Shown here: piece by piece, positions 1 to 64,000 of the stretch | Layout of the letters: every line of letters starts with the position of its first letter | Position numbering within the stretch: the first letter of the stretch is position 1 | Origin: Betaproteobacteria bacterium | GTDB taxonomy: Bacteria; Pseudomonadota; Gammaproteobacteria; Burkholderiales; SG8-41 | Length of the DNA: 64,000 bases | NCBI GenBank assembly: GCA_900299145.1 | Contig: OMIN01000152.1 | Span: forward strand, 14,886 to 78,885 | Reading direction: 5' to 3' | Position numbers and translations under genes: made by a program | The notes under the pieces: model-generated | What the model was told of the DNA's origin: nothing | The model's input: the letters and a program-made list of their open reading frames with translations, nothing else | The model's database searches: none

Positions 1-832
1 GCCCGGCGTGGATTTCGAGACACGGATTTTTGCCAAGGTGAACGCGGCTGAACTGCTGCGCAAGGAATTGTCGAAGCCTGGTTACTGTTGCGAAGTGATT
101 TCGCTGGGTGCGAACACCGATCCTTATCAGCCCGCCGAGCGCCGGCTCAATATCACGCGCGGCGTGCTTCAGGTTTGCTCTGAGTTTAATCAGCCGGTGG
201 GCATCGTCACCAAGAACGCGCTGATCGAACGCGATCTGGATATTCTCGTGCCGATGGCGCAGCGGCGGCTGGTGAATGTATTTATTTCGGTGAACAATCT
301 GGATCACGACATCGCGCGCAAACTGGAGCCGCGCTGCGTCGCACCCGCACGGCGGCTCGAAGCCATCCGCGCGTTGTCGCGGGCGGGTGTGCCGGTGGGT
401 GTGCTGGTGGCGCCGGTGATTCCGTTCCTGAATGACGATCAGTGCGAAGCCGTGCTTGAAGCCGCGCACGCGGCAGGCGCGACCCAGGCTGGCTATGTCA
501 TGCTGCGCCTGCCGTTTGAAGTAAAAGCGCTATTCCGCGACTGGCTTGAACGGCACTATCCGCTCAAGGCAAAACACGTGATGAGCCGCGTGCACGAGCT
601 GCGCAGCGGGCGCGACAATGATCCAAACTTCGGCAGCCGCATGCGCGGACAGGGTGAGTTCGCGGAACTGCTGTCCAAGAGGTTCGCGCTTGCCAAGCGG
701 CGCATCGGTTACGACATGCGCGAACGCATGCTGCGTAATGCGGCGCTGGATACGACGTTGTTTCGGGTGCCGGTTGTGCAGGAGCCGCAGTCGTTGCAGG
801 GGCCGGAAAAGAGACAGATGAGCTTGTTCTAA
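1..832 (+). CDS. Radical SAM protein (PA0069/SplB-like family), 5' end outside window
   Basis: ORF 8..832 stays open to the window edge. The translation (LGANTDPYQP..., VTKNALIERDLDIL, APVIPFLND) matches my memory of this family. The TAA stop at 830-832 lies in AT-element copy 1. Confidence 0.8.
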   Translation, partial: PGVDFETRIFAKVNAAELLRKELSKPGYCCEVISLGANTDPYQPAERRLNITRGVLQVCSEFNQPVGIVTKNALIERDLDILVPMAQRRLVNVFISVNNLDHDIARKLEPRCVAPARRLEAIRALSRAGVPVGVLVAPVIPFLNDDQCEAVLEAAHAAGATQAGYVMLRLPFEVKALFRDWLERHYPLKAKHVMSRVHELRSGRDNDPNFGSRMRGQGEFAELLSKRFALAKRRIGYDMRERMLRNAALDTTLFRVPVVQEPQSLQGPEKRQMSLF

Positions 833-858
833 GTATTTGTTTTTATTGAATTATTTAT
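830..858 (+). repeat. AT-rich dispersed element, copy 1
   Basis: TAAGTATTTGTTTTTATTGAATTATTTAT. Its TAA is the stop codon of the radical SAM gene. Confidence 0.8.
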
Positions 859-878
859 GACCGGCTTTAGGCGCGCAC

Positions 879-1235
879 TCAGGTTCTTTTGCCACGCTCT
901 ATGGTCACGCCCAACTGCTTCACATTTTTCAGCGCGGATAATTTCGTAACGCTGACTTTCACCCACGGCGCCTGGAATTCGCTTGTGACCAGTTGCGCAA
1001 TGTGCTCGGCGAGTTTTTCCAGCAACTGAATTTTGTTGTCGCGCAGGCTTTCTTCAATGCGCTGCACGACTTTGGCGTAGTCAATGGTGTCGTTGATGGT
1101 GTCGCTTTGCGCGGCGCGGTTACCGGGGATGCCGATTTCCAGATCGAACTGCACGGTTTGCGGCGCGATACGTTCCCAGTCGTATAGGCCGACGGTGATG
1201 CTCAAGCGAAAATCGCGGATGAAAATAATGTCCAT
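879..1235 (-). CDS. folB: Dihydroneopterin aldolase
   Basis: 118-aa ORF with a FolB-like sequence (MDIIFIRDFRL..VGLYDWER..., DTIDYAKV). Confidence 0.85.
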   Translation of the reverse strand: MDIIFIRDFRLSITVGLYDWERIAPQTVQFDLEIGIPGNRAAQSDTINDTIDYAKVVQRIEESLRDNKIQLLEKLAEHIAQLVTSEFQAPWVKVSVTKLSALKNVKQLGVTIERGKRT

Positions 1236-1364
1236 TGCCTGCCGTTAAACGTGAATGGTGAATTGTGAAACGCCGCCTTAGCGTGCCGGTCAATGCGTGT
1301 GGGAATGCACGCAGCAGTGCACACCGGTTAGGCTAAAATACGCGGCCATTCTATGTGAATTCAT

Positions 1365-1973
1365 ATGACCACGGCGATTCTTGCGATTGCAGCTTACCTG
1401 ATCGGCTCGGTTTCGTTTGCGGTAATCACCAGCAAGCTCTTCCAGCTGCCCGATCCGCGCACGTATGGTTCCGGCAACCCCGGCGCCACCAACGTGCTGC
1501 GCTCCGGCAACAAGGCTGCGGCCGTGCTGACGCTGTTGGGCGATGCGCTGAAAGGCTGCTTGCCGGTGTGGCTGGCGCAGCATTTTTCGCCAGCCGAAGC
1601 AGCGCCGCTGGCGATGGCGCTGGCCGGCGCGCTGGCGGTTATCGGCCACATGCTGCCGGTGTTTCACCGTTTTAAGGGCGGCAAGGGTGTTGCCACCGCG
1701 CTGGGCGCACTGTTTGGGTTCAGTGTCTACCTTGGGCTTGGAGCGATTTCGACCTGGTTGATCATTGCGCTGTTTTTCCGCATGTCGTCATTTGCGTCGA
1801 TACTCTCTGCCTTGTTCGCGCCCTTCGCCACGTGGATGCTGTTCGGCGCGACACACCCGTTTTTCGCAAGCGTGGCCGTGGTCGCGGTGCTATTGATCTA
1901 CCGCCACCGCCAGAACATCAAGAATATTCTGGCGGGCACCGAAAGCAAAATCGGGCAGAAAGCGAAAGCCTAA
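1365..1973 (+). CDS. plsY: Glycerol-3-phosphate acyltransferase PlsY
   Basis: 202-aa membrane ORF with the PlsY hallmarks YLIGSVSFAV, GSGNPGATNVLR and HRFKGGKGVAT. Confidence 0.9.
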   Translation: MTTAILAIAAYLIGSVSFAVITSKLFQLPDPRTYGSGNPGATNVLRSGNKAAAVLTLLGDALKGCLPVWLAQHFSPAEAAPLAMALAGALAVIGHMLPVFHRFKGGKGVATALGALFGFSVYLGLGAISTWLIIALFFRMSSFASILSALFAPFATWMLFGATHPFFASVAVVAVLLIYRHRQNIKNILAGTESKIGQKAKA

Positions 1974-2004
1974 AGGTACTTCGGGTGCCCGGGGGTGTTA
2001 CTCG

Positions 2005-3321
2005 TTAACGCTTGAACTCCAGCAGATCCAACCCGCAGTAACGGTCCGCAGCGTAAATCACGCCGCGCTCGTCGACATCAACATCGTTGGTTTGCGGGCA
2101 CGGTTTGCCGCCGCACGGTTCGGGGATGTACCAGCCCACTTCCTGCGGCGCTGCCGGATCGGCTACGTCAACAATCCGCAAGCCGCCGGCGAACCACGCG
2201 CAGTACACCAGCGTGTCGCCGCCCTTCCAGTGTTCCTGAAACTGATGGCCGCCGAAGCGGCCGGGCGCCGTGCGCGCCCACGGCGATTCCAGCTCACTTA
2301 CTTCAAACACGCCCAGCGGCTTGATGTTGGCCGGCTCGGTGATATCGAACGTCCACAGCGCCGCGTGCGGGCGGCCGCGGCGCTTGGCGACTTCAGCATC
2401 GCTGTGCACGTGGTCTTCTTCGTCGATGGCGACGGCGATGTCGCGTCCATTGATTTTCCGGGTGAGTCCCATGAAGGTGTGCGACGGCTCCGGCATTGGC
2501 GGATGGTAGTTGTAGGCGCCGATGGTGGTGGGTTTGCGGATATCGTTGACATCAACAATGCGCACGCCGCCATGCCAGCAGCCTGCGAACAAACGGTTGC
2601 CCAAGCGCACGGTGTGATGCAGCCGGTGCTGGCGGCCGGGCCACGTGGGCTTTTCGCCGCCGGCGATGTGCTGGCCGGGAATGTGCCAGCGTGACACTTC
2701 CTCCGGTTTTGACGGATTTTTCAGATCGTAAATTACTAGAATGTTGCCGATGTAGCCCGGCATCTCGGTCGAGATGTAGGCGTAGTTGGCATCCATGTCG
2801 AAGCGGTGTACGCCACGGCCATGGGTTCTGACGTGCGTCAGCAGCTTCGGATTCTTGCGATCCTTGATGTCCCAAACCTTGAAGCCGCCTTCCGCATATG
2901 GCCGCTTGGCCAGCGCATCCACTTCGGGGATGTCGGCGGCGGCAACCCCCAGCTTTGCCGCGAGTTCGGCGTCCGTGGCCTCGCGCCCCAGCTCGGCCTT
3001 CATCACCGTGCGCAGCTTGGGCAGCTCATCGGCTTTGCGGCCAATCGCGGTCATGTTTTGCTCCATGTTGGTGATCATGATGTCGCCCACCGCGCGCGCC
3101 TTGTGGCTGTGCGAGGTGTTGTCGCCCACCGGCAATTGGCAAATCACCTTCGGATTTTTCGGATCGGCCACGTCGACAATGCTGGTGCCGAGCCCCGCTT
3201 TGTTGGTGATGTGGCCGACGTAGGCGTGGTTGCCTTCGACCAAAATTTGCCCCGCGCCTTCGAGATCGAGATGGCCAAGGCGGGTGACGTTGTGCGCGAG
3301 TTTTGCGGGGGCTTGATCCAT
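2005..3321 (-). CDS. LVIVD-repeat protein
   Basis: Repeated xxIVDVxDPxxPxxV units (TSIVDVADPKNPKV, VKVWDIKDRKNPKL, VRIVDVNDIRKPT, LRIVDVADPAAPQEV). Start moved to the internal ATG at 3321 (MDQAPAKL), because the longer ORF overlaps the divergent gene. Confidence 0.6.
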   Translation of the reverse strand: MDQAPAKLAHNVTRLGHLDLEGAGQILVEGNHAYVGHITNKAGLGTSIVDVADPKNPKVICQLPVGDNTSHSHKARAVGDIMITNMEQNMTAIGRKADELPKLRTVMKAELGREATDAELAAKLGVAAADIPEVDALAKRPYAEGGFKVWDIKDRKNPKLLTHVRTHGRGVHRFDMDANYAYISTEMPGYIGNILVIYDLKNPSKPEEVSRWHIPGQHIAGGEKPTWPGRQHRLHHTVRLGNRLFAGCWHGGVRIVDVNDIRKPTTIGAYNYHPPMPEPSHTFMGLTRKINGRDIAVAIDEEDHVHSDAEVAKRRGRPHAALWTFDITEPANIKPLGVFEVSELESPWARTAPGRFGGHQFQEHWKGGDTLVYCAWFAGGLRIVDVADPAAPQEVGWYIPEPCGGKPCPQTNDVDVDERGVIYAADRYCGLDLLEFKR

Positions 3322-3403
3322 GATCGGTCTCGTGTGACGGAAGTGAATGAAGTATGGGAATGTCCGCATTCTACTCCACGCCTCATGCGACAATAGCGGC
3401 ACG

Positions 3404-5086
3404 ATGTTGCGCTTGACTGAACTGAAACTTCCACTCGATCACACCGATGACGCGCTGCGCGCAGCGATCATCGAGCGGCTGGATATCAATGAACACGCGC
3501 TGCTGCGCTACTGCGTTTATCGCCGCGCGGTGGATGCGCGCAAGCGCGGCTCGATTCAGTTCACTTACACCCTCGATGCCGAAGTCGCTGACGAAGAGAC
3601 AGTTTGGATTAGGAATAAAAAACATAATAAAAACAAATACTTGGATAAATCCCCCGACACCGGCTACCGCTTTGTCACGCACGCACAACCGAATTTGAAA
3701 GAGCGGCCCGTGGTGATCGGCAGCGGCCCCTGCGGATTTTTTGCCGGACTGCTGCTGGCGCAAATGGGTTTCCGGCCCATCATTCTGGAACGCGGCAAAA
3801 TCGTGCGTGAGCGCACGCAGGACACGTGGGGCTTGTGGCGGCGCTCGACGCTGAACCCGGAATCGAACGTACAGTTTGGCGAAGGTGGCGCGGGCACGTT
3901 TTCCGACGGCAAGCTCTACAGCCAGATCAAGGACCGGCGTTTTCTGTCGCGCAAGGTGCTCACCGAATTCGTCAAGGCTGGCGCGCCGGAAGAAATTTTG
4001 TACGTGGCGCATCCGCACATTGGCACCTTCCGGTTGGTGGCCATGGTGGAGTCGATGCGCGAAACGATTACCGCGCTGGGTGGCGAAATCCGGTTTGGCT
4101 GCAAGGTAAGCGATATTGAAGTCGATGGCACGGACGGCCGGCAAGTGCGCGCCGTGCATCTCGCTGGTGGTGAACGCATTGCCGCCAGGCACGTGGTGCT
4201 GGCGGTGGGGCACAGCGCGCGCGACACCTTCTCGCTGTTGCATCAGCGTGGTGTATACATGGAGGCAAAGCCGTTTTCGATAGGCTTTCGCATCGAGCAC
4301 CCACAGTCGCTGATCGATGCCGCCCGCTGGGGCCAATTTGCCGGCCACAAGCTGCTGGGCGCGGCGGACTACAAGCTGGTGCATCACTGTGAAAATGCGG
4401 CCCTGCGCCAGCAAAGCCGCTCGGTCTACAGCTTTTGCATGTGCCCCGGCGGCACCGTGGTGGCGGCCACGTCTGAAGTGGGCCGCGTGGTGACCAACGG
4501 CATGAGCCAGTATTCGCGTAACGAACGCAACGCGAATGCAGGGCTTGTGGTGGGCATAACCCCGAAAGATTTTTCGATGCCACCGAAAAGCCATTCGCAG
4601 CCGCGGGAACACGCGCCCGGCCACGTGCTGGCCGGTGTGGATTTTCAGCGCCAATGGGAATCGGCGGCGTTTGTGGCGGGTGGTGGCAACTACAACGCGC
4701 CCGCGCAACGCGTCGGCGATTTTCTCGCCGGGCGTGCATCGCTGGCGCAGGGCAAGGTTGCGCCGTCCTACAAGCCCGGCGTGCGCTGGACGGATGTGTC
4801 GGCATGCGTGCCTGACTACGCGGCGGCCGCGATTCGCGAGGCGCTGCCGGCACTGGACCGCAAGTTGAAAGGCTTTGCAATGGCCGATGCCGTGCTGACG
4901 GGTGTGGAGACACGCACCTCGTCACCGGTGCGCATTACGCGCGATACCGCATATGTGAGCATCAACACGCGCGGGCTGTATCCCGCGGGCGAGGGCGCGG
5001 GTTACGCGGGCGGCATCCTGTCGGCGGCGGTGGACGGGATTGAAGTGGCGGAGGCGGTGGCGTTGAATATCGTGAATCAGTTCTAG
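3404..5086 (+). CDS. FAD/NAD(P)-dependent oxidoreductase (COG2509-like)
   Basis: Dinucleotide-binding motif VVIGSGPCGFFAGLLLA and C-terminal GLYPAGEGAGYAGGI. Start taken at ATG 3404 (MLRLTELKL). Carries in-frame AT-element copy 2. Confidence 0.75.
   Translation: MLRLTELKLPLDHTDDALRAAIIERLDINEHALLRYCVYRRAVDARKRGSIQFTYTLDAEVADEETVWIRNKKHNKNKYLDKSPDTGYRFVTHAQPNLKERPVVIGSGPCGFFAGLLLAQMGFRPIILERGKIVRERTQDTWGLWRRSTLNPESNVQFGEGGAGTFSDGKLYSQIKDRRFLSRKVLTEFVKAGAPEEILYVAHPHIGTFRLVAMVESMRETITALGGEIRFGCKVSDIEVDGTDGRQVRAVHLAGGERIAARHVVLAVGHSARDTFSLLHQRGVYMEAKPFSIGFRIEHPQSLIDAARWGQFAGHKLLGAADYKLVHHCENAALRQQSRSVYSFCMCPGGTVVAATSEVGRVVTNGMSQYSRNERNANAGLVVGITPKDFSMPPKSHSQPREHAPGHVLAGVDFQRQWESAAFVAGGGNYNAPAQRVGDFLAGRASLAQGKVAPSYKPGVRWTDVSACVPDYAAAAIREALPALDRKLKGFAMADAVLTGVETRTSSPVRITRDTAYVSINTRGLYPAGEGAGYAGGILSAAVDGIEVAEAVALNIVNQF
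3614..3644 (-). repeat. AT-rich element, copy 2 (inside the FAD oxidoreductase CDS, in frame)
   Basis: AATAAAAAACATAATAAAAACAAATACTTGG, translated as NKKHNKNKYL. Confidence 0.75.
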
Positions 5087-5118
5087 TGCGTAGAATCGAA
5101 AGTGTTGTTACCCCGTTG

Positions 5119-5203
5119 CTGTCATTCCCGCGAAGGCGGGAATCCATAAGCCGTCGCCTGTGGCACGTTTGTTCTGGGTTCCCGCCTGCGCGGGAACGGC
5201 AAG
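5119..5203. repeat. REPIN-type inverted pair of REP palindromes
   Basis: CTGTCATTCCCGCGAAGGCGGGAATCCATAAG ... CTGGGTTCCCGCCTGCGCGGGAACGGCAAG. Confidence 0.8.
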
Positions 5204-5251
5204 ATGGGGTTAATCTGCGTTCATCGGCGTTCATCTGTGGCTAAAAAATAA

Positions 5252-5983
5252 ATGGAAAAAATCCGCGTCTCCAAACTCATGTCCGAGCAGGGGCTGTGCT
5301 CGCGCCGGGAGGCCGATAGCTACATCGAGCGCGGCTGGGTGCTGGTGGATGGCGTGCCGGTCACCGAGCTTGGTACACGCGCATTCCCGAATCAGAAAAT
5401 CACCCTCGCACGGCAGGCGCAGTCACAACAGCAGGCGAGCGTCACCATTCTGCTTAACAAGCCCGTGGGCTACGTATCCAACCTGCCGGAGCAGGGCTAT
5501 CGTCCGGCGGTCGAACTCATCAAGCCGGAGAACCGTTCCCAAGACGACAAGCAGCCGCTCCGGTTTAGCGCGGCGCATTTGCGTGGCTTGGCGCCGGCGG
5601 GGCGGCTGGATATCGATTCGGTCGGGCTTATCGTGTTCACGCAGGATGGCCGCATCGCCAAACAACTCATCGGCCAGGATTCGCAGATTGAAAAGGAATA
5701 CCTCGTGCGCGTTGAAGGCACGCTATCCGCCGAGGGGCTGGAAAAGCTCAACTTTGGGTTGAGTCTCGACGGCCAGCCGTTAAAGCGCGCCAAGGTCAGC
5801 TGGCAGAACGAAGATCAGTTGAGATTTGCGCTACGCGAAGGCAAAAAGCGCCAGATACGCCGCATGTGCGAGTTGGTCGGTTTGAAAGTCACCGGGTTAA
5901 AGCGTATTCGCATCGGCAGCGTGGTGCTGGGCAAACTGGCCGAAGGGCAGTGGCGGTATTTGCGGGCGGACGAGCGGTTCTGA
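5252..5983 (+). CDS. S4-domain rRNA pseudouridine synthase (RsuA/RluB/E/F family)
   Basis: N-terminal S4 domain ([17 protein letters not shown]), catalytic [14 protein letters not shown] and KEYLVRV. Confidence 0.85.
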
Positions 5984-6007
5984 AAACATCACCGAAGAGA
6001 CATAGAC

Positions 6008-6799
6008 ATGGATCTCAACCTCAAAGGCAAAAAAGCCATTATCTCCGGCGCCAATCGCGGCATTGGGCTCACTATCGCGCATCACTATGCGGGGGAAGGT
6101 ATTGATGTTGCCCTGCTGGGGCGCAACAACAAAGCCCTGGTTGAAGCGGCTGCCGAGGTGCGTGCAAGGCATTCGGCGGCAAATGTGGTGACCGTGTTGG
6201 TCGATCTGGAGCAGCCGCACACCATAAAACCCGCGGCGGAATCGGCGGTTCGGCAGCTGGGTGGCGTGGACATTCTGGTCAATTGCGCGGGTGGCGCGTA
6301 TCGGGGAAGGTTGGGCGAAATTCCCGATGAAATGTGGGAGCGTTACTTCAAGGTGAAGCCGCTGGGCCTGCTGCGCATGACGCGCGAACTGCTGCCGCAC
6401 CTGAAGCAATCACGGCAAGGCCGTGTCATCAATATCTCCGGTACGCGCGGGCGCGAGCCCGAATCGCATTCAATGATGTCGGGGCCTATCAACTTCGGTA
6501 CGTTGAGCGTGACAAAGGCGATGGCGAATGAATTCGGCGCCTACGGCATCACGGTTAACGCCATCTGTCCCGGCTCCACGCGCACGCGGCGCTTCACTGA
6601 GCTCGTTGAAATCACCGCGCGTGAACGGAACCTTTCGCTCGAAAAAGCCGAGCAATGGCTGCTGCAGGAAGTGCCTCTTGGCAAGGTCATCGAACCGGAG
6701 GATGTTGCCGATCTGGCGGTGTTTCTGGCATCGGCGCGTTCGCGGCTGATCAGCGGAACGGCGATTAATGTGGATGGCGGGAGGACGCGGAGTATCTGA
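6008..6799 (+). CDS. SDR-family oxidoreductase
   Basis: Short-chain dehydrogenase pattern: GKKAIISGANRGIG, NCAG, and a C-terminal INVDGG-type motif. Confidence 0.85.
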   Translation: MDLNLKGKKAIISGANRGIGLTIAHHYAGEGIDVALLGRNNKALVEAAAEVRARHSAANVVTVLVDLEQPHTIKPAAESAVRQLGGVDILVNCAGGAYRGRLGEIPDEMWERYFKVKPLGLLRMTRELLPHLKQSRQGRVINISGTRGREPESHSMMSGPINFGTLSVTKAMANEFGAYGITVNAICPGSTRTRRFTELVEITARERNLSLEKAEQWLLQEVPLGKVIEPEDVADLAVFLASARSRLISGTAINVDGGRTRSI

Positions 6800-6802
6800 C
6801 GG

Positions 6803-7810
6803 CTACTGCACCTTCACCCCGCCAGCGGTCATGACCTTGGTGATCTTTTCCGCTTCTGCCCGGACGAACGCGTCGAATGCTTCCGGCGAGGAAGTCTTGA
6901 TGGCGGCGCCGCGCACGGTGATTTTATCTTTAACGTCAGGCAGGTTGAGGATGCGTGCCTGCTCATGCGCAATTTGATTAACGATCGCGCGCGGTGTTTT
7001 GGCTTGCGTGAACATGCCATACCAGTGGTCGAACACATACCCGGCCAGGCCGGCTTCCGCGATGGTGGGTACATCGGGCAAGGGCGCCGCGCGGGTGGCG
7101 GTGCTGACCGCCAGCGCCAACAGGCGCTTTTCCTTGATGAAGGGCAGCGTGTTGCCGATGGGCGCGAACGCGTAATTCAGGCGCGCGGTCATCGCGTCGG
7201 TAATGACTTCGGGCACACCTTTATACGGCACGTGGGTAAGTTCCAGCCCGGCCATCTGGCGAAAAAGTTCGCCGGTGATGTGCGTGCCGCTGCCCACGCC
7301 AGCGTGGCCGTAATTCACGATGGCTTTTTGTTTGGCGTTCGCAATTAATTCCTTCATCGAGCGCACGCCCGCCGACGGCGCGATGATCAGCACATTGGGC
7401 AAACTGGTCGCCTGCGACACGCCGGCAAAATCACGCAGCGTGTCGAACGGCGCTTTCGGATACAGCGCGGGTGTTGCGGCATGCGACACGGAATTGAAAA
7501 ACAGCGTGTAGCCATCCGGGTTTGCGGCGGCTACGAGCGCGCCCGCCACCGTGCTGCCCGCACCGGGGCGATTGTCGATGACAACGCGCTGGCCCCACTT
7601 TTCCGACATCTCCTGCGCGATCATGCGGCCGATGACATCCACTTCGCTGCCGGCGGTGAAGCCGATGATGAGACGAATGGGCTTGGTGGGGAAAGCCTGT
7701 CCTGAGCTTGTCGACGGGGCGGCGGTCTGCGCGAGCGCATGGTAGGTAAAAGCGGTGGAGGCAGCCAGAGCGAGGGTGCGAAGCAGGGAGCGAACCGGAT
7801 TAGAATGCAT
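6803..7810 (-). CDS. Bug/TctC-family tripartite tricarboxylate transporter substrate-binding protein
   Basis: Signal peptide followed by PTKPIRLIIGFTAGS, NRPGAGS and VPYKG motifs. Confidence 0.9.
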   Translation of the reverse strand: MHSNPVRSLLRTLALAASTAFTYHALAQTAAPSTSSGQAFPTKPIRLIIGFTAGSEVDVIGRMIAQEMSEKWGQRVVIDNRPGAGSTVAGALVAAANPDGYTLFFNSVSHAATPALYPKAPFDTLRDFAGVSQATSLPNVLIIAPSAGVRSMKELIANAKQKAIVNYGHAGVGSGTHITGELFRQMAGLELTHVPYKGVPEVITDAMTARLNYAFAPIGNTLPFIKEKRLLALAVSTATRAAPLPDVPTIAEAGLAGYVFDHWYGMFTQAKTPRAIVNQIAHEQARILNLPDVKDKITVRGAAIKTSSPEAFDAFVRAEAEKITKVMTAGGVKVQ

Positions 7811-7815
7811 AATAT

Positions 7816-7842
7816 TAACTATTTGATTTAATTAATATTTTC
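7816..7842 (+). repeat. AT-rich element, copy 3
   Basis: TAACTATTTGATTTAATTAATATTTTC. It fills the whole 30-bp spacer between two minus-strand genes. Confidence 0.7.
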
Positions 7843-8413
7843 AGCGTGCCAGCAATGACTTGTCACGCACCATTGGAATCTGCCCCGGCGGCGGATTGGC
7901 AATCGCCTCCTCCAGCGATTTCGCGCCGCGCCATTCATTGCTGGGCCTTGCCACGCCTTCGGTGCCGATCTGATCAAGGCCCCAATAAATTTCAAGGTTG
8001 TGGCCGTCGGGGTCGAGAAACTCCACCGCGATCTGCACGCCTGCGCGGCGGCGGCCTTCAAACACAATCGTCGCGCCGCTGTCGCGCAAATGATTGCGCG
8101 CGCGTATCACGTCATCGAGAGAACTCACCTCGAACGCCATGTGATGCAGCCCGCGTTTGTTGTCCGGCCCGGCGGCGCCACCAATCAGCGCCACACCATG
8201 GTGATCCGTATTGCAGCGCATAAACACCATACCACCGGGCATCATGTCGTCGCCGTAAATGTCGGAAACCTTGAAGCCCAGCACGCCGGTGTAAAAGGCG
8301 ATCGAGCGTTCGAGGTTTTCGACCATCAGGACGACGTGGCCGATTTTGTTTAGCGAAAACGGCGGTGCAGATGGGCTGATGGCGGCGCGCAGGCGGTTGG
8401 TGTCTACTGGCAT
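7841..8413 (-). CDS. VOC-family protein (glyoxalase/extradiol dioxygenase fold)
   Basis: 190-aa ORF with a VOC-like pattern: IGHVVLMVENLERSIAFYTGVLGFKV and HHMAFEV. Confidence 0.8.
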   Translation of the reverse strand: MPVDTNRLRAAISPSAPPFSLNKIGHVVLMVENLERSIAFYTGVLGFKVSDIYGDDMMPGGMVFMRCNTDHHGVALIGGAAGPDNKRGLHHMAFEVSSLDDVIRARNHLRDSGATIVFEGRRRAGVQIAVEFLDPDGHNLEIYWGLDQIGTEGVARPSNEWRGAKSLEEAIANPPPGQIPMVRDKSLLAR

Positions 8414-8533
8414 GGGGTGCTCCTGCTGGAAAAGAGTGGTAGCAATGGCGCCTTAGGGTTCCGCGATACGCGCTTTATTTTCGCTCTTCGATTCAAATTT
8501 TCGATTTTGAGCGAACAATTGAAATAGCCGCGT

Positions 8534-9190
8534 TCATCCTCGCTCCGCAAGCTCCAAAGTCTTCTTGGCATTGGGCTTGATCACATGCTCCTGATAAGCC
8601 GGCCGTGCCGCCAGCCGCTCGTACCATGCCCGCACGTTGGGATGCGCGGGTATCGCTTCCTTGGGTGTCCAGTGGAACCAGCGATGCGTCAGCGAGCCGG
8701 ACGGGATATCGGCCATGGTGAACTTGTCGCCGCACAGGTATTGACGGCCAGCGAGATGCTTTTCGAGGATATCCAGCCATTGCACCTGCGCCTTGGCGGC
8801 GGCGAGGATGGCGTTACGGTTGCGCTTGTCAGCCGGGCCGAAAAAATGTTGCAAATAGACGCCGTTAAAGCCTGCGAAATTAAGTGAACTCCAGTCCATC
8901 CATTTTTCCGCGTCGGCGCGACCGCGCGGCGTATCGGGGCACAAATTGCCGAGGCTGTGCTTCATGCACAGGTAGCGCACCACCGCGCCGGACTCCCACA
9001 CAGTCCAACCATCTTCTTCCTCGATGGTCGGCAGCCGGCCATTCGGGTTCTTGCGCCGGTACTCCGGATCGTCATTGCCGCCGAATTCGCCGCCCCAATC
9101 GATGCGCTGGTGCGCAAGGCCGAGTTCTCCGATGCACCACATCGCTTTAATAACGTTTGAGCCGTCGGCCCGTCCCCAGATTTTGAACAT
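8534..9190 (-). CDS. Glutathione S-transferase
   Basis: GST N-terminal pattern (NPNGRLPTIEEEDGWTVWESGAVVRYL). Start set at ATG 9190 (MFKIWG), which has GGAGA upstream. Confidence 0.8.
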   Translation of the reverse strand: MFKIWGRADGSNVIKAMWCIGELGLAHQRIDWGGEFGGNDDPEYRRKNPNGRLPTIEEEDGWTVWESGAVVRYLCMKHSLGNLCPDTPRGRADAEKWMDWSSLNFAGFNGVYLQHFFGPADKRNRNAILAAAKAQVQWLDILEKHLAGRQYLCGDKFTMADIPSGSLTHRWFHWTPKEAIPAHPNVRAWYERLAARPAYQEHVIKPNAKKTLELAERG

Positions 9191-9239
9191 GCTGTCTCCT
9201 TGTCGTGGTCGTTGAGTTTTCGGGAAGTATCTTCTACTG

Positions 9240-10010
9240 CTATGGTGCAAACTCGCCGGTCAATATTTTGCGCACGTCCTCCGGCGGCACAGCCCAAGGC
9301 CCCGCCTGATAGCGCTTGATGCCGATGGGCGCGAGTTGCTGGCGCATCTCCGCCGTTTTGATGGCGATGGCGAGCGGGTCCATGATAATCGCTCCGTCGA
9401 CTTCGCGTATGCCCTGGTCGATCAGCCATTGGCTCAGATACAGCCCCGCCGGGTACAGCGACGTCGCGCCTTGCGCCACCAACCCCTTCGCCACGCGCAG
9501 GAATTCGTCGATAAATGGCTGCGGCTTGTTCCACAAATTGGCGTAATCGGTAAACGCAAAATCCACGTAGCTACTGGGCGCCATGCGTGCCGTAATCTTG
9601 TAACGCTCGGCCAATGCTTGAAAAAAATGGTGCAGCCGCACGTTGTTGACGATGAATGCAAAATTCGGCGCGAGTTGGCTGTAGTAGGCGAGCGTGGCCT
9701 GCGTCATGAAGATGGAAGGGATATCGACCATTTCGCGCAGCTCGTCGTAGCCAAGATCAAGACAGTTGGTGACGAAGACATCAAAGCCTTCCGTCTGCGC
9801 GCGCAAGGCGCTGCGAACGGTTTCGTGGGCGACGAAATGCAGGTGGGTCATGCTGCGCGCCGCACCGGGATAGTTCTTGCCGAGGTTGGGAAACTCGACC
9901 ACCGTGCCGGGGCCTGCAACGCGTTTGGCGTGGCGCTGGAGTGAATCGTAATACGGTTTGTAGATGTCGGAGGTGCCGAGCGGCGTGCCGCTTTGGATGC
10001 AGATTCTCAT
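9240..10010 (-). CDS. Asp/Glu/hydantoin racemase-family protein (putative)
   Basis: VTNCLDLGYDELREMVDIPSIF resembles the racemase-superfamily Cys motif. Assigned from memory only. Confidence 0.5.
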   Translation of the reverse strand: MRICIQSGTPLGTSDIYKPYYDSLQRHAKRVAGPGTVVEFPNLGKNYPGAARSMTHLHFVAHETVRSALRAQTEGFDVFVTNCLDLGYDELREMVDIPSIFMTQATLAYYSQLAPNFAFIVNNVRLHHFFQALAERYKITARMAPSSYVDFAFTDYANLWNKPQPFIDEFLRVAKGLVAQGATSLYPAGLYLSQWLIDQGIREVDGAIIMDPLAIAIKTAEMRQQLAPIGIKRYQAGPWAVPPEDVRKILTGEFAP

Positions 10011-10143
10011 GCCGAAATCCTGTGCTTGACGTTTGAGTGGGGATTATATCTGCCGCAGTTAGGGCGCAACGTCAGTTTGCAGGTGTTGAACTCAACCCGC
10101 TGTATGTGTTCAGCTTTTCTGGACAGCCTGCGAAAGGAACCTT

Positions 10144-10169
10144 GTCATTCCCGCTTTTGCGGGAACGAC
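10144..10169. repeat. Solo REP palindrome
   Basis: GTCATTCCCGCTTTTGCGGGAACGAC. Confidence 0.7.
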
Positions 10170-10199
10170 TGTGGTGGATTGTCCGCGCAATTGATAGCG

Positions 10200-11555
10200 C
10201 TACTTTGACGGTTGCAGTGCCAAAATGGCATCTCCAACATGCCGCGCTGACAGTCCAAGAATCTGATGTGCAAACGCGCCGGCATCTACATTCAGCCCGC
10301 CACCAGCAAAACAATCCGCGACTTTTTCGATCAACTCCGCATCGCTTAACGGATCACCAGCGTCTCCCCGCGCCGAGTTCACGCGCTGCTCAAACACTTG
10401 CCCATTGATGAGTTCGATACGCACATGTGACCAGCGTGGCAGTATCGCACCCGGCGCTTCCTGCAATGATACCCTCGGCAACAACGCGCGAATCTCAGGC
10501 CGCAGCACCTGCGCGTCATCAAAGCTGGCAAGTCGAATCGCGCCGTCCAGCAGTGCAGCCGACATGCAATAGGCCATGTTGAATTTGGCTTGCAGGCCGT
10601 TGACGGGCGGCTGCGGCAGCAGGGCGTCCAGGCCACCAGCACTGTTTGTGACTTCGACTTTTACCACGTTTGCCGGCGTCAGTGCGTGCGCCTTGCGCAA
10701 CGCCAGAATTCCGTCGAGCGGACGGTGGATCGCGTAGCAGCACGGGTATTTCTTGATGTCGATGCCCATGGCGTCTATTTCCAGCGGTGCTTTGCCTAGT
10801 GCCAACAACGCTGAAGTCGCATCCTCACCCGAGGCATACAGCGAAAGATAGCCAAACTTGCCGTCGATGGCATCGGGTGAAGCGGTGAAGCCCGCCTGTG
10901 CCATCAACACCGCGCGCACTGCCGCCGCATTGCACTGCCCGGCCTGAAACGATTTCGCCATTGCGCCAAAGTTCTGACGGCTGCCTGCGGCTTGTGCCAC
11001 GGCCAACCCCAGGGCGTGCGAGGTCAGGGCTTCGTTTAGCCCTAGCAATACGCTGCACGCGAGTGTTGCGCCCAGCACGCCCAGCGCCGATGTTGAATGC
11101 CAGCCGCGGCTGTAGTGCGGCAGCGCCATCACGCGCGCGAATTTTGCCATCAGCTCAAAGCCTGCAAGATAGGCGGTGCTGAACCGCGTACCGTCCGCGC
11201 CTGTCATTTGCGCCAGCGCGCACAGCGCGGGCACCATCGCCACGCTGATATGCCCGCGCATCGGCGTCATCACGTCGTCGTAGTCGAGCACATGGGCGGC
11301 AACGCCGTTGGCGAAGGCCGCGCATTCGGGATGCAGGGCTGCACCCGTGGCCCAAACGGTGGCATTGCCATGGCTCGCGAAGCCGCGTGCGTAGTCAGTA
11401 GCGAGGCGTGACGCATCGTCAGCGCGGCCGGCAATCGCGCAGGCGACAGTGTCGAGCAGCGCTCGGTACGCCTGATGGCGTTGCGCACCGGTAAGCGGCG
11501 CGGCGGCGAAGCTCTTGCCGAATGCGGCTATGCGTGCACTGGCCCCAGCCATCAT
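10200..11555 (-). CDS. MmgE/PrpD-family protein (2-methylcitrate dehydratase-like)
   Basis: 451-aa ORF with typical MmgE/PrpD sequence (DTVACAIAG, HVLDYDD, GWHSTS). Its start overlaps the upstream Bug stop by 4 nt. Confidence 0.85.
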   Translation of the reverse strand: MMAGASARIAAFGKSFAAAPLTGAQRHQAYRALLDTVACAIAGRADDASRLATDYARGFASHGNATVWATGAALHPECAAFANGVAAHVLDYDDVMTPMRGHISVAMVPALCALAQMTGADGTRFSTAYLAGFELMAKFARVMALPHYSRGWHSTSALGVLGATLACSVLLGLNEALTSHALGLAVAQAAGSRQNFGAMAKSFQAGQCNAAAVRAVLMAQAGFTASPDAIDGKFGYLSLYASGEDATSALLALGKAPLEIDAMGIDIKKYPCCYAIHRPLDGILALRKAHALTPANVVKVEVTNSAGGLDALLPQPPVNGLQAKFNMAYCMSAALLDGAIRLASFDDAQVLRPEIRALLPRVSLQEAPGAILPRWSHVRIELINGQVFEQRVNSARGDAGDPLSDAELIEKVADCFAGGGLNVDAGAFAHQILGLSARHVGDAILALQPSK

Positions 11556-12529
11556 TCCGCCTTGATTTTGGCGGCTTTTGCCACCTTGCTCCAGCGCGCG
11601 AATTCCTGTTTCAGGAATGCGGTGTAGGCCTCGGGTGAAGCTGAGGTCATCGGTTCGAATCCGCCAGAGATGAATTTTTCCTTGAGTTCGGGTGCGTGTG
11701 CGGCTTTGGTGATGGCGCCATGCAGCCGCTCGACGATGATACGCGGGGTTTTCGCCGGCGCCATGATCGCGTACCAGTTGGTGGATTGCAGCGCTGGGAA
11801 ACCCTGCTCGGCCACCGTCGCCACCTCCGGCAGCAAGGGGCTGCGCCGCTCGGGCGTGATTGCCAGCGCGCGCAGCTTGCCGCTTTTCACCGAGGGGAAG
11901 AGCACGGGCAAATCCATCGCCATGCCCTGCACGTGGCCGCCCAGCAAATCGGTGAGTGCAGGCGCGGCACCCTTGTAGGCGACAGCCTGTATCTTGATAC
12001 CCGCGGTAAGGTTCATCAACTCGATCAGCATGCGTGTCGTGCCGCCCGCGCCCGCCGTGCCGAAATCCAGCTTGCCCGGCTGGGTCTTGGCCAGCGCCAC
12101 CAGTTCCTTCAACCCACGCGCGGGCAGCGCCGGATGCACCACGATCAACACTGGACTCATCACCACAGTGGTGATACCCGCGAAATCGTTGATGCTGTCG
12201 TAGGGAATCTTCGCGTAGGTAAACGTGGTCATTACCAGCGGGCTCAAACCCGCGAGGCCGATGGTATAACCATCGGGTGCAGCCTTGGCAACATGATCGG
12301 TACCAATGATCGCGTTGGCACCCGGACGATTCTCGACAATGAAGTTTGTGCCCAGACTTTCGCTGAGCTTGGGCGCAATCAGACGCGCAATGATGTCGTT
12401 GGCACCGCCGGGTGGAAAGCCAATCACCAGGCGCACGGGTTTCGCGGGATATTCCTGTGCAAAAGCCGCTACGGTGAGTAACAGACTTGTTGCGCCAATG
12501 AGATTTCGTAAGTAATTGTTTTTATTCAT
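11552..12529 (-). CDS. Bug/TctC-family substrate-binding protein
   Basis: Signal peptide followed by YPAKPVRLVIGFPPGGAND and AYKG. The start codon and first 8 codons lie inside AT-element copy 4. Confidence 0.85.
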   Translation of the reverse strand: MNKNNYLRNLIGATSLLLTVAAFAQEYPAKPVRLVIGFPPGGANDIIARLIAPKLSESLGTNFIVENRPGANAIIGTDHVAKAAPDGYTIGLAGLSPLVMTTFTYAKIPYDSINDFAGITTVVMSPVLIVVHPALPARGLKELVALAKTQPGKLDFGTAGAGGTTRMLIELMNLTAGIKIQAVAYKGAAPALTDLLGGHVQGMAMDLPVLFPSVKSGKLRALAITPERRSPLLPEVATVAEQGFPALQSTNWYAIMAPAKTPRIIVERLHGAITKAAHAPELKEKFISGGFEPMTSASPEAYTAFLKQEFARWSKVAKAAKIKAE

Positions 12530-12540
12530 TATTTATGTAG
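12509..12540 (+). repeat. AT-rich element, copy 4 (contains a Bug gene start codon)
   Basis: TAAGTAATTGTTTTTATTCATTATTTATGTAG. The reverse strand encodes MNKNNYLR. Confidence 0.8.
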
Positions 12541-12544
12541 AGAC

Positions 12545-13534
12545 CTACTCTGCCTTGATGCCCGCACTGGCTATCACCTTGCGCATGCGCGCTGACTCTT
12601 CCCGCATGAATTTCGCCAGCGACTCCGGCGAGCTGCCTTGCACTTCCGCGCCTTGCGCCAGCATGCGCTGCGAGATCTCCGGATCGGTCAGCACACGTTC
12701 AATCTGCGTGCCGAGTTTGGCGATGATGCTGGCAGGTGTCTTGGCAGGCGCGACCATGCCCCACCACGTTGTCGCCTCGAAACCTGGCACACCCGATTCC
12801 GCCACCGTGGGAATGTCAGGCACTGTCTTTGCGCGCCGTGCGCTACCCACCGCCAATGCACGCAAACGGCCGGTTTTGACATGCGGCAGCACCGTCGGCA
12901 TGGTGTTGAACATCAGCTGCACCTGCCCCGCGAGCAGATCCGTCACTGCGGGCGGCGAACCCTTATACGGCACGTGAATCATGTCGGCGCCGGTCATCAA
13001 CTTGAACATTTCCATGCCCAGGTGAATCGGCGAGCCTTGCCCGGCGGATGCGTAACTTAATTGCTTCGGTTTTGATTTCGCGTAAGCGACAAGATCCTTC
13101 ACCGAATTCACCGGCAAAGTGCTGTTCACCACCAGTAGCGTCGGGTTGATGGCGAGCAGGCTCACCGGTGCGAAATCCGTGAACGGATCGTAAGGCAGTT
13201 TGTCGATCAGCAGCGGGCTGACTATCAATCCACTGGAAGTGGCGAGCAACAGCGTGTAACCATCGGGTGCTGCACGCGCGACAATTTCCGTGCCGATCAC
13301 TCCGCCGCCGCCGGCGCGATTGTCGATGACGAATTGTTGGCCCCATGCATCGGCGAGCTTTTGCCCGAGTGTGCGCGCCATCAGGTCAACGCCACCGCCA
13401 GCTGGGAAGGTCACCATTACACGAACGGGTTTGTTGGGGTAGCTGCGTGTGGGATCGACGGGTTGGGCGCTGGCTGCATCTGCGCCAAGGACTAGCGCGC
13501 CCGCGATCAAAACGGCGGCAGGCGCCAGCCGCAC
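12545..13534 (-). CDS. Bug/TctC-family substrate-binding protein
   Basis: YPNKPVRVMVTFPAGGGVD and VPYKG. A GTG at 13534 gives the canonical signal peptide MRLAPAAVLIAGALVLGADAASA. Longer starts at 13633 or 13792 are possible but less likely. Confidence 0.8.
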   Translation of the reverse strand: MRLAPAAVLIAGALVLGADAASAQPVDPTRSYPNKPVRVMVTFPAGGGVDLMARTLGQKLADAWGQQFVIDNRAGGGGVIGTEIVARAAPDGYTLLLATSSGLIVSPLLIDKLPYDPFTDFAPVSLLAINPTLLVVNSTLPVNSVKDLVAYAKSKPKQLSYASAGQGSPIHLGMEMFKLMTGADMIHVPYKGSPPAVTDLLAGQVQLMFNTMPTVLPHVKTGRLRALAVGSARRAKTVPDIPTVAESGVPGFEATTWWGMVAPAKTPASIIAKLGTQIERVLTDPEISQRMLAQGAEVQGSSPESLAKFMREESARMRKVIASAGIKAE

Positions 13535-13736
13535 GGGATCACGCGGCTGCCGAGCCCCGCATCGCGCGCAGAAGCGCTCGCGATTGCCAATAGGCTGATT
13601 GCAGTCGGCGCAGCGTCTTAACAAGTGGATCATGGCGCAAGTCCAGAAGGGCCTGTTTGAAACAGATAGCGCGGCAATGCACACACAAGCCGCCCGTAGA
13701 AGCCAGCGGCACGTGGTGTGGTTAAGAGACCGCGTT

Positions 13737-15464
13737 TTACTTCTTGCCCGCCGCCTTTGCCTTTTTCTTGGCCGCCGCCGGTTTGGCACCAATTACCGAC
13801 GGAATCACCGGCAGCAGAAGATACGAAGGCTTGTCCTTGCCCGAATGAATCGTGTTGAGCGCGCCGTCGTTGTAGTCGGCATGATAATGGGTGAAATGCG
13901 CCGAGCCGTGGCCGTCTTTCGGGCCTATGTCGAGGCGCAGTTTGTGGCCTTTCTTGATCACGATACAGGTCGATATCACCTCGACCTGGCATTCGACCAC
14001 TTCCCCTTTTTTCAGCGGCCAGCGTTCGTTGTGCGCGTGATACGGGCGGTAGGGTAACGACTTCTGGCGGTCCAGTTTACGGTGTGAAGCGCGCAGCCAG
14101 CCTTTGGTGACACATTCGCACGGCTCGCCGCGCTGGCCGACTTCCGGCACGTCTTTGCCTTTGCTGTCGATGTGACGCAGCGTGGCGAAAATATCCATGT
14201 CTTCCGAGCTGCTCGATACCCACAGATTCAGCACGATGGGCCCGGTGATCTCCGTATCCTGCTTCATGGGCGCGGTTTCAAAGCTCACGCCGGTGCGCCC
14301 GCCGTGATTGTGGCGTCCGCCGGGTGAAGCTTCGTAGGTAATCTTCGCGGCTTTCTTGGGCGCAGTGGTGCTGATCGTGCCCTCTGCAGACTTGCCGTTA
14401 CCTGCCTTCGCAACTTTGGGTTCGAGATAAAACTTGGTCCACTGCGTGCGCGCCAGCGGCCATTCGTTTTCGGTGCGGAACGGGTAGCGTTTGTTGCCGC
14501 CGGTACGGATTTCCAGTTTTACCGGCGGTTCGTTCATGATGCCGGTGTCGATACCCTTCAACCAATAATCAAACCAGCGCAGTTGCTCGATACGTGCTTC
14601 GAGCGCGTGAAACGGGTGGTAGTGCGAACCGGTGTGGATACGCAGTTTCTTGTGCTTCGATGCGGCGTTCAAATAGCCCTCGGTATTGCCGCGCAAATGG
14701 AGACCATGCCCGCCCCAGTTGCCGACGCTGTAAAGCGGCACATTGATCTGATCCCAGCGCGCGCTCTTCATGCGCCAGTACTCGGAATCCAGATCGTTGC
14801 GCATGTAGTTCCACAACTGGTTGTTGTTGAATGCTTCGGGATTGTAGTTGTTGGGTTTGCCAAGCAGGTGATGCGCCGCCTGCATCCACCACCACATCAC
14901 CAGAAAGCCCGAGGCAAATATGCCACCATGAAATGCCTGATCGCGGTACTGATCGGCGCGGCCCTCCCACGGCATGATGGCTTTGAGCGACGGCGGCTGC
15001 AGGCTCGCCACGCGCCACTGAAAATTTGCGTGATACGAAATGCCCAGGCAGCCGACGTTGCCATTGCTCCACGGCTGTTTGGCGAAATGCTCGATGGCAT
15101 CGTAGGTGTCCACCGCCTCCTGATACGAACTCGGCTCCGATGTGCCAAGCGATTTGCCGGAGCCGCGGCTATCCACGCGCACCAGCGCGTAACCGCGCGG
15201 GCACCACCACAATGGATTCGCACATTCCCAATTCATGTAGGGATTGGCTTTTTCTTCAAGGTCGGGGGGCGGCGTCCAGAGTTTGTCTTTTTGATAGGGC
15301 CCGGTGATGAGGATGATCGGAAATTTTTCGCCGTCGCTTTTGTTGGCCATCTCCGGCCGGAACACGTCAGCGCGAATAATCGAGCCATCGCGCAGTGGCA
15401 CCGCCACATCTTTTTCGACGATGAGTTTGTGTTTTTTGGGTTGCGACATCGGGTGCTTGGGCAT
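13737..15464 (-). CDS. CocE/NonD-family hydrolase (S15 peptidase fold)
   Basis: 575-aa ORF with VRVDSRGSGKS and GISYHAN. Has a Lys/Ala-rich C-terminal tail. Confidence 0.8.
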   Translation of the reverse strand: MPKHPMSQPKKHKLIVEKDVAVPLRDGSIIRADVFRPEMANKSDGEKFPIILITGPYQKDKLWTPPPDLEEKANPYMNWECANPLWWCPRGYALVRVDSRGSGKSLGTSEPSSYQEAVDTYDAIEHFAKQPWSNGNVGCLGISYHANFQWRVASLQPPSLKAIMPWEGRADQYRDQAFHGGIFASGFLVMWWWMQAAHHLLGKPNNYNPEAFNNNQLWNYMRNDLDSEYWRMKSARWDQINVPLYSVGNWGGHGLHLRGNTEGYLNAASKHKKLRIHTGSHYHPFHALEARIEQLRWFDYWLKGIDTGIMNEPPVKLEIRTGGNKRYPFRTENEWPLARTQWTKFYLEPKVAKAGNGKSAEGTISTTAPKKAAKITYEASPGGRHNHGGRTGVSFETAPMKQDTEITGPIVLNLWVSSSSEDMDIFATLRHIDSKGKDVPEVGQRGEPCECVTKGWLRASHRKLDRQKSLPYRPYHAHNERWPLKKGEVVECQVEVISTCIVIKKGHKLRLDIGPKDGHGSAHFTHYHADYNDGALNTIHSGKDKPSYLLLPVIPSVIGAKPAAAKKKAKAAGKK

Positions 15465-15525
15465 GGCGGGCTCCGGGGCAAATTTGCTATAGGTGGAGGA
15501 ATTATAAGGGTTTAGTGCCGGCCTG

Positions 15526-15551
15526 AAATATTCAATTAAAACATATAGTTA
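15526..15551 (-). repeat. AT-rich element, copy 5
   Basis: AAATATTCAATTAAAACATATAGTTA. Confidence 0.7.
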
Positions 15552-15574
15552 CGGATATTCATCTTTACCGCGCC

Positions 15575-15680
15575 GTCGTTCCGGACTTGATCCGGAACCT
15601 AGGATGTACCGGCGCGCGAAGCGCAACACAGATCCTTCGGATGTCCTGACAAGCTGGATTCCAGCGTTCGCTGGAATGAC
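15575..15680. repeat. REPIN-type element (variant arms)
   Basis: The left arm is GTCGTTCCGGACTTGATCCGGAAC and the right arm is CTGGATTCCAGCGTTCGCTGGAATGAC. The interior resembles the copy at 33739. Confidence 0.65.
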
Positions 15681-15697
15681 GGTAGTGGCGTGTCGAG

Positions 15698-16165
15698 TCA
15701 ATTCACCAGCCGCACATGATGCGCCAGCTGCTCGCAATCCTCATCCGTTTTCAAACCCGCCGCGCGGATGCCATGCGCGGCGAGCGCTTCGTCCTGCTCT
15801 TCCTTGTCGCCGGTAACGCCGACCGCGCCGAGCAGCTCACCATCCGCCGCGCGTATCAGCCGCCCGCCGCCCTCGGCAAAAATTTTGTCTGCCGATGCCT
15901 TGAACAAAAAATCCATGAAGAGCGGTTTTTCCACCGCGCGCACGCGCACCAGACTGGACGAACGGCCCAGCGCCAGCGCGGCGTAAGCCTTGCCCATGGC
16001 CATTTCAAACCGCATCATCGCCGAGCCGTCTTCTTTCTTGAATGCCTTGGGAATCGCGCCGGGTTCAACGACCACCACCGAGATCGGCCGGCAGTTCAAT
16101 TCGCGCGCGCGGGCGAGGACGGCGTCGATGATTTTGTCGGCTTGCGCCAGCGTAAGGGTGGCCAT
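15698..16165 (-). CDS. GlcG/HbpS-like (DUF336) heme-binding protein
   Basis: MATLTLAQADKIIDAVLARARELN... and GGGRLI. ATG 16165 is preceded by GGAG. Confidence 0.75.
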   Translation of the reverse strand: MATLTLAQADKIIDAVLARARELNCRPISVVVVEPGAIPKAFKKEDGSAMMRFEMAMGKAYAALALGRSSSLVRVRAVEKPLFMDFLFKASADKIFAEGGGRLIRAADGELLGAVGVTGDKEEQDEALAAHGIRAAGLKTDEDCEQLAHHVRLVN

Positions 16166-16264
16166 GGAGTTCTCCAAAAACTTTTTGATGGCGAATTATA
16201 GGCCGTGCCCATGACCGGCGGCTCATCCTCTACAATGCTCGCCAACCAATGCCTTGAGGACGAT

Positions 16265-17245
16265 ATGCGCAACGCAGTCACACGAATACTTTTGCCGATG
16301 GCGCTGTTGCCAGTACTGGCCGCGCCGACGTTATGGGCGGTGGACGTCTACCCCACCAAACCCGTGCGCTTTCTTGTCGGCTTCCCGCCCGGTGGCGCGA
16401 ATGATCTGGTGGCGCGCGTGGCCGCTGCGCGCATGGGGCCGCGCCTGGGCCAGCAGGTGGTGGTCGACAACCGCAGTGGCGCCGGCGGCAACATCGCGCA
16501 CGACCTCGCAGCCAAGGCCACGCCCGACGGATACACCATGGTGCTGGCGTCGGTGGCCTCACTTGCCATGAGCCCCGGCCTCTATGCCAAATTGCCGTAC
16601 GATCCGATCAACGATTTTGCACCAGTGGCGCAACTGGTCGATGTCAGCAGTCTCATTTCCTCGCACCCGTCCAGCGCATCACGCACATTGAAGGATTTTG
16701 TCGCGCGCGCCAAACAGCAGCCCGACAAGCTCACGGTGGGCAATCCGGGCACCGGCAGCATCGCGCATCTCGCGTTTGAATTGTTCAAAGCCACCGCGGC
16801 TATCAAGGTCGTCAACGTGCCCTACAAAGGCGGCGGGCCGGCGGTGATCGATGCCATGTCGGGGCAGGTGGAGTTTCTCGCGGGTGTGATTTCCACCGGC
16901 GCGCCGCATGTCAAAACCGGCAAGCTGCGCGGCCTCGGCGTCACCAGTCTGAAGCGCTCGCCGATTTTGCCTGATGTGCCCGCCGTGGCTGAAGGCGGCT
17001 ACCCCGGCTTCGAGGCGAGCGGCTGGCTGGGCATTGCGTTCCCCACGAAAACGCCCGCGCCCATCATTGAACGCATGCACAGGGAAGCTGTTGCCGTAAT
17101 GGCCATGAGCGACGTGCGCGAGCAATTGCAAAATGCCGGGCTGGAACCGGCGGTGAAGGACACCGAAGCGTTTCGCGCTTACATCAAAGCGGAACTGGGG
17201 AAGTGGACGCGGCTGATCCGTGAAGCGGGGATCAAGGCGGATTGA
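16265..17245 (+). CDS. Bug/TctC-family substrate-binding protein
   Basis: Start at MRNAVTRILLPMALL (signal peptide), then YPTKPVRFLVGFPPGGAND and VPYKGG. Confidence 0.9.
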   Translation: MRNAVTRILLPMALLPVLAAPTLWAVDVYPTKPVRFLVGFPPGGANDLVARVAAARMGPRLGQQVVVDNRSGAGGNIAHDLAAKATPDGYTMVLASVASLAMSPGLYAKLPYDPINDFAPVAQLVDVSSLISSHPSSASRTLKDFVARAKQQPDKLTVGNPGTGSIAHLAFELFKATAAIKVVNVPYKGGGPAVIDAMSGQVEFLAGVISTGAPHVKTGKLRGLGVTSLKRSPILPDVPAVAEGGYPGFEASGWLGIAFPTKTPAPIIERMHREAVAVMAMSDVREQLQNAGLEPAVKDTEAFRAYIKAELGKWTRLIREAGIKAD

Positions 17246-17259
17246 TTGGGGATTCTCTA

Positions 17260-17290
17260 TAAGTATTTGTTTTTATTGTATTTTTATGAA
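17260..17290 (+). repeat. AT-rich element, copy 6
   Basis: TAAGTATTTGTTTTTATTGTATTTTTATGAA, between convergent Bug genes. Confidence 0.8.
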
Positions 17291-17295
17291 TTAAT

Positions 17296-18267
17296 CTACT
17301 GCGCCTTTAATCCGATCTCCTTCGCAATCTTGCCGTAACGCGCATGATCTTCGCGGATGAATTTCGCAAAGTGCTCCGGCGATTCGGTATACACATCCAG
17401 CCCGGATGCCACCAGCTTGTCGCGCACTTCCGGCAGGCCCATCGCGCGGTTGGCTTCGGCATTGAGCTTCGCGACGATATCGCGCGGTATGCCTGCCGGC
17501 CCAACAATGCCAAACCAGCCCCCCGACACATAACCCGGCAGCGTCTCGGCAATCGTCGGGTAGTCCGGGTAATTCGTCAGCCGCGCCGTGCGCGCCACCC
17601 CCAGCATGCGCATGCGCCCGGCCTGCACATACGGCTGCAGCGCGGGGAACGAGCCGAACGTTGCATCGACGCGACCCGCAATCACCTCGCCCGCCAGTTG
17701 CGGCAACCCTTTGAACGGCACATGCAGATAGGTAAAGCCTGCCTGAAAGCGAAACATTTCCGTGGCGAAGTGCAAAAACGCGCCTTCGCCATTCGAGCCG
17801 AAACTCACTTTGCCGGGATTGGCCTTCGCGTGCGCGATCAACTCGGCGACATTTCGCGCGGGGAATGCATTGCTCACCGCCAGCCCCATGAAGTTCGTCG
17901 CCATCAACGCAATCGGCGTGAAATCCTTCAACGCATCGTAAGGCACTTTCCTGAATGCATGCGGCACAATCGCCATCGAGCCGCCGTTGCCGCAGCCAAG
18001 CGTGTAACCGTCGGCAGGCGCCTGTGCCACCATGCCGTGCCCCAACATGCCACTCGCCCCCGCGCGGTTGTCGATCACAAACTGCTGCCCCAGCCGCTCG
18101 CCCATTTTGAACGTGATTATGCGCACGAGCACGTCGCAGGTGTCGCCGGGAAGTACCGAGGCGATGACGCGTACGGATTTGTTGGGGTAGGGTTGGGCGT
18201 GGGATTGATTGGGGAGTGCGGCTAGAGGCAATAGGGCTACGCAAAGAGCTAAACGGGTTATACGCAT
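17296..18267 (-). CDS. Bug/TctC-family substrate-binding protein
   Basis: Start at MRITRLALCVALLPLAA, then YPNKSVRVI, NRAGASG and VPFKG. Confidence 0.9.
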   Translation of the reverse strand: MRITRLALCVALLPLAALPNQSHAQPYPNKSVRVIASVLPGDTCDVLVRIITFKMGERLGQQFVIDNRAGASGMLGHGMVAQAPADGYTLGCGNGGSMAIVPHAFRKVPYDALKDFTPIALMATNFMGLAVSNAFPARNVAELIAHAKANPGKVSFGSNGEGAFLHFATEMFRFQAGFTYLHVPFKGLPQLAGEVIAGRVDATFGSFPALQPYVQAGRMRMLGVARTARLTNYPDYPTIAETLPGYVSGGWFGIVGPAGIPRDIVAKLNAEANRAMGLPEVRDKLVASGLDVYTESPEHFAKFIREDHARYGKIAKEIGLKAQ

Positions 18268-18341
18268 AATAGGTTCTCCAGCGTGGCTACAGGATGGCAA
18301 TGCAGGCTTTTCGATACGATATCAAATCGTAGTGCGGTATA

Positions 18342-18374
18342 GGTAGGGTGGGCAAAGCGAAGCGTGCCCACGCG
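18342..18374. repeat. Second REP class (GTGGGCA...TGCCCAC hairpin)
   Basis: GGTAGGGTGGGCAAAGCGAAGCGTGCCCACGCG. Confidence 0.6.
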
Positions 18375-18611
18375 CAATCCATGTAGCACTTGGCGTCAGG
18401 CAAGTGGGCAGAATTACAGCGCCGGATTAGCCTTGCCGTGCCGGTTACCGGCATTGGGTAATGTCTGGTAGCTGCGGCACATTGTCCGCTGCCCAATCAT
18501 CCGCATGCTATTACGGAAGAAGTACCAAGCCGGAAGGTGTGGGCGTGTATGATGAGGTAGGCGTGAGCGCGATTCGCTTTGCGCACAATATGTCCGCGCA
18601 GGAGCATTTTC

Positions 18612-19748
18612 TTGTTTTTCTATGTAGATGAGTCAGGGCACACTGGGCCAAATCTTTTTGATGCAGATCAGCCTATCCTCTACTACGGTTTACTTTCCAG
18701 TCGCGTGAATTTGGATGTCGTACTTGGGAATCGTCTCCTAGCACTCCGAAGAAAACTTGCAGTTTCGCGCATACACGCGGCTGAACTAGGGCTAGGTCGG
18801 TTGGTTCAAATTGTTCCTCAACTACTCGCAGATGTTCGGCAATTCGACATCCGATTCAACGTCTATCGAGTCGTAAAGGCTGATCATGCCGTCATTTGCT
18901 TTTTCGACCAAGTCTTCGATCAAGGCGTAAATCCGGCGGTCACGTGGACTGGCTACTGGACACCTCTGCGATATGTTTTACTAATTAAGTTGGCATCTTT
19001 GTTCGATGAGGATCTCGCCAAGATTGCGTGGCAGGCTCGCATAAATCTAAAAGACGAAATCGCACTCCCGGCGATGCAGCGTGTCTGCCAGGAATTACGA
19101 AGCAGAGTTGGCAGTTTGCCCGATTCTCGGTCCAGACAAATCATCATGGAGGCCCTTACATGGGCAGAAGCGAACCCGAGCGACATCTCTTACAACGTAT
19201 CTTCCAAGAAGGAGATGCTGCAGGTCACACCAAATGTTGTCGGCTTTCAATCCGTGATGAACGGCATCGCGGAGCGCCTAAAATCGGGAAGAATCAGGGC
19301 TACGCGGATCGTTGTGGATCAACAGTCACAGTTCAATAGGGCTCAACGAACGCTCGCCGAGTATTACAAAAACATGCGCGGCATTAATGCTCCCATTGGT
19401 CCGGGACTGCCTAGAGTTGACCACAGCCACGTTCCAGAGGTGCCAATAGAGTTTGCATCAAGTGCAAATAGCTGCGGTTTAGAGGTCTCAGACGTGCATC
19501 TGTGGGTGTTCAAGCGCTTGATGGAGGGGGTAAATCTACCCCCAGAACTCCTAGCGCTGGTCGAAGCACAGCGGCAGCGAGGTCGGTGGTCCGAAATCTC
19601 CCTGCGGGCAATCGAACGTCGGTGGACAACTTGGTTTAAAGCGCTCCCTGAACTCGATGAGATGTCTACTGAGCAGGTCGAACGAGGTAGAGAGATGCTG
19701 AAGATTGACGAGATGATACGACTGCGCGCGGTAATTGACCCTCGCTGA
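18612..19748 (+). CDS. DUF3800-like protein (low-GC islet)
   Basis: N-terminal FFYVDESGHTG matches the Y(I/V)DESG signature I recall for DUF3800. The start is uncertain: TTG at 18579 in the track, TTG at 18612 preferred. Local GC is about 50-53% by hand count. Confidence 0.6.
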   Translation: MFFYVDESGHTGPNLFDADQPILYYGLLSSRVNLDVVLGNRLLALRRKLAVSRIHAAELGLGRLVQIVPQLLADVRQFDIRFNVYRVVKADHAVICFFDQVFDQGVNPAVTWTGYWTPLRYVLLIKLASLFDEDLAKIAWQARINLKDEIALPAMQRVCQELRSRVGSLPDSRSRQIIMEALTWAEANPSDISYNVSSKKEMLQVTPNVVGFQSVMNGIAERLKSGRIRATRIVVDQQSQFNRAQRTLAEYYKNMRGINAPIGPGLPRVDHSHVPEVPIEFASSANSCGLEVSDVHLWVFKRLMEGVNLPPELLALVEAQRQRGRWSEISLRAIERRWTTWFKALPELDEMSTEQVERGREMLKIDEMIRLRAVIDPR

Positions 19749-19865
19749 CAAATATTACCAGCACCAATCAACCTAAATGAATGCTTACATTATTCGTTCC
19801 TATTGAGCTTACTGCACGCCGATTTAGATTGCGGGGCCATGCCTGCGTTTAACCTCGGCAACCAC

Positions 19866-20900
19866 TCACTGCAATAGCAACCGCTTTGGAATCACCCCAT
19901 AAACCATCTTCACATGATTAACCGCCTCGCCAATGCGAAAATCCACGGCGAGGCTGGTTAACGCATAAGCATCCGCCGCGCTTAATCCTGCGTGCGCTTG
20001 CAGGAAGGCGACGCTCTCCCGTATCGCCAGACGCGCAGCTTCGTCGAGATCGGTATCCATGCCCATGACGTAGTGGTTGTCGCGATCTTCGGCGCGTGGC
20101 CAGTTCATGGCGCGGCCCGCACCGGGGTGGACGATGAATTGCAGCGTGGGGGTAAGTGATATTTCGATGGCGGTGCCGTTGATTTCACCGTCGCCCTGCA
20201 AGCCGTGGCCGTCGCCGGTGAAGAACTGCGCGCCGTCGTTGAATACCGGCAGATACAGCGTTGAGCCTCGCGTAAGCGTCTTTAAATCCATATTGCCGCC
20301 GAACGCGCCGGGTGGGCGGGTGTTCGCGGGCGCCTGTGCGGGCGGCGGGGCGACGGCCATGATGCCCATGAAGGGCGCCAGCGGCAGTTCGATGCGCGGG
20401 GAAAATTTGGCCACGCCGCGCGCGAGATCAAGACGGATGATGTTACGCGCCACTTCCGTGAGCAGTTCCGGTGCTGCGCCCATGCCGGGGCCGGAGTTGT
20501 TGACGCCGTAGTCGATGCGAAACTCTATGTCGAGGACCCGCACTTCGAGCATGTCGCCAGGGTGCGCGCCGTCGATGTAGATCGGCCCGGTAAGCACATG
20601 CCCGCCCGCGCCCGGTTCGCGTTTGACGTTGCGATAGATTTGTTTCACGTCATCCAGCACGCGGTCGGGGTCAATGCCCGCCGCGCCGAAGAATTCCACC
20701 GGATCGATGCCGGCGGTAATGCCCTGCTGCGACACGGTGTCGATGCGTACGGTCTGTCCTGAAGTGATGCGCAGCACGGGCGGCGCATTCGCGGGGATCA
20801 AGCCCCATGTCACATTGCCGGGCACGGAGCGCAGATGGGCGTCGGCCGGAATCGGGCGCGCGGGTTGCGGCGTGGTGTTTGTAAAATTTCCATCGTTCAT
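19866..20900 (-). CDS. Acetamidase/formamidase-family protein
   Basis: Start at ATG 20900 (MNDGNFTN) with GGAGG upstream. Sequence is typical of FmdA/AmdA (GPIYIDGAHPGDMLEV, FFTGDGHGLQGDGE). Confidence 0.8.
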   Translation of the reverse strand: MNDGNFTNTTPQPARPIPADAHLRSVPGNVTWGLIPANAPPVLRITSGQTVRIDTVSQQGITAGIDPVEFFGAAGIDPDRVLDDVKQIYRNVKREPGAGGHVLTGPIYIDGAHPGDMLEVRVLDIEFRIDYGVNNSGPGMGAAPELLTEVARNIIRLDLARGVAKFSPRIELPLAPFMGIMAVAPPPAQAPANTRPPGAFGGNMDLKTLTRGSTLYLPVFNDGAQFFTGDGHGLQGDGEINGTAIEISLTPTLQFIVHPGAGRAMNWPRAEDRDNHYVMGMDTDLDEAARLAIRESVAFLQAHAGLSAADAYALTSLAVDFRIGEAVNHVKMVYGVIPKRLLLQ

Positions 20901-20937
20901 GAAAAACCTCCAAAGTTCACCATGGTAGTACGTTGAC

Positions 20938-21006
20938 GTTGGGCGCGTCGCTTGTGCCCACGCGGATGGGTGGATGGTGCGCAAAAGGAACGCGCCTACC
21001 CTGCCA
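20938..21006. repeat. Second REP class, opposite orientation, double hairpin
   Basis: GTTGGGCGCGTCGCTTGTGCCCACGCGGATGGGTGGATGGTGCGCAAAAGGAACGCGCCTACCCTGCC. Confidence 0.55.
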
Positions 21007-21075
21007 AGCTGCACTTGCGCGCCGCCTATCCTACACAGCCTGCTGCTTCGTGATTGGACGAATGTCGATATATTG

Positions 21076-21105
21076 TAAGTATCTGTTTTAATTGAATTAT
21101 TTTTA
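21076..21105 (+). repeat. AT-rich element, copy 7
   Basis: TAAGTATCTGTTTTAATTGAATTATTTTTA, in a divergent intergenic region. Confidence 0.8.
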
Positions 21106-21191
21106 AACGAATTCCAGCGCTCCAAACACCCGGCACGCACTAAAATGCCACTAGCGAAACTATTGAATATCGAATCACAAGGGAGAACATC

Positions 21192-22235
21192 ATGACCTTA
21201 AAACTGGGCCTAACCATCGGCGGTGCTGACGGCCCCGCTTTGATCAAGCTGGTGCAGGAAGCGGAGCGGCTGGGTTTTGATTCCACGTGGTGCGGCGAAT
21301 CATACGGTGTGGATGCGGTGACGCGGCTGGCGTGGCTGGGCGGGCAAACGTCGCGCATCAAGCTCGGTTCGTCGATTTTGCAAGTGCCCGCGCGCACGCC
21401 CGCGCTGACGGCAATGAGCGCGATCACGCTGGATGCGCTGACCGGCGGGCGTTTCATACTCGGTTTGGGGCCCTCCGGCCCGCAGGTGGTCGAGGGCTGG
21501 TATGGCGTGCCTTACGGCAAACCGCTGACAAGGCTGCGTGAATACGTGGCCATCGTGCGCAAGGTGCTGGCGCGCGAAGCGCCGCTGACGTTCGAGGGCG
21601 AGCACTATCAGATTCCCTACAAAGGACCGGGTGCGACGGGGCTCGCCAAGCCGTTAAAGTGCATCCAGCATGGCCGGCGCGATATGAAAATTTACACGGC
21701 GGCCATCAGCCCCGCGGGTCTGGCGTGTGCGGGCGAAGTGGGCGACGGCGTGTTGCCGCTCTTTCTGGATCCGGAGCGCGATGACCTGATCGAGCCGCAC
21801 GTGAAAAAGGGCATGCTGCGCGCGGGCAAGCCGGCGGATTTCTCGGCGTTTGATATCGCGCCCTTCGTGCCGGTGCACGTGGGCGACGATCTCGCCGCAT
21901 GCCGCCAGCCGGTGAAAGAGTGGCTCGCGTTGTACATCGGTGGCATGGGCGCGCGCGGCAAAAACTTTTACAACGACTACGCGTCGCGCATGGGTTATGC
22001 CGCCGACGCTGCGAACATTCAGGATTTGTATCTCGCCGGCAAAAAAGCCGAGGCCGCCGCTGCCGTGCCGGACAAGCTGGTCGACACCGTGGCGCTGGTC
22101 GGCCCGCCTGCGCGCATCCGCGAGCGGTTGCAGGTATGGAAGGCCGCCGGTGCGCGCGGCAGTGTCGGTACGCTGATTTTGATGAAGGCGAACAGCGCGG
22201 GGCTGCGGGTGGTGGCGGAGGGTGTGCTGGGGTAG
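21192..22235 (+). CDS. LLM-class (luciferase-like) F420/flavin-dependent oxidoreductase
   Basis: LGFDSTWCGESYGVDAV and GRFILGLGPSGPQVVEGWYG. Confidence 0.85.
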   Translation: MTLKLGLTIGGADGPALIKLVQEAERLGFDSTWCGESYGVDAVTRLAWLGGQTSRIKLGSSILQVPARTPALTAMSAITLDALTGGRFILGLGPSGPQVVEGWYGVPYGKPLTRLREYVAIVRKVLAREAPLTFEGEHYQIPYKGPGATGLAKPLKCIQHGRRDMKIYTAAISPAGLACAGEVGDGVLPLFLDPERDDLIEPHVKKGMLRAGKPADFSAFDIAPFVPVHVGDDLAACRQPVKEWLALYIGGMGARGKNFYNDYASRMGYAADAANIQDLYLAGKKAEAAAAVPDKLVDTVALVGPPARIRERLQVWKAAGARGSVGTLILMKANSAGLRVVAEGVLG

Positions 22236-22357
22236 CGCCAGTCTTGCATTCGGCGGCTGATATGCCGGTGCATTGCGCCCTGCCGGTCTATTGGTTAGCA
22301 TCGCCCCTGCCGCTATTTCACTCTTCCGATTCTCTCAATCCAACAACGGGGTTTTCC

Positions 22358-23422
22358 ATGGCTTACAAAATTCTCATCCTCGGCGCGTCGTACGGTTCGC
22401 TGCTCGGCGCCAAGCTCGCGTTGGCGGGGCACAACGTCGATCTGGTGTGTCTGCCCGCTGAATCGGAACTGATGAACAGCGAAGGCGCCATCGTGCGTAT
22501 GCCGGTGCGCGGCCGCGAAGGGCTGGTCGAGATCAATTCCAAAAAGCTGCCGGGCAAACTGGCTGCCGGTGGCACCAGTGCATTTGATCCGAAAAATTAC
22601 GATCTGGTGGCGCTGGCGATGCAGGAGCCGCAGTACCGTTCACCCGGCGTGCGCGAACTGCTGGATGCCGTGGCCAAATCGCGCAAGCCGTGCATGTCGA
22701 TCATGAACATGCCGCCACTGGCATATCTGAAACGCATTCCGTCGATCGACGCCGACGCGATCCGCGACAGCTAGACCGACGCCAGCGTTTGGGACAGCTT
22801 TGACCCCGCGACCATCACGCTGTGCAGCCCCGACCCGCAGGCATTTCGTCCGCCGGAGGAGAAGGTCAACGTGCTGCAGGTGCGGCTGGCGACCAATTTC
22901 AAGTCGGCGCGCTTCGATTCCGAGGCGCACACGCAGATACTGCGCAATCTGGAAAAAGACATCGATGCCTCGCGCTTCGAAGTCAACGGCGAAAAAATCG
23001 AACTGCCGGTAAAGCTGAAAACACACGAGTCGGTGTTCGTGCCACTGGCGAAGTGGGCCATGTTGTGCTCCGGCAACTACCGCTGCGTGCAAAAAGACGC
23101 GATGCGCCCGATCAAGCAGGCCGTGCACAGCGATCTCGACGCCTCGCGCGCGGTTTACGACTGGGTGGTGAAGCTGTGCGTGTCGCTGGGCGCCAATCCG
23201 CGGGACATGGTGCCGTTCGACAAATATGCCAACGCCGCGCTGTCGTTGTTGACGCCGTCGTCCGCCGCGCGCGCGCTGGCCAACGGCGCACCGAACATCG
23301 AGCGTGTCGACCGTCTGGTGCAGACGATTGCGCGCTCCAAGGGCATGCAGCTGGATGAGCTGGACAAAACCGTGACGCTGGTGGACGGGTGGCTGGCGAA
23401 GAACCGGGCGAAGGCGGCATAA
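22358..23422 (+). pseudogene. Ketopantoate-reductase-like NAD(P)-binding protein gene interrupted by an in-frame TAG (22772-22774)
   Basis: MAYKILILGASYGSLLGAKLA Rossmann start. ORF 22358..22774 and ORF 22871..23422 share a frame, and the 32 codons between them look coding (TDASVWDSFDPATITLCSPDPQAFRPPEEKVN). Confidence 0.6.
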
Positions 23423-23440
23423 CAGTCGCTACTGCAGTGA

Positions 23441-23474
23441 AACAAAGAGGCCCGGAATGTTCCGGGCCTTTTTC
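23441..23474. terminator. Bidirectional intrinsic terminator between convergent genes
   Basis: AGGCCCGGAA-tg-TTCCGGGCCT stem (23448-23469), preceded by an A-rich run and followed by TTTTT. Confidence 0.7.
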
Positions 23475-23498
23475 ATTGGCTTCGCCACGCTGCAGTCC

Positions 23499-24500
23499 TC
23501 AGATTTTCTCCTTCAACCCCGCGGCGTTGATGACTTTTGTCCACTTGGCGTGGCCCGACGCGATCAGCGCACCGAATTCCTCCGGCGTGTTGTGCGTCGG
23601 CTCCGCACCGTCGGCGATCATGTGCTCGCGCACATCGCGCATTTGCAGCACCTTGATAATTGCCGTGTTGAGCTTGTCGACGATGGGGCGCGGCGTTTTG
23701 GCGGGCGCGACAATGCCGTTCCAGCTATTCGCCTCATAGCCCGGATACCCCTGTTCGGCGACGGTGGGCACATCGGGCAGGGCACGGGCGCGTTTGTCGC
23801 CGGCCACCGCCAGTGCACGCAGCCGGCCGCCGCGCACGTGGGGCACGGTAGCGATGGCGCCGCTGAACGCCACCTGCACTTCGCCGCTCAGAAGGCCGAT
23901 GATGGCGGGGCCGGTGCCTTTGTAAGACACGCGTGTGAGTGTCATGCCCGTCATCATTTTGAGCAACTCCATCGGCAGCGCCGTGGCGTTGGAGCTGGTG
24001 CCGTAATTGAATTCACCGGGCTTGGCTTTCACCAGCGCGACCAGATCCTTGAGTCCCTTCGCGGGCAGCGACGGGTGCACCACCAGCGCGCTCGCCGATG
24101 CTGTGGTCTGTGTGATGTACGAAAAATCCCGCAATGGGTCATACGGCGTTTTGCGCAGAATCGGCGTCATGCAGAACGTGCCAAGATTGGCGACCAGCAG
24201 CGTGTACCCGTCTGGCGCGGATTTGGCGGCGATTTCGGTGCCGATGGCGCCGTCTGCGCCACCGCGATTGTCGACTACAAACGAGCGGCCCATCATGTCG
24301 GAAAGACGCGAGGCGATGATACGCCCCACGGCATCGGTGCCGCCGCCGGCGGAGAACGGCGAGATAAAGCGCACGGGCTTGTTGGGGTAATCGTCGGCGG
24401 CCTGCGGCAAGCTAGCGGCCAATGCCAGCAACGTGGCAACCATGAACCGAGCGGCAGATTGCGGTAGCAGGGCTATTTCAGACATCGTACGGGTGGACAT
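23499..24500 (-). CDS. Bug/TctC-family substrate-binding protein
   Basis: Start at ATG 24500 (MSTRTMSEI) with GAGGAAG upstream, then YPNKPVRFISPFSAGGGTD and SYKG. Confidence 0.9.
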   Translation of the reverse strand: MSTRTMSEIALLPQSAARFMVATLLALAASLPQAADDYPNKPVRFISPFSAGGGTDAVGRIIASRLSDMMGRSFVVDNRGGADGAIGTEIAAKSAPDGYTLLVANLGTFCMTPILRKTPYDPLRDFSYITQTTASASALVVHPSLPAKGLKDLVALVKAKPGEFNYGTSSNATALPMELLKMMTGMTLTRVSYKGTGPAIIGLLSGEVQVAFSGAIATVPHVRGGRLRALAVAGDKRARALPDVPTVAEQGYPGYEANSWNGIVAPAKTPRPIVDKLNTAIIKVLQMRDVREHMIADGAEPTHNTPEEFGALIASGHAKWTKVINAAGLKEKI

Positions 24501-24718
24501 TGCAGCTTCCTCATTGTGTGCGGCTGCTGTGGCCGCAGCGTTGTGGTAGTTGATTTTCTGTGGTGTCCTGAAGCTGATATTCGTTGCACATCGGTAAGGA
24601 AGAAAATGCACTCTCCGAATGCTATTGCCTATGTAACGAGACGCGGCAAAGCATCGGCAACGGGCAATGCATTCCGATTCGAACTTCAGACTCAGGATGT
24701 CAAATAGAGTGGGTATGG

Positions 24719-24748
24719 TAACTATTTGTTTTTATTAAATATTTTTTC
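24719..24748 (+). repeat. AT-rich element, copy 8
   Basis: TAACTATTTGTTTTTATTAAATATTTTTTC. Confidence 0.8.
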
Positions 24749-24771
24749 TTATGCGGCGGCGCAACAAACCG

Positions 24772-25887
24772 CTAAGCGCCTTGCAGCACCCGCAGATAGT
24801 GCCGGTCAAAAGCCGCAAGCTGGCTTTCCAGTTCGCTGTACGGCCCGGGTTCCCACGCAGCCGAGCGCATGCCGGCCTGTGCGCCCTCGCACAGCAACCA
24901 GTCCTGCCGGTTGGTGTTATCCCAGAACTCGACCGCGGGTTTCGCGCTGAAGCCCGAGGCGGCCATGGCGTCGCGGTGAAAATACCAGTCGCAGGTGACG
25001 CGCGTGCGGCCGATGTCGAGCGGCTCGATGCGGTGTACCAGCACGTAGTCGGGATGCAGTGAGATAAAACCCGAGGGAAACAGCGTGTAGTAATACACGC
25101 GGCCACGGTCGGCTTCGTTCAGCGCCGCAAATGGCGGCGCGCATCGTTCGCCGTGCGTGGTCATGCTGCCCTGCGGGTTCGACAGCGTCATTGGGCCGCC
25201 GAGTACGGCGCCCTCCTCCAGATCGTTTTCGCTATTGCGAAACGGCGTGAGACTGTTCAACTGCGGATGCGCGCCGGGGCAGTGGTAGCACTCGCTGTAG
25301 TTGTGGAAAAACAGTTTCCAGTTGGCGTCGATGTTGTAGGCAGTTTGATGCGCGGAACGCAATTCCGCCAGCGGCCAGCGCTCGAACTTACCCTCGCGGG
25401 CATCAAGCTGCGGCAGCGCATCGGCAAACGGCACGGGGTTCTCTGCGAGGTTGACGAATACAAAGCCGTGCCACTGCGCCAGTGCCGCACGTTTGAGATT
25501 CCAGCGCGAAGCATCGAAGCCCGTGACCTCGCGCATGTGCGGCGCCGCGGCCAATGTGCCGTCAAACGTGTAAAGCCACGAATGGTAGGGACAGCGAATG
25601 GCGCCCCCGCCGAACGTGCCCCGGCGGTCCTCACACAGCCGCGTGCCGCGGTGGCGGCAGATATTGTGATGCGCGTAAAGGTGGCCTTCCGCGCCGCGCA
25701 CCACGATCACGCCGCTGCCGGCGACCTCAAGCGTGAGGTAATCCCCCTCGTAGCGCAACGCCGACACATGGCCCGCAAGCAGCCAGTGGCTCTGGAATAT
25801 GCGGGTTTGTTCCTCGCGCCAGACGTCGGGGCTGGTGAAATACTCGCCGGGCAGCGTGCGCTGCCCGTGAGCGGTGCGGGGCTTCAC
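24772..25887 (-). CDS. Rieske (2Fe-2S) aromatic-ring-hydroxylating oxygenase alpha subunit
   Basis: Rieske ligands CRHRG...CPYHSW, plus a C-terminal catalytic domain containing YHCPGAHP. Confidence 0.85.
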   Translation of the reverse strand: MKPRTAHGQRTLPGEYFTSPDVWREEQTRIFQSHWLLAGHVSALRYEGDYLTLEVAGSGVIVVRGAEGHLYAHHNICRHRGTRLCEDRRGTFGGGAIRCPYHSWLYTFDGTLAAAPHMREVTGFDASRWNLKRAALAQWHGFVFVNLAENPVPFADALPQLDAREGKFERWPLAELRSAHQTAYNIDANWKLFFHNYSECYHCPGAHPQLNSLTPFRNSENDLEEGAVLGGPMTLSNPQGSMTTHGERCAPPFAALNEADRGRVYYYTLFPSGFISLHPDYVLVHRIEPLDIGRTRVTCDWYFHRDAMAASGFSAKPAVEFWDNTNRQDWLLCEGAQAGMRSAAWEPGPYSELESQLAAFDRHYLRVLQGA

Positions 25888-25905
25888 CTTCGAGTACTTG
25901 TTGGG

Positions 25906-26493
25906 CTAATTGTTGATGCCCAATTCCTTGCGCAGATCGGCCACCGCCTGATCCTTGGTCTTGCCCAGGCGTGGCGCGCGCTGGCCAATCGGCAGGTTTT
26001 CGATTTCCGGCACGATTTTCATCGCCACGAACACCGGCCCCGGCTCTTCCATGATGCGCTTCACGTTCACCTGGAATGATTCAAGATTGGTGTAGGCATA
26101 GCTCGACGAATAGCCGCAGCCCTTGGCAATGACGTCATAGGCGATCTTGCTGGCATTAGGCACGGGCTGGCCGCCGGTGGTGGCGTAGCACTCGTTATCC
26201 AGCACGAAGTGCACAAAGTTTTTCGGCGCCTGCTCGGCCACCATCGACAGCGAGCTCAAACTCATTTGCAGATCGCCTTCGGAGTCGAACAGCACGACCT
26301 TGTTCTTCGGCCGCGCCAGCGCCAGCCCCAGCGCGAACGACGCGTGGCCGCCCATCGCCGGATCACCGAGCGAGAGATCACGGTTTTTGTTGGTGCTGAT
26401 TTTGTCCCAGTGACGGTTTGCGCGGCCCGAGATAACAATGGCGTCGCCGCGATGCGGGGCAAACACCTTCAGGATTTCTTCCATTTTCATCAT
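25906..26493 (-). CDS. TPP-dependent decarboxylase beta subunit (sulfopyruvate/phosphonopyruvate decarboxylase-like)
   Basis: TPP-binding C-terminal-domain pattern (GDPAMGGHASFALGLALA, DSEGDLQMSL, LDNECYATTGGQ). Confidence 0.7.
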   Translation of the reverse strand: MMKMEEILKVFAPHRGDAIVISGRANRHWDKISTNKNRDLSLGDPAMGGHASFALGLALARPKNKVVLFDSEGDLQMSLSSLSMVAEQAPKNFVHFVLDNECYATTGGQPVPNASKIAYDVIAKGCGYSSSYAYTNLESFQVNVKRIMEEPGPVFVAMKIVPEIENLPIGQRAPRLGKTKDQAVADLRKELGINN

Positions 26494-26523
26494 GATGATT
26501 TTTCCTTCGCGAATTGGGCGATA

Positions 26524-27036
26524 TTAACGATTAAAGCCGTGATATTCGTCGCCGACCAGTATGCAGACCGGACGCTGGAATTTTTTCGCTTCCTCGAACG
26601 CAACCGAAATGCGTGGCGCGTCTTCACTGTTTTCCACCAGGTAATACTGGATATGGAATGCGTTGAGGAACGGCTCGGTGTAAGTGGCTGCGGTGTCCTT
26701 GTTCACGCCATGACGCGTGTAACCGCGGTAGCCCACGATCAGCACCACCGGAATGTTCATGCCCATGGTCCAGCCGCGCATGGAATCGCCCGATTCCATG
26801 AGGCCGGTGTTCTGGATCAGAATCACCGGCTTGGCGCCACCGATGTGCAGGCCCGCCGCGCACGAAAACGCCAGCCCCTCACGCGGTACCGGCACCAGCG
26901 TGATCGTCGGGTCGGCCTTCATCAGCGTATAGAGCCAGTTGGTTTCGGAATCCGGCAGCCACACCACGTGGGTGATGCCGTGTTTTTTCATTTCAGCCAG
27001 AACGATTTCCGGACTGAGACTGCCTTCGGTGGTCAT
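26524..27036 (-). CDS. TPP-dependent decarboxylase alpha subunit (ComD-like)
   Basis: TPP pyrimidine-binding N-terminal-domain pattern (VPVPREGLAFSCAAGLHIGG, IQNTGLMESGDS). Sits directly upstream of the beta subunit gene. Confidence 0.7.
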   Translation of the reverse strand: MTTEGSLSPEIVLAEMKKHGITHVVWLPDSETNWLYTLMKADPTITLVPVPREGLAFSCAAGLHIGGAKPVILIQNTGLMESGDSMRGWTMGMNIPVVLIVGYRGYTRHGVNKDTAATYTEPFLNAFHIQYYLVENSEDAPRISVAFEEAKKFQRPVCILVGDEYHGFNR

Positions 27037-27168
27037 GAGCTTTCTCCCTGGGGTTGCGTCGGGTTATGTTGACTATGATGACTGGTTGACGAATGCTGGA
27101 ACTCGATTGATGCAACTTGCCGATTTTAACCACAATCTGGCGTTGTTGATCCGTAATGGCGAATTGTT

Positions 27169-27197
27169 ATAACTATCTGTTTTTATAGGGAATTTTA
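27169..27197 (+). repeat. AT-rich element, copy 9
   Basis: TAACTATCTGTTTTTATAGGGAATTTTAA. Its 3' end includes the stop codon of the DinB-family gene (minus strand). Confidence 0.7.
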
Positions 27198-27707
27198 ATA
27201 GCTCTGCGGCGCCTCGCGCAGAAACACCGGTAAATCGGTCACCGGCGCGCGATGCCCCTTCACATTGAACATCATGTCGCCGGCAAAGCCGCGGTGATAC
27301 GCCGTGTGGTGGTATAGATGCAGCAGCATTTCGCCTTGCGACATCACCACGCGGTTGCCGCCGATCAACACCACCGGCCGCCGGTCGGCCAGCGTTTCGT
27401 CGGTTTGCTTGCTACTCCACTGCTCATACCACTGGTCTATAGCCTGCTGGTTGGCCCACCACTCGGCGAGCGTGGGCGATTCGGCGGAATTGCGCGCCGT
27501 CATCTGGTGATCGCGGCCTTCCAGATGCGCCTGCCAGATGAGATCGATGACGTAAATATGATTCATCGTGTGCACGATGTTCTTGAAGAGACTCGTGCGC
27601 GGCTTCATCGCCTCGCCCTCGGGCAGCGCGGCAATGGCGTCGTACCAAACCTTGTTCGACCACGTGTTGTAGCGCGTCAGCATGCGCGCGGTTTGTGTGT
27701 TAATCAT
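27195..27707 (-). CDS. DinB-family protein
   Basis: TRYNTWSNKVWYDAIAALPE and a HLYHHTAYHRG-type His triad pattern. Confidence 0.75.
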   Translation of the reverse strand: MINTQTARMLTRYNTWSNKVWYDAIAALPEGEAMKPRTSLFKNIVHTMNHIYVIDLIWQAHLEGRDHQMTARNSAESPTLAEWWANQQAIDQWYEQWSSKQTDETLADRRPVVLIGGNRVVMSQGEMLLHLYHHTAYHRGFAGDMMFNVKGHRAPVTDLPVFLREAPQSY

Positions 27708-27735
27708 GGCGGGGCTCCTTGAGAGCCGTCAGTTT

Positions 27736-27783
27736 AACGAACTTTTCAGCGAATTTTTCAACGAACTTAGGGTGAATTTTCGC
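27736..27783. repeat. Four imperfect 12-bp tandem units
   Basis: AACGAACTTTTC / AGCGAATTTTTC / AACGAACTTAGG / GTGAATTTTCGC, lying just upstream of the DinB-family gene start. Confidence 0.6.
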
Positions 27784-27786
27784 TGG

Positions 27787-27810
27787 CCGCACCCGGTGCT
27801 GCGGGTGCGG
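27787..27810. other. 9-bp perfect hairpin CCGCACCCG-gtgctg-CGGGTGCGG
   Basis: Read directly from the sequence. Lies downstream of the candidate selenoprotein stop. There is no clear U-tract on the minus strand, so its role as a terminator is uncertain. Confidence 0.4.
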
Positions 27811-27839
27811 TCTTTCCAGATGCGGATACGGATGCGGCG

Positions 27840-29594
27840 TTACGAGCGCTTGCCCGCCGCCGCCAGTTTCGCGTCCCAATCCTTCGGCAACTGAATCTTC
27901 TTCGCCGTCGGAAAACCCAGTACGCCATTGTGCGCGAACACATAAATGCTGTTGCGCGCCGGGTCGCCGGTGACGCAGGTGAGAAAATCTTCCGGCCGCC
28001 ACACCATCGGCACGAGCCGGTTCGGGTCGTCGGACTCGTGATCCACCTTGGGGATGTCGCCCTTGGCCACGGCCTCTTTCAGATTCCACAGCGGCTTTTG
28101 CGTCCAGTCGCGCTGGATGCGTTCCCACTGGTGCGCGGGCACGCGCGCCTGCTCCCACAATGCCTTTTGAAAATCGCGTTTGCTCCAGCCGGATGCGGCG
28201 ATCGTCTCCGCGATCAGCGGCGACAGCAGCAACTGCGGACGAAGTGAGTCGAGGCCCTGGCCGGTGGAGAACATCAGTTGCCATGAGTACTGGCGAACCA
28301 CCGCATCACTGATGTAGGGCATCAGCTCCTGCGCCGTTGCGCCCGACACCGACGAAATGTGATTGCCGCCAGTGTGGCGCGAAATCATCACCGTGCTGTC
28401 GTCGGGGTAAAAGCCGAAGTCGGCCGCGCTGTTGGTCCAGCCGAGTTTCTTTACCACGTCTTCGTTTTCCGCGACCACTACGCGCCAGGTGTTGCCAAAA
28501 GTCGCCTTGTCATTCTTGTGCGGCAGGAAGCCAGCGACATTGCGCAGATACAGCCGCCAAAAGCGCCCCACGGAGGTGTTGGCCTTGAAGCCGTCTCGCA
28601 TCACGCCTTGTGTGTAATTAAAACCAAGCTGTTTGATGATCGGACCGTTCAGCACAATCAGCGTTTCACCGCCCGGCGTATTGCCACTGTGCTCGACGCC
28701 ATAGCCGTGATCGGCCATGGCCTCGACCAGCGCCACCAGCACCGGCATGTATTCCGGCTTGCAGCCCGCCATGACGCCATTCACCGCAATGCTCCAGATG
28801 GTTGCCGCGCGGTTGTCCGGCAGGATGGTGCCAAGCGAATCGTCAGGCGCGCGATCCGTGAACTTGAGGAACGCTTCCACTTTCTCCACGGTCGGCGGCA
28901 CGATGGGCAGCCCATCCGACAGTTCGTTGTCGTAGAAATAATCGTTCACTTCATCGAAGCTGCCCTTGAACACCACGTCGCGTGCGCCGGGTTCGTTGTC
29001 CGTGCCCGCGCTCTTGGGCGGTTTCAAAAGATTGTCGATCACGTGATCCAGCGTCACGTCGAGCACGTTCTTGCGCAGCTGCTCCGTGCTCTGCACACCG
29101 GGGTGGCCGACCACTTTCGCCACCGGCAGATTGGGCATGCCCAACCCCTTTGAGGCCGCCGTGGCGAGCGTCATGAAGCCCTCGCCCACCAGCGTGGAGG
29201 ACGGAAAGCCGCCCATTTCACCCGATGCACTGGCCCGCAACACGGCGGGCGTGCAGGAGCCTCAACAGCCCATGCCGCTGATCACGGCATCGACGCCCGC
29301 CTCCTTGAACTTTTGCGGCAGCGCCGCCACGATGGCGCGCTCATCGCTGCCGTGCGTGGAGCCGAATTCCTTCCAGCTTACGAACTTAACGTCCGGGTAG
29401 CGCGCCTTGATGCCTTCCTCCAGAAACTCGAACACCTCGTCGCCACGGAACACCATGTCCCACACTTGTGCGATGGTTTTGCCGTTAAGTGTGTCTAGGC
29501 GCTTGGCGAGCGGTTTGATTTTGGATTGGCGCGGGCTGCGCGGCCACAATGCTTCACAGGCTTCGTAGCGGCCGTCGCTGGAGGAACTGGACAT
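27840..29594 (-). CDS. Candidate selenoprotein: UGSC-motif domain continuing into a ~470-aa domain of unknown function (TGA 29262-29264 read as Sec111)
   Basis: ORFs 29262..29669 and 27840..29243 share a frame, separated by TGA plus 6 sense codons. The junction reads GVDAVISGMGC-U-GSCTPAV. A SECIS-like hairpin follows. ATG 29594 has AAGGAG upstream. The downstream ORF has no SD or ATG of its own. Confidence 0.65.
29226..29255 (-). promoter_or_regulatory. SECIS-like stem-loop downstream of the in-frame UGA
   Basis: mRNA reads UGA GGCUCC UGCAC-GCCCGC [CGUGUU] GCGGGC-CA-GUGCA: 11 bp with a 2-nt bulge. The apical loop contains GU and starts 18 nt after the UGA. Confidence 0.5.
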
Positions 29595-29751
29595 GGCGGA
29601 CTCCTTGAATGGTGCGATGAGGGGAACAGGAAGAGCAGGAATTATCCCGCGAGCAAACCAGCGCGGCAACCGCGTTGCAACGCGATGTGGATTGCGCCAT
29701 AGCGCAATCCGGCGATAATCGCGGCTGATAAAAATTCAGGGAATGTAAATC

Positions 29752-30585
29752 ATGCTGATCTGCGATTCACAAGTCCACGTCTGGGGTGCCAACACGCCGG
29801 AGCGCCCGTGGCCCGCCCGCGCGCACGCACAACGCGAGATTCCGCTCGGCCACGAAGAACTGCTGCGCGAGATGGACGCCGCCGGTGTCGAGCGGCTGGT
29901 GATCGTGCCGCCCTCGTGGGAGGGCGACCGCAACGATCTCGCGTTTGCGGCGGTGAAGGCGAATCCGAACCGGTTCGCCATCATGGGGCGCTTCAACCCG
30001 GAAGCGCCGGACGCCAAACAAACCATCAAGGGCTGGCGCGATCAGCCAGGCATGCTCGGCATGCGCTTCACATTTCACATTCCCGTGCTGCAACAGCCGC
30101 TGATCGACGGCAAATTCGATTGGGTGTGGGCCGAAGCTCAAGCGCAGGGCATCGTCATGATGATCCTCGTGCCGCAGCACATGGTCGAAGTCATTGACCG
30201 CGTGGCCGAGCGCTACCCAAAACTCAAAATCGTGATGGATCACATGGCGCTCACCAGCGGCAAACCGTTCGACGAGACCTTCCGCGATTTCGACAAACTG
30301 CTGCCGATTGCCAAACGCCCCAATGTCGCGGTCAAGGCTACCGCGCTGCCGTGCTATTCCGCCGAGCCGTACCCGTTCACGCGCGTGCAGGCTTACGCGC
30401 GTAAGGCGTACGAGGCATTCGGGGGCAAGCGAACATTCTGGGGCAGTGATCTGTCGCGCTCGCCGGTACCGTACCGTGAGCAGATTGATATGTGGCTGAA
30501 AGACGCGCCGTGGCTCAAGGCAGAGGACAAGGAATGGGTAATGGGGCGCGGCATTTGCGAATGGCTGGGATGGAAAATTCCGTAA
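29752..30585 (+). CDS. Amidohydrolase-2-family protein
   Basis: MLICDSQVHVW start and the DHMA motif typical of the metal-dependent amidohydrolase_2 family. The TAA stop lies in AT-element copy 10. Confidence 0.8.
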   Translation: MLICDSQVHVWGANTPERPWPARAHAQREIPLGHEELLREMDAAGVERLVIVPPSWEGDRNDLAFAAVKANPNRFAIMGRFNPEAPDAKQTIKGWRDQPGMLGMRFTFHIPVLQQPLIDGKFDWVWAEAQAQGIVMMILVPQHMVEVIDRVAERYPKLKIVMDHMALTSGKPFDETFRDFDKLLPIAKRPNVAVKATALPCYSAEPYPFTRVQAYARKAYEAFGGKRTFWGSDLSRSPVPYREQIDMWLKDAPWLKAEDKEWVMGRGICEWLGWKIP

Positions 30586-30610
30586 AAAATACAATAAAAA
30601 CAGATAGTTA
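30583..30610 (-). repeat. AT-rich element, copy 10
   Basis: TAAAAAATACAATAAAAACAGATAGTTA. Its first TAA is the amidohydrolase stop codon. Confidence 0.8.
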
Positions 30611-30631
30611 TGATCGACTATCGACTATCGC

Positions 30632-30844
30632 TTATCGACGGGCGGCATTGCGCCGGCTGCGCCACCAAAGGTACCCCGCGCCCAACGCCAATGGCACGCC
30701 CAAGGCACCCGCCGCCATCGGGATGATGCCTGCCATTTCATCAAACGCGCGGCGGCCCGCCACGGTATTGAGGCCCCAGTAAGCAAAAATTTCGCAAGCG
30801 ATGGCAGCGGCAACGAGCGTGATGGCGGCAACTCGCATACTCAA
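30632..30844 (-). CDS. Small membrane protein (70 aa, 2-3 TM)
   Basis: Hydrophobic ORF whose ATG overlaps the upstream stop (ATGA). No family recognised. Confidence 0.45.
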   Translation of the reverse strand: MSMRVAAITLVAAAIACEIFAYWGLNTVAGRRAFDEMAGIIPMAAGALGVPLALGAGYLWWRSRRNAARR

Positions 30845-31212
30845 GTGGATTGCCCCTTATCGCCGTCCGTGCTTTTTTTCTTCGATCCGCCCCAGCTGCC
30901 GCAATCACCCACGCCGGAGCAGTTGACGCAATCGATGCCGTCACAAGGGATATCGCAGCCGTCGCAAAAACCGGCCTGACTGTGCAAATGTAAATGCATC
31001 TGCCGGTGCTCGCGGTGCGCATCAGCGCAGCGTGTCAGGCGCGCGCGCAGGACTGCCATGCCGCGCAATGCGCCATAACGGCGGATCGCGCGAAAGCCCA
31101 GCCGAGAGCAACTGGCGTGGCCGGTGTAAACCCGATACGCGCACGAAAAGCCCTTGAGCGGCGAGATCCAGCGCCGGTAAAACGCAATGGCCAGCAGCAT
31201 GGCCGATTTCAT
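30841..31212 (-). CDS. YidD-like (DUF37) protein with a Cys-rich C-terminal extension
   Basis: AIAFYRRWISPLKGFSCAY..GHASCS resembles YidD (YQ.fISP....CRF.P.CS). Tail reads CDGCDIPCDGIDCVNCSGVGDC. Start taken at ATG 31212 (MKSAMLL). Confidence 0.55.
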   Translation of the reverse strand: MKSAMLLAIAFYRRWISPLKGFSCAYRVYTGHASCSRLGFRAIRRYGALRGMAVLRARLTRCADAHREHRQMHLHLHSQAGFCDGCDIPCDGIDCVNCSGVGDCGSWGGSKKKSTDGDKGQST

Positions 31213-31214
31213 GC

Positions 31215-31715
31215 TCAGCCCCCTTTCTTGTCGGCCAGCGCGGTCAGCGCTTCGCCGGTCACGCGCACGATACGCCACTCCGGCATAACTGTCGCGCCCA
31301 GGCCTTCGTAGAACGCAATCGCCGGTGCGTTCCAGTCAAGCACCGACCATTCAAACCGCCCGCAGCCGCGTTCCACCGCGATGCGCGCGAGGTGGATCAA
31401 CAGTGCGCGCCCGATGCCGCGTCGGCGAAAGGCGGGCTTCACGTAAACGTCTTCAAGATACAGCCCCTTGCGGCCAAGAAAGGTTGAGTAGTTGTGAAAA
31501 TACAGTGCGAAGGCGACGGGGGTGTCGTCCATCAGCGCAGTGATGGCTTCGGTGATGGGGCGCTCACCAAAGAGTTCCTTTTCCAGATCCGCTATCGTGC
31601 CCTTGACCAAGTGTTCGAGTTTTTCGAATTGCGCCAGCTCGCGGATCATGGCGTGGATGGCGGGGGTGTGGTGGCGTTGGGCGGGGGTGATGATGAAGGA
31701 GGCTTGTGTGTTCAT
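31215..31715 (-). CDS. GNAT-family N-acetyltransferase
   Basis: Acetyl-CoA-binding motif VKPAFRRRGIGRALL. 166 aa. Confidence 0.85.
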   Translation of the reverse strand: MNTQASFIITPAQRHHTPAIHAMIRELAQFEKLEHLVKGTIADLEKELFGERPITEAITALMDDTPVAFALYFHNYSTFLGRKGLYLEDVYVKPAFRRRGIGRALLIHLARIAVERGCGRFEWSVLDWNAPAIAFYEGLGATVMPEWRIVRVTGEALTALADKKGG

Positions 31716-31773
31716 AGTGGCTGCAGTTGACGTGTTGCAGACAATAGTTGCATCGGTGCATCAATACCAGTTC

Positions 31774-31854
31774 TGTCATTCCCGCGAAAGCGGTAATCCA
31801 TAACACATTGGCAGAGGGCACATCGTATAGATTCCCGCTTTCGCGGGAATGACA
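31774..31854. repeat. REPIN-type element
   Basis: TGTCATTCCCGCGAAAGCGGTAATCCATA ... TATAGATTCCCGCTTTCGCGGGAATGACA. Confidence 0.85.
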
Positions 31855-31934
31855 AGGAAAGATCGATGCAAAGTTGTTGCTGTGTCATAGGATACGATTG
31901 GCGAGCGATGCTTTTGCACCAATGCTCTTGCGTC

Positions 31935-33698
31935 CTACAGGGCCGCTTTGTCGAGCGGCACCCGAATCTCACACATAACTCCGCCCCCCTCCAAATTCCG
32001 CGCCGAAGCTCTACCCCCATGAAACTCCGCAATCAACCGCACAATATAGAGCCCCAACCCCAAATGCGGATTCTCGCCGCTGGCCTCCTTACGCACGGAA
32101 ATCATCGAATCAAACAATCGGTCGGCAATCTCCGGCGGCAGCGGCGGGCCGCTATTGCTGAACTGCAGCACGGCCTCGTTGCCTTCGCGTTGCAGGCTGA
32201 TGGCGATGGGCGTGCCCGGCGTAGCGAAGTCGGCGGCGTTGGCGGCGAGTTTGTCTAACATTTGCGCGAACAGGTCGGGTGCACCGGTTAGCGTGACCGG
32301 CTGTTCGGTCATCGTCAGCTCGAACTGGCATTGCGGATAAGCGCCACCGCCGTTGCTACCATAGCCGCTGACGCAGCCCGCGAGCACAGCCTTGGCGTCG
32401 AACGGTGTGCGTTCTTCGTTGCGCACGGCCTGTTCGAGGCGCGTAGCTTCGGCCATGCGGGTGAGAATGGTTTCGAGCCGGTTGAGCCCGCCCTCGGCGC
32501 GCTCCACGTACACGCTGACGTCCTGCGGCATGTTGTGCAGTTTGACGTTGTCGAGTGAGGAGCGTACCACCGCAATGGGTGTGCGCAGTTCGTGGCTTAA
32601 ACGTTGCGCGAGTTTTTCGAGATGGGCGTTGTATTGCGCGAGCCGTTCCAGCATGGTGGAGAACGCGCGCGACAGGTCGCCGATTTCGTCGTTGGCGTTT
32701 TCGGCGGTGGCGAGGCCCTGTATGCGGCCTTGCGAATCGATGGCGTTTTCGGCCTCGTCGCGCAGCCGCCGCAGCCGTGTGCTCACGCGCGAGGCGAACA
32801 GCAGCAGCACCAGCGCCGCCGCGGCAAACGCGATCAGTGTCACCGCCGCCAGTTGTTGAAACGCGCGGTTGCCGAGCGAAACAATCGCATCGGTGTTTTC
32901 CTCGACCACCACCGCGCCGACGACTTTGTCACCGACCCACACCGGATGCACGGCCGATAGAATGACGTTGCGCCCCTGCGGTCCGGCGCGGCGCCGCAGA
33001 CCCGGCGTGCCGTCGAGCGCGCGTTCGAGTTCGCGGCCGCCGAACACCACGTCGTTGGGGATGAATTCTTCTTCGGGATGCGCGGGCGGCGGGAACATGC
33101 GTTTGAACAGCGGCTCAAGCGCAATGTTCACCACTTTTTCCAGCGGGCCAAAACTCACGGCGCTGCCACTGTATTTTTGCTTGTTGTCGAGATTGCCTGC
33201 GGTGGCCACCAGTTGCAGCTTGGTGTCGATCACCCAAATACGCAGACCCGCGCGTGCGAGACCGGTGACGATGACTCGAATTTCGTCGGTGACTTTGGTG
33301 GCGGGTGGCGCGGGCTCCGGCGGTGCTGGAGGTGCGAGGGGTTTAGGAGGTTCCAACTCGCCGGTGTGCTCGGCTTCGGCTGCGGTGGGGATTGGGGTGG
33401 TTACTTGTAATTCTTTGATTTCATTTATCTTTTTTGATGGGCCCTGCAGTTCCAATAATCGGGGCCGATCCTGCAACGCGGTGGCGATGCCGCGCGCTGC
33501 GGCAATCACTTGCTGCTCCTGATTTTCGCGCAGCAGTTTTTCCATCGCCTTCACATAGGTGTAACCCACCCAGGGGATGACCAGCAGCACCAGCGCCACT
33601 AACACCACTTGCCCGTGCAGGCCGAAGAGGCGGGGGAGGCGCGGCAGGCGAGAGGATTTTTTTGTGGACACGGATTGGGTTGGCGGCATATTCATCAA
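31935..33698 (-). CDS. Sensor histidine kinase
   Basis: N-terminal TM, a second TM, H-box SHELRTPIAV, N/G boxes and a C-terminal HATPase domain. Contains a diverged in-frame AT-element copy (11). Confidence 0.85.
   Translation of the reverse strand: MMNMPPTQSVSTKKSSRLPRLPRLFGLHGQVVLVALVLLVIPWVGYTYVKAMEKLLRENQEQQVIAAARGIATALQDRPRLLELQGPSKKINEIKELQVTTPIPTAAEAEHTGELEPPKPLAPPAPPEPAPPATKVTDEIRVIVTGLARAGLRIWVIDTKLQLVATAGNLDNKQKYSGSAVSFGPLEKVVNIALEPLFKRMFPPPAHPEEEFIPNDVVFGGRELERALDGTPGLRRRAGPQGRNVILSAVHPVWVGDKVVGAVVVEENTDAIVSLGNRAFQQLAAVTLIAFAAAALVLLLFASRVSTRLRRLRDEAENAIDSQGRIQGLATAENANDEIGDLSRAFSTMLERLAQYNAHLEKLAQRLSHELRTPIAVVRSSLDNVKLHNMPQDVSVYVERAEGGLNRLETILTRMAEATRLEQAVRNEERTPFDAKAVLAGCVSGYGSNGGGAYPQCQFELTMTEQPVTLTGAPDLFAQMLDKLAANAADFATPGTPIAISLQREGNEAVLQFSNSGPPLPPEIADRLFDSMISVRKEASGENPHLGLGLYIVRLIAEFHGGRASARNLEGGGVMCEIRVPLDKAAL
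33408..33436 (+). repeat. AT-rich element, copy 11 (diverged, inside the histidine kinase CDS)
   Basis: TAATTCTTTGATTTCATTTATCTTTTTTG aligns best with copy 3. Encodes KKINEIKEL on the gene strand. Confidence 0.5.
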
Positions 33699-33738
33699 CG
33701 AAGTCGTGAATAACTACGTCACGTCATCAACCACCAGC

Positions 33739-33847
33739 GTCATTCCAGCGAAAGCTGGAATCCAGTGCGTACGTTGATGCGGAGCATCTGAAATACGAAT
33801 CCTTCGGATTGGGCTACGACCTGGATACCAGCTTTCGCTGGTATGAC
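33739..33847. repeat. REPIN-type element (CCAGC variant) between the response regulator and kinase genes
   Basis: GTCATTCCAGCGAAAGCTGGAATCC ... GGATACCAGCTTTCGCTGGTATGAC. Confidence 0.8.
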
Positions 33848-33871
33848 GGGGGTGGGGAAGCTCTCGCGGTC

Positions 33872-34567
33872 TCACGCCGCCGCCCGCCACCGATACCCCA
33901 GCCCATACACCGTATCGATGCAGTCAAACGCCGCATCCACCGCGACAAACTTGCGCCGAATGCGCTTGATGTGCGAGGTAATCGTGCTGTCGTCGACGAC
34001 GATGTGCACCTCGCCCATCAGTTGCTCGCGGTTCTTAACGTGGCCGGGAAACTTAGCGAGTGCGTGCACCATCCAGAATTCCGTGAGCGTGAGTTCGACT
34101 TCGCGGCTGTTCCACGACACGGTAAAGCGCTGCAGATCCAGCTGCAGTGGCCCGCGCGTGAGCAGGTCTTCGCTGGGTGCGGGCTGTTGCGCGAGATCGG
34201 CGCGGCGAAACAGGGCGGACACGCGCGCCAGCAGATGCGGCAGGCTCATGTTCTTGGTGACGTAATCGTCGGCGCCCATGCGCAGGCCCGACACGGTGTC
34301 GAAATCGCTGTCGCGCGCCGTCAGGAAAATAATCGGCAGCGTACCCGAAAGCGCGCGCAGCTCACGGCACAGCGCAAAACCGCCGTCCACCTCGTCGCCG
34401 AGGCCAATGTCTAGCAGCACCAGATCGGGCAGGCGCGTGCGCATCGCCGCCAGCGCTTCGGGGCGGTTGGCGTGTTGAATGACGTCGTAGCCGTGCTTTT
34501 TCAGCACGTCGGCGTAGTTGGCGCGAATGACGGGATCGTCTTCGACAATGGCGATGCGGCGTGGCAT
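33872..34567 (-). CDS. OmpR-family response regulator
   Basis: Receiver domain (IAIVEDDP, LLDIGLGDE), winged-helix C-terminus ending in GLGYRW. ATG 34567 has AGGAG upstream. Confidence 0.9.
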   Translation of the reverse strand: MPRRIAIVEDDPVIRANYADVLKKHGYDVIQHANRPEALAAMRTRLPDLVLLDIGLGDEVDGGFALCRELRALSGTLPIIFLTARDSDFDTVSGLRMGADDYVTKNMSLPHLLARVSALFRRADLAQQPAPSEDLLTRGPLQLDLQRFTVSWNSREVELTLTEFWMVHALAKFPGHVKNREQLMGEVHIVVDDSTITSHIKRIRRKFVAVDAAFDCIDTVYGLGYRWRAAA

Positions 34568-34756
34568 GGGAACTCCTGACTCAATGCGGCGGACTATACC
34601 GCAATCGTCCGGCCAACCAGCCCCGGAAGCCCGGCTGCCTTTTTGTTGCCACAATTGATCAGCGCCCTGCCCGAATCGCGCCCCCACCGCGCCAGCGTTG
34701 CCCCGTTTAATGCTCACGTGCCCCAATCAAACTCACCCAGGAACACAGGAGCAAGC

Positions 34757-34906
34757 ATGAAAATCAAGGTAAAGCCGGCCGTATTCGCAGCCGACAAAAT
34801 CGCTGGCGATATGGTGTGGCTGACCGCTCAGGCACTGATTGCGGGCATTGCCGCCGCGGCGCTGTTGTCCGGCGTGGTGGCATTTCTGGCGGGGGTGGCG
34901 TCATGA
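34757..34906 (+). CDS. Small membrane protein (49 aa)
   Basis: AGGAG lies 6 nt upstream of the ATG. One C-terminal TM. The stop overlaps the CreD-like start (ATGA). Confidence 0.45.
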   Translation: MKIKVKPAVFAADKIAGDMVWLTAQALIAGIAAAALLSGVVAFLAGVAS

Positions 34907-36192
34907 TCCGACGCCTCTTCGCCATCGGCTTTATTTTCTTTTGCGTGTCGATTGCGTGGATGGTGCTCGCGGGTGCGACCTCAACCCGAACGCACTCGGC
35001 GGATTCGAGTCTGAAGTCGCGCGTGTCGCAATTGTGGGGCGCGCCACAGGCGCAGTTGCCGCCGCACATCAGTACCGAGGAAAAAATCCGCCGTAAAGTG
35101 GAAAGCACGGAGAACGGCAACAAGGTCGAGAAAATCGTCGATGACGTGATTGTCCGACCCATCGCCCTGGATTCGAGCGACATCAAAGTTGATCTTAAAC
35201 TCGATCATCGGCAAAAAGGCCTGCTGTGGTATTCCACCTATGCCGTGACGTTTGACGCGACGTACGCGTTTGCCAATGCGGAGAACGTGCCGCGCGAGAT
35301 CAAGGTGGCGCTGCCGTTTCCAGCTGAGCGTGCGGTGTTCGACGATCTGCGCTTTGATCTGGAAGGCGCGACCTGGTTGTCACCACCCACGCCGGGCGAC
35401 GGCAAAATCATCGGATGGACGCGGCTGGCGCCCGGCGAGAAGGCGACGCTGCGCGTGCGCTATCGCAGTCAAGGTCTGGATCGCTGGGCGTATAAATTCG
35501 GCAGCGGCGTGTCGGAAGTCAAAAATTTCAAACTCGCCATGCGCACGGATTTCGAGGCGATTGATTTCCCGGAAGAGGCGATTTCGCCCACCGCCAAACA
35601 GCGTGACGGCAACGGTTGGGCGCTGACTTGGGAATACCGCCGTTTAGTTTCCGGCGTCAACATCGCCATGGCCATGCCGGAAAAATTGCAGCCCGGCCCG
35701 CTCGCCAGTCAGATTTCGCTGTTCGCGCCGGTGTCGCTGTTTTTCTTCATCGTTGTATTGCTGACCATTGGCGTGGTTCGCAATGTTGATATACACCCGA
35801 TGCACTTCTTCTTTGTGGCGGCGGCGTTCTTCGCGTTTCACTTGCTGTTTGCGTATCTGGCCGATCAGGTTTCCATTCACCTGGCGTTTGGTGTCGCGGC
35901 GGCAGTGTCGATGCTGCTCACCATCAGCTATCTGCGCATTGTGTTCGGCGCGGCGTTTGCCTTCCTTGCTGCCGGCACTGCGCAGTTGGTCTATCTGGTA
36001 TTGTTCTCGTATGCGTTTTTCTTCAAGGGATTGACCGGCTTGGCGATCACCATCGGCGCGATCGCAACGCTGTTCGTGTTGATGCAAGTTACGGCGCGGG
36101 TGAACTGGAACATGGTGTTTGCCGGGCGAAATGCACGCACAATTGCGCCGGAAATACCCGCAGCGCCGGAATCACCTGAGCCAGTGTCTTAA
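34903..36192 (+). CDS. CreD-like inner-membrane protein
   Basis: N-terminal TM, a large periplasmic domain and a C-terminal TM bundle. IHPMHFFFVAAAFFAFHLLFAYLADQ parallels E. coli CreD LHPMQYLLVGLSLVMFYLLL as I remember it. Confidence 0.7.
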   Translation: MIRRLFAIGFIFFCVSIAWMVLAGATSTRTHSADSSLKSRVSQLWGAPQAQLPPHISTEEKIRRKVESTENGNKVEKIVDDVIVRPIALDSSDIKVDLKLDHRQKGLLWYSTYAVTFDATYAFANAENVPREIKVALPFPAERAVFDDLRFDLEGATWLSPPTPGDGKIIGWTRLAPGEKATLRVRYRSQGLDRWAYKFGSGVSEVKNFKLAMRTDFEAIDFPEEAISPTAKQRDGNGWALTWEYRRLVSGVNIAMAMPEKLQPGPLASQISLFAPVSLFFFIVVLLTIGVVRNVDIHPMHFFFVAAAFFAFHLLFAYLADQVSIHLAFGVAAAVSMLLTISYLRIVFGAAFAFLAAGTAQLVYLVLFSYAFFFKGLTGLAITIGAIATLFVLMQVTARVNWNMVFAGRNARTIAPEIPAAPESPEPVS

Positions 36193-36218
36193 AAATTACA
36201 TAAAAAAACAAAGAGTTA
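36190..36218 (-). repeat. AT-rich element, copy 12
   Basis: TAAAAATTACATAAAAAAACAAAGAGTTA. Its TAA is the CreD-like stop codon. It forms the spacer before the A2M gene. Confidence 0.65.
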
Positions 36219-36231
36219 AGAAGGAATTGCC

Positions 36232-39200
36232 ATGAGCATCGCCGCCCCGTCTTCCACCCCAACTGGCTTGCTGCGGCGACTGCTGCGGCCGTTGATCGGC
36301 GATGTGCAATGGCTGGCGCCGGGATGGTTGCGAGGACTGGGTAACGCGGCAGGCTTCTTTGCGATGGCGTTTTCAAGCTGGGTGCGCTCCGACATGCGGC
36401 GCGCCGCGATTGCGGGCGGCGTGGGCCTGGCGCTCATCGCCGGTGGCGTGGCGGGCAAGGCATGGTACGACCGTTTACCCAAGCCGCATGAGGTAACGGT
36501 GGAGGTCGTCACGCCTGACCCGACGCCGGTAGATCAGCCTAATGCCAAGCCCGATCCGTTGATGATCAAATTCAGCGAGTCGGCGGCCACCCTAGCGGGC
36601 GTGGGCAAGGATGTCACGACGGGCATTGAGGTCGAGCCACGAATTGACGGCACATGGAAGTGGGCTGACGACCGCACGCTGACGCTGACGCCGAAAACCG
36701 ATTGGCCGGTCGGCACCGAAGTTGTGGTGACGCTGGCAAAGAAAGGTTTGTTCGCCGAGCACGTGCGGCTTCAGGATTACCGCGTGAAATTCACCACCGC
36801 GCCGTTCGTGGCGAAAATCACCGAAGCGCAGTTTTATCAGGACCCCGCCGACCCCGCGTCGAAGAAAATCGTCGCCACGGTGAACTTCACCCACCCGGTG
36901 GATGCGGCCGATTTTGAAAAGCGCGTCGTGCTGCGCGAGGAGGGCAAGGATGGAGTGATCCTGGGCCTGGGTGCGGACGACAAAAAATTCAAGGTGACTT
37001 ACGACAAATTCAAGGTCAATGCCTACATTCATTCCGAGCCGATGCCGATTCCGCCGCAGCCGGTGAAAATCGCCGTCACCGTCGAAGCGGGTGCGAAATC
37101 GTCGCGCGGCGGCAACGGCATCACGGCGCCGGTGAAACAGTCCGTCACGGTGCCCGGCCTTTACAGCCTGGCGCTGCAGGGGATGTCGCTGACGCTGGCG
37201 GAAAATGAACGGTTGGAGCCGGATCGCATTTTGATGGTGAACCTGTCCGCCGATACGCACGAAAAGGAAGTTGCGGGCAAGGTGCGCGCATGGGTACTGC
37301 CGCTGCATCACCCGAACACCAAACCGGAGGAACGGAAGCAACCCTTCGCGTGGAACAACCCGCAGCAGATTGGCCCGGAAGTGCTGGCGCAGTCTGAACC
37401 ATTGAAACTCGAAGCCGTGCCCGCTGAGCGAGAGCATGTGCAGCAGCACGGCTTCAAATACAACGCCGAGGCCGGCCGCTATGTGTATGTGAAAGTCGAG
37501 AAGGGCATGAAGTCCTTCGGCGGCTACCTGATGGAAAAGGAGCGCGATGGCATCATGCGCGTGCAGCGTTACCCACGCCAGTTGCGCATAGCCTCCCAAG
37601 GCGCGCTGCTGGCGCTGTCGGGCGAAAAGAAACTTGCTGTGCTGGTGCGCGACGTGGAAGGCATCCGCTTTGAAGTGGGGCGCTTGCTGCCGCAGCAGTT
37701 GCAGCATCTGGTTACCATGTCTGATGGCGGCTTTGCCAAACCGAATTTCGACAAGGGCTTTGACGACGACAATCTGGCCGAGCGCTACACACAGGTTGAA
37801 GACGCGCCGCCCAGCGAGCCCGGTAAGCCGAACTATCTTGCGCTCGACCTCGGCAAATATCTCGATGGGGAAGGTGGAAGGCGCGGCATTTTCTTCGTCA
37901 AGGTCGAAAGCTATGATCAGAAAAACAAGCGTACCACCGGCGCGGTCGATAAACGGCTGGTCGTGGTCACCGACCTGGGCATGGTGGTAAAGCGCGCGAT
38001 TGATGGTTCGCAGGATGTGTTTGTGCAGTCGATTGCAACCGGCCAGCCGGTGGCGGGCACGGCCATCGAAGTGCTGGGCCGCAACGGGCAGGTGATCGCC
38101 TCGCAAACGACGGACGCCGCCGGGCGCGCCCGGTTGCCGGACTTCGCGGGCTTTACCCGTGAGAAAGCACCTGCGGTGTATGTGGCGCGCAAGGCAGGTG
38201 ACACCTCGTTCCTGCCGTATGAACGCAACGACCGCGTGATCGACTTTTCGCGCTTCGATGTCGGCGGCGTCAACAGCAGCGCGGATGCGGGCAAGCTGTC
38301 GGCGTTTCTGTTTTCGGATCGCGGCATTTACCGGCCGGGGGAGGAAATTCGCGTTGGCATGATCGTCAAGGCGGCTGACTGGGCGAGCCGAATCACCGGC
38401 GCGCCGCTGGAATATGAACTGACCGACGCGCGAGGGCTGGTGCTACGCAAGGACAAAATCAAACTTTCGGCGAGCGGCTTCGAGGAAGTGCGCCACGCCA
38501 CGCAGGACACCTCGCCCACCGGTGACTACACCGTGTCGCTCTACATCGTAAAGGATGGCCAGCGCGACAGCCAGTTGGGATCGGTGACGGTGAAGGTGCA
38601 AGAATTCATGCCGGACCGGCTGAAAATGAGCGCACGCTTTAGCCGCGAATCGATTGAGGGCTGGGTGACACCGCAGGACTTGAAGGCGAATGTGTCGTTG
38701 CAAAATCTGTTTGGCACGCCCGCCGAGGCACGCCGCGTGACGGCGACCATGACTTTGCAGCCCGCGTTGTTGTCGTTCCCGAAGTATCGTGACTATCAAT
38801 TCTACGACCCGCAGTTCGCTAAAGAAGGTTTTGCCGAGCCGTTGTCTGATAGCAAAACCAACGACAAAGGCGAAGTTGAACTGGATTTGAACCTCGCGCG
38901 ATTCGCCAAGGCCACGTACCGATTGCATCTGGTCACGCAGGGCTTTGAGGCCGACGGTGGGCGCGGTGTGTCGGCGGAAGCGGCGACTCTGGTGTCGAAC
39001 ATGCCGTTCCTCGTGGGCTACAAGGCCGACGGCGATCTGAATTATGTGTCGCGGGCCAGCAAACGCAGTGTGGAGCTGATTGCCATTGACCCGAAGGCCG
39101 CGAAAACCGACGCCAGGGATTTGAAGCTGATTCACTTCGAGCGCAAGTTTGTGTCGGTGCTGACCAAACAGGCCAACAATACCTACAAATACGAATCGCG

Positions 39201-42081
39201 TGAAAAGCGCATTCAGCTTGATGAAAAGCCGTTCACCATCGCTGCTGCGGGTGCGAAAGTGGCGTTGGCCACTGACGCGCCGGGCAGTTACGCCTATGTC
39301 GTGCGCGACGCGGTGGGGCAGGACTTGGCGCGCGTGTCATATGAAGTGGCGGGTGCGGCGAACCTTACGCGCTCGCTGGAGAAAAACGCTGAGTTGCAGG
39401 TAAAGCTCAGCAAAAAAGACTTTGCGGCAGGCGAAGACATCGAACTGTCGATACAAGCGCCGTATGTCGGCTCGGGCCTTATCACTATCGAGCGGGAGCG
39501 CGTCTTTGCGCACGCGTGGTTCACCAGCAAGACCACGGCCTCCACGCAGAAGATCACGTTACCCAAGGATTTCGAGGGCAACGGTTACGTGACGGTGACG
39601 TTCATCCGCGATGCAGGATCGGATGAAATTTACGCGAGTCCGCTAGCTTACGGCGTGCAACCTTTTTCGGTGAATCTGGACCGCCGCAAACTCAAAGCCA
39701 CGGTGAAGGCCCCCGACCTGGTGAAGCCCGGCGACACCATCAAATTCAGGCACTCGACCAATCAGCCGTCGCGTATCGTGGTATTCGCGGTGGATGAAGG
39801 CATTCTGCGGGTGGCGCGTTACAAGACGGCAGATCCGCTGGGTTTCTTTTTCCAGAAGCGCGCGCTGGAGGTGAAAACCTTCCAGATACTTGATTTGGTT
39901 TTGCCGGAATTTAAGCGCTTCATGGCGGCGGCTGCGCCCGGCGGCGACGGCGATGGCGCGCTGGGCAAGCATCTGAATCCGTTCAAGCGTAAGAACGACA
40001 AACCGGCAGCGTATTGGTCGGGCATTATCGAAAGCGGCCCGCAGGAGCGCGAACTCACGTGGCAGGTGCCGGAAACCTTTAACGGCACGCTGCGGGTGAT
40101 GGCGGTGGCGGTGAACGAGGATTCCATCGGCGTGTTCGAGAAGAAAACCTTGTCTCGTGGCGACTTTGTGTTGTCACCGAACGCGCCGTTGACGGTGACA
40201 CCGGGCGATGAATTCGATGTAAGCGTCGGCGTGGCGAACAACGTGGCAGGTTCGGGTGCGGATGCGCAGATCGCGGTGACGCTGGCGGCTTCGCCGCATC
40301 TGGAAATCGTGGGTGCCGCGATCAACACCATCAAAGTGGGCGAACTGCGCGAAGGTGTCACCAGCTTCAAGGTGCGCGTGAAGGACGAATTGGGCGCGGG
40401 GACGCTGAACTTCAGCGCGGCTGGCATGAACAAGAGCGCAAAGCTGGGTACCAGCATCAGCGTGCGTCCGGCACAGCCGCATATCACGTTGCTGACTGCG
40501 GGCATTGTACGCAATGGAACAGCCGAAGCGCCGGTGACGCGCAATCTGTATCCGCACTATCGCAAGCTGGAGGCGAGCATTTCGCATGTGCCGTTGGCGC
40601 TGGCGCATGGCCTCACGGCGTATCTGCAAGGCTTCCAGTATTCGTGCACCGAGCAACTGGTGAGCATGGGCATGCCTGCGCTGGTGCTTGGCAACCGGCC
40701 GGAATTTGGTTATGTGAAATCGAAGGACTACAAAACGCTTGACGATCTGATTAACGTGCTACGAGGCCGGCAAAACGGCGAGGGCGCGTTTGGTCTGTGG
40801 GCGGCGAATGCGCACGTGGTGGATTATGTGTCGGTCTACGCCATGCACTTTTTGATTGAGGCGCGCGAGCGGGGCCGTGCTGTGCCCAATGACATAATTG
40901 TCAATGGAAACAATTACTTACGATCATTGGCCAGCAACGACAGCGGCACACTCGCCGACGAACGCACACGCGCCTACGCCATCTATGTGCTGACGCGGCA
41001 GGGCATAGTCACCACCAACTTTGCGGCGGCGGTGCAAAAGCGGTTGGAAACGAATCACCCCAAGGTGTACGCGCAGGACATTGCCACCGCCTACCTTGCC
41101 GCAAGTTATCAGTTGATGAAGCAACAGCGGCTGGCGGATCAGTTGATTGCCGGCGTGACGTTTGAAAAGCGCCCCGCAGACGGTGGAGCCTACATTGACA
41201 CACTCACGTCCAACGGCAAATTGCTGGATGTCCTCGCGCGGCATTTCCCCGAGCGGCTGGCGAAGGTTTCGCCCAGTGTGGTGGAAAGCATGCTGAAGGA
41301 CATTGCCGCAGGCGGTTACAACACGCACTCTGCCGGCAACGCGATACTGGCGTTTGATGCTATGGCGGCTGCAAGTGAAAAGCTGCCGCCGGGCACCTTG
41401 GCCGCCGCCGAAGTGCTGCGCAATAACAACACGCGCGGGTTGGTTCTGCCTCCGAATGCCGTGCCTCGTGCCAGTTTCTCGGTGGACGCGGCGAAGCTGC
41501 AATTCACCAACAAGGCGAATCTGCCCGCGTATTACGTGGTCGAGCAAACCGGTTTCGAGCGCGGCCTGCCGGAGAAAGAAATCAAGAATAGCCTTGAAAT
41601 CCTGCGCGAGTATGTCGATGCCAAGGGCAATCCGGTGAAATCGGTGAAGGTTGGCGACGAAATTGAAGTGCGGTTGAGGTTCCGCGTCATTGGCCGCGAG
41701 GGTGTGGACAACGCGGCGCTGGTGGATTTGTTGCCCGGCGGATTTGATCTGGTGCTGAACACTGCGCCCGCGCAGCAACAGGAGGGTGAAGGTGAGGGAC
41801 GGGAAGGACGCGGTGAAGCGGAAAACCGCAAGTGGCGCGCGCCGATTGGGATCAAGGGCACGCAGCAGCGTCCGATATGGCAGCCTGACTACGCAGACCT
41901 GCGCGAAGACCGTGTGGTGCTCTACGGTTCAGTCAGCAAGGACATCCAGGAATTCGCCTACCGCATCAAGGCCACCAACACTGGTACGTTTGTGGTGCCG
42001 CCGGCGTACGGCGAGTCGATGTATGAGCGCAGTGTACAGGCGCGGTCGCTGGGGGCGAAGATGACGGTGGAAAAGCGCTAG
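36232..42081 (+). CDS. Bacterial alpha-2-macroglobulin-family protein (1949 aa), thioester type
   Basis: Very large MG-domain protein. CTEQ thioester motif at 40645-40656 (FQYSCTEQLV). Followed by pbpC, as in yfhM-pbpC operons. N-terminal TM anchor. Confidence 0.9.
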   Translation: MSIAAPSSTPTGLLRRLLRPLIGDVQWLAPGWLRGLGNAAGFFAMAFSSWVRSDMRRAAIAGGVGLALIAGGVAGKAWYDRLPKPHEVTVEVVTPDPTPVDQPNAKPDPLMIKFSESAATLAGVGKDVTTGIEVEPRIDGTWKWADDRTLTLTPKTDWPVGTEVVVTLAKKGLFAEHVRLQDYRVKFTTAPFVAKITEAQFYQDPADPASKKIVATVNFTHPVDAADFEKRVVLREEGKDGVILGLGADDKKFKVTYDKFKVNAYIHSEPMPIPPQPVKIAVTVEAGAKSSRGGNGITAPVKQSVTVPGLYSLALQGMSLTLAENERLEPDRILMVNLSADTHEKEVAGKVRAWVLPLHHPNTKPEERKQPFAWNNPQQIGPEVLAQSEPLKLEAVPAEREHVQQHGFKYNAEAGRYVYVKVEKGMKSFGGYLMEKERDGIMRVQRYPRQLRIASQGALLALSGEKKLAVLVRDVEGIRFEVGRLLPQQLQHLVTMSDGGFAKPNFDKGFDDDNLAERYTQVEDAPPSEPGKPNYLALDLGKYLDGEGGRRGIFFVKVESYDQKNKRTTGAVDKRLVVVTDLGMVVKRAIDGSQDVFVQSIATGQPVAGTAIEVLGRNGQVIASQTTDAAGRARLPDFAGFTREKAPAVYVARKAGDTSFLPYERNDRVIDFSRFDVGGVNSSADAGKLSAFLFSDRGIYRPGEEIRVGMIVKAADWASRITGAPLEYELTDARGLVLRKDKIKLSASGFEEVRHATQDTSPTGDYTVSLYIVKDGQRDSQLGSVTVKVQEFMPDRLKMSARFSRESIEGWVTPQDLKANVSLQNLFGTPAEARRVTATMTLQPALLSFPKYRDYQFYDPQFAKEGFAEPLSDSKTNDKGEVELDLNLARFAKATYRLHLVTQGFEADGGRGVSAEAATLVSNMPFLVGYKADGDLNYVSRASKRSVELIAIDPKAAKTDARDLKLIHFERKFVSVLTKQANNTYKYESREKRIQLDEKPFTIAAAGAKVALATDAPGSYAYVVRDAVGQDLARVSYEVAGAANLTRSLEKNAELQVKLSKKDFAAGEDIELSIQAPYVGSGLITIERERVFAHAWFTSKTTASTQKITLPKDFEGNGYVTVTFIRDAGSDEIYASPLAYGVQPFSVNLDRRKLKATVKAPDLVKPGDTIKFRHSTNQPSRIVVFAVDEGILRVARYKTADPLGFFFQKRALEVKTFQILDLVLPEFKRFMAAAAPGGDGDGALGKHLNPFKRKNDKPAAYWSGIIESGPQERELTWQVPETFNGTLRVMAVAVNEDSIGVFEKKTLSRGDFVLSPNAPLTVTPGDEFDVSVGVANNVAGSGADAQIAVTLAASPHLEIVGAAINTIKVGELREGVTSFKVRVKDELGAGTLNFSAAGMNKSAKLGTSISVRPAQPHITLLTAGIVRNGTAEAPVTRNLYPHYRKLEASISHVPLALAHGLTAYLQGFQYSCTEQLVSMGMPALVLGNRPEFGYVKSKDYKTLDDLINVLRGRQNGEGAFGLWAANAHVVDYVSVYAMHFLIEARERGRAVPNDIIVNGNNYLRSLASNDSGTLADERTRAYAIYVLTRQGIVTTNFAAAVQKRLETNHPKVYAQDIATAYLAASYQLMKQQRLADQLIAGVTFEKRPADGGAYIDTLTSNGKLLDVLARHFPERLAKVSPSVVESMLKDIAAGGYNTHSAGNAILAFDAMAAASEKLPPGTLAAAEVLRNNNTRGLVLPPNAVPRASFSVDAAKLQFTNKANLPAYYVVEQTGFERGLPEKEIKNSLEILREYVDAKGNPVKSVKVGDEIEVRLRFRVIGREGVDNAALVDLLPGGFDLVLNTAPAQQQEGEGEGREGRGEAENRKWRAPIGIKGTQQRPIWQPDYADLREDRVVLYGSVSKDIQEFAYRIKATNTGTFVVPPAYGESMYERSVQARSLGAKMTVEKR
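40894..40920 (-). repeat. AT-rich element, copy 13 (inside the A2M CDS, in frame)
   Basis: ATAATTGTCAATGGAAACAATTACTTA. Together with the following CGA, the 16-nt string AAACAATTACTTACGA (40908-40923) is identical to copy 4 read in reverse. Encodes IIVNGNNYLR. Confidence 0.65.
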
Positions 42082-42090
42082 GAACGGGCG

Positions 42091-44472
42091 ATGCGCATCC
42101 GGTTGTCGCGGCATTGGGCAATTGCGATCACGTTGTTGTGCGTGATCGCCTCCGCGCTCGCGGTTATCCGATTGTGGCCCAAGCCGTCGATTGCCCGGCA
42201 CTATACCTCCTCCACCGCCGTCTACGACGCCCGTGGCCAACTGCTGCGCCTGACGCTGGCGAAGGACGACCGCTATCGCCTGTGGCTGCCGCTGGAATCG
42301 ATTTCACCGGAAATCATTGAAGCGTTTCTGTTGCAGGAAGACCGCTGGTTTTACCTGCACCTGGGCGTGAACCCGTTGGCGTTGGCGCGCGGCGGCTGGC
42401 GCACGTATGTGACGCGCGAGCCGCGTCAGGGTGGTTCCACCATCACCATGCAATTGGCACGCTTGATGGATCGCAATCAGTCGCGCAGTCTGGGTGGCAA
42501 AGTGAAACAGATTGCACGCGCGCTGCAATTGGAAGTCCAGTATTCCAAGCGCGAGATTCTGGAGGCGTATCTGAACCTTGTGCCCTATGGCGCGAACATC
42601 GAGGGCGTGGGAGCGGCCAGCCTGATTCACTTTGGCAAATCGACACGGGCGCTGTCGCTGCCGGAAACGCTGACACTGGCGGTGATTCCGCAGGCGCCGG
42701 CCAAGCGCACGCTGGGGCGCACAGCGGGTGGTGCGCAAGCGCGCACGCAGGAACAGGCTGACAGTACGTCGCTGACAGGCGCGCGGCTGAGATTGTTCGA
42801 CCGCTGGCTAGCGCGTCACCCGTCCGCCGCCTCGCAAGCCGGGTTGATGAAGCTCGCTCTGAATCTGCGGGGAGCCAATCAGTTGCCGTTTTACGCGCCG
42901 CACACGGTGAACCAGCTGGTGGCGCGGGGTGCGAGCGATGGCGAGTCACGTGAAATTCACACCACGCTCGATCTCAAATTGCAGCGCACGCTGGAACGGC
43001 AAATACACCGCTACGTCGAACGCCAGCGCCGCATCGGCATTGAAAACGCCACGGCGATGTTGATCGACTATCGCACCATGGAAGTCAAAGCCGTTGTCGG
43101 TTCCGCGGCGTTTCACAATACGGCGATCAACGGGCAGGTGAACGGCACGCTCGCCAAGCGCTCGCCGGGTTCGACGTTGAAGCCTTTTATCTATGCGCTG
43201 GCGATGGATCAGGGCCTGATACATCCGCTGTCGGTGCTGAAGGATTCCCCGGCGGCGTTCGGCCCCTTCAGCCCGGAGAATTTTGACGGCACGTTCATCG
43301 GTCCGGTGACCGCACGCGACGCCTTGATCCGCAGCCGCAATGTGCCGGCGGTGGGGTTGGCGGCGAAGCTGTCGCAGCCGTCGCTGTATGATTTTCTAAA
43401 GCGCGCTGGCGTGTCGCGCATGGCGAGTGAAAAGCACTACGGTCTTTCATTGGCGCTGGGCGGCGGTGATGTGTCGATGGAAGAACTGGTCACTTTGTAT
43501 GGCGCGCTGGCAAATCGGGGCGTGCTGAAGCCATTGCACTATCGCAAGGCTGCTGGTGAAAAGGAATCCGCCGTTGACGGCATCCGTCTCATTTCCGAAG
43601 AAGCCAGCTTCATGACCCTCGACATCCTGCGTGGCAACCCGCGCCCGGAAGGCACTATAGCGGGTACGCGCGCCTCGATTCCCGTTGCGTGGAAAACCGG
43701 CACCTCGTGGGGGTTTCGTGATGCGTGGTCGGCGGGCATTTTCGGGCCGTATGTGCTGGCGGTGTGGATCGGCCGCTTTGACGGCGAAGGCAATCCCGCT
43801 TACGTGGGCGTGCAGGCGGCCGCACCTCTGTTTTTTCAGATCGTTGACGCCATTGCCGCCGAGGATCGCGCGCTGGCAGAACCGGTGTTTCGCAATCCCC
43901 CGAACCTCACGCGCGTGGAAGTGTGCGCGGCTTCGGGCGATCTGCCCAATGTGCATTGCCCGATGAAGGCGACAACGTGGTTCGTGCCCGGCAAATCGCC
44001 GATTCGTGTGAGCGATGTGCACCGCGCGGTGATGATCGATACGCGCACCGGCCGCGTGGCCTGCCCACCGTATGAGCAAGGCCGCGTGCAGCAGGTAGTG
44101 TACGAATACTGGCCGTCCGACTTGATGCGCCTATATGCGCAGGCCGGCGTGCCGCGCCGCGCGCCGCCGTCGGGCGATTGCGGTTCATCCAACTCTGGCG
44201 GCACGCCACCCGCGATCAGTGCGCCGGTGCGTGGTGCGGCCTACGTGATGCGCACCTCGCAACCGGAGCGTAACGTGGTGCCGCTCGCCGCCACTGCCGA
44301 GGGCGGCGTCAACACGCTGTACTGGTTCGCCAACGACAGCTTTGTCACCGCAGGCAAGCCCGGCATCGCTTTGCCGTGGAAGCCTGCGCAGCCGGGGCGT
44401 TATTTGCTTCGGGTGGTGGATGAACAGGGGCGGGCGGATTCGCGGGAAGTGGTGGTGATGGCGGCACCCTGA
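42091..44472 (+). CDS. pbpC: Penicillin-binding protein 1C
   Basis: Glycosyltransferase motifs (EDRWFY, GGSTITMQLAR), transpeptidase motif SPGSTLKPF and a C-terminal PbpC domain. Confidence 0.9.
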   Translation: MRIRLSRHWAIAITLLCVIASALAVIRLWPKPSIARHYTSSTAVYDARGQLLRLTLAKDDRYRLWLPLESISPEIIEAFLLQEDRWFYLHLGVNPLALARGGWRTYVTREPRQGGSTITMQLARLMDRNQSRSLGGKVKQIARALQLEVQYSKREILEAYLNLVPYGANIEGVGAASLIHFGKSTRALSLPETLTLAVIPQAPAKRTLGRTAGGAQARTQEQADSTSLTGARLRLFDRWLARHPSAASQAGLMKLALNLRGANQLPFYAPHTVNQLVARGASDGESREIHTTLDLKLQRTLERQIHRYVERQRRIGIENATAMLIDYRTMEVKAVVGSAAFHNTAINGQVNGTLAKRSPGSTLKPFIYALAMDQGLIHPLSVLKDSPAAFGPFSPENFDGTFIGPVTARDALIRSRNVPAVGLAAKLSQPSLYDFLKRAGVSRMASEKHYGLSLALGGGDVSMEELVTLYGALANRGVLKPLHYRKAAGEKESAVDGIRLISEEASFMTLDILRGNPRPEGTIAGTRASIPVAWKTGTSWGFRDAWSAGIFGPYVLAVWIGRFDGEGNPAYVGVQAAAPLFFQIVDAIAAEDRALAEPVFRNPPNLTRVEVCAASGDLPNVHCPMKATTWFVPGKSPIRVSDVHRAVMIDTRTGRVACPPYEQGRVQQVVYEYWPSDLMRLYAQAGVPRRAPPSGDCGSSNSGGTPPAISAPVRGAAYVMRTSQPERNVVPLAATAEGGVNTLYWFANDSFVTAGKPGIALPWKPAQPGRYLLRVVDEQGRADSREVVVMAAP

Positions 44473-44494
44473 GATAGTTTCGGGTTGTCGCCTT

Positions 44495-45745
44495 TTACTT
44501 CACCCCCAACCGCGCATAAGCCTGCCCCAACTCCTGACGTATGACGCCATGCCGTGAAGCCAGCATCAGAGCCCCCACTGCACAGCACAGGCCGGAAGTC
44601 GTCAGCGTGGCCGCGACACCAATCTTGTCAGCCAACGCGCCGGCCGCCAGTGCACCGAAGGGAGCAACGCCCATGAAGCTGACGGTGTAAAGGCTCATCA
44701 CGCGGCCGCGTTTATCTTCGTCGACTATCGCCTGCACGATCATGTTGACGGACACCGAGGTGACTAGAATACCGAAGCCGGTGATCGCGAGCAGCGGCAG
44801 CGCGAACCAGACGATTTTCACATGGGCGACCAGTGCCAGTGCCGCGCCCGCCGCGAGGGCGGCCCAGGTGAGCAGGCGCACGAGGCCGCGCACGCTGGAA
44901 CGGCTGGCAAGGAATAGCGTGCCCGCCACCGCGCCCAGCCCCGCCGAGCCGACGAGAAAGCCCATCTGCTGCGCGCCGCCTTGAAACACTTCACGCACCA
45001 GCACCGGCATCAGGCTGATATAGGGCGTGCCGAGCAGGCCCAGCGTGGTGATCAGCAGCAACAGCGAGCGGATGGGCAACGAGTGCCACACATAGGCCAC
45101 GCCTTCGCGCATGCCCTGCAGCATGGCCTGATGATTCGCCGCGCGCTCGGTGGGCGTTACATGGATAAACATGAAGCTGATGATCACCGCGCTGTAGCTG
45201 ACCGCGTTAATGGCGAAGCACGCCGATTCGCCGAGCCAACCGATGACAAGGCCGGCGAGCGCTGGGCCGAGCAGCCGCCCGCAATTGGCCATCAGCGAAG
45301 TCACCGCGATGGCGTTGGGCAGATCGGCCTTGTCGCCGACCAGCTCCAGCAGATACGCATGGCGCACCGGCAGCTCCACCGAAATCAGCACGCCCATCAG
45401 CATCGACAGTGCGATGATGTGCCACGGCTGCAGGTTGCCTGTGAGCGCCAGTGTGGCGAGCGTGATCGCTTGCGCCATTTCCAGCACCTGGGTGGCGAAC
45501 ATCACGCGGTGCAGATTGCAGCGGTCGGACCAGATGCCGGCGAACGGCGACAGCAGCAAAATCGGTAAGCTGCCGGCGAAGCCGAGCAGGCCGAGCAGCG
45601 TGGCCGAATCCGTCATTTTGTAAAGCAGCCACGATTGCGCAATGCTCTGCATCCAGTATCCCACCAACGCAAACGCCTGCCCGGAAATAAAAAGGCGAAA
45701 GTTGCGGTGATGTAGCGCGCGCAGTGTCGGCAAGGGGTTTTTCAC
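44495..45745 (-). CDS. MFS transporter (EntS/MFS_3-like)
   Basis: 416-aa ORF with about 12 TM segments and a typical N-terminus (FRLFISGQAFALVGYWMQ). Confidence 0.85.
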   Translation of the reverse strand: MKNPLPTLRALHHRNFRLFISGQAFALVGYWMQSIAQSWLLYKMTDSATLLGLLGFAGSLPILLLSPFAGIWSDRCNLHRVMFATQVLEMAQAITLATLALTGNLQPWHIIALSMLMGVLISVELPVRHAYLLELVGDKADLPNAIAVTSLMANCGRLLGPALAGLVIGWLGESACFAINAVSYSAVIISFMFIHVTPTERAANHQAMLQGMREGVAYVWHSLPIRSLLLLITTLGLLGTPYISLMPVLVREVFQGGAQQMGFLVGSAGLGAVAGTLFLASRSSVRGLVRLLTWAALAAGAALALVAHVKIVWFALPLLAITGFGILVTSVSVNMIVQAIVDEDKRGRVMSLYTVSFMGVAPFGALAAGALADKIGVAATLTTSGLCCAVGALMLASRHGVIRQELGQAYARLGVK

Positions 45746-45957
45746 GGGAGTGATGCGGCGTGGCGATGCGTAGGGGCGGGGCGAGAGGGAGCCGGGTAAG
45801 GCGGTGCGTCAGTTATCCGGCATTGTACGTTCCTTCGCGCTGCCATCGCGCCACCATCGAACCAGCGTCGTGCGATACAATCGGGCACTCTGATGATCCC
45901 GACAGTCGAACCCTTTTTGGCCTGCTCCACCGGGCCCGCGTGCGTGCAGGGGTACGC

Positions 45958-47148
45958 ATGACGCCGCTGATAAAGCCCATGTGGATCGCCATGCTGCTGG
46001 TGGTGATCAACATGCTCGGCATGCGCGGCAGCAAGATTACGGTGTCGCTGATGTCGCTGGAACTCGGCGCTTCCCAGTTCATGGTAGGCGTGATTGTCGC
46101 GCTGTATTCGCTGCTGCCGATGTTCCTTGGCCTTTATGCGGGGAAGCTGACAGACCGGCTTGGCGTGCGGCTGCCAATTATTTTTGGCTCCACGGGCATT
46201 GCGCTGGGCCTGGCCATCCCGGGTTTCTTTCCGGTGCTGCCGGCGCTATTCGTGTCGGCGGCGGCGATTGGCGCGGCGCACATTTTTTACAACGTGTCGA
46301 TCCAGAACGCCATCGGCCTGATGAGCCCGAAGGAAGACCGCGCGCGTAATTTCAGCAATTTCGCGATGATGATGTCGATCAGCGGCTTTCTTGGTCCGCT
46401 GGTCAGCGGCATGCTGATAGATGCGTTTGGCCATGCCAAAACCTATCTGTGCCTGACGCTGGGGCCGGTTGCCGGCGTGATCATCATGCTGGCGTTACCG
46501 AAATTCGCGGCCAATCTGCGCGGCGGGGCGGAGGGCGGTAATGGTCGCAACGGTGGCAAGGGCGGCAAGGGTGGCGAAGACGAGGGTATCAAGCTTTCGG
46601 GCTTCGGGTTGCTTGGCAATAAGCCGCTGCGCCGCGTGATCGTGATGAGCGGCATACTGATGACGGCGCTGGATTTGCTGCATTTTTATATGCCGATCTA
46701 CGGGCATTCCATTGGCCTTGCCGCTTCCAAAATCGGCATGATCATGGCGGCGTTTTCGGCGGCGGCGTTCGTGGTGCGCGTATGGATGCCAGACATTGTC
46801 AAACGTTTCGGCGAACACAAAGTGCTGACGTTCGCGCTGGGCGTGGCGGCGGTGGCGTATCTGATTATTCCGTGGATTAAGCAGGTGCCGCTGCTGATGA
46901 TGATCACGTTCACGCTGGGCCTCGGCATGGGCTGCGGCCAGCCGCTGATCATGATGATGATCTACAACCGCGCACCTGAAGGCCAGTCGGGCGAAGCGTT
47001 GGGTTTGCGCCAAACCATCAATCACTTCACGCACATGGCAGTGCCGCTGGCGTTCGGCGCCATTGGCTCGGCGTTCGGTGTGTGGCCGGTGTTTCTTACC
47101 AATTCGCTCATGCTGATGGGTATCGGCTATGTCAGCAGAAGACGATAA
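45958..47148 (+). CDS. MFS transporter
   Basis: Start at ATG 45958 (MTPLIKPMW). 12-TM pattern. Gly/Lys-rich central loop (GGNGRNGGKGGKGGEDEG). The TAA stop lies in AT-element copy 14. Confidence 0.8.
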   Translation: MTPLIKPMWIAMLLVVINMLGMRGSKITVSLMSLELGASQFMVGVIVALYSLLPMFLGLYAGKLTDRLGVRLPIIFGSTGIALGLAIPGFFPVLPALFVSAAAIGAAHIFYNVSIQNAIGLMSPKEDRARNFSNFAMMMSISGFLGPLVSGMLIDAFGHAKTYLCLTLGPVAGVIIMLALPKFAANLRGGAEGGNGRNGGKGGKGGEDEGIKLSGFGLLGNKPLRRVIVMSGILMTALDLLHFYMPIYGHSIGLAASKIGMIMAAFSAAAFVVRVWMPDIVKRFGEHKVLTFALGVAAVAYLIIPWIKQVPLLMMITFTLGLGMGCGQPLIMMMIYNRAPEGQSGEALGLRQTINHFTHMAVPLAFGAIGSAFGVWPVFLTNSLMLMGIGYVSRRR

Positions 47149-47175
47149 GTAATTGTTTTTATTGAATAATTTCTA
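47146..47175 (+). repeat. AT-rich element, copy 14
   Basis: TAAGTAATTGTTTTTATTGAATAATTTCTA. Its TAA is the MFS stop codon. Confidence 0.8.
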
Positions 47176-47187
47176 TAAGGATGTGTC

Positions 47188-48165
47188 ATGAAAATCGCAG
47201 TGATGGACGACTATCAAGACGCGTTTCGCAAAACCAAAGCCGCGGCCAAGTTGCAAGGGCACGAGATCATCAGCTACACCTCGTCGGAAAAAGACCCGGC
47301 GAAATTCGGCGCGCGTGCCGCCGGCTGTGAAGTGATTGTGCTGACGCAGCAGCGTTCATTTCTGCCGCGCCCGATGATCGAAGCGCTGCCTGCATCGGTG
47401 AAGCTGCTCGCGCAAACCGGCCGCAACGTGCCGCACATCGACACGGCAGCGTGCACCGAACGCGGCATTATTGTGAGCGCCAGCGGCGGCGGCAATTCCA
47501 GCCCGACAGTGGAATTGACGTGGGCGCTGATACTGGCCTCCGTGCGCAACCTCGGCACCGAAATCAACAACATGCAAGCTGGCCGTTGGCAGTCGACGGC
47601 GGGCACGGGGCTGCGTGGCAAGACCCTGGGTGTTTACGCTTATGGCAAAATCGGCAGTGGCGTCGCGCAAGTCGGCAAGGCTTTTGGCATGAAGGTGATC
47701 TGCTGGGGCCGCGATGGCTCGACTGCCAAGGCGCGCGCCGACGGTTTTGAAGTGGCGGCGAGCCGCGAAGCATTTTTTGCCGAGAGCGATATCGTCACCA
47801 TCCATCTGCCGCTGAACAAGGAAACACGCGGCCTCATCACCGCTGCCGATCTCGCGCTGATGAAACCCACCGCGCGCATCGTCAACAGCAGCCGCGCGCC
47901 GATTATCGCCGAAGGCGCGCTGGTCGAGGCGCTGAAAAAAGGCCGCCCCGGCTTCGCGGCGATTGACGTTTATGAAATCGAGCCGACGCTCAATCGCGAG
48001 CACCCGCTGGTCAGCATGCCCAACGTGGTGTGCACGCCGCATCTGGGCTATGTCACGTGGGAAACTTACGAGCTCTATTACGACGCGGTGGTGGGCAACA
48101 TCCTTGCTTATCTGGCGGGCGCGCCGGCCAATGTGGCTAATCGCGAGGTGTTGCAGAAGAAGTAG
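47188..48165 (+). CDS. D-2-hydroxyacid dehydrogenase-family protein
   Basis: NAD-binding motif GVYAYGKIGSGVA and catalytic region CTPHLGYVT. Confidence 0.85.
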   Translation: MKIAVMDDYQDAFRKTKAAAKLQGHEIISYTSSEKDPAKFGARAAGCEVIVLTQQRSFLPRPMIEALPASVKLLAQTGRNVPHIDTAACTERGIIVSASGGGNSSPTVELTWALILASVRNLGTEINNMQAGRWQSTAGTGLRGKTLGVYAYGKIGSGVAQVGKAFGMKVICWGRDGSTAKARADGFEVAASREAFFAESDIVTIHLPLNKETRGLITAADLALMKPTARIVNSSRAPIIAEGALVEALKKGRPGFAAIDVYEIEPTLNREHPLVSMPNVVCTPHLGYVTWETYELYYDAVVGNILAYLAGAPANVANREVLQKK

Positions 48166-48228
48166 TTATCGCTTCCTGTTTCGCCCGGGAGCAGTGACGT
48201 AGATCGTAGCCGCTGGCTATAACTACCG

Positions 48229-48311
48229 CTGTCATTCCCGCGAAAGCGGGAATCCATACGTGGTCTCATGTGGCACTGTGTTATGGATTCCCGCTTTCGC
48301 GGGAATGACAG
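48229..48311. repeat. REPIN-type element
   Basis: CTGTCATTCCCGCGAAAGCGGGAATCCATACG ... TTATGGATTCCCGCTTTCGCGGGAATGACAG. Confidence 0.85.
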
Positions 48312-48477
48312 TGATGTATTGAGGATGCGATCACTTGCTCGTACGGTACCGTTTCTGCGCTTGGCCCCACGATACAGTACGAATTTGTAAGCAATTGTTT
48401 CGCGGCTACCATGGCCGCGAACTTTCACGTGCATGGGCAGTCAGGCTGGTATTCCCACAACGCCAAGGTTGCCTGCC

Positions 48478-49044
48478 ATGCATGACTTCAACCCAAATCG
48501 CGCCCGTTTCCTGTCTGTGCTGCTCGCCGGACTGTTGTGCGTGCCGTTGCTAGGCACAGTCACGCTGGCAGACGCAAACCCGCGCGACCCCCTCGCCAAC
48601 CCCGCCATTGATATGGACGGCTATCTGCGCGTCTCGCGCGAGGCGGCGCAGCATCGTGCATCACGGCGCATTACCGAAGCGGAGTTTCTGCGCATGAGCC
48701 GCGAGCCAAACACCATCGTGCTGGATGCGCGCAGCCCGCAAAAATACGACGAGCTGCACGTGAAGGGCGCGATCAATCTCGCGTTTTCGGATATCGCGGT
48801 GGAGAGTCTGGCGCGTACGATTCCCGACAAAAACACTCGCATCCTGATTTACTGCAACAACAATTTCGCCAACGCTGAAGAGCCATTCCCGCGCAAGCTG
48901 GCAACGGCGTCGCTCAATTTGTCGACGTATACCGCGCTTTACAACTACGGTTATCGCAACGTGTATGAACTGGGGCCGCTGGTGGCGCTGGAGAAATCAA
49001 AGCTGCCGTTTGCATCAACGCCAGGAAAGAGCGCGGCGCGGTAA
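48478..49044 (+). CDS. Rhodanese-like domain protein (secreted)
   Basis: Signal peptide starting at MHDFNPNRARFLSVLLAGLL. Rhodanese pattern IVLDARSPQKYDELHVKGAINL and ILIYCNNN. Confidence 0.7.
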   Translation: MHDFNPNRARFLSVLLAGLLCVPLLGTVTLADANPRDPLANPAIDMDGYLRVSREAAQHRASRRITEAEFLRMSREPNTIVLDARSPQKYDELHVKGAINLAFSDIAVESLARTIPDKNTRILIYCNNNFANAEEPFPRKLATASLNLSTYTALYNYGYRNVYELGPLVALEKSKLPFASTPGKSAAR

Positions 49045-49080
49045 TCTGGTGAGGCGAGCCCGAAATCGCAGGGCGGGTAC

Positions 49081-49635
49081 TCAGTGCAAATGCTTGCCGC
49101 GCGGATGCAGTGGTATCACCGTTGATGACCCGCTGTGTTCCGACGACGGCTGCTGCGCAGGGCGGCTCTTGCCGATCAGGTCGCTGATGAGGGTCGCGAC
49201 CTGATCGACTTCGGCCTTGCCCAAGTGCCGCGACAGCAGGTTGGTGGCGTCTTCCACCACGCACTGGCGGCGGAATTCGTGGATCGCTTCCGGCGTGGGG
49301 CCGACGAACACCTGAAAAAATTCGTCGTCGCCGTGGTCGGGGTAGTACGTTACCTCGACTTCAGAGGCGTATTCGGTGAGCGGCCCGATGTTTTGCACCG
49401 CCGCGGCGAGTTTGTCCTGAAAATTGCGCCCGACTTCGCCCGTCCAGCAAATATTGATGGTGCGCTCCTGCGCATCGAACACGATGCCCGGCTCCTCGCG
49501 CTCAAGACTGTGCGCGTCGGCCAGCGTGTCGACGTCCAGATATTCCAGCCACGGTCTTAAGGCTTGTTCCACCTGTTTCAGGCGCACGCCCTTGCATAAA
49601 AAAATCGAGCCGTGTACGTGTACTTCCGTTCTCAT
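49081..49635 (-). CDS. Hypothetical protein
   Basis: 184-aa ORF from ATG 49635 (MRTEVHVHG). Coding-like composition. No family recognised. Confidence 0.4.
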   Translation of the reverse strand: MRTEVHVHGSIFLCKGVRLKQVEQALRPWLEYLDVDTLADAHSLEREEPGIVFDAQERTINICWTGEVGRNFQDKLAAAVQNIGPLTEYASEVEVTYYPDHGDDEFFQVFVGPTPEAIHEFRRQCVVEDATNLLSRHLGKAEVDQVATLISDLIGKSRPAQQPSSEHSGSSTVIPLHPRGKHLH

Positions 49636-49696
49636 AGCGTTTCCAGTGTCACCGGCCCGCACCATCGCAGGCCCGTAGCGGATTATAACGTACGTC

Positions 49697-49724
49697 TAAA
49701 AAAATCAATTAAAACAAATACTTA
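49697..49724 (-). repeat. AT-rich element, copy 15
   Basis: TAAAAAAATCAATTAAAACAAATACTTA. Confidence 0.8.
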
Positions 49725-49748
49725 CGTTTTATAGCATCAAGTCCCATT

Positions 49749-50681
49749 TTACGCTTTATCGCGAAACCCGAGTGCCGCCAGCATGGCAGCCATTTCGGTT
49801 TGCTCTTGCGCAAGCTGCGCGGTCAACGCCACGCCGGTAACCAGCATCGGCGACAAACTTTGACGCGCCAGTTCCGGCGCCCATGACGCGGCTTGCGTCG
49901 CCTGTGCGAGCGCCTGCTGCCAAAAGGCGATTTGCGCGGCGTCAAGGCCCTGCGCGCCATGGACACCACGCCACGCGCCCAGCGTACACGGCACACCACA
50001 TTCAAGCCAGGTGGGCGTTTGTGCGTAGCTGCCGCCAAGCCGCGCGGGCGCGGATACCGCCAGTGCACGCAGCGTCCCGGCGTCAAGTTCGGGCACCGCA
50101 CTCGCGGCGGTTACTGCCGCGACATCGGCGTTGCCCGCCACCACATCCGCCACGGCATCCAGCGCGGAGTCGAACACGCGAATCACCGGCGCGCGTACGT
50201 CGCCGCCAACATGGAGTATCACCTGCGCCAGCGCGATGTGATTCGGATTGCCCGCCGCGGTGGAGAGCGCCACTGTGACTCTAGCGGTATCCGTGCGCAG
50301 CCGTTTCAGAAGATCGCCCGCGCTGCCAAAATGACTATCGGAGCGGTTGGCATGCGTAACGAACGCGATGTACTCGTTGTACAAAATCGCCAGCGGCGTG
50401 TAGTTGGCGTGGCTGAAGGCGGCAACGCCCGTCAGATAATCCGTAGTGAGATTGGGCGAGCTGATGCACAGCACGTGTGGGTCGCCCGCGCGCGCGTCCA
50501 CGCTTGCCCACACGCGGCGCGCGCCGTCGCCCGGCACGTTGACGACTTTGCAGGCGACGCCGTTCGATTGCAGCGCCGCTGCCAGCATGCGCGCCGTGCG
50601 GTCGAGGCCGCCGCCGGGCGGCGTGCCGGCGAGAATGTCGGTCTCGCGTTCAGGCTGCCAGCCGTTACGAGGTTCGGTCAT
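49749..50681 (-). CDS. Bug/TctC-like protein without a signal peptide
   Basis: ILAGTPPGGGLDRTARMLAAAL aligns with the mature N-terminus of Bug proteins. The ORF has no room for a leader. Its ATG overlaps the upstream stop (ATGA). Confidence 0.7.
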   Translation of the reverse strand: MTEPRNGWQPERETDILAGTPPGGGLDRTARMLAAALQSNGVACKVVNVPGDGARRVWASVDARAGDPHVLCISSPNLTTDYLTGVAAFSHANYTPLAILYNEYIAFVTHANRSDSHFGSAGDLLKRLRTDTARVTVALSTAAGNPNHIALAQVILHVGGDVRAPVIRVFDSALDAVADVVAGNADVAAVTAASAVPELDAGTLRALAVSAPARLGGSYAQTPTWLECGVPCTLGAWRGVHGAQGLDAAQIAFWQQALAQATQAASWAPELARQSLSPMLVTGVALTAQLAQEQTEMAAMLAALGFRDKA

Positions 50682-51397
50682 GTCAGCTTGAACAGCCGGC
50701 CCGCGCCCGGCACGTCACGTTTATCGTTCATCAGGCGCAGCATTGCCCACATCATCGAGGCGTTGCTGGTGACCACCGGCAGTTGGTATTTCTGTTCGAG
50801 ACCGTCGATGATTTCGAGCGTGCGGAAATTCGAGCAACTGATGAAGATAGCCTCGGTATCCGGGCGCACCACTTCCTCTACCAGCGCCAATATGCGTTCG
50901 CGCGTGATGGTGGAATGCGCCTCGGTGGAAAGGCCTTGCATCGCCAGCACTTCGAAACCGTCGGCGGTGAGGTATTGCTTCAGACGCTCGTTAAGCCACG
51001 GGGCATAGGGGGAAGCGAGGCTCAGTTTTTTTGCGCCGAGGGCGCGCAGGCCGTCGACAATGGCGCGTGATGAGGTGGCGCACGGAATACCGGTTTCGGC
51101 GCTGATGCGCGTGGCGAGTGCCGCGTCTTCGGCGGGCGTGTGTAAAAAGCCGCTGGCGGTGCAGCCGTAACCGATCACGCTGACCTTGGCGTGCGCCAGC
51201 AGTTGCGCGGCTGCCGGGGCCTGCACTGAAAGGCCCATCAGCCGTTCTTCGGTGTCGGCGGTGTGCGGAATGCGCATCGCGTGCACCGATGCGCCAGTCT
51301 GCCCCATATGACACAGGCGCTGAGTTTCATACTCCATCACCGTGTTCCATGAGGGCACGATGACGCCGATTTTTTGCTGCCAGGTGTCGATTACCAT
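50678..51397 (-). CDS. Asp/Glu racemase-superfamily protein (maleate isomerase/arylmalonate decarboxylase-like)
   Basis: IGVIVPSWNTVMEYE, GYGCTASGF and FISCSNFRTLE motifs. Start at ATG 51397. Confidence 0.7.
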   Translation of the reverse strand: MVIDTWQQKIGVIVPSWNTVMEYETQRLCHMGQTGASVHAMRIPHTADTEERLMGLSVQAPAAAQLLAHAKVSVIGYGCTASGFLHTPAEDAALATRISAETGIPCATSSRAIVDGLRALGAKKLSLASPYAPWLNERLKQYLTADGFEVLAMQGLSTEAHSTITRERILALVEEVVRPDTEAIFISCSNFRTLEIIDGLEQKYQLPVVTSNASMMWAMLRLMNDKRDVPGAGRLFKLT

Positions 51398-51557
51398 GGA
51401 TTCCTTTGAAAGGCCGCGCGCGATGTTGGCTCGGCCTGTTACGACAGTCAAACCGATCAAATAACAATTATCGAAATTTCAGGCAACAGAAGAAGTACTC
51501 AGATCACGGGCCGCGGGCGGGCGCGAGGCCGCTACTCTGCACAGCGGCAGTCGTGTA

Positions 51558-52397
51558 TCAGTGCGCGGCTGCCTGTTCCTTGATCGACACCCGCCAGTGG
51601 ATGCGGTCTTCCTCCGGCGGATAATCCCCCGCGGCCTTGTGGTATGAGCAGCGGTTGTCCCAGATCACGATATCGCCTTTTTTCCACTGGTGGTGGTACT
51701 CGGATGCCGGCTGCACCATGTAGCGGGTGAGGTCGTCGATAATGGCGTTGCTTTCCTCTTCCGCCAGCCCCTCGACGCGCAGAATCTTGCCGGGGTCGAA
51801 GTAAAGCGCCTTGCGCCCGGTTTCCGGGTGGGTGCGTACCAGCGGGTGAAACGCGGGTTGCTTGTTGCGGTCTTCCGGATTGAGCAGCTCGGTGGCCCTG
51901 CGCCGGCCGCCGTAAACATAAGCCCCCATGCGCCCGGCGATGCGCTGCTTTAACGCTTCCGGCAGTGCATCGTAGGCGGCATACATGCTGGCGAAGAGCG
52001 TATTGCCGCCGCGGCTGGGTATCGCCACGCCGTACAGTTGCGTGGCCTTGAACGGCACCGGGTCGTACGCGCCGTCGGTATGCCAACCTGACGCGCCGCG
52101 CGCGTAGATGGCCATATTGAGCTTGCCGTCGGCGTCGAACTTGTTCGCGCCGAGCAGCGTGATCTCCGGGCAATCCGGATGCCGGGTGCTTTTCGACGGA
52201 TGCGGGTCGATGCGGCCAAAGCGCCTGCTGTAAGCCAGAAATTCATTCAGTTCGAGATTCTGGCCACGAACCACCAGCACATTGCAATCGAGCCACGCGC
52301 GGTACAGTGTATCGAACGTTTCTTCATTCATGGTACGGACATCGACGCCTTCGGCGATCGCGCCGACTTGCGGTGTCATGCGGCGGATTTCTAGCAT
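51558..52397 (-). CDS. TauD/TfdA-family Fe(II)/2-oxoglutarate dioxygenase
   Basis: WHTDGAY, and VIWDNRCSYH near the C-terminus. Confidence 0.85.
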   Translation of the reverse strand: MLEIRRMTPQVGAIAEGVDVRTMNEETFDTLYRAWLDCNVLVVRGQNLELNEFLAYSRRFGRIDPHPSKSTRHPDCPEITLLGANKFDADGKLNMAIYARGASGWHTDGAYDPVPFKATQLYGVAIPSRGGNTLFASMYAAYDALPEALKQRIAGRMGAYVYGGRRRATELLNPEDRNKQPAFHPLVRTHPETGRKALYFDPGKILRVEGLAEEESNAIIDDLTRYMVQPASEYHHQWKKGDIVIWDNRCSYHKAAGDYPPEEDRIHWRVSIKEQAAAH

Positions 52398-52463
52398 GGC
52401 TGTCTCCTGGCGGTCTGCGGTGAAACGGATTCGGCAAAGTTTACCACCAGCAAACGAGGGGCA

Positions 52464-53429
52464 CTACTCGGGCCGGATATCCGCGCTCCTGACCACGCGC
52501 GCCCACTTGGTGGTTTCCGCCTTGAGAAACACGTCGAATTCCGCCGGCGAACTGCCGACGAGATCGAGCCCTTGTGATGAAAATTTTTCCCGCATGTCGG
52601 GCAGGGCGATGACGCGTAGTAACGCTCTGTGCAGGCGTGCAATTACGGTCCCCGGCGTGCCTGCCGGCGCCACGACGCCGTACCAATTATCGACTTCGTA
52701 GCCGGGCAGGGTTTCGTTCGCGGCGGGCAGCTCGGGCAACAGCGTGATGCGCTTGCGCGTGGTGGTGGCGATGGCGCGCAGACGGCCGGTTTTGACATGC
52801 TGCAAGCCGCTGACGACCGCGCTCACCGCGAACTGCGCTTCATTGCCCAGCAGGGCGCTGAACGCGGGCGCGGTACCTTTGTAGGGCACGTGTATGGTTT
52901 TGATTTTTGCAGCGGTATTCAGCAGCTCGCCGGCCAGGTGAGGAATGCTGCCGGTACCGCTGGACGAATAGTTGAGCTTGCCGGGATGGGCGATGGCATA
53001 CGCGATGAAATCCCGTAGCGAATTCGCGGGCACCGCCGGGTGCACGTATATCAGCGAAGACGTTGACACCACATGGCTGATCGCCGCGAAATCGCGTGGA
53101 ATGCTGAAAGGCAGTTTGGGATATAGCGCCGGGTTGATGGCGAAATTGCCCGTGGTGCCGAGCAGCAGGGTCTGTCCGTTGGGCGCTGCCTTGGCCACAA
53201 TGTCGGTGGCGACAATGCCGTTCGCGCCGGCGCGGTTATCCACCACCACCGATTGGCCAAGGCCGTCTGCCAGGGCCGGCGCCAACATGCGCGCGGCGGT
53301 GTCGATCGGCCCGCCCGGCGGGAAGCCGATCACCAGCCGCAAGGGTTTGGCCTGATCCGGATGTGCGCACGCCAGAGCGGGCATCGCGGCGATCAGCAGC
53401 CAGCGCAACGGATTACAGTGTCGCCGCAT
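52464..53429 (-). CDS. Bug/TctC-family substrate-binding protein
   Basis: Start at ATG 53429 (MRRHCNPLRWLLIAAMPALA), then KPLRLVIGFPPGGPID and VPYKG. Confidence 0.85.
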   Translation of the reverse strand: MRRHCNPLRWLLIAAMPALACAHPDQAKPLRLVIGFPPGGPIDTAARMLAPALADGLGQSVVVDNRAGANGIVATDIVAKAAPNGQTLLLGTTGNFAINPALYPKLPFSIPRDFAAISHVVSTSSLIYVHPAVPANSLRDFIAYAIAHPGKLNYSSSGTGSIPHLAGELLNTAAKIKTIHVPYKGTAPAFSALLGNEAQFAVSAVVSGLQHVKTGRLRAIATTTRKRITLLPELPAANETLPGYEVDNWYGVVAPAGTPGTVIARLHRALLRVIALPDMREKFSSQGLDLVGSSPAEFDVFLKAETTKWARVVRSADIRPE

Positions 53430-53654
53430 GAGGACTCCCTCGGATTTACTGCAAGGGCTGGCAGTGTATCGTACGGCAGCCCCCCACCAGACTTGACACT
53501 GGCGTGTGCGTGACGATACCGTCACCCAGCTCGCCGTGGCGACGCTGCCATGGCGGTGCGGGTGTCGTAAACAAAGCAAAGTGGCCGCTGCTAAACCAAC
53601 CCCATACAGCGCGGCTACCCTTACACTGAAGAAACTCAAAATGGTGATGTACGC

Positions 53655-54701
53655 ATGGCCATGACCCCATCTCACGAATCCCATGTCTGTCTGCGCGGGC
53701 GCAGTAGTGTGCCGTGGTTGCGCTACGTCGCGCGGTTGGGCGTGCCCCTGTTGGCTTGCGGGAATGCCCTCGCGCAGGGCGTGCCCGCTTCACAAGCCAC
53801 GCCGATCACCCGGCCCATCCGTCTGGTGGTGCCGTATGTGCCCGGCGGGCTGACGGACGTGCTGTCGCGTATTGTGGGTCCCTACATTGCCGAGGAGTTC
53901 GGTCAGCAGGTGGTGATCGACAATCGCGGCGGCGGCAACAGCACCATAGGCACGCAACTGATGGCGCGCGCGACACCCGATGGCCACACCATCGGCATGA
54001 TCGACGCGGCGTTCTTGATCAATCCCAGCCTGCTGAACAAAGTCCCCTACGAAACGCCGAAGGATTTCACCCCCATCGGGCTGGTTGCTATTGCGCCATT
54101 GCTGCTGGTGGTGCATCCGGCAGTGCCAGCCAAGTCGGTCAAGGAGCTGGTGGGCCTGGCGAAAGTGCAGCCCGGCAAGCTGGTGTTTGGTTCGGCGGGC
54201 AACGGCTCGGCGGTGCATCTGGCTGCGGAACAGTTGCGCGCCGCGGCGGGTGTCAACATCGTGCATGTGCCGTATAAGGGCGGCGGTCAGGCGATGGGCG
54301 ACGTGATCGGCGGGCAGATCACCATGCTGTTCATGGTGCAGGGTACGGCACGCCCGCACGTGCAAGGCGGACGCGTGCGTGCACTGGCTCACACGGGCGC
54401 AAAACGCTCGCGCGCCATGCCAGAAGTAATGACGTTTACCGAAGCAGGTTTTCCCTCGGTGGAGGCCGCTACCATCAACGGTTTGGTCGGCCCGGCCGGT
54501 TTGCCAAAGGACTACGTGCAGCGCGTAAACACCCGGGTGGCGCGATCCATGAATACGCGCGAGATGCAGGAAAAGATGACCGACTTCGGTGCGGAAATCC
54601 ACACCAACACGCCTGAAGAATTCGCCGCCTGGATTCGCAGCGAGATGGTTAAGTGGGCCAAGGCGGTGAAGGATTCGGGCGCGCGCGTCGACAACAATTA
54701 G
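53655..54701 (+). CDS. Bug/TctC-family substrate-binding protein
   Basis: Signal peptide followed by RPIRLVVPYVPGGLTD, NRGGGNS and VPYKGG. Confidence 0.85.
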   Translation: MAMTPSHESHVCLRGRSSVPWLRYVARLGVPLLACGNALAQGVPASQATPITRPIRLVVPYVPGGLTDVLSRIVGPYIAEEFGQQVVIDNRGGGNSTIGTQLMARATPDGHTIGMIDAAFLINPSLLNKVPYETPKDFTPIGLVAIAPLLLVVHPAVPAKSVKELVGLAKVQPGKLVFGSAGNGSAVHLAAEQLRAAAGVNIVHVPYKGGGQAMGDVIGGQITMLFMVQGTARPHVQGGRVRALAHTGAKRSRAMPEVMTFTEAGFPSVEAATINGLVGPAGLPKDYVQRVNTRVARSMNTREMQEKMTDFGAEIHTNTPEEFAAWIRSEMVKWAKAVKDSGARVDNN

Positions 54702-54801
54702 CCTTTGTGGTCGAGAGAAAAAGGCTGTGCTACAAGAAGCCTTGCAGGTCAGTGTCGAGCCCTGCCGGCGAGAGCGATCGTATGGTTTCCTGAGGAAAAT
54801 C

Positions 54802-55788
54802 ATGATGTTACGCAATGTCTTTTTAAGTTTGTTCGCATCCCTCGCACTAGCGTTGCCTTGCATGCAGGCCCGCGCGCAGGAATACCCGTCCAAGCCCGTT
54901 ACTGTCGTGCTGGTGCTTGCCGCGGGAACGGGGCTGGACGTCGCGGTGCGAACATGGGCCGCTCAACTCACGCAATCGCTGGGCAGGCAGGTTGTTATCG
55001 AGAACCGGCCGGGTGCAGATGGCATTCTTGCGGTGAACGCCGTCAAGAGCGCGCCCGCCGATGGCCATACACTGCTGGTGGCGACCAGCGGTGCATTGGC
55101 GATCAATCAGGCCATCTATAAACAATTGCCTTATGATCCGGCGAAGGATTTTGTGCCTGCGTCGCTGTATGTGAAATCACCTTTTGTGCTGGTGGTGCAC
55201 CCGTCACTGCCGGTGCGCACGGCGGCGGAACTGGTGGCGTATGTCAAAGCACGTCCGGGGCAACTGAACTACGGCGCTGCTGGCGCCAGTAGCGCGCCAC
55301 GCCTCTCGATGGAGTTGTTTGCGCAGCATTTTGGCCTCAACATTAATGTGGTTCCCTATAAGAATTCGATACAGGTGGTGACGGATCTGGCTGCCGGCCA
55401 GGTGCCCATGGCTTTCAGCGAAGCGGGTGCGGCGCAGCAATTCATCCGTGGCAATCGGCTGCGCGCGCTGGCGGTGTCATCACTGGCCCGGTTTAACTCG
55501 CTGCCGGATGTGCCTACGCTGGCCGAAGCCACGGCGCGACCGGGCCTCGAAGCAGCGTCTTGGCACGCGCTAATGGCGCCCACGGCCACACCGCGGCCCG
55601 TGTTGAACCGCTTGCATGGCGAGATGGCGCGCGCCATGAAACTACCGGAGGTCAATAAGGCGATTGCCAATCTCGATCTCATTCCGCTCACGCCTGCCTC
55701 CACTGAAGACACGCAACAATACATCGCGGCGGAAGCCAAGAAATGGGGTGACCTTGTGCGCAAGCTGGGCTTGGCGGGGTCGCAGTAG
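54802..55788 (+). CDS. Bug/TctC-family substrate-binding protein
   Basis: Start at ATG 54802 (MMLRNVFLSLF), then YPSKPVTVV, NRPGADG and VPYKN. Confidence 0.85.
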   Translation: MMLRNVFLSLFASLALALPCMQARAQEYPSKPVTVVLVLAAGTGLDVAVRTWAAQLTQSLGRQVVIENRPGADGILAVNAVKSAPADGHTLLVATSGALAINQAIYKQLPYDPAKDFVPASLYVKSPFVLVVHPSLPVRTAAELVAYVKARPGQLNYGAAGASSAPRLSMELFAQHFGLNINVVPYKNSIQVVTDLAAGQVPMAFSEAGAAQQFIRGNRLRALAVSSLARFNSLPDVPTLAEATARPGLEAASWHALMAPTATPRPVLNRLHGEMARAMKLPEVNKAIANLDLIPLTPASTEDTQQYIAAEAKKWGDLVRKLGLAGSQ

Positions 55789-55973
55789 TAACGCCGGTGT
55801 GATACCGTGCTCTTGCCCAGTCCGCATTGCACAGAGGTTGAAGAGACGTGGTCGTTTGCCGGCCGAGTTCGATACTTGCGCTGGGGCCGGGCGCGCCCGC
55901 CGGGAACAGAATCTTCTCCCGTAGCGGCATCACGCTCGGGTAGCTCCGCTCAACAAGAAAAATCCTCAAGCCC

Positions 55974-57065
55974 ATGACCATCCGCTCCATCACCCCCATC
56001 GCCCTCGACCTGCCGTTTGAAGTCGGTGGGCCCAAATCACAATTCGCCGGACGCCCGCGCCAGATGGCCATGCTGCTGGTGCGCGTGGAAACGGAAGACG
56101 GAATCGTCGGCTGGGGTGACGCCTTTGGCTATGCCGTGTGGCCCGCCACGCGCGTGGCGCTGGAAAAGTTGGTGGCGCCGATGGCCGTCGGCCGGAACGA
56201 GGACGACATCACCGGGCTGATGGATGATCTGCAACGCAAGCTGCACATTGTCGGACGCACCGGGCCGGTGGTGTACGCGCTGTCGGGGCTCGACATCGCG
56301 CTGTGGGATATCGCGGGCAAGAAGGCGGGCAAGTCCGTGTCGGCGTTGCTCGGCGGCGCGCGGCGTACCAGCGTGCCCGCTTATGCGAGTCTGGTGCGCT
56401 ATGGCGACGCGGCGCTGGTGGCGAAGAACGCCAAGGCCGCTGTTGCGTGCGGCTTCAAGGCGATCAAGCTGCATGAAATCACCGTCACCGAAGTCAAGGC
56501 CGCGCGCGAGGCCGTCGGCCCGGATATCAAAATCATGATGGACACCAACTGCCCGTGGACGGTGGACGAAGCGCTGGCGGTGGCGCGAGAGGTCAAGCCC
56601 TACGATTTGCTGTGGCTGGAAGAGCCGGTGTTTCCGCCGGAAGATTTCAAGGCGCTGGCGCGCGTGCGGCGCGAGGGCGGCATCGCCGTTTCCGCTGGCG
56701 AAAACGCCATGAGCCCGACGGATTTTCGCGCCATGTTTGAAGCGGGCGCGGTCGATGTCGCGCAGCCCAGCGTCACCAAAATCGGCGGCATCAGCGAAAT
56801 GATGCGCATCTACCGGCTGGCGCTGGAGCACGGCGTGACGCTGGTGCCGCATTCGCCGTACTTCGGCCCCGGTTTGCTCGCCAGCATTCACATGACCGCG
56901 ACCTTCGAGCGCGAGACCATGGTGGAGTATTCGTTTGTTGAACTCGGTGCGAGTCCGATGGGGGGTTCGATTGCGGTCAACGATGGGCGCATTGCGGTTC
57001 CCAGCGGGCTGGGGCTGGGGCGTGACCCGGATGTGGAGATGATATCGCGTTACAAAGTGGATTGA
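55974..57065 (+). CDS. Mandelate racemase/muconate lactonizing enzyme-family (enolase superfamily) protein
   Basis: N-terminal capping domain plus barrel motifs (MMDTNCPW, WLEEP, AGEN). Confidence 0.85.
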   Translation: MTIRSITPIALDLPFEVGGPKSQFAGRPRQMAMLLVRVETEDGIVGWGDAFGYAVWPATRVALEKLVAPMAVGRNEDDITGLMDDLQRKLHIVGRTGPVVYALSGLDIALWDIAGKKAGKSVSALLGGARRTSVPAYASLVRYGDAALVAKNAKAAVACGFKAIKLHEITVTEVKAAREAVGPDIKIMMDTNCPWTVDEALAVAREVKPYDLLWLEEPVFPPEDFKALARVRREGGIAVSAGENAMSPTDFRAMFEAGAVDVAQPSVTKIGGISEMMRIYRLALEHGVTLVPHSPYFGPGLLASIHMTATFERETMVEYSFVELGASPMGGSIAVNDGRIAVPSGLGLGRDPDVEMISRYKVD

Positions 57066-57068
57066 TTT

Positions 57069-57097
57069 TAAGTATTTGTTTTTATTGATATTTTTTT
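57069..57097 (+). repeat. AT-rich element, copy 16
   Basis: TAAGTATTTGTTTTTATTGATATTTTTTT, on the left flank of the kinase islet. Confidence 0.8.
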
Positions 57098-57153
57098 CGT
57101 CAATGATGAGCCGCCTGTGCTGCGTTAGCGTCTGCTGACAAACCATCCTAAAC

Positions 57154-57207
57154 GCCTAACGTGCCGTTTCCGCATCGAGGATCGTTTGCTCGATGCGGGG
57201 GTTAGGC
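57154..57207. other. Nested hairpin between convergent genes
   Basis: GCCTAAC..CCGCATCGAG-gatcgtttg-CTCGATGCGG..GTTAGGC: a 10-bp perfect inner stem plus a 7-bp outer stem, with no U-tract. Confidence 0.5.
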
Positions 57208-57226
57208 CGTTCTCGAGACTGCGTGT

Positions 57227-58135
57227 TCATTCTGGGGTGTTCAGGTCCCGCCAAAATTCCAATGCGGAGGCTGTTCGGTAGTCGACGTGCCGACGCAGTG
57301 CCTTCTCTAAGGCGAAGCTAAATGCGCCACCGACTTCTCTTGCAACCTCCCGGGGCCTGCCTGCGAGAACCTCCTCCCGCGTAAACGTCAAGGGCTTACC
57401 GAGCAGAACTTGCAAGAACAGCAAACCACAGTGGTAGATGTCCATTCGGCGGTCCATCGGGCCAAACTCCGACGGAGCCAACGTTTCCGGGGCACGCATC
57501 CATTCTGCGAGGACAGTGTTCGCGGCATCCATCTCGCTGACCATCTTCGTGATCCCTAAATCACCGAGCATGAAAGTAAACACCATGTCGTCTGGCGCCA
57601 TGTCATCGCGCACCGTGGTGACGAAAACGTTTCCCCCGTGAATGTCTTGGTGCACGTAGTCGTTGCAGTGGAGGAAGTGAACCGCCTGCAAAAGCTGGCG
57701 AGCCATTGCGCGAAGCCAAAAGTGGCCTTTGAAGTTCTCCCGTTGAATAAACTGGTTGATTGGCTGCCAACACCGCTCGAACACGATGTAGAACGTGTGC
57801 CTAAACTCGAAGCCATCGTGCACATAAGTGACGTTCGGGTGGCGGAGTGTGCGCAGCTTCTGCAACTCGTCAACAGCACTGCCTCGGAATTCTTCGTAGG
57901 TACCACGAGGCTTCAGGATTTTCACCGCAAGCTCGTTGTCCCATGTGTCAGTGCACTCGTATACGACTCCGAAGCTGCCCTCTCCGATGACGCGACCAAT
58001 TCGGTAGGTGTTGCCAGTGCTCGTACTGGTGATGAGTTCGCCTTCGGTTGGAGGTGTAAACACAGGTTTAGCTGACGGCTCAGTCGAAGCCATGTCCTGC
58101 ATGCCATTGGGGTTGTTGATCTCAGGACTCGACAT
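57227..58135 (-). CDS. Orphan Hanks-type Ser/Thr protein kinase-like protein (low-GC islet)
   Basis: GEGSFGVVYE (P-loop), AVKILK, catalytic loop HQDIHGGN, DLG and APE. No sensor or TM domains. About 50-55% GC by hand count. Confidence 0.75.
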   Translation of the reverse strand: MSSPEINNPNGMQDMASTEPSAKPVFTPPTEGELITSTSTGNTYRIGRVIGEGSFGVVYECTDTWDNELAVKILKPRGTYEEFRGSAVDELQKLRTLRHPNVTYVHDGFEFRHTFYIVFERCWQPINQFIQRENFKGHFWLRAMARQLLQAVHFLHCNDYVHQDIHGGNVFVTTVRDDMAPDDMVFTFMLGDLGITKMVSEMDAANTVLAEWMRAPETLAPSEFGPMDRRMDIYHCGLLFLQVLLGKPLTFTREEVLAGRPREVAREVGGAFSFALEKALRRHVDYRTASALEFWRDLNTPE

Positions 58136-58228
58136 TGACGAGAATGTGGTTGAGCGGGCTAACTAGTTTAATGCAACAAAACTGCAGGATAAAATCCCCA
58201 ACTGTCGGATAACATTCTCAATATTTTC

Positions 58229-58257
58229 AAAAAATATCATTTAAAAACAAATGCTTA
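58229..58257 (-). repeat. AT-rich element, copy 17
   Basis: AAAAAATATCATTTAAAAACAAATGCTTA, on the right flank of the kinase islet, inverted relative to copy 16. Confidence 0.75.
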
Positions 58258-58370
58258 TTGAAATTCCCATCGTAGAATATTCCGCTAAAATCGGCGTGAT
58301 AAGCAACAGCTTCCGCAAGCGTAGCGCTCATCCAGCGCAGGCGCAATTGTTGCGCGCTAGTGATCTTCCG

Positions 58371-59354
58371 TCACCGATACACCGCCTGTATTAGCGCCCG
58401 CAGATAACCAATCACAAACGCCTGATTCGCCACTTCCGCGCCCGGAAACATCGGCGAGTGATCGAGCGAAAACGGGCCTTTGAAACCCGCGTCGCGATAG
58501 GCCTGCATGGCGCGGAACATGTCGACGTCGCCGTTATCGACGAAGGTTTCCTGAAAGTGCGGGAACTCGCCGCGCACGTTCCTGAAATGCACCATGACGA
58601 TTTTGTTCATGCCGCCCATTTTGCGGATGGCGTCGTAGACATCGACACCTTTCATCTCCGTAACGCAGCCTTGGCAAAACAGCATGCCGTTCGAGGGGGA
58701 GGGCACGAGATCGAAAATGCGCTGATAGTCGTCGAGGCTGGAGACGACATGCGCGGCGCCCGCGAGCGCTGGTGTGCCGAGCGGCACTGGCGGGTCGTCC
58801 GGGTGCAGCGCCATGCGCACGCCTGCTTTTTCGCACGCGGGGATCTGCGCTTTCAGAAAATAATGGAGGTTGTCGCGCACCTGCGCCTCGCTCACCGGTG
58901 GCGTGACGGGCGGCGCGGGTTTTTTCAAATACTCGGCGTAGTCGAATGAAATATACGTCGACGTGCCGCGCCCCTGCGTGGGGGCGGAGCGCAGCAGCTT
59001 GGAGTTGAGCAGCTTGAAGTTGTAGGCGAGGATGGGAATGCCCACGGTGCCCATCGCCTGCACCGCGTTTTGCAGCCACGCGATTTTTTCGTCACGCCCC
59101 GGCAGGCCGCGTTTGACTTCCTCGAAGCCGCTGGTGGCGAGCACGGTGCGCAGCTCCATGCCGTGTGCGGCGACGGTGGCCTTGGCCTTGGAGAAAAATG
59201 CTGTTGCGGCGGCTGGGGTTGAGCAGTCGACGGCGGGATTGGCGCCCGGTCGATCTGGCAGTTCGAGGGCCACGCAATCTACGCCGAGTGTTTGCAGGAA
59301 GGCCAGATTTTTTTCGAGGTTATTGTCCCAGGCCAGTTTGTCTTGGATGAGCAT
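58371..59354 (-). CDS. Mannonate dehydratase (UxuA)-family protein
   Basis: HPDDPP motif, FRNVRG...F.E.F.DNGDVDM, and DH near the C-terminus. Confidence 0.7.
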   Translation of the reverse strand: MLIQDKLAWDNNLEKNLAFLQTLGVDCVALELPDRPGANPAVDCSTPAAATAFFSKAKATVAAHGMELRTVLATSGFEEVKRGLPGRDEKIAWLQNAVQAMGTVGIPILAYNFKLLNSKLLRSAPTQGRGTSTYISFDYAEYLKKPAPPVTPPVSEAQVRDNLHYFLKAQIPACEKAGVRMALHPDDPPVPLGTPALAGAAHVVSSLDDYQRIFDLVPSPSNGMLFCQGCVTEMKGVDVYDAIRKMGGMNKIVMVHFRNVRGEFPHFQETFVDNGDVDMFRAMQAYRDAGFKGPFSLDHSPMFPGAEVANQAFVIGYLRALIQAVYR

Positions 59355-59423
59355 TGTTTGGGTCTTTCTATTTCAGCGGCACTCGTTAGAACCAATGCTT
59401 GTAGGGTAACGGCAACACCAACA

Positions 59424-59533
59424 CTGTCATTCCCGCGAAAGCGAGTATCCCCTTCCCTCAGGGAAGGTAGGATGGGTGGTTTTTTTCAAATGGCACGTGT
59501 GTTATGGGTTCCCGCTTTCGCGGGAACGACAAG
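59424..59533. repeat. REPIN-type element
   Basis: CTGTCATTCCCGCGAAAGCGAGTATCC ... TTATGGGTTCCCGCTTTCGCGGGAACGACAAG. Confidence 0.8.
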
Positions 59534-59565
59534 GTAAGTATTACGCATTGGGTAACGGTTGGTGA

Positions 59566-60594
59566 TCATTCACCCTTCACCCCCGCCACCGTCACCACTT
59601 TCTTCCACTTCACCACATCGTCGCGTATGTAAGCGGTGGTCGCTTCGGGCGTCATCGGCGAGGCTTCCGTACTTTGATTGCCCAGCGCGGTGATGGTGTC
59701 AGGCGCGCGCGCGGCCTGGTTGATTACGGTATTCAGCGTGCTGATCACTGCACGCGGCGTGCCGGTGGGTACGGCAAATGCGGTGAACGCCACCGACTCG
59801 AATCCGGGTACTCCCGATTCAGCAATCGTGGGGATTTCCGCCAGCGCCGCGCTGCGCTTCAAACTGCTGATGCCCAGTGCGCGGATGCGGCCCGACTTGA
59901 CGTGCGGCGTGAGCGCGGGCGCCGAGCCGAACATGGTTTCCACTTGCCCCGCGATCAAATCCGGCACGGCAAACGCGGTGCCCTTGTAGGGCACGTGCAG
60001 CATGCGAACCCCCGTCTGCATCAGGAAAAGCTCCATCGTCAGGTGCAGCCCGCCGCCGATGCCGGTGGAAGCGTAAATCATCTTGCCGCCGCGCGACTTG
60101 GCCAGCGCGATGAGTTCCTGCACGGATTTGGCGGGCACCGCCTGATTAACCGCGAGCACGTAGGCATTGATGCCCAACATCGCCACCGCCTGAAAATCAC
60201 GCGCAATGTCGAATGGCAGATTCTTGTAGAGCGGCTGGCTTGCAACGATGGACGTATTCAGCAGCAGCATGGTGTAGCCGTCGGGGGTGGCGCGCGCCAC
60301 GATTTCAGCCGCTATATTGCCCGACGCCCCCGCGCGGTTGTCGACGACAAACTGCTTACCCAACGCTTCGGTGAGGCGTGGCGCGTAAATGCGGCCAATG
60401 ACGTCAGCGCTGGAGCCGGGCGGATAGGGCGAGATGACTCGCACCGGGCGGGTGGGGTAGGGCTGGGCGGCCAGGAGTGTTGGCGACATGGCCAACAGCA
60501 GCGCAAGGCTTAAGCGGCTTGACTGGCGAAGCTTGGCAGCCTCGTTGTTGAATATCCGGCGCGATGCCGGCGGGCTATTGCGTCTTGCGCGCAC
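59566..60594 (-). CDS. Bug/TctC-family substrate-binding protein
   Basis: YPTRPVRVISPYPPGSSAD, NRAGASG and VPYKG. The start is uncertain: GTG 60594 or TTG 60612. Either overlaps the end of the upstream MFS gene. Confidence 0.8.
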   Translation of the reverse strand: MRARRNSPPASRRIFNNEAAKLRQSSRLSLALLLAMSPTLLAAQPYPTRPVRVISPYPPGSSADVIGRIYAPRLTEALGKQFVVDNRAGASGNIAAEIVARATPDGYTMLLLNTSIVASQPLYKNLPFDIARDFQAVAMLGINAYVLAVNQAVPAKSVQELIALAKSRGGKMIYASTGIGGGLHLTMELFLMQTGVRMLHVPYKGTAFAVPDLIAGQVETMFGSAPALTPHVKSGRIRALGISSLKRSAALAEIPTIAESGVPGFESVAFTAFAVPTGTPRAVISTLNTVINQAARAPDTITALGNQSTEASPMTPEATTAYIRDDVVKWKKVVTVAGVKGE

Positions 60595-61819
60595 GGTCGC
60601 CGCCCGGCACAAAAATTACCAGTAAATTGCCGACGATAATGGTCGCCGCCATGACGTAAAACGTCGCAAAAATGCCCCGGGCGTCTGCGATCATGCCGAA
60701 CATCGCCGGCGCCATGCTGCTGCCGATGGCGGTGACGGAAAACTGCACCGCCACCCCGGTGCCCGCGAGATGCCTTGGCGTGCATTCGACGGCCCACGCC
60801 TGCAGCACCGAGCGCATGGCGTAGAGGAACGAACCCACCAGCCCCACGAACACCACGAACCATACGCTGTTGCCGGCGACGATCATGCCGATAATGGTGA
60901 CCCCAGTAAGCACCATGCTCGACATCACCACACGGCGGCGGCCCCATTTGTCGGACAAATGCCCGGCGACCGGGCTGGCGGCGAACCCCGCAATTTGCAG
61001 CACCGCCATGCACACGCCCACCAGAAACGGGTTGTAGCCGAGTTCATAGGCCAGGTACAGCGGCAGGAAGGTGAGGATGCCCGATTGCGTCACCGAGCGC
61101 ACCATGGCGCTGACCGAGACCAGCATCAGCGCCTTGTTGCGCAGCAGCGATACCACGTCTGCGATGTACTGGCGCGCACTCCACGGCTGCGCGGCCTTGG
61201 CATTAATGTCGTCGGCGTGACTGTCCTTGGCGGCGCTCAGCGCCCCAAGCAGGATCAGGATCATTGTCGCCATCGCAACCCCGGGCACTACGTTCATGAC
61301 CACCACCGTGCGCCAGCTGTACCAAGTGAGCAGCGCGCCGATCACCAGTGGCGCCAGCGCCTCGCCAAGATTGCCGAACATACCGTGCACCGACAGCACG
61401 AAGCCCTTGCGATCCGGATAGCGGTAGGCAAGCATGGGAATCGCTGCCGGATGCCAGATATTGTTGCCAATGCCCACCAGCGCCATGCAAACGAGCAGCA
61501 CCCAATAGCTGTGTGCCATGCTCATCACCGCATACGGCATGCCAATCCAGAATAGCGCCAGCGTCAGCAGATAACCCTTCTTGCCGTAGGCATCGACCAC
61601 CGCGCCGCCCGGCAGATTGGCGATGGCGCCGACCACATGCTGCACAGTGAGGATGAAGCCGATTTGCGTGTAGGTAAGCCCCAGTTCCTTGCCGATCAAC
61701 GGCAGCAGCAGATAAAACGTGGCGGGATACCAGTGCGTGAGGCCATGGCCGACAGAAATCAGGCCGACTTCTTTGACGTATTGCGCGCGGGGAATCGCGG
61801 TTGCGGCGGCGGTATTCAT
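60575..61819 (-). CDS. MFS transporter
   Basis: 414-aa multi-TM ORF containing GGAVVDAYGKKG. Confidence 0.85.
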   Translation of the reverse strand: MNTAAATAIPRAQYVKEVGLISVGHGLTHWYPATFYLLLPLIGKELGLTYTQIGFILTVQHVVGAIANLPGGAVVDAYGKKGYLLTLALFWIGMPYAVMSMAHSYWVLLVCMALVGIGNNIWHPAAIPMLAYRYPDRKGFVLSVHGMFGNLGEALAPLVIGALLTWYSWRTVVVMNVVPGVAMATMILILLGALSAAKDSHADDINAKAAQPWSARQYIADVVSLLRNKALMLVSVSAMVRSVTQSGILTFLPLYLAYELGYNPFLVGVCMAVLQIAGFAASPVAGHLSDKWGRRRVVMSSMVLTGVTIIGMIVAGNSVWFVVFVGLVGSFLYAMRSVLQAWAVECTPRHLAGTGVAVQFSVTAIGSSMAPAMFGMIADARGIFATFYVMAATIIVGNLLVIFVPGGDRARKTQ

Positions 61820-61929
61820 AGTGGGTTTGGATGATACGCGACGTAGGTCATGGCGTCACTCTGCCGCCGCGCCGTTGTGCACCGTCGTATAATTCTGCCC
61901 TTCGCTTTTGATGACTGTGACCCCCCGCC

Positions 61930-64000
61930 GTGCGCACCGACCTCGAACGTTTCTTCAGCCCCAAATCCATTGCGCTCATCGGCGCTTCACAAGATCTCAT
62001 CACCATCAGCGGCCAGCCGCTGTCGCACATGCTGAATCACGGTTACGGGGGCAAGCTGTATCCGGTGAACCCGCGATATCAGGACATCCTCGGCCAGAAG
62101 TGTTATCCATCACTCGCTGATGTGCCGGAGACGCCGGATCTTGCACTGATTCTGATCAACGCCTCTCGCGTCGCGGACATGCTCGAACAATGCGGCAAGA
62201 AGGGCGTGCCGTATGTGATTATTTTCAGTTCGGGTTTTTCCGAGACCGGCGCCGAAGGCGTGGCGCTGCAGAAAAAGCTCGTTGCCATTGCCGAGCAGTA
62301 CAACATCGGCGTCATTGGCCCCAACTGCCAGGGCATGATGAACGTTGCGGATAAAGTATGGGCGGGTTTCGGCTCCGTGTTTTTCACCAAAGAGTTCCCG
62401 GCGGGCGGCGTATCGATGGTGTCGCAGTCGGGCGGTTTTGGCTTCTCGGTGCTGGCGCTGTGCTCTGAGGGTGGGCTGGGTTTCCGGCAGATGGTCACCA
62501 CCGGCAATGAAATCGGCACCTCCACGCTGGAATTCATCGATTACTTTGTGCGCGACCCCGGCACGGACATCATCGCCTGCTATCTGGAAGGCGCGCGCGA
62601 CGTCAATCGCACGGTGGAAATCGGGCTAAAGGCGATGGATGCGGGCAAGCCCATTTTGATGTGGAAGGTGGGCAACACCGACGAAGGGCAAAAAGCCGCA
62701 GCCTCGCACACCGCCAACCTCGGCGGCGCCATGGCACTTTACAAGGCTGCGTTCAAACAAAGCGGCATTATTCAGGTGGACGACGTGCAGGATGTCGTCG
62801 ACTATGGCCGCATGTTCCGCTGCGGCAAATTGCCCAAAGGCAACCGCATCGCGATGATTACGGTGTCGGGTGGCGCGGGCATATTGATGACCGACGAGTG
62901 TGTGTCGGGCGGAATGCGGCTCGCGCAACTCGCGTCGGAAACGACTGAAAAGCTGCGCGAGTTTGTGCCATCGTACGGCTCGCTCGCCAATCCGGTGGAT
63001 GTCACCGCGTCTATCTTCAACGACCTCGCATTGATACGCCGCACGTTGCAAGCCATCGTCGACGATCCGGGTGTCGATTGCATCGCGCTGCTCAATGCCT
63101 CGTTGCAAGGCGAAATCGCCACCAAAATCGCCGCCGAAATCATTGCCATTGCGAAGACGACCGACAAGCCCATCGCCTGCGCATGGAGCGCGCGCAATGA
63201 CATGGCGAAAGATGCGTATGCCGCACTGGATGCCGCGCACATCCCGCACTATAAGTCGCCGGTGCGCTGCGGGCGTGCGTTTGCCGTCTTGAGCGGTTAC
63301 GCCGAGGCCAAGCGGCGCATCGCGGCACAGCGTAATGAGCAGCCGTTGGTTATAGAAAAAACGCAAATAAAACAAATACTTACCGGAAGGTCAGCTGACG
63401 TTACCGAATATGAAGCCAAGAAGGTATTGGCCGAATACGGCATCCCGGTGACGCAGGAAGCTCTCGCCACCACACGTGAACAAGCCGTGGCGATTGCGAA
63501 GAAAATTGGCTACCCGGTGGCGATCAAGGTTCAGTCGCCCGATATCTCGCACAAGACCGAAGCCAAGGCCGTAAAGCTCGGGTTGAATTCCGACGCCGAA
63601 CTCGCGGCGGCATACGACGAAGTCATCGCCAACGCCAAGGCCTACAACGCCAAGGCGCAACTCGATGGCGTGCTGGTGCAGGAAATGTTGCGCGGCGGCA
63701 CCGAGGCGATACTCGGCATCACCAACGATCCGCTGTTCGGGCCGGCGGTGATGTTTGGTTTGGGTGGCATCTTTGCCGAGATCATGAAGGACGTATCCTT
63801 CCGCCTTGCACCGGTAACGCCGGCCATGGCGCGCGAAATGATTTCGGAAATCAAAGGTTATCCGCTGTTGACGGGCGCCCGCGGCCGCGGGCACGCGGAT
63901 GTCGATGCGCTGGCCGACGCGATCGTGAAGTTATCCGCGCTAGCCGTGGACTTGAAAGATCATGTGGCCGAGCTGGATATCAATCCGTTGTTCGTCATGG
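61930..64000 (+). CDS. ADP-forming acyl-CoA synthetase / acetate--CoA ligase-family protein (CoA-binding + ATP-grasp), 3' end outside window
   Basis: Not in the ORF track because there is no stop inside the window. Manual translation from GTG 61930, just after the in-frame TGA at 61918-61920, gives MRTDLERFFSPKSIALIGAS...GKLYPVNP...GPNCQG...SQSGG...EYEAKKVLAEYGIPV...GYPVAIKVQS. Carries in-frame AT-element copy 18. Confidence 0.8.
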   Translation, partial: MRTDLERFFSPKSIALIGASQDLITISGQPLSHMLNHGYGGKLYPVNPRYQDILGQKCYPSLADVPETPDLALILINASRVADMLEQCGKKGVPYVIIFSSGFSETGAEGVALQKKLVAIAEQYNIGVIGPNCQGMMNVADKVWAGFGSVFFTKEFPAGGVSMVSQSGGFGFSVLALCSEGGLGFRQMVTTGNEIGTSTLEFIDYFVRDPGTDIIACYLEGARDVNRTVEIGLKAMDAGKPILMWKVGNTDEGQKAAASHTANLGGAMALYKAAFKQSGIIQVDDVQDVVDYGRMFRCGKLPKGNRIAMITVSGGAGILMTDECVSGGMRLAQLASETTEKLREFVPSYGSLANPVDVTASIFNDLALIRRTLQAIVDDPGVDCIALLNASLQGEIATKIAAEIIAIAKTTDKPIACAWSARNDMAKDAYAALDAAHIPHYKSPVRCGRAFAVLSGYAEAKRRIAAQRNEQPLVIEKTQIKQILTGRSADVTEYEAKKVLAEYGIPVTQEALATTREQAVAIAKKIGYPVAIKVQSPDISHKTEAKAVKLGLNSDAELAAAYDEVIANAKAYNAKAQLDGVLVQEMLRGGTEAILGITNDPLFGPAVMFGLGGIFAEIMKDVSFRLAPVTPAMAREMISEIKGYPLLTGARGRGHADVDALADAIVKLSALAVDLKDHVAELDINPLFVM
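63355..63382 (-). repeat. AT-rich element, copy 18 (inside the acyl-CoA synthetase CDS, in frame)
   Basis: GAAAAAACGCAAATAAAACAAATACTTA, translated as EKTQIKQIL in the linker before the ATP-grasp domain. Confidence 0.75.

Follow-up and report, generated by a model that had tools for sequence, protein, structure and literature searches.

A dispersed element in GC-rich DNA

What is the role of an AT-rich element of about 30 bases that recurs throughout the DNA of a betaproteobacterium whose genome has a GC content of about 60%? In the 64-kb stretch of DNA analysed here (the window), the original prediction had claimed at least 18 dispersed copies of such an element, and a position weight matrix recovers all 18 of those listed where none is expected, and in the orientations given (10 forward and 8 reverse). 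The matrix, which has 31 columns, finds exactly 18 loci at every threshold from 12 to 24 bits, and Markov simulations gave expectations of only 0.17 loci at 12 bits and 0.00 at 24 bits. Two segments at 5241-5268 and 18592-18620, which had been suggested as possible decayed copies, both score below 12 bits and do not belong to the set.

The element consists of a 16-bp core, TAASTATYTGTTTTWA, followed by a tail made up of A and T only. In the window, the core has 8 perfect matches, 7 with one mismatch, 1 with two and 2 with three, against 0, 0, 0.05 and 0.2 expected, respectively. One of the three-mismatch matches (24736) overlaps the copy at 24719 and is therefore not a separate copy, and the copy at 33408 lies beyond three core mismatches. 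The 13-mer TATYTGTTTTWAT is found 14 times in the window with at most one mismatch (0.08 expected). The scores are bimodal and the consensus is strong, with 14 of the 18 copies reaching at least 38 bits and four weaker ones (33408, 36190, 40894 and 58229 in the numbering of the prediction). The density in the window is one copy per 3.6 kb and the spacing is regular, with a CV of 0.45 for 21 copies over 81 kb (P about 4e-5).

The element is asymmetric and hairpin-free, as had been claimed: folding of its DNA yields 0 to -2.9 kcal/mol with z-scores that are not significant, and the aligned copies have neither terminal inverted repeats nor a target-site duplication. A separate family of classical, hairpin-forming REP-like elements is present in the same window. 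Scans of the 64-kb window with Rfam (at gathering thresholds) and for tRNAs returned no matches. An intrinsic bend caused by phased A-tracts was dropped as a candidate, as the two T5 runs lie 14 bp apart and are out of helical phase.

Position between genes

Between convergent genes, copies with a perfect core are located at 830..859 (plus strand, 50.4 bits), at 17260..17289 (plus, 49.8 bits) in the 50-bp spacer of two TctC genes assigned by Pfam, at 30581..30610 (minus, 46.2 bits) and at 57069..57098 (plus, 49.8 bits), the last flanked by an enolase-superfamily gene and a protein kinase gene. The divergent spacer of a formamidase gene and a luciferase-like gene holds a perfect core at 21076..21105 (plus, 49.6 bits), and others are found downstream of a Rieske oxygenase gene at 24719..24748 (plus, 50.4 bits), in an intergenic position at 49695..49724 (minus, 52.1 bits) and, with a shortened tail, at 27170..27199 (plus, 38.2 bits). 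The claim that copies can make up whole spacers is borne out by the one at 7816..7845 (plus, 40.8 bits), which is the entire 30-bp spacer between a glyoxalase and a TctC gene, both on the minus strand. The 39-bp spacer between the genes for an MFS transporter and a 2-hydroxyacid dehydrogenase is filled by a copy at 47146..47175 (plus, 47.8 bits), and that between the CreD and alpha-2-macroglobulin genes by a weaker one at 36189..36218 (minus, 28.3 bits). Further intergenic copies lie at 15522..15551 (minus, 44.6 bits), between a peptidase S15 gene and an HbpS-like gene (Pfam), and at 58228..58257 (minus, 31.8 bits), a weaker copy with one core mismatch. The copy at 12509..12538 (plus, 43.8 bits) is placed between two TctC genes (Pfam) and, judging from the sequence, probably overlaps the ATG and first codons (MNKNNYL) of the one at 11552-12529 on the minus strand. 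Read directly from the sequence, copies supply the predicted stop codons at 832 (TAA of a radical-SAM gene), 27195 (DinB gene, through the 3' TTA of the element), 30585 (amidohydrolase gene), 36192 and 47148 (TAA).

An AT-rich and mostly intergenic element that often follows directly on stop codons and contains TTG and T-runs could be a transcription signal, either a promoter or UP element or a terminator without a hairpin. Context statistics on 126 strong copies from the window and about 90 GC-rich loci speak against this. In tandem contexts the two orientations are equally used (31:28), in agreement with the predicted absence of a fixed orientation relative to genes, and the shares of copies in convergent (18%), divergent (16%) and tandem (66%) spacers match those of background spacers (16%, 18% and 65%). 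Because both orientation and gene context match the intergenic-spacer background, the element does not behave as a transcription signal. An intrinsic terminator with a GC-rich hairpin and a T-run was rejected on account of the missing hairpin, the equal orientations and the copies in divergent spacers; a sigma-70 promoter or UP element was rejected on account of the background context proportions, the copies in convergent spacers and the lack of conservation downstream of the element, where nothing is conserved at the distance of a -10 box. With some copies also being genic, this reading is already largely refuted and very improbable. Polar motifs such as Chi and KOPS were rejected as well, as the element is 30 bp long and its orientations are split 10:8 in the window amid a cumulative GC skew that rises almost monotonically; strand bias at the replichore level was examined over 81 kb only. 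Ter and dif were considered and rejected.

Copies within genes

Open reading frames contain 4 of the 18 window copies (3614, 33408, 40894 and 63355 in the numbering of the prediction), which the prediction had not noticed, nor had it noticed the probable overlap of the copy at 12509 with a gene start. The copy at 3614..3643 (minus, 44.8 bits) encodes NKKHNKNKYLD in an FAD-dependent oxidoreductase gene (3347-5086, plus strand), which is called as a single gene of 579 aa. In the gene of a 708-aa ADP-forming acyl-CoA synthetase, likewise called as one gene, the copy at 63353..63382 (minus, 43.6 bits) encodes IEKTQIKQILT, which alignment to a PDB entry places in an interdomain linker. Two weak copies, at 33408..33437 (plus, 26.5 bits) in a histidine kinase gene (31935-33695, minus strand) and at 40891..40920 (minus, 24.5 bits) in the gene of a 1949-aa alpha-2-macroglobulin, have the A-rich strand as the sense strand. 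Outside the window, coding copies are found at six further loci (L039, L101, L012, L015, L085 and L103), and the coding share of copies is about 10-25%. Coding copies occupy loops, linkers or variable segments, and the A-rich strand is read in each of its three frames (NKNKYL, YSIKTNTY and IKQILT).

High copy number, a strong consensus and whole spacers filled would also be expected of a small mobile element of the non-autonomous, MITE-like or REP-like kind, which multiplies by inserting itself, and a miniature selfish insertion sequence was among the roles first proposed. The genic copies contradict this. The copy in PurL (L039) aligns without gaps to 1t3t and that in oligopeptidase A (L101) without gaps to 4ka8, while the acyl-CoA synthetase is shorter than its homologue at the linker bearing the copy. 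At the site in the FAD-dependent oxidoreductase, the out-clade locus L136 has 22 residues with GC-rich codons and the in-clade locus L134 has 22 residues including the tag. These alignments indicate that copies arise by point substitution in existing sequence and not by insertion. As the copies lie in frame in real genes and the gap tests reveal no insertion, the mobile-element reading is refuted where coding copies are concerned. For the element as a whole, it is opposed by the missing terminal inverted repeats, target-site duplication and hairpin, by copies that are stable at orthologous sites across species, by loss through substitution instead of excision (site 30583 in L114) and by the presence in the genome of a separate, classical hairpin REP family. 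The element resembles REP/BIME and MITE sequences in being short, high-copy and mostly intergenic; members of those families carry terminal inverted repeats or a hairpin and multiply by insertion, whereas the element has neither and originates by substitution. The selfish-insertion proposal has therefore been abandoned, with next to no probability left for it.

Conservation and distribution in the clade

Alignment of orthologous loci, which had been proposed together with the prediction, shows that relatives with 75-82% DNA identity retain, at the orthologous site, each strong copy that falls within an aligned block, and that out-clade L136 carries the same-length codons and not a gap. In orthologous copies the core is nearly invariant and the flanks contain indels. 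The copy at 3614 is conserved in L072, that at 49695 in L069 and that at 24719 in both L114 and L115, where synteny stops at its 5' end. The shortened copy at 27170 is aligned with a full-length orthologue in L114, and the weaker copy at 36189 has a strong orthologue (47.2 bits) in L053. L053 retains the orthologue of the copy at 30581, and in L114 substitutions have eroded it. Strains that are nearly identical (99.9% identity; L001-L006 and L110-L113) differ at too few positions for gained or lost copies to be seen, and a metagenome scan with the Rieske oxygenase yielded only two useful relatives, L114 and L115.

More than 100 stretches contain an exact 22-mer of the element, and most of them belong to about 30 GC-rich betaproteobacterial or Burkholderiales MAG species, which bear additional copies as well. 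Each of the two in-clade loci, L134 and L135, has 4-5 copies in 21.6 kb; the out-clade locus L136 (GC 0.61) has none in 21.6 kb, nor any alternative over-represented “dialect”. Matches to the 22-mer in other phyla are single and lie in AT-rich DNA, and a scan of viral contigs gave four single matches, three of them in AT-rich contigs, and no enrichment. The distribution of the tag is thus all-or-none by clade.

The loss of synteny at some copies could point to a site of recombination, or a hotspot of crossover, that bounds exchangeable gene cassettes. Three independent homology ends lie no more than 1 bp from the 5' (TAA) end of a copy, with neighbouring genes that differ: one at window position 24718, where L114 and L115 lack the TctC gene 23499-24443, one at 30610, where L114, L053 and L108 differ in what lies downstream, and one between L056 and L066. 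On the other hand, 148 of 160 alignment ends are away from any copy, and breaks at the edge of the tag are expected because, in a spacer that decays fast, alignable sequence runs out with the conserved tag. Genic copies and stable syntenic copies would make no sense as cassette borders, and the element has no inverted core and no associated recombinase gene, which makes this explanation improbable. A boundary or insulator element, as first suggested, may still be possible: the regular spacing and the three synteny breaks adjoining copies agree with it, but the genic copies do not, and the context statistics argue against a boundary of transcription units.

Comparison with known uptake sequences

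Uptake sequences mark DNA that competent cells take up in preference to other DNA, and through them Haemophilus and Neisseria tell which DNA is their own. They are documented in two families only, the Pasteurellaceae and the Neisseriaceae (bioRxiv 10.1101/2025.10.24.684340). Their hallmarks are a gap test that shows no insertion, an anomalously strong consensus, no orientation bias and AT-rich flanks (PMC1626085); they evolve by point mutation and have the significant even spacing described by Karlin (PMC1939737). They sit at poorly conserved residues and number 765 to 1892 copies per genome, a range within which the density of one tag per 3.6 kb falls (PMC2817400). The uptake sequences of the Pasteurellaceae, AAGTGCGGT for the Hin-type and ACAAGCGGT for the Apl-type, each combine with two AT-rich flanking segments to a length of about 29 bp. 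The tag shares with them a specific core with AT-rich flanks over about 30 bp and an expected hundreds to thousands of copies per genome, the absence of orientation bias, the anomalously strong consensus and the origin by substitution (PMC1626085, PMC1939737), coding copies at poorly conserved residues (PMC2817400) and stability at orthologous sites, as well as even spacing and occurrence throughout a family-level clade. It differs in having a core that is itself AT-rich although the genome is GC-rich, in lying mostly between genes, in a density about three times lower than in H. influenzae and in its host, an uncultured freshwater betaproteobacterium. The Neisseriaceae, which also belong to the class Betaproteobacteria, have the DUS, AT-GCCGTCTGAA and its dialects, which is bound by the minor pilin ComP. 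Like the tag, the DUS is clade-specific and over-represented, with many intergenic copies. Unlike the tag, which has neither inverted pairs nor hairpins, the DUS is 10-12 bp long without a flanking motif, and about half of its copies occur in terminators as inverted pairs (bioRxiv 10.1101/2025.10.24.684340). No known uptake sequence reaches the length or the AT content of the tag. The literature search found no relevant paper on the sequence of the element itself and no uptake sequences for Burkholderiales, Comamonadaceae or freshwater bacteria.

Over-represented, strong in consensus, independent of orientation and context, derived by substitution, stable at orthologous sites and regularly spaced, the element could be, by analogy, a genome-wide self-recognition tag for DNA uptake that is kept by biased uptake and recombination, a reading to which we give about an even chance. 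Of the roles first proposed, an uptake-type or protein-binding signal is the one that the evidence favours. We infer an uptake receptor as the recognising protein, and hosts capable of transformation. Of the machinery that natural competence calls for (type IV pilus, ComEA, ComEC and DprA), a PilB/MshE-type ATPase was seen, in clade locus L102, and it does not discriminate; the source lineage is uncultured. Three observations run against the uptake reading: the tag exceeds known uptake sequences in length and AT content, the coding share is lower than the 35-65% tabulated for USS and DUS (PMC2817400), and regular spacing together with an asymmetric, AT-rich site of about 30 bp would fit an intracellular architectural protein equally well.

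A nucleoid protein as the main rival

Such a protein is the basis of the main rival to the uptake tag. The copies would form an array of high-affinity sites to which a nucleoid-associated or architectural protein binds with sequence specificity, either IHF-like or with H-NS-like nucleation sites, and selection would hold them about 3.6 kb apart to organise loops or supercoil domains. The regular spacing agrees with this, as does the asymmetric, AT-rich and hairpin-free site of about 30 bp. Copies in long genes (PurL, alpha-2-macroglobulin) are found where a need for a site every few kilobases must fall in coding sequence, and orthologous conservation fits selection in place. On the reverse strand, the core AAACARATASTTA has one mismatch to the IHF consensus, WATCARNNNNTTR, and it has an upstream A-tract as in IHF sites. 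The mismatch (T to A) affects the T of ATC, which is well conserved among IHF sites, and positions that are free in IHF sites (STAT, the TTTT run and ATTG) are strongly conserved in the element. IHF sites, including those in RIP/BIME-type elements of E. coli and in Correia elements of Neisseria, are likewise asymmetric over about 30 bp, with an A/T tract and a segment like the 13-bp core, and are dispersed between genes. The element departs from them in the mismatch at a conserved position, in its far tighter conservation, in not being part of a palindromic or mobile unit and in overwriting coding sequence. We know of no nucleoid protein with about 1000 sites of such specificity. A near-invariant consensus of 16 bp, with perfect copies outnumbering mismatched ones, is also atypical of intracellular sites (argument in PMC1626085). 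An array of nucleoid-protein sites is possible, at a clearly lower probability than uptake, and it is doubtful, somewhat more so, that the tag, instead of being an uptake signal, anchors a highly sequence-specific chromosome-organising protein of a new kind, with about 1000 sites every 3.6 kb or so. Selection would then have to be strong enough for the sites to overwrite conserved enzymes such as PurL, and this chromosomal “punctuation” would have no described counterpart.

A model for the proposed uptake tag

In the uptake-tag model, a DNA receptor of natural transformation, probably associated with a type IV pilus, would bind the 16-bp core, and the AT-only tail would aid binding or bending. 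Cells would prefer tagged fragments of DNA from their own lineage for uptake, and these would replace the homologous part of the chromosome. Mutations that improve near-matches would as a result be over-transmitted, and this molecular drive could lead to tags in both orientations at a density of about one per 3.6 kb. As an AT-rich sequence in a genome of 60% GC, the tag would be tolerated mainly in spacers, where it would be squeezed between genes and often provide their stop codons. In long genes, it would overwrite poorly conserved loops, linkers or the starts of signal peptides, with the A-rich strand as sense.

Implications

Pasteurellaceae and Neisseriaceae are both host-associated. If uptake is confirmed, the element would be a third, independently evolved uptake tag, and its hosts would be abundant, uncultured, free-living Betaproteobacteria of lakes. 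This would mean self-preferring natural transformation in environmental plankton, and the tag could be used as a sequence handle with which gene flow is measured in situ, and as a bait for identifying the receptor. It would also represent an extreme test of molecular drive, since an AT-rich 30-mer is imposed on conserved enzymes and on a genome of 60% GC. Should the binder instead prove to be intracellular, copies set regularly about 3.6 kb apart would suggest that nucleoids are organised by a new principle.

Copy number, consensus and distribution of the element

The dispersed repeat of the original prediction is real, as both the 13-mer TATYTGTTTTWAT and a 31-column weight matrix built from the window copies give counts far above expectation. 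With at most one mismatch the 13-mer has 14 matches in the window against 0.08 expected, and the matrix returns exactly 18 loci at each threshold from 12 to 24 bits, which implies that intermediate scores are absent; simulated sequence yields 0.00 matches at 24 bits. The information resides in a 16-bp core, TAASTATYTGTTTTWA, followed by a tail of about 12 bp made of A and T only. Of this core there are eight exact matches, seven matches with one mismatch, one with two and two with three (expected: 0, 0, 0.05 and 0.2, respectively); one of the two three-mismatch matches, at 24736, overlaps copy 24719, and copy 33408 lies outside these counts as its core has more than three mismatches. The profile recurs in copies of other genomes that did not serve as search seeds. 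No folding of single strands of the element was found, and there is no support for the supposed decayed copies at 5241 and 18592.

Among the matches listed for a collection of species-representative genomes, more than 100 stretches contain an exact 22-mer version. Nearly all of them belong to about 30 MAG species with the label Betaproteobacteria or Burkholderiales, from lakes, streams and glacier-fed waters; the few listed from other phyla are single matches in AT-rich DNA. Additional, unseeded copies are present in many of the 8-kb blocks around 22-mer matches, and the phage contigs scanned show no enrichment. The tag carriers whose record titles read "Bordetella parapertussis" (L036, L041, L049, L059, L066, L069, L078, L079, L081, L085, L091, L095, L098) are clearly mislabelled uncultured freshwater Burkholderiales lake MAGs.

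The window, with 60% GC, comes from an uncultured freshwater betaproteobacterium and encodes many catabolic enzymes as well as at least 10 TctC/Bug-family solute receptors in its 64 kb. Several lake metagenomes contain the same DNA at 99.9% identity, and the strain is nearly clonal at this level over metagenomes of different projects (L001-L006, L110-L113). GC is lowest (0.53) at 18000-20000, where a DUF3800 protein gene lies (18579-19748) and no tag copy is present. This stretch may be recently acquired, which would agree with a depletion of the tag in foreign genes.

A second repeat family, unrelated to the tag, has the shape of a REP-like hairpin, GTCATTCCCGCGAAAGCGGGAAT; its arms number 10 in the window (0 expected), and the stem, ATTCCC-N8-GGGAAT, has the form of Neisseria dRS3. 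The hairpin is single at 5121-5143, 10147-10169, 15658-15680 and 33739-33761 and paired at 31775-31853, 48231-48309 and 59426-59530, the arms often being inverted pairs about 35 bp apart; all copies are intergenic and two carry compensatory changes (CCAGCG...CGCTGG). Outside the window it is found at 6533-6633 of the relative L114. At the site of the TctC gene 23499-24443, this relative of 82% identity has about 680 bp with a REP-like palindrome instead (window 23422-24717 vs L114 6048-6729), one border of the indel being the 5' end of the tag at 24719.

Stability at orthologous sites and origin

In every block alignable between species (75-82% DNA identity), the partner of a strong copy has the element at the same site, as seen at 3614, 24719, 27169, 36190 and 49697 and in several locus pairs, with the core almost unchanged and the adjoining spacer gaining substitutions and indels. 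The weaker partner of copy 30583 in L114 differs through substitutions, not through a 30-bp gap. Coding copies were subjected to the gap test devised for USS by Redfield and colleagues (PMC1626085): the copies in PurL (L039) and oligopeptidase A (L101) align gap-free with Salmonella PurL and a solved homologue, respectively, and the linker carrying the acyl-CoA synthetase copy is if anything shorter than that of its homologue. In the FAD-dependent oxidoreductase family, NKNKYL is kept at the site in about 15 relatives, while in more distant ones the residues are unrelated and their number differs by 0 to 3. In DNA comparison, loci L134 and L135 of the clade carry the tag at this site and have four to five copies in 21.6 kb. 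Locus L136, outside the clade, has a similar GC content, 71% protein identity and the same neighbouring genes. Here the 22 tag-containing codons have 22 ordinary GC-rich ones as their counterpart, and the weight matrix finds no match of 12 bits or more in its 21.6 kb.

Between them, the coding copies are read in all three frames of the A-rich strand. Together with the gap tests and the same-length empty site in L136, this shows that the element is written into existing sequence by substitution and not pasted in. The proposal of a miniature selfish insertion sequence, and a mobile element in general, is thereby essentially refuted, since the gap tests show no insertion.

A different change in the oxidoreductase gene (3347-5086, + strand) is an in-frame insertion of 13 residues, DFSMPPKSHSQPR, a patchy but conserved indel (window ~4625-4665, residues ~428-441), which among close homologues is restricted to a scattered subset (P0001, P0003, P0015 and P0021 of alignment A1).

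Gene context and spacing

Gene calls in public assemblies of this strain, together with Pfam, place 13 of the 18 window copies between genes. As originally described, copies often take up whole spacers (7816, 36190, 47146), and several provide stop codons (832, 27195, 30585, 36192, 47148). The ATG and first codons (MNKNNYL) of a TctC precursor appear to come from copy 12509. Four copies lie inside genes: 3614 in the 579-aa FAD-dependent oxidoreductase (NKKHNKNKYLD), 63355 in a 708-aa ADP-forming acyl-CoA synthetase, within the linker between its domains (IEKTQIKQILT), and the weaker copies 33408 and 40894 in histidine kinase and alpha-2-macroglobulin genes.

Pooling the window with about 90 GC-rich loci of related genomes gives 126 strong copies, which bear out the lack of fixed orientation (31 vs 28 in tandem spacers). 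Their use of convergent (18%), divergent (16%) and tandem (66%) spacers cannot be told apart from the background proportions among all spacers of at least 30 bp (16%, 18% and 65%), and aligned copies show no conservation at promoter distances beyond the element. A general function as promoter, UP element or terminator is therefore ruled out, and a transcription signal is essentially refuted. Three synteny breaks coincide exactly with the element's 5' end, as a recombination site bounding gene cassettes would produce, but a simpler cause is that, in a decaying spacer, the conserved tag is the last sequence that can still be aligned. A recombination site of this kind is very improbable.

The 18 window copies and three in 17 kb of independently fetched flanking sequence (L128, L131) are far more evenly spaced than random points (intervals 0.9 to 7.4 kb; CV 0.45; P ~4e-5), and weaker copies stand exactly where strong ones are missing. 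An array of sites bound by an architectural protein would also agree with even spacing and with an AT-rich, asymmetric site about 30 bp long; read on the reverse strand (AAACARATASTTA after an A-tract), the element resembles the IHF consensus with one mismatch. However, this mismatch falls on a conserved position, positions left free by IHF are conserved in the element, and a near-invariant consensus is atypical of intracellular sites; this explanation is possible but rather unlikely.

A proposed uptake-type tag

The properties of the element are those published for DNA uptake sequences (PMC1626085; PMC1939737; PMC2817400), for which even spacing is also on record (Karlin 1996, as cited in PMC1939737). 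Like these, it has a very strong consensus and occurs about once per few kb, in either orientation and regardless of gene context. It arises by point substitution, even at tolerant positions of conserved proteins, stays in place at orthologous sites over the long term, has an all-or-none distribution by clade, consists of a core with an AT-rich flank, and shows significantly even spacing. We know of no other class that has all these properties together. The best explanation, on this analogy and at about even probability, is an uptake-type self-recognition tag. Tag-bearing DNA would be preferentially taken up, and biased uptake with homologous replacement would maintain the tag. One clade member encodes a PilB/MshE-type ATPase (T2SSE and MshEN domains; L102 6414-7940), and a tag copy (6388-6418) directly adjoins the stop codon of this pilus or secretion ATPase gene; the presence of such an ATPase does not discriminate between the readings.

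A 2025 survey lists such tags only for Pasteurellaceae and Neisseriaceae (bioRxiv 10.1101/2025.10.24.684340). If the element is an uptake tag, it would be a third, independently evolved family, hosted by free-living, uncultured and abundant lake bacteria, and unusual in forcing an AT-rich 30-mer on a GC-rich genome; should it instead be an intracellular anchor, it would represent a new kind of chromosome punctuation.

Follow-up and report, generated by a model that had tools for sequence, protein, structure and literature searches.

An AT-rich repeat overlying codons of a FAD-dependent protein gene as a probable copy of a clade-specific DNA word

When an AT-rich stretch is read in frame through the gene of a conserved enzyme, the question arises of how it came to be there and what maintains it. 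The 31-mer AATAAAAAACATAATAAAAACAAATACTTGG is found at positions 3614-3644 on the plus strand of the window (i.e., the whole 64-kb stretch of DNA that was analyzed), within the open reading frame 3347/3404..5086, where it is translated as ..VWIRNKKHNKNKYLDKSPDT.. (short form ..RNKKHNKNKYLDK..) upstream of the Rossmann motif VVIGSGPCG. The original prediction described it as a copy of a dispersed AT-rich element that had inserted in frame into a FAD-dependent oxidoreductase gene and was tolerated in a linker. The in-frame location inside this gene is borne out, as is the membership in a dispersed family (14 strong copies, 18 in total, in 64 kb); the insertion and the free linker are not. We consider it likely that the stretch is a copy of a clade-specific, non-mobile AT-rich word, which is maintained as DNA by substitution together with selection or drive.

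The host gene and the repeat family

The host gene (3404..5086, plus strand) encodes a COG2509-type FAD-dependent protein, a homolog of Vibrio VP0956 (PDB 3NLC), with the Pfam domains FAD-depend_C (E=3e-76) and DAO. Gene calls were obtained with a codon-usage caller and agree with the database gene calls; the database call of the host gene begins at 3347, while its start is probably the ATG at 3404 (MLRL..), which is shared with all homologs. The full copy of the element, about 40 bp in length, is found at 3611..3650 (plus strand) and is composed of a left A/T arm, the core TAATAAAAACAAATACTTG and a right arm, GATAAAT, with a PWM score of 51.7 bits. It encodes residues R70-S83, of which N75-L80 correspond to the core. 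In PDB 3NLC and in an AF2 model of the host protein, this segment is a helix-turn that closes the N-terminal domain, instead of a free linker. Because the AF2 model is only moderate (mean pLDDT 61), its use was limited to the secondary structure of the N-terminal domain.

The core CAATAAAAACAAATACTTA, with at most three mismatches, is found 14 times in 64 kb, compared to 0.00 expected from 100 shuffles, and a PWM scan of the window yields 18 copies (8 on the plus and 10 on the minus strand) on one replichore, i.e., about one per 3.7 kb or ~0.27 per kb. All 17 of the 17 islands in the window with at least 80% AT over 30 nt are copies of the element. Its consensus is approximately WWWW-AAAAAWWAT-CAATAAAAACAAATACTTA-TRAWAAW, a non-palindromic sequence of ~40 bp which is free of G on that strand. 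In a genome with 60% GC, the element stands out by its AT content of more than 85% and its many A-tracts; it is also asymmetric and solitary. In a flank profile of 93 independent copies, conservation is at background level outside positions -13..+26, and the edges are sharp against the GC-rich flanks; the strongly conserved part comprises about 27 bp inside the ~40-bp AT-rich block.

The conserved 27 nt at 830..856 (minus strand) fill a convergent spacer, and their TAA (830-832) is the stop codon of a radical-SAM gene; the copy at 17260..17286 (minus) fills the 50-nt spacer of convergent genes. Stop codons are also involved at 30584..30610 (plus), where the copy overlaps that of the upstream gene, at 47146..47172 (minus), an antisense copy between co-directional genes of which TAA 47146-47148 terminates an MFS gene, and at 57069..57095 (minus), 3 nt past the stop of an MR_MLE gene. 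The latter copy forms an inverted pair around a Ser/Thr-kinase island, at the far edge of which a diverged copy (36.3 bits) is found at 58231..58257 (plus). The highest-scoring copy of the window (62.5 bits) is located in a divergent intergenic region at 21076..21102 (minus); other intergenic copies are found at 15525..15551 (plus, antisense to both flanking genes), 24719..24745 (minus), 27170..27196 (minus) and 49698..49724 (plus), and a weak one (18.7 bits) at 36192..36218 (plus) between co-directional genes, upstream of an alpha-2-macroglobulin gene. A diverged copy (34.8 bits) at 7816..7842 (minus) ends 5 nt ahead of the ATG of a TctC gene, while that at 12509..12535 (minus) holds the start codon and the N-terminus (MNKNNYL) of the TctC gene at 11552-12529. 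Within genes, a weak copy (26 bits) at 33408..33434 (minus) is sense in a histidine-kinase gene (..KKINEIKEL..), the copy at 40894..40920 (plus) is sense in the alpha-2-macroglobulin gene and read NGNNYL, and that at 63356..63382 (plus) falls in an inter-domain linker of an NDP-forming acyl-CoA synthetase gene, in the second open frame (QIKQIL). A separate REP-like family (TTCCCGCGAAAGCGGGAA), distinct from the AT-rich word, occupies other spacers of the window.

All in-clade loci carry the element, as do about 97 GC-rich metagenome contigs, while 1.2 Mb of outgroup DNA (GC-rich loci) contains one borderline match only. As judged from the loci compared, it arose once, in the ancestor of an uncultured freshwater and soil Burkholderiales-type clade which is known from metagenomes only and is labeled 'Burkholderiales bacterium' where a name is given, and the word is a precise lineage marker in metagenomes and a handle for binning. 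Outgroup "dialects" of the word were considered and rejected, as no word recurs among the AT-rich islands of these 1.2 Mb. Rfam at the gathering threshold yields 0 matches in the window, core 14- to 18-mers of both strands have no match in the searched literature, and the ~40-bp repeat is undescribed. A phage origin was also rejected, the 25 matches in viral contigs being mostly in contigs with 24-49% GC, with poor flanks, and consistent with chance, as was a tRNA-related element, the window being devoid of tRNA and tmRNA genes.

Overlay of codons and constraint on the DNA

An insertion tolerated in a linker was expected to appear as an indel of 10-14 residues, but a gap in the nine residues encoded by the core is found in 0 of 119 homologs. 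The segment is 25 residues long in 74 of these homologs, 22 in 42 and 24 in 3, the sole length change being a variable indel of 0-3 codons which some members of the clade have beneath the left arm; in Vibrio VP0956 (PDB 3NLC), the segment is also present and differs by 2 residues. Codons align one-to-one, with GAA GGC GAC CGG CAC GTC in the outgroup against AAT AAA AAC AAA TAC TTA. A second intragenic copy, in the CoA-ligase gene (63356), is located in a variable segment, as is that in the FAD gene, and displays no indel relative to 120 homologs. As these alignments demonstrate, the element is not a mobile insertion and overlays pre-existing codons position for position in two genes. The original prediction had named one observation that would speak against it, namely a conserved Lys/Asn-rich segment of the same length, without nucleotide similarity to the element, in distant GC-rich genomes. 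A GC-rich segment of the same length and without such similarity is indeed found there, but it is not Lys/Asn-rich; the Lys/Asn-rich version is limited to the clade in which the nucleotide element is also found.

An analogy with Rickettsia palindromic elements (RPEs) had also been drawn. The RPEs are ~100-150 bp long, palindromic and seen as extra residues relative to orthologs. The word resembles them in being a dispersed repeat that is found in frame inside conserved genes, in stop-free orientations and frames and in surface or variable segments, but the analogy fails because the word is ~40 bp, non-palindromic, without hairpin or significant folding, and adds no insertion-sized segment. A stable hairpin was not found in seven of eight copies (DNA folding z-scores of -1.07 to +0.98), and the eighth, an outlier in folding, pairs with its unique flank. 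Neither a repeat search nor the flank profile of the 93 independent copies, which has no symmetric ends, revealed inverted repeats, terminal inverted repeats (TIRs) or target-site duplications. In syntenic comparisons with the related loci L135 (three sites) and L238/L239 (three sites), i.e., few sites in moderately distant relatives, no clean empty sites were observed; at these sites each copy in the window is matched by an ortholog, with substitutions or small indels between the two. In L135, the copy at 24719 has an orthologous counterpart, that at 27170, which is degenerate in the window, is perfect (with substitutions and a 14-nt left-arm indel between the two), and that at 30584 is found in a decayed version; the copy at 57069 has an ortholog in L238, and that at 63356 is conserved in both L238 and L239.

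Six orthologs with ~75% protein identity keep AAT AAA AAC AAA TAC TTA or near variants. Third-position identity at the core is 0.889, compared to a gene mean of 0.574 and to 0.564 +/- 0.121 in windows of similar amino-acid identity, and the core ranks 7 of 529 in this test, which rests on six codons. The probability of these codons given the peptide is 5.5e-4, and TTA accounts for 2.1% of Leu codons. By these measures of codon identity and usage, it is the nucleotide sequence of the element that has been kept, down to its synonymous sites and its rare codons (e.g., TTA).

Where the gene is found in Verrucomicrobia-type contexts (L087 and L088), which are nested inside the element clade in a neighbor-joining tree of the host gene built without support values, the motif decays stepwise, and no other copies of the element are found in 21 kb of each of these loci. 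In the relative L236, the intragenic copy has been lost (ASLETSRHL is found there) and a 43-bit copy, found in no other relative, is located ~250 bp away, immediately ahead of the ATG. In the genomes compared, the element decays or relocates once the constraint is lifted. There are, in other words, two natural controls, i.e., decay after the gene moved to another phylum and a 250-bp relocation in one relative, for an unusually clean case of a DNA-level signal overwriting a protein, with about nine helix-turn codons held in rare codons.

Orientation, placement and spacing of the copies

In the orientation CAAT.., the element is open in two frames (NKNKYL and IKTNT), while the opposite orientation is closed by TAA and, if the preceding base is the consensus T, also by TGA. 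The five window copies inside coding sequence (3617 in the FAD gene, 12509 at the TctC N-terminus, the weak copy 33408 in the histidine-kinase gene, 40894 in the alpha-2-macroglobulin gene and 63356 in the CoA-ligase gene) all have CAAT.. on the coding strand, in agreement with what had been predicted for the frames and for the common orientation. Among 161 copies in related loci, 145 are intergenic and ~10% intragenic, the latter being sense in 13 cases and antisense in 3. Intergenic copies are found in all types of spacer without orientation bias: 43 are sense (>E>) and 32 antisense (<E<) between co-directional genes, 30 are in divergent and 27 in convergent spacers. Copies are separated from a stop codon by a median of 15 nt and from a start codon by a median of 91 nt.

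The copies in the window are evenly spaced (CV 0.43, P=5e-5 compared to uniform placement; P=3e-4 to 6.5e-4 if placement is restricted to spacers), a statistic that depends in part on the four weak copies, as the 14 strong copies alone yield a CV of 0.57 and P=0.02. In independent loci (115 kb), 0-2 copies are found less than 1 kb from an anchor copy, compared to ~12 expected.

Possible roles of the word

The preferred reading is that the word acts as double-stranded DNA, i.e., that a conserved protein would recognize it in a sequence-specific manner. The function of the word would be regional and not bound to an exact position, and therefore one copy per few kilobases would suffice and close neighbors would not be kept. 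Copies would accumulate at the least harmful sites, i.e., spacers beside stop codons, signal-peptide n-regions and variable surface segments of proteins, and intragenic copies would settle in the frame that reads N-K-N-K-Y-L. They would be built by point substitution, combined with selection or with biased transmission. About 20 substitutions are required to turn an outgroup-like sequence into the core, which demands that drive or selection be strong; it is also possible that the core was made by templated replacement. If the word is maintained by substitution together with selection or drive, each genome would carry on the order of a thousand copies of this long recognition sequence.

What such a word is for can be stated only tentatively. 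It may be a signal for the recognition or uptake of self-DNA, by analogy with the USS of Pasteurellaceae and the DUS of Neisseriaceae; the uptake machinery would then prefer word-bearing fragments, and homologous recombination would spread better-matching alleles (molecular drive). The USS and DUS originate by mutation and recombination and not by insertion, are evenly spaced in both orientations, are non-palindromic and are under-represented in coding sequence, where they are found at poorly conserved residues (Findlay & Redfield, PMC2817400). Like these signals, the word is high-copy, clade-specific and non-palindromic, occurs in both orientations with even spacing and with few copies in coding sequence, arises in place without insertion, prefers poorly conserved residues and permissive frames, and is often found at gene 3' ends. 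It differs in having ~27 conserved bp in an AT-rich block instead of a GC-containing core of 9-12 bp, in a density that is three times lower (~0.27 compared to 0.8-0.9 per kb) and in a smaller intragenic share (10% compared to 35-65%). In addition, dyad pairs, which often act as terminators, are typical of intergenic USS/DUS, whereas the word has no close inverted pairs. The extended Haemophilus USS is also ~30 bp with AT-rich flanks. To our knowledge, such uptake words are known from only two bacterial families, both of which are host-associated. That a DNA uptake or self-recognition signal evolved independently for a third time, as an unusually long and AT-rich word in uncultured freshwater and soil Burkholderiales, is conceivable but doubtful; an uptake role would mean that abundant environmental bacteria undergo sequence-specific natural transformation, with a molecular drive strong enough to rewrite ~9 codons of conserved enzymes. 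Another over-represented word, HIP1 of cyanobacteria, is non-mobile and of unknown function, occurs both inside and outside coding sequence and is conserved at orthologous sites, but it is a very dense 8-bp GC-rich palindrome, whereas the word described here is long, asymmetric, AT-rich and sparse.

Nearly as likely as an uptake signal, and thus a possibility of similarly modest weight, is a site for an architectural or nucleoid protein (IHF-like, H-NS-like or gyrase-associated) which organizes the chromosome or insulates transcription units and is kept by purifying selection at each locus. This interpretation accommodates the extreme AT-richness and the A-tracts in a 60% GC genome, the placement of copies at the 3' ends of genes and between convergent genes, their even, operon-scale spacing, and the lack of enrichment of canonical terminators in the window; positional turnover within ~250 bp and orientation independence fit a regional role at the DNA level. 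Positions -3..+2 of the word match the WATCAA half of the IHF consensus, but the TTR half is missing. Furthermore, a near-invariant asymmetric sequence of ~27 bp far exceeds the specificity needs of known nucleoid proteins, no candidate protein is known, and the interpretation provides no reason for writing the site into coding sequence instead of omitting it there. Enterobacterial elements that contain IHF sites (RIP/BIME) have been suggested to organize the chromosome or to insulate transcription units. The REPs are GC-rich imperfect palindromes tied to RAYT transposases, and REP/BIME have been proposed to bind nucleoid or topology proteins. The word shares with REP/BIME and the IHF-containing RIP that it is a short intergenic repeat at gene 3' ends and in convergent spacers, but it is more than 85% AT, asymmetric and solitary, whereas REP/BIME are GC-rich and often clustered.

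A role in the transcript, i.e., as a promoter, a factor-dependent terminator or an RNA motif (an A-rich Hfq, S1 or RNase E site) in mRNA leaders and 3' UTRs, is improbable. Copies are indeed found near stop codons and sometimes directly ahead of start codons, the forward strand carries (ARN)n-like AAT AAA AAC AAA triplets, and the window has no more canonical intrinsic terminators than expected by chance. Yet the two orientations are about equally frequent between co-directional genes (43 sense, 32 antisense), convergent and divergent spacers are both used, there is no sigma-70 match, hairpin or Rfam family, and a terminator at codons 70-83 of a 560-codon gene would harm that gene. As candidates in their own right, promoters and terminators were rejected, as sigma-70-like and intrinsic-terminator-like matches are at or below the shuffled expectation and do not coincide with copies.

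Even less probable is a small non-autonomous mobile element (MITE- or RPE-like) that was inserted in frame and tolerated in a linker. Such an element would account for a repeat that is dispersed and sharply delimited from its GC-rich flanks, for the intragenic window copies being found only in the stop-free orientation and frames, and for the 3-codon indel that some members of the clade have beneath the left arm, but not for the lack of an insertion-sized indel in two independent genes, where outgroup codons correspond one-to-one, nor for the lack of TIRs, target duplications, hairpins and clean empty sites in syntenic relatives. The copies are old, orthologous and evenly spaced, i.e., the opposite of what is left by transposition bursts. 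The inverted pair at 57069/58231 that flanks the kinase island is suggestive of transposon ends, but an insertion sequence was rejected, as the enclosed gene encodes a Ser/Thr protein kinase, not a transposase.

That the enzyme itself needs a Lys/Asn-rich peptide, the likeness to the repeat being incidental, is the least credible reading, as the conservation of KKHNKNKYL in 65 of 119 homologs, the Lys-rich KRSKKDKHL already present in the outgroup L010 and the structured helix-turn of the segment are outweighed by conserved synonymous positions and rare codons, by 17 further occurrences of the same 27-40 nt in the window, most of them outside coding sequence, by unrelated residues at this site in distant orthologs, including the crystallized one, and by the decay of the peptide in genomes without the repeat family and its replacement in L236. 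The K/N-rich peptides made by the word should not be annotated as functional motifs or insertions.

The AT-rich word and its copy in the oxidoreductase gene

The core of the AT-rich element, CAATAAAAACAAATACTTA, occurs 14 times in the window at ≤3 mismatches, where 0.00 matches are expected, and a PWM built from these 14 matches identifies 18 copies. The window has a GC content of ~60%, and each of its 17 AT islands (≥80% AT over 30 nt) is a copy of the element. A metagenome scan for the exact core returned at least 120 loci, of which at least 97 or so have a GC content of ≥50%, like the window. Because these loci were chosen by the core alone, their flanks offer an unbiased view of the extent of the element. 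In 93 distinct copies among the matches listed, additional A/T-rich conservation is seen at positions −13 to −1 (..AAAAAWWAT) and +19 to +26 (TRAWAAW), with an abrupt return to the GC-rich background outside −13..+26, i.e., the element is asymmetric and ~40 bp long. The strand that reads CAAT.. contains no G. Neither terminal inverted repeats nor conserved flanking duplications were found at the copies, folding of the single-stranded DNA is not significant (z-scores −1.1 to +1.0 in 7 of 8 copies), and the element matches no Rfam family. Sigma-70-like and terminator-like patterns do not coincide with the copies and occur in the window at or below shuffled expectation; core 14- to 18-mers were not found in the literature searched.

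The 31-mer AATAAAAAACATAATAAAAACAAATACTTGG at 3614−3644 (+) lies within the open reading frame 3347..5086 of an FAD-dependent oxidoreductase and is translated in frame as ..VWIRNKKHNKNKYLDKSPDT.., ~20 residues upstream of the Rossmann motif VVIGSGPCG. The original prediction of an AT-rich repeat copy read in frame in this gene is confirmed far beyond chance, and it was correct as to frame and orientation, the CAAT.. strand being the sense strand in every window copy within coding sequence. The protein carries the Pfam domains FAD-depend_C (E = 3e-76) and DAO, and is homologous over its full length to VP0956 of Vibrio, which has been crystallised but not characterised (PDB 3NLC, E = 2e-221). 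The database call starts at ATG 3347 (579 aa). Because MLRL, encoded from 3404, forms the N-terminus in all homologs and in 3NLC, the true start is probably ATG 3404, and the 19 annotated N-terminal residues encoded by 3347−3403 are probably untranslated. An AF2 model of moderate quality shows the segment as a helix end (residues 64−74), a turn (N75−Y79) and a strand start (80−82), which is predicted to close the N-terminal domain. In this model it is a piece of the surface that is structured yet variable in sequence, and no added loop.

Origin, age and loss of the oxidoreductase copy

The copy had been read as an insertion tolerated in a linker, similar to the in-frame Rickettsia palindromic elements, a reading that ortholog alignment refutes. 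None of 119 homologs has a gap in the nine core-encoded residues, and the surrounding segment is 25 aa long in 74 of them; 42 have 22 aa and 3 have 24 aa. An indel of 10−14 residues relative to orthologs, proposed as a test of insertion, is absent; the sole length variation at the site is an indel of 0−3 codons beneath the left arm, and added DNA is possible for at most 9 of ~40 nt, in part of the clade only. The 3NLC alignment runs through the segment with a two-residue difference. The sequence at this site in 80 named genomes (orthologs at ≤71% identity from Rhodocyclales, Gallionellaceae, Burkholderiaceae, Pseudomonas and others) is L-x-R-L-x-x-D-R-H-V-x-x-x-P-D-T, its length unchanged and its codons GC-rich. 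A codon alignment shows one-to-one correspondence (GAA GGC GAC CGG CAC GTC in the outgroup locus L001 vs AAT AAA AAC AAA TAC TTA in the clade). Nor was an indel seen in 120 homologs at a second intragenic copy (63356), which falls in the linker between two domains of an NDP-forming acyl-CoA synthetase; its site is KKTQSKQIL or EKNEIKQIL in relatives and the same-length SSAVARKAL or KPAAAKML in distant homologs. As judged from the alignments, the oxidoreductase copy is not an insertion but overlays existing codons.

Six orthologs with a Burkholderiales-type neighbourhood (LVIVD-repeat gene, oxidoreductase, pseudouridine synthase and many TctC genes) share only ~75% protein identity, and all retain the word at PWM scores of 39−58 bits. 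In these six sequences, third-position identity over the six core codons is 0.889 vs 0.574 gene-wide; in windows of similar amino-acid identity it is 0.564 ± 0.121, which places the core seventh among 529 windows. The core is written in codons that this genome disfavours (TTA makes up 2.1% of Leu codons; the probability of the codons given NKNKYL is 5.5e-4). By these comparisons the copy is of ancient origin, and the conservation of its synonymous sites contradicts a purely protein-level explanation. In a neighbour-joining tree with the site columns masked and without support values, the NKNKYL-type sequences all fall in one clade, sister to the ARLKDDRHV-type. The outgroup L010 is already Lys-rich at the site (KRSKKDKHL), and the ~20 substitutions making the core in coding sequence would reflect a strong drive or selection acting on an already Lys-rich segment.

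Homologs named Opitutae or Verrucomicrobia are found on contigs of ~53% GC that are rich in PSCyt/PSD, sulfatase and DUF1501 genes. On such Verrucomicrobia/Planctomycetes-type contigs the oxidoreductase gene (L087 10001−11617; L088 10001−11617) is ~70% identical, and no other copy of the word is seen in 21 kb of each. The site decays stepwise from KKLNKNRNL through KKRNQNRNL (AAT CAA AAC AGA AAT TTA) to EKLKKSGQV (AAG AAA AGC GGG CAA GTT). Because these proteins nest inside the Burkholderiales-type element clade in the protein tree (without support values), the data suggest that the gene left the word-bearing lineage by inter-phylum transfer and that the DNA-level constraint was then lost. At the in-clade locus L236, where the family is present, the site reads ASLETSRHL in GC-rich codons and the intragenic copy is gone (10190−10250); a 43-bit copy at 9922−9968 occupies the spacer directly upstream of the oxidoreductase ATG, ~250 bp from the site, a position seen in no other relative. 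This arrangement looks like positional turnover, i.e., relocation of a site with a regional function. A change of lineage context is accompanied by decay or relocation of the word.

Placement, orientation and spacing of the family

The organism is known solely from contigs of metagenomes, and context was analyzed for 161 copies from the window and GC-rich related loci, using a simple codon-usage gene caller that agrees with database calls where both exist. Although the genomes are ~90% coding, 145 of the 161 copies are intergenic; the intragenic copies comprise 13 sense and 3 antisense. Spacers are co-directional (43 sense, 32 antisense), divergent (30) or convergent (27), without orientation bias, and the window carries 8 copies on the + and 10 on the − strand within one replichore. 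The median gap is 15 nt to a stop codon and 91 nt to a start, and 33 of 134 copies overlap the stop. Convergent spacers with a copy measure 53 nt at the median and are almost completely taken up by the element. Two genes take their stop codons (830−832 and 47146−47148) from the reverse-strand TAA of the element, which at 12509−12529 also provides the start ATG and signal-peptide n-region (MNKNNYL) of a TctC gene. TctC paralogs in relatives begin ..FKNKYLNN.. (L084 528−574).

Spacing of the 18 window copies is more even than random (mean 3.7 kb, CV 0.43; P = 5e-5 for uniform placement, 3e-4 to 6.5e-4 for placement limited to spacers), the evenness being weaker for the 14 strong copies alone (CV 0.57, P = 0.02). 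Among the matches listed, metagenome loci hold 0−2 further copies <1 kb from the anchor in 115 kb of exposure vs ~12 expected from the copy density at 1−7 kb. In syntenic comparisons with L135 (82−85% nucleotide identity, three sites) and L238/L239 (three sites), every examined window copy has an orthologous copy differing by substitutions or small indels, and no clean 40-bp presence/absence was seen at these six sites. In 1.2 Mb of GC-rich outgroup DNA the family is absent save one borderline hit, and no alternative AT-rich word was found. The family is clade-specific, orientation-neutral and evenly spaced, and avoids coding and promoter-proximal DNA. Matches to viral contigs (mostly AT-rich, with poor flanks) are consistent with chance. 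A tandem repeat of three units (ATCGACT/ATCGCTT; 30613−30639) directly follows the copy at 30584−30610.

Possible roles of the word and other features of the window

We infer that the word acts as double-stranded DNA: a conserved sequence-specific protein would recognise it, its function would be regional, and point substitution, together with selection or a transmission bias, would both create and preserve it. The single most likely specific mechanism, proposed tentatively, is action in the manner of a signal for uptake or self-recognition, favoured because the word shares the property set documented for the DNA uptake signals of Haemophilus (USS) and Neisseria (DUS). Those signals originate by mutation and recombination, not insertion, are non-palindromic, lie in both orientations at spacings evener than random, and are under-represented in coding sequence, where they fall at poorly conserved residues (PMC2817400). 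The word likewise is not inserted, is evenly spaced in both orientations, non-palindromic and rare in coding sequence, and falls at variable residues; it differs from those signals in core length, density and dyad pairing, and is not an established member of the USS/DUS kind. Second, and nearly as likely, comes a site for an architectural or nucleoid protein. A promoter, terminator or RNA role is contradicted by the lack of coinciding sigma-70-like or terminator-like patterns, folding, Rfam match or orientation bias. Insertion of a mobile element is contradicted, there being no insertion-sized indel, terminal inverted repeat or flanking duplication, and no clean empty site among the six compared. 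The element is a non-mobile AT-rich genomic word, undescribed so far, whose evolution resembles that of uptake signals and which has overwritten part of a conserved enzyme.

A lower-GC segment of ~1.2 kb (57069−58257) with a Ser/Thr protein-kinase-domain gene (57227−58135, −) is flanked by two element copies in inverted orientation. At L238 (1223−1269) a single orthologous copy alone separates the MR_MLE and UxuA-like genes, with no kinase island, so the island appears to have been gained or lost right beside an element copy. Another lower-GC region, 18000−20000 (0.52−0.53 vs ~0.60), has weak gene calls. Within 1−60000, several convergent gene pairs are only 3−76 nt apart, with sigma-70-like and terminator-like matches again no more frequent than after shuffling. 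Homologs of the oxidoreductase are labelled 'Burkholderiales bacterium', and TctC (Bug-family) solute-binding-protein genes are very dense, with at least 8 in the window and its immediate flanks and others at L081, L084−L090 and L236−L239; certain Burkholderiales typically show such a density. The window also has a repeat family unrelated to the AT-rich word: the GC-rich, REP/BIME-like palindrome TTCCCGCGAAAGCGGGAA has 8 sites vs 0.13 expected (5125−5196, 10148−10165, 31779−31849, 48235−48305 and 59509−59526), including three pairs ~53 nt apart, and occupies intergenic regions other than those of the AT-rich word.

Follow-up and report, generated by a model that had tools for sequence, protein, structure and literature searches.

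A UGSC-family gene annotated as two proteins is very probably a single long-form selenoprotein gene with an in-frame UGA

On the minus strand of the 64-kb stretch of DNA analysed here (the window), the ORFs 29262..29669 and 27840..29243 lie in the same frame and are separated only by the TGA at 29264-29262 and by six sense codons, encoding GSCTPA, that precede the GTG of the second ORF. Translation through the TGA yields a product of 584 amino acids (aa), in which residue 111 stands in the context ...DAVISGMGC-U-GSCTPAVLRAS... and opens the tetrad U-G-S-C. A first-pass annotation of the same DNA had described this arrangement, the length of the read-through product, the position of the selenocysteine (Sec) and the tetrad, and we recovered all of these. 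The same annotation had regarded the downstream ORF as lacking an ATG of its own, which proved incorrect: an in-frame ATG is present at 29216-29214 (codon 127), within the conserved domain. Public gene callers start from this ATG to give a 458-aa product and, in this organism alone, split the gene into products of 110 and 458 aa on 22 contigs, the N-terminal product being identical on 22 independent contigs. Such products go by 'hypothetical protein', which is the name recorded for homologs. The locus is also present on contigs ERZ27292200:k119_334530 (177 kb) and ERZ27275609:k141_7600200 (96 kb) and on one of 0.2-1 Mb. Since TGA serves as an ordinary terminator in 15 of the 38 Pfam-supported genes of the window, the standard genetic code applies. 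In-frame TGAs at two further places, 32857 (plus strand) and 50680 (minus strand), were dismissed as candidates, being antisense to Pfam-supported or GC3-called genes. The coordinates of all features are collected in Table 1.

Table 1. Features of the putative selenoprotein gene, in window coordinates
Feature	Position	Strand	Basis
Complete predicted selenoprotein CDS	27840..29594	minus	Translation; 584 aa plus TAA stop, Sec = residue 111
Shine-Dalgarno sequence AAGGAG	29601..29606	minus	6-nt spacer to ATG 29594-29592; read from sequence
UGA, probably read as Sec111, first residue of U-G-S-C	29262..29264	minus	TGA in 85/85 copies; Cys in full-length homologs
Cys114, presumed resolving Cys of U-x-x-C	29253..29255	minus	Invariant in UGSC-domain alignment A5
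Putative bacterial SECIS hairpin inside the CDS	29226..29255	minus	Fold and comparative sequence
UGSC domain (residues 16-181), alpha/beta, Sec between strand and helix	29052..29549	minus	PF24696; AF2 of P0045; PrdB/GrdB sub-threshold matches
C-terminal domain (residues 203-584), no curated family	27843..28988	minus	AF2 pLDDT 93.8
Cys278 in NGVMAGC	28761..28763	minus	Conservation in C-domain alignment

The Pfam model PF24696 (UGSC) matched the read-through product with 81.9 bits against a gathering threshold of 25, and this match, which aligns residues 16-181 with profile positions 3-163 of 172, spans the TGA. With the NCBIfam equivalog model NF041046 (147 positions), the product scored 41.1 bits, below the cutoff of 125 bits; the Cys homolog P0045 scored 46.6 bits and a short-form neighbour in locus L087 124.1 bits, with U replaced by C. 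As had been expected, the UGSC family models recognise the protein across the junction, Pfam above its threshold and NCBIfam below its cutoff, and the score below the NF041046 cutoff indicates that the window protein belongs to a divergent fused subfamily and that the short protein is not its equivalog. A UGSC-containing selenoprotein family was first listed by Zhang and Gladyshev in 2007 (PMC1976440), and UGSC is a major selenoprotein family in the GOS metagenomes (PMC2398784). The family has therefore been known since 2007-2008, and the gene described here is a new, misannotated long-form member of it. The function of the family has not been established, and no experiment has been done on any member (PMC13188914). 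At NCBI, the label 'UGSC family (seleno)protein' is already attached to HEX2825046.1 and HSC95629.1, both of them truncated homologs. A truncation like that of the split gene seems to affect many homologous clusters.

Using tblastn, we collected 85 homologous copies, colinear over residues 1-584, from 80 species-representative genomes, and all 85 carry the TGA at the same codon. Their hosts are Beta-, Alpha- and Gammaproteobacteria and Dehalococcoidia, and include the isolate Steroidobacter flavus. The junction ..DA(V/A)ISGMG(C/A)-TGA-GSCTPAV(L/M)RAS.. is conserved throughout, with the six codons after the TGA encoding GSCTPA in every copy, and a TGA maintained in this way points to more than chance. 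No homolog among the 85 ends at GMGC with an independent gene downstream; all keep the TGA, and its flanks are conserved. The alignment with Cys-containing homologs, as the first-pass annotation had anticipated, runs colinearly across the junction: full-length homologs of 565-590 aa have CG[SAGT]C in the corresponding place, the motif being present in no fewer than 15 full-length representatives of 50% clusters. At the UGA position, P0045 reads CCGAC and P0102 reads ACGSC, and P0256 likewise has Cys. Longer fusion proteins (P0281, P0309, P0398 and others) were also considered, and their extra domains were uninformative. On both sides of the TGA, dN/dS amounted to 0.04-0.3, and against the closest relatives it was 0.04-0.06 at pS 0.4 in both halves, pS reaching 0.40-0.46 even against the closest relative. 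Purifying selection is acting on both halves of the gene.

A hairpin, UGCACGCCCGC[CGUGUU]GCGGGC-CA-GUGCA (29255-29226), starts 6 nt downstream of the UGA. It consists of a lower stem of 5 bp, a 2-nt bulge and an upper stem of 6 bp (29250-29245 with 29238-29233), and its apical loop CGUGUU (29244-29239) has G-U at loop positions 2-3 and begins 18 nt beyond the A of the UGA, which corresponds to a spacing of 17 nt. The bulged 11-bp stem with its GU-containing loop is therefore as first described, and the spacing does fall into the published bacterial SECIS window of 16-37 nt between UGA and loop. The other published values are an apical loop of 3-9 nt, an upper stem of 4-16 bp, a G in the first two loop positions and an MFE of at most -7.5 kcal/mol (PMC13188914); the hairpin, with an MFE of -18.5 kcal/mol, lies within all of them. 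When compared to dinucleotide shuffles, the 76-nt region was no more stable than expected by chance (z = -0.38), and it is comparative data alone that make the hairpin significant. A search with RNA models had been suggested as a further check; Rfam returned no SECIS family for the whole window at gathering thresholds or for 29100-29350 at E <= 10.

Among 85 unique sequences, canonical pairing in the upper stem is kept in 81-85, depending on the pair, and the window hairpin reproduces the family consensus without a mismatch. Among 77 unique sequences, the hairpin codons GCC, GTG, CGG and CCC/CCT are each found in 77, ACG in 71 and AGT in 64, and TTG accounts for 65 of 71 Leu codons. The rare codons TTG, CGG and AGT thus occupy their hairpin sites in 83-100% of copies, while elsewhere in these genes CGG makes up 19%, TTG 12% and AGT 6.5% of the respective synonymous set; codon choice is free at the Gly and Ser on either side and at the Ala of the bulge. 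Two loci (L048 and L049) show a compensatory change from G-C to A-U. In the two Cys homologs that we examined, CTA/ATA and CGT are found at hairpin codons and the hairpin is lost in that register. The stems differ in divergent paralogs and in short-form UGSC genes, yet a G-U-containing loop again lies 18-24 nt past the UGA of these genes. Conservation of the hairpin goes beyond amino-acid constraint, and its synonymous sites are frozen in the Sec forms, a pattern missing from both Cys homologs.

The TGA in all copies, the Cys homologs, the selection on both halves and the frozen hairpin sites agree with the earlier call of a probable selenoprotein. A different outcome in this particular organism would be a relic: with the Sec machinery lost, ribosomes would terminate at the TGA, and the gene would be silent or in decay. 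We found neither selA nor selB in the window by tblastn, nor a TrxR-like gene or a paralog, and selD and tRNA-Sec were likewise not found in the window, where no tRNA of any kind was detected. By our estimate, 64 kb cover little of a bacterial genome, and the lack of sel genes in it therefore says little. In related genomes, the machinery is found close to homologs, with selA, selB or tRNA-Sec at a distance of 1-3.5 kb: tRNA-Sec, SelA and SelB adjoin the homolog in locus L049, and SelA and/or SelB are encoded 1.1-3.4 kb from the homolog in nine loci. Considering also how strongly purifying selection acts on both halves in the comparison with the closest relatives, the SECIS sequence matching the consensus throughout and the N-terminal product unchanged on the independent contigs, we regard a relic as highly improbable.

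That two independent genes are present, one for a 110-aa protein ending at a true TGA stop and one for a separate protein of 458-467 aa starting from GTG 29243 or ATG 29216, is how the gene callers read the locus, and both the in-frame ATG and the normal use of TGA as a stop elsewhere in the window fit this reading. However, each product would then hold half of a UGSC domain, full-length Cys homologs are colinear with the joined product, GSCTPA, encoded between the TGA and the GTG, is kept in all copies, and synonymous hairpin sites are frozen only in forms with a TGA, so that we give this reading hardly any credence. Read-through without Sec, whether by near-cognate Trp- or Cys-tRNA suppression or by a reassigned code, is just as implausible, given that TGA terminates other genes of the window, homologs place Cys and not Trp or Gly at the UGA, a hairpin of the SelB type is maintained with canonical spacing, and sel genes and tRNA-Sec adjoin homologs in several genomes. 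We therefore consider it very probable, on comparative sequence grounds, that the locus is a single gene of 584 codons belonging to the UGSC family, that its UGA encodes selenocysteine and that the public two-gene calls are wrong.

Beyond the UGSC domain, the read-through product carries a C-terminal domain that matched nothing in Pfam or NCBIfam. Its AF2 model had no convincing match among PDB folds, and hmmsearch with the family profiles against PDB sequences returned nothing. Class I fumarate hydratase was the best PDB match, with a TM-score of only 0.22-0.27, and a relationship to Toblerone-fold amidohydrolases reached only E > 0.1; neither homology was accepted. In an alignment of 75 diverse C-domain sequences, fused and stand-alone, the motifs W-DGLP-xPPT and N-VMAGC-P are conserved, and Cys278 is the only Cys among the columns that are at least 90% conserved. 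Stand-alone paralogs of the C-domain, of about 347 aa, are present in related loci, and in 11 of 13 cases their genes directly adjoin short Sec-UGSC genes. The neighbourhood contains, at 20 loci including those of both Cys homologs, a TrxR-like gene with a CAxCDG motif on the same strand and within 171 nt. Genes for TctC-type binding proteins often flank the gene; apart from these and the TrxR-like genes, the neighbourhood is variable and not conserved.

With regard to the fold of the UGSC domain, the AF2 model of P0045 consists of repeated beta-alpha units, with moderate confidence in the N-terminal domain. Foldseek with the full-length model retrieved weak local matches to flavodoxin-like proteins (NQO1 and the FMN domain of flavorubredoxin) and not to thioredoxins, at E >= 0.01; a thioredoxin-like fold has been suggested for UGSC in an earlier report (PMC2398784). 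When 17 UGSC domains were compared with family models, PrdB was matched by 8 and GrdB/GrdF/GrdH/TIGR01918 by 5-7; apart from these types and UGSC_fam (17/17), no family was matched more than once. The PrdB/GrdB matches are sub-threshold, with E-values of 1e-5 to 1e-3 and, among those listed, scores of 19-22 bits against cutoffs of 300-602. In an hhalign comparison of UGSC with PrdB-like sequences (probability 74%, E 2.8e-5), Sec was placed on Sec and Cys on Cys, Cys114 aligning with the Cys of U-x-x-C in the PrdB-like selenoprotein. These similarities, which lie far below family cutoffs, suggest a remote kinship between the UGSC domain and selenoprotein B (PrdB/GrdB).

In translation, the UGA at 29264-29262 is very probably decoded as selenocysteine. 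The hairpin would act as a bacterial SECIS that recruits SelB with Sec-tRNA(Sec) to the ribosome, a step suggested by the comparison of homologs and by the way Sec is known to be inserted in bacteria. For the protein itself we tentatively propose a redox relay, which we hold to be somewhat less likely than not. Sec111 and Cys114 at the strand-to-helix junction would most likely cycle between selenol/thiol and selenenylsulfide, and the C-domain with its near-invariant Cys278 would be a likely partner in substrate binding or catalysis. The CAxCDG TrxR-like flavoprotein that is encoded next door in many genomes could use NAD(P)H to reduce the Se-S bond again; as no such neighbour lies in the window, the reductant for the window protein would have to be a general thiol system. 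A more far-reaching proposal, which we consider doubtful, is that the UGSC domain, the C-domain and the TrxR-like flavoprotein constitute an unrecognised NAD(P)H-driven selenoenzyme system of Proteobacteria and Dehalococcoidia, a distant counterpart of Stickland selenoprotein B in which the C-domain replaces the pyruvoyl subunit and acts on a small substrate, perhaps a carboxylate taken up by way of the TctC-type binding proteins.

As far as the gene itself is concerned, our result is a routine correction for a member of a catalogued selenoprotein family that had been split into two hypothetical proteins. In aquatic metagenomes, UGSC proteins rank with the most abundant selenoproteins. Fused or adjacent domains, a recurrent TrxR-like gene, nearby sel genes and kinship with PrdB/GrdB together provide a testable three-component redox hypothesis, and a cultured carrier of a homolog is available in Steroidobacter flavus CGMCC 1.10759 (NZ_JBHSDU010000015.1, near 2.1137 Mb).

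When compared to known systems, the hairpin shares with the bacterial SECIS (Zhang and Gladyshev model, summarised in PMC13188914; prototype E. coli fdhF) its position as a stem-loop within the coding sequence right after the UGA, and agrees with it in the 6-nt loop, G-U at positions 2-3, 6-bp upper stem and 17-nt spacing, but differs in its family-specific sequence, which no Rfam model matches. The window protein shares the U-G-S-C motif and the PF24696 domain with the UGSC family (NF041046, PF24696), whose short form has about 150-176 aa, and differs by the extra C-terminal domain of about 380 aa. A 'UGSC/Unknown_1 fusion' appears in Fig. S1A of Zhang and Gladyshev 2008 (PMC2398784) and, as far as the description there goes, agrees with the stand-alone 347-aa paralogs found here, so that Unknown_1 may correspond to the C-domain. 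Selenoprotein B (PrdB, GrdB, GrdF, GrdH; TIGR04483, TIGR01917, TIGR01918; Pfam GRDB) and UGSC have in common a U-x-x-C after a hydrophobic strand ..DAV(I/L)L.., and past it a helix and a ..E..GIPTV strand. In contrast to Stickland selenoprotein B, the partner domain of UGSC is unrelated, and neither a pyruvoyl proprotein of the PrdA/GrdE type nor GrdA was found among the Pfam-annotated neighbours. The hosts are mostly Proteobacteria, together with Dehalococcoidia MAGs, and not amino-acid-fermenting anaerobes. In the glycine reductase system, re-reduction is carried out by thioredoxin and a thioredoxin reductase from the same gene cluster, and the TrxR-like neighbour of UGSC genes is analogous to the reductase encoded there.

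The minus-strand frame that opens behind an AAGGAG at the Shine-Dalgarno position is interrupted by a single TGA and otherwise runs unbroken to its TAA (Table). Read-through yields 584 sense codons, of which UGA is number 111 (...KEAGVDAVISGMGC-U-GSCTPAVLRASASGEMGG...). This agrees with the 584-aa product with Sec at residue 111, and with the two same-frame ORFs separated by TGA and six codons, described in the first-pass annotation. The statement that the downstream ORF has no ATG was wrong: an in-frame ATG is present, and public gene callers use it to predict a 458-aa protein beside a 110-aa protein. An exactly matching N-terminal product was found on 22 contigs, the gene being split there into 110 aa and 458 aa. 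Since TGA is an ordinary stop in 15 of the 38 Pfam-supported window genes, we conclude that the standard genetic code is used. When the window was scanned for other split ORFs, the UGSC gene was the only credible case. Two further same-frame ORF pairs with a single TGA and coding-like GC3 were rejected as selenoprotein candidates; they look like high-GC antisense artefacts, one lying opposite a Pfam-supported histidine kinase gene and the other opposite an ORF called on GC3 only, without a Pfam hit.

Two comparisons across the junction, both named in the first-pass annotation, bear on the in-frame UGA: conservation among relatives and alignment with Cys-containing homologs. A scan of a single genome for each GTDB species yielded 548 relatives, and the best 80 loci were kept; these span Beta-, Alpha- and Gammaproteobacteria and Dehalococcoidia and include one cultured isolate, Steroidobacter flavus. 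TGA occupies the homologous codon in 85 of 85 copies from these loci, in the context ..DA(V/A)ISGMG(C/A)-TGA-GSCTPAV(L/M)RAS... Two close full-length homologs, P0045 (CCGAC) and P0102 (ACGSC), carry Cys at the Sec position. An exhaustive search using 50%-identity cluster representatives returned 4830 related clusters, of which the full-length members (565-590 aa) carry CG[SAGT]C, with Cys aligned to the UGA. Many other clusters start exactly one residue past Sec, the pattern left when gene callers cut Sec forms short. Against each of 13 relatives, dN/dS was 0.04-0.3 on both sides of the TGA, with synonymous divergence from the closest relative already at 0.40-0.46. These data support the selenoprotein interpretation of the in-frame UGA.

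The SECIS-like hairpin claimed to follow the UGA is present. It satisfies all four published constraints on bacterial SECIS elements (loop of 3-9 nt with G within its first two positions; upper stem of 4-16 bp; UGA-to-loop spacing of 16-37 nt; MFE <= -7.5 kcal/mol; as cited in PMC13188914), having a 6-nt loop with G-U at positions 2-3, a 6-bp upper stem, a spacing of 17 nt and an MFE of -18.5 kcal/mol. Folded as a single sequence, it shows no excess stability over shuffled controls (z = -0.38), and no Rfam family matches the region. The comparative sequence evidence for a putative SECIS is strong: across 77 unique sequences, synonymous sites in the codons that build the upper stem and loop vary little or not at all. 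GCC (Ala), GUG (Val), CGG (Arg) and CCC or CCU (Pro) are each used in 77/77, compared with 37%, 53%, 19% and 38% of the respective synonymous sets elsewhere in these genes; the corresponding values are 71/77 and 43% for ACG (Thr), 65/71 Leu codons and 12% for UUG, and 64/77 and 6.5% for AGU (Ser). The Gly and Ser codons directly 5' of the stem and the bulge Ala codon vary freely. Canonical upper-stem pairs form in 81-85 of 85 sequences, and the apical loop is CGUG(U/A/C)U in every sequence examined. In two loci, L048 and L049, G-C is changed to A-U on both sides of the stem, a change that costs an Ala, replaced by Val. The two Cys homologs encode the same residues with CCA..CUA-CGU and CCU-GCG-GUG-AUA-CGU, and neither forms the hairpin of the Sec forms. 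Both the encoded peptide and the stem differ in more divergent paralogs (L053, L016) and in short-form UGSC genes (L087), which again have a hairpin whose loop contains G-U, at 18-24 nt past their own UGA.

The 64-kb window contains no tRNA, no SelA or SelB homolog and no Sel-type Pfam domain in its ~45 genes. In nine relatives' loci, SelA and/or SelB lie 1.1-3.4 kb from the homolog, and at L049 tRNA-Sec (anticodon TCA), SelA and SelB are all found within 3.5 kb. The cluster at L049 adjoins the long-form homolog, and several more UGSC and C-domain paralogs lie inside the same 21 kb.

Table. Coordinates of features in the window and in relatives' loci
Feature	Location	Strand	Remark
AAGGAG, Shine-Dalgarno position	window 29606-29601	minus	ahead of ATG 29594
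In-frame TGA	window 29264-29262	minus
Hairpin	window 29255-29226	minus	fold: UGCACGCCCGC[CGUGUU]GCGGGC-CA-GUGCA
ATG used by gene callers	window 29216	minus
TAA	window 27842-27840	minus
Mechanical ORFs	window 29262..29669; 27840..29243	minus
UGSC domain	window 29040-29500	minus	equivalent to residues ~30-185 of the P0045 model
Rejected ORF pair	window 32857	plus	antisense to histidine kinase, 31935-33698
Rejected ORF pair	window 50680	minus	antisense to ORF 49893-51008
Four genes directly 3' of selenoprotein gene	window 24772-27707	minus	DinB-family protein; split TPP enzyme; Rieske oxygenase alpha subunit
TctC genes	window 6803-7810; 11552-12529; 16205-17245; 17296-18300; 23499-24611; 52464-53684; 53655-54701; 59566-60612
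Alpha-2-macroglobulin, then PBP1C-type protein	window 36232-44472	plus
Rhodanese-domain protein	window 48433-49044	plus	203 aa
Sec-machinery cluster	L049 4444-10007		SelB plus; SelA minus
tRNA-Sec	L049 7283-7379	minus
TrxR-like gene	L049	minus	divergent from UGSC gene at 10001
Split system	L087 3757-7675 (GCA_964433345.1)
CPTC paralog	L023 14890-16368	minus	493 aa

The C-terminal domain (residues 203-584) gave no Pfam hit at E <= 1; neither this region of the full-length query nor a stand-alone paralog matched NCBIfam at the thresholds used, and the family profile found no relative among PDB sequences at E <= 1. Its AlphaFold model, built on a diverse 75-sequence alignment, is confident (pLDDT 93.8, pTM 0.93), and among solved structures Foldseek returned no convincing homolog; class I fumarate hydratase, which matched best, reached E 7.7e-4 but a TM of only 0.22-0.27 and was rejected. 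W-DGLP-xPPT and A-N-VMAGC-P, including Cys278, are near-invariant. The domain is also found alone, in a large family of ~347-aa proteins that are all annotated as 'hypothetical'. Fused and split arrangements with UGSC both occur. Of the 13 stand-alone genes in the loci studied, 11 directly adjoin a short UGSC gene (~150-176 aa) with its own in-frame stop at the U position. Such split systems were seen at L087, where the long form is followed in turn by CinA, the stand-alone C-domain and the short UGSC gene, and at L014, L015, L020, L021, L030, L033, L036, L049 and L079, the short gene having its TGA in ..TGD-U-GSC(S/T)SWSVH.. and a different hairpin of its own. In the L023 paralog, the UGSC domain appears to be replaced by a CPTC-containing, weakly thioredoxin-like N-terminus (sub-threshold match to Pfam TraF, E 0.003), and the next gene downstream is a short Sec-UGSC gene. 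Redox partner domains may accordingly be exchangeable.

In 20 loci from different phyla, a reductase-like gene encoding ~310 aa is found on the same strand at a distance of no more than 171 nt, and each of the two Cys homologs has this neighbour as well. Its product scores 213-251 bits against the thioredoxin reductase model TIGR01292, under the equivalog cutoff, and has a conserved CAxCDG redox motif; the 64-kb window has no such gene. The remaining neighbours are a changing set of catabolic genes and numerous carboxylate-binding proteins of the TctC type (tripartite tricarboxylate transporter receptors, 'Bug'). TctC genes, of which the window has eight, flank the long form in 44 of 81 loci, a recurrence that is probably in part lineage background rather than a specific link, because many loci are from Burkholderiales or other Betaproteobacteria. 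The order of the four genes directly 3' of the selenoprotein gene is kept in L001, the closest relative, and not in more distant loci; the split TPP enzyme resembles, at scores below cutoffs, the alpha and beta subunits of sulfopyruvate/phosphonopyruvate decarboxylase, and the model nearest to the Rieske subunit is glycine betaine monooxygenase GbcA (228 bits, cutoff 670). Elsewhere, the window encodes a 1949-aa bacterial alpha-2-macroglobulin and, after it, a penicillin-binding protein of the PBP1C type (domains Transgly, Transpeptidase, BiPBP_C), as well as a rhodanese-domain protein with no established tie to selenium metabolism.

The predicted UGSC domain consists of repeated beta-alpha units. 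A 2008 paper guessed a thioredoxin-like fold (PMC2398784); the P0045 model gave weak local structural matches to flavodoxin-like domains, not thioredoxins. When 17 diverse UGSC domains were searched one by one, eight gave sub-threshold hits to D-proline reductase PrdB and 5-7 to GrdB, GrdF, GrdH or the generic model for selenoprotein B; beyond these and UGSC_fam itself, no family was matched more than once. In a profile alignment with a GOS selenoprotein resembling PrdB (probability 74%, E 2.8e-5), Sec falls on Sec and the +3 Cys on Cys. By these profile comparisons, the UGSC domain appears to be a remote homolog of selenoprotein B. From this homology, the fused and split forms and the recurring reductase neighbour, we infer a redox module. 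In the most economical reading, Sec111 would act as the nucleophile and Cys114 would resolve it to a selenenylsulfide, which a TrxR-type flavoprotein or a general thiol system would re-reduce, while the C-terminal domain would bind or transform the substrate.

In Pfam, the protein matches PF24696 (UGSC; 81.9 bits, gathering score 25; residues 16-181, spanning the UGA). The NCBIfam model (equivalog NF041046), of the family named in the first-pass annotation, does match the window protein but, at 41 bits, under its cutoff of 125; since the 176-aa short form from L087 scores 124 bits, we regard the window protein as a divergent, fused subfamily. Truncated homologs are already named 'UGSC family (seleno)protein' by NCBI. 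The first-pass observation is confirmed, and its interest, which is moderate, lies in a functional hypothesis for a family that has long gone uncharacterised: a UGSC-containing protein was listed in 2007 as a selenoprotein of unknown function (PMC1976440) and is still uncharacterised according to a 2026 review (PMC13188914). Rather than a new kind of system, the gene is a misannotated addition, in a fused long form, to this known selenoprotein family.
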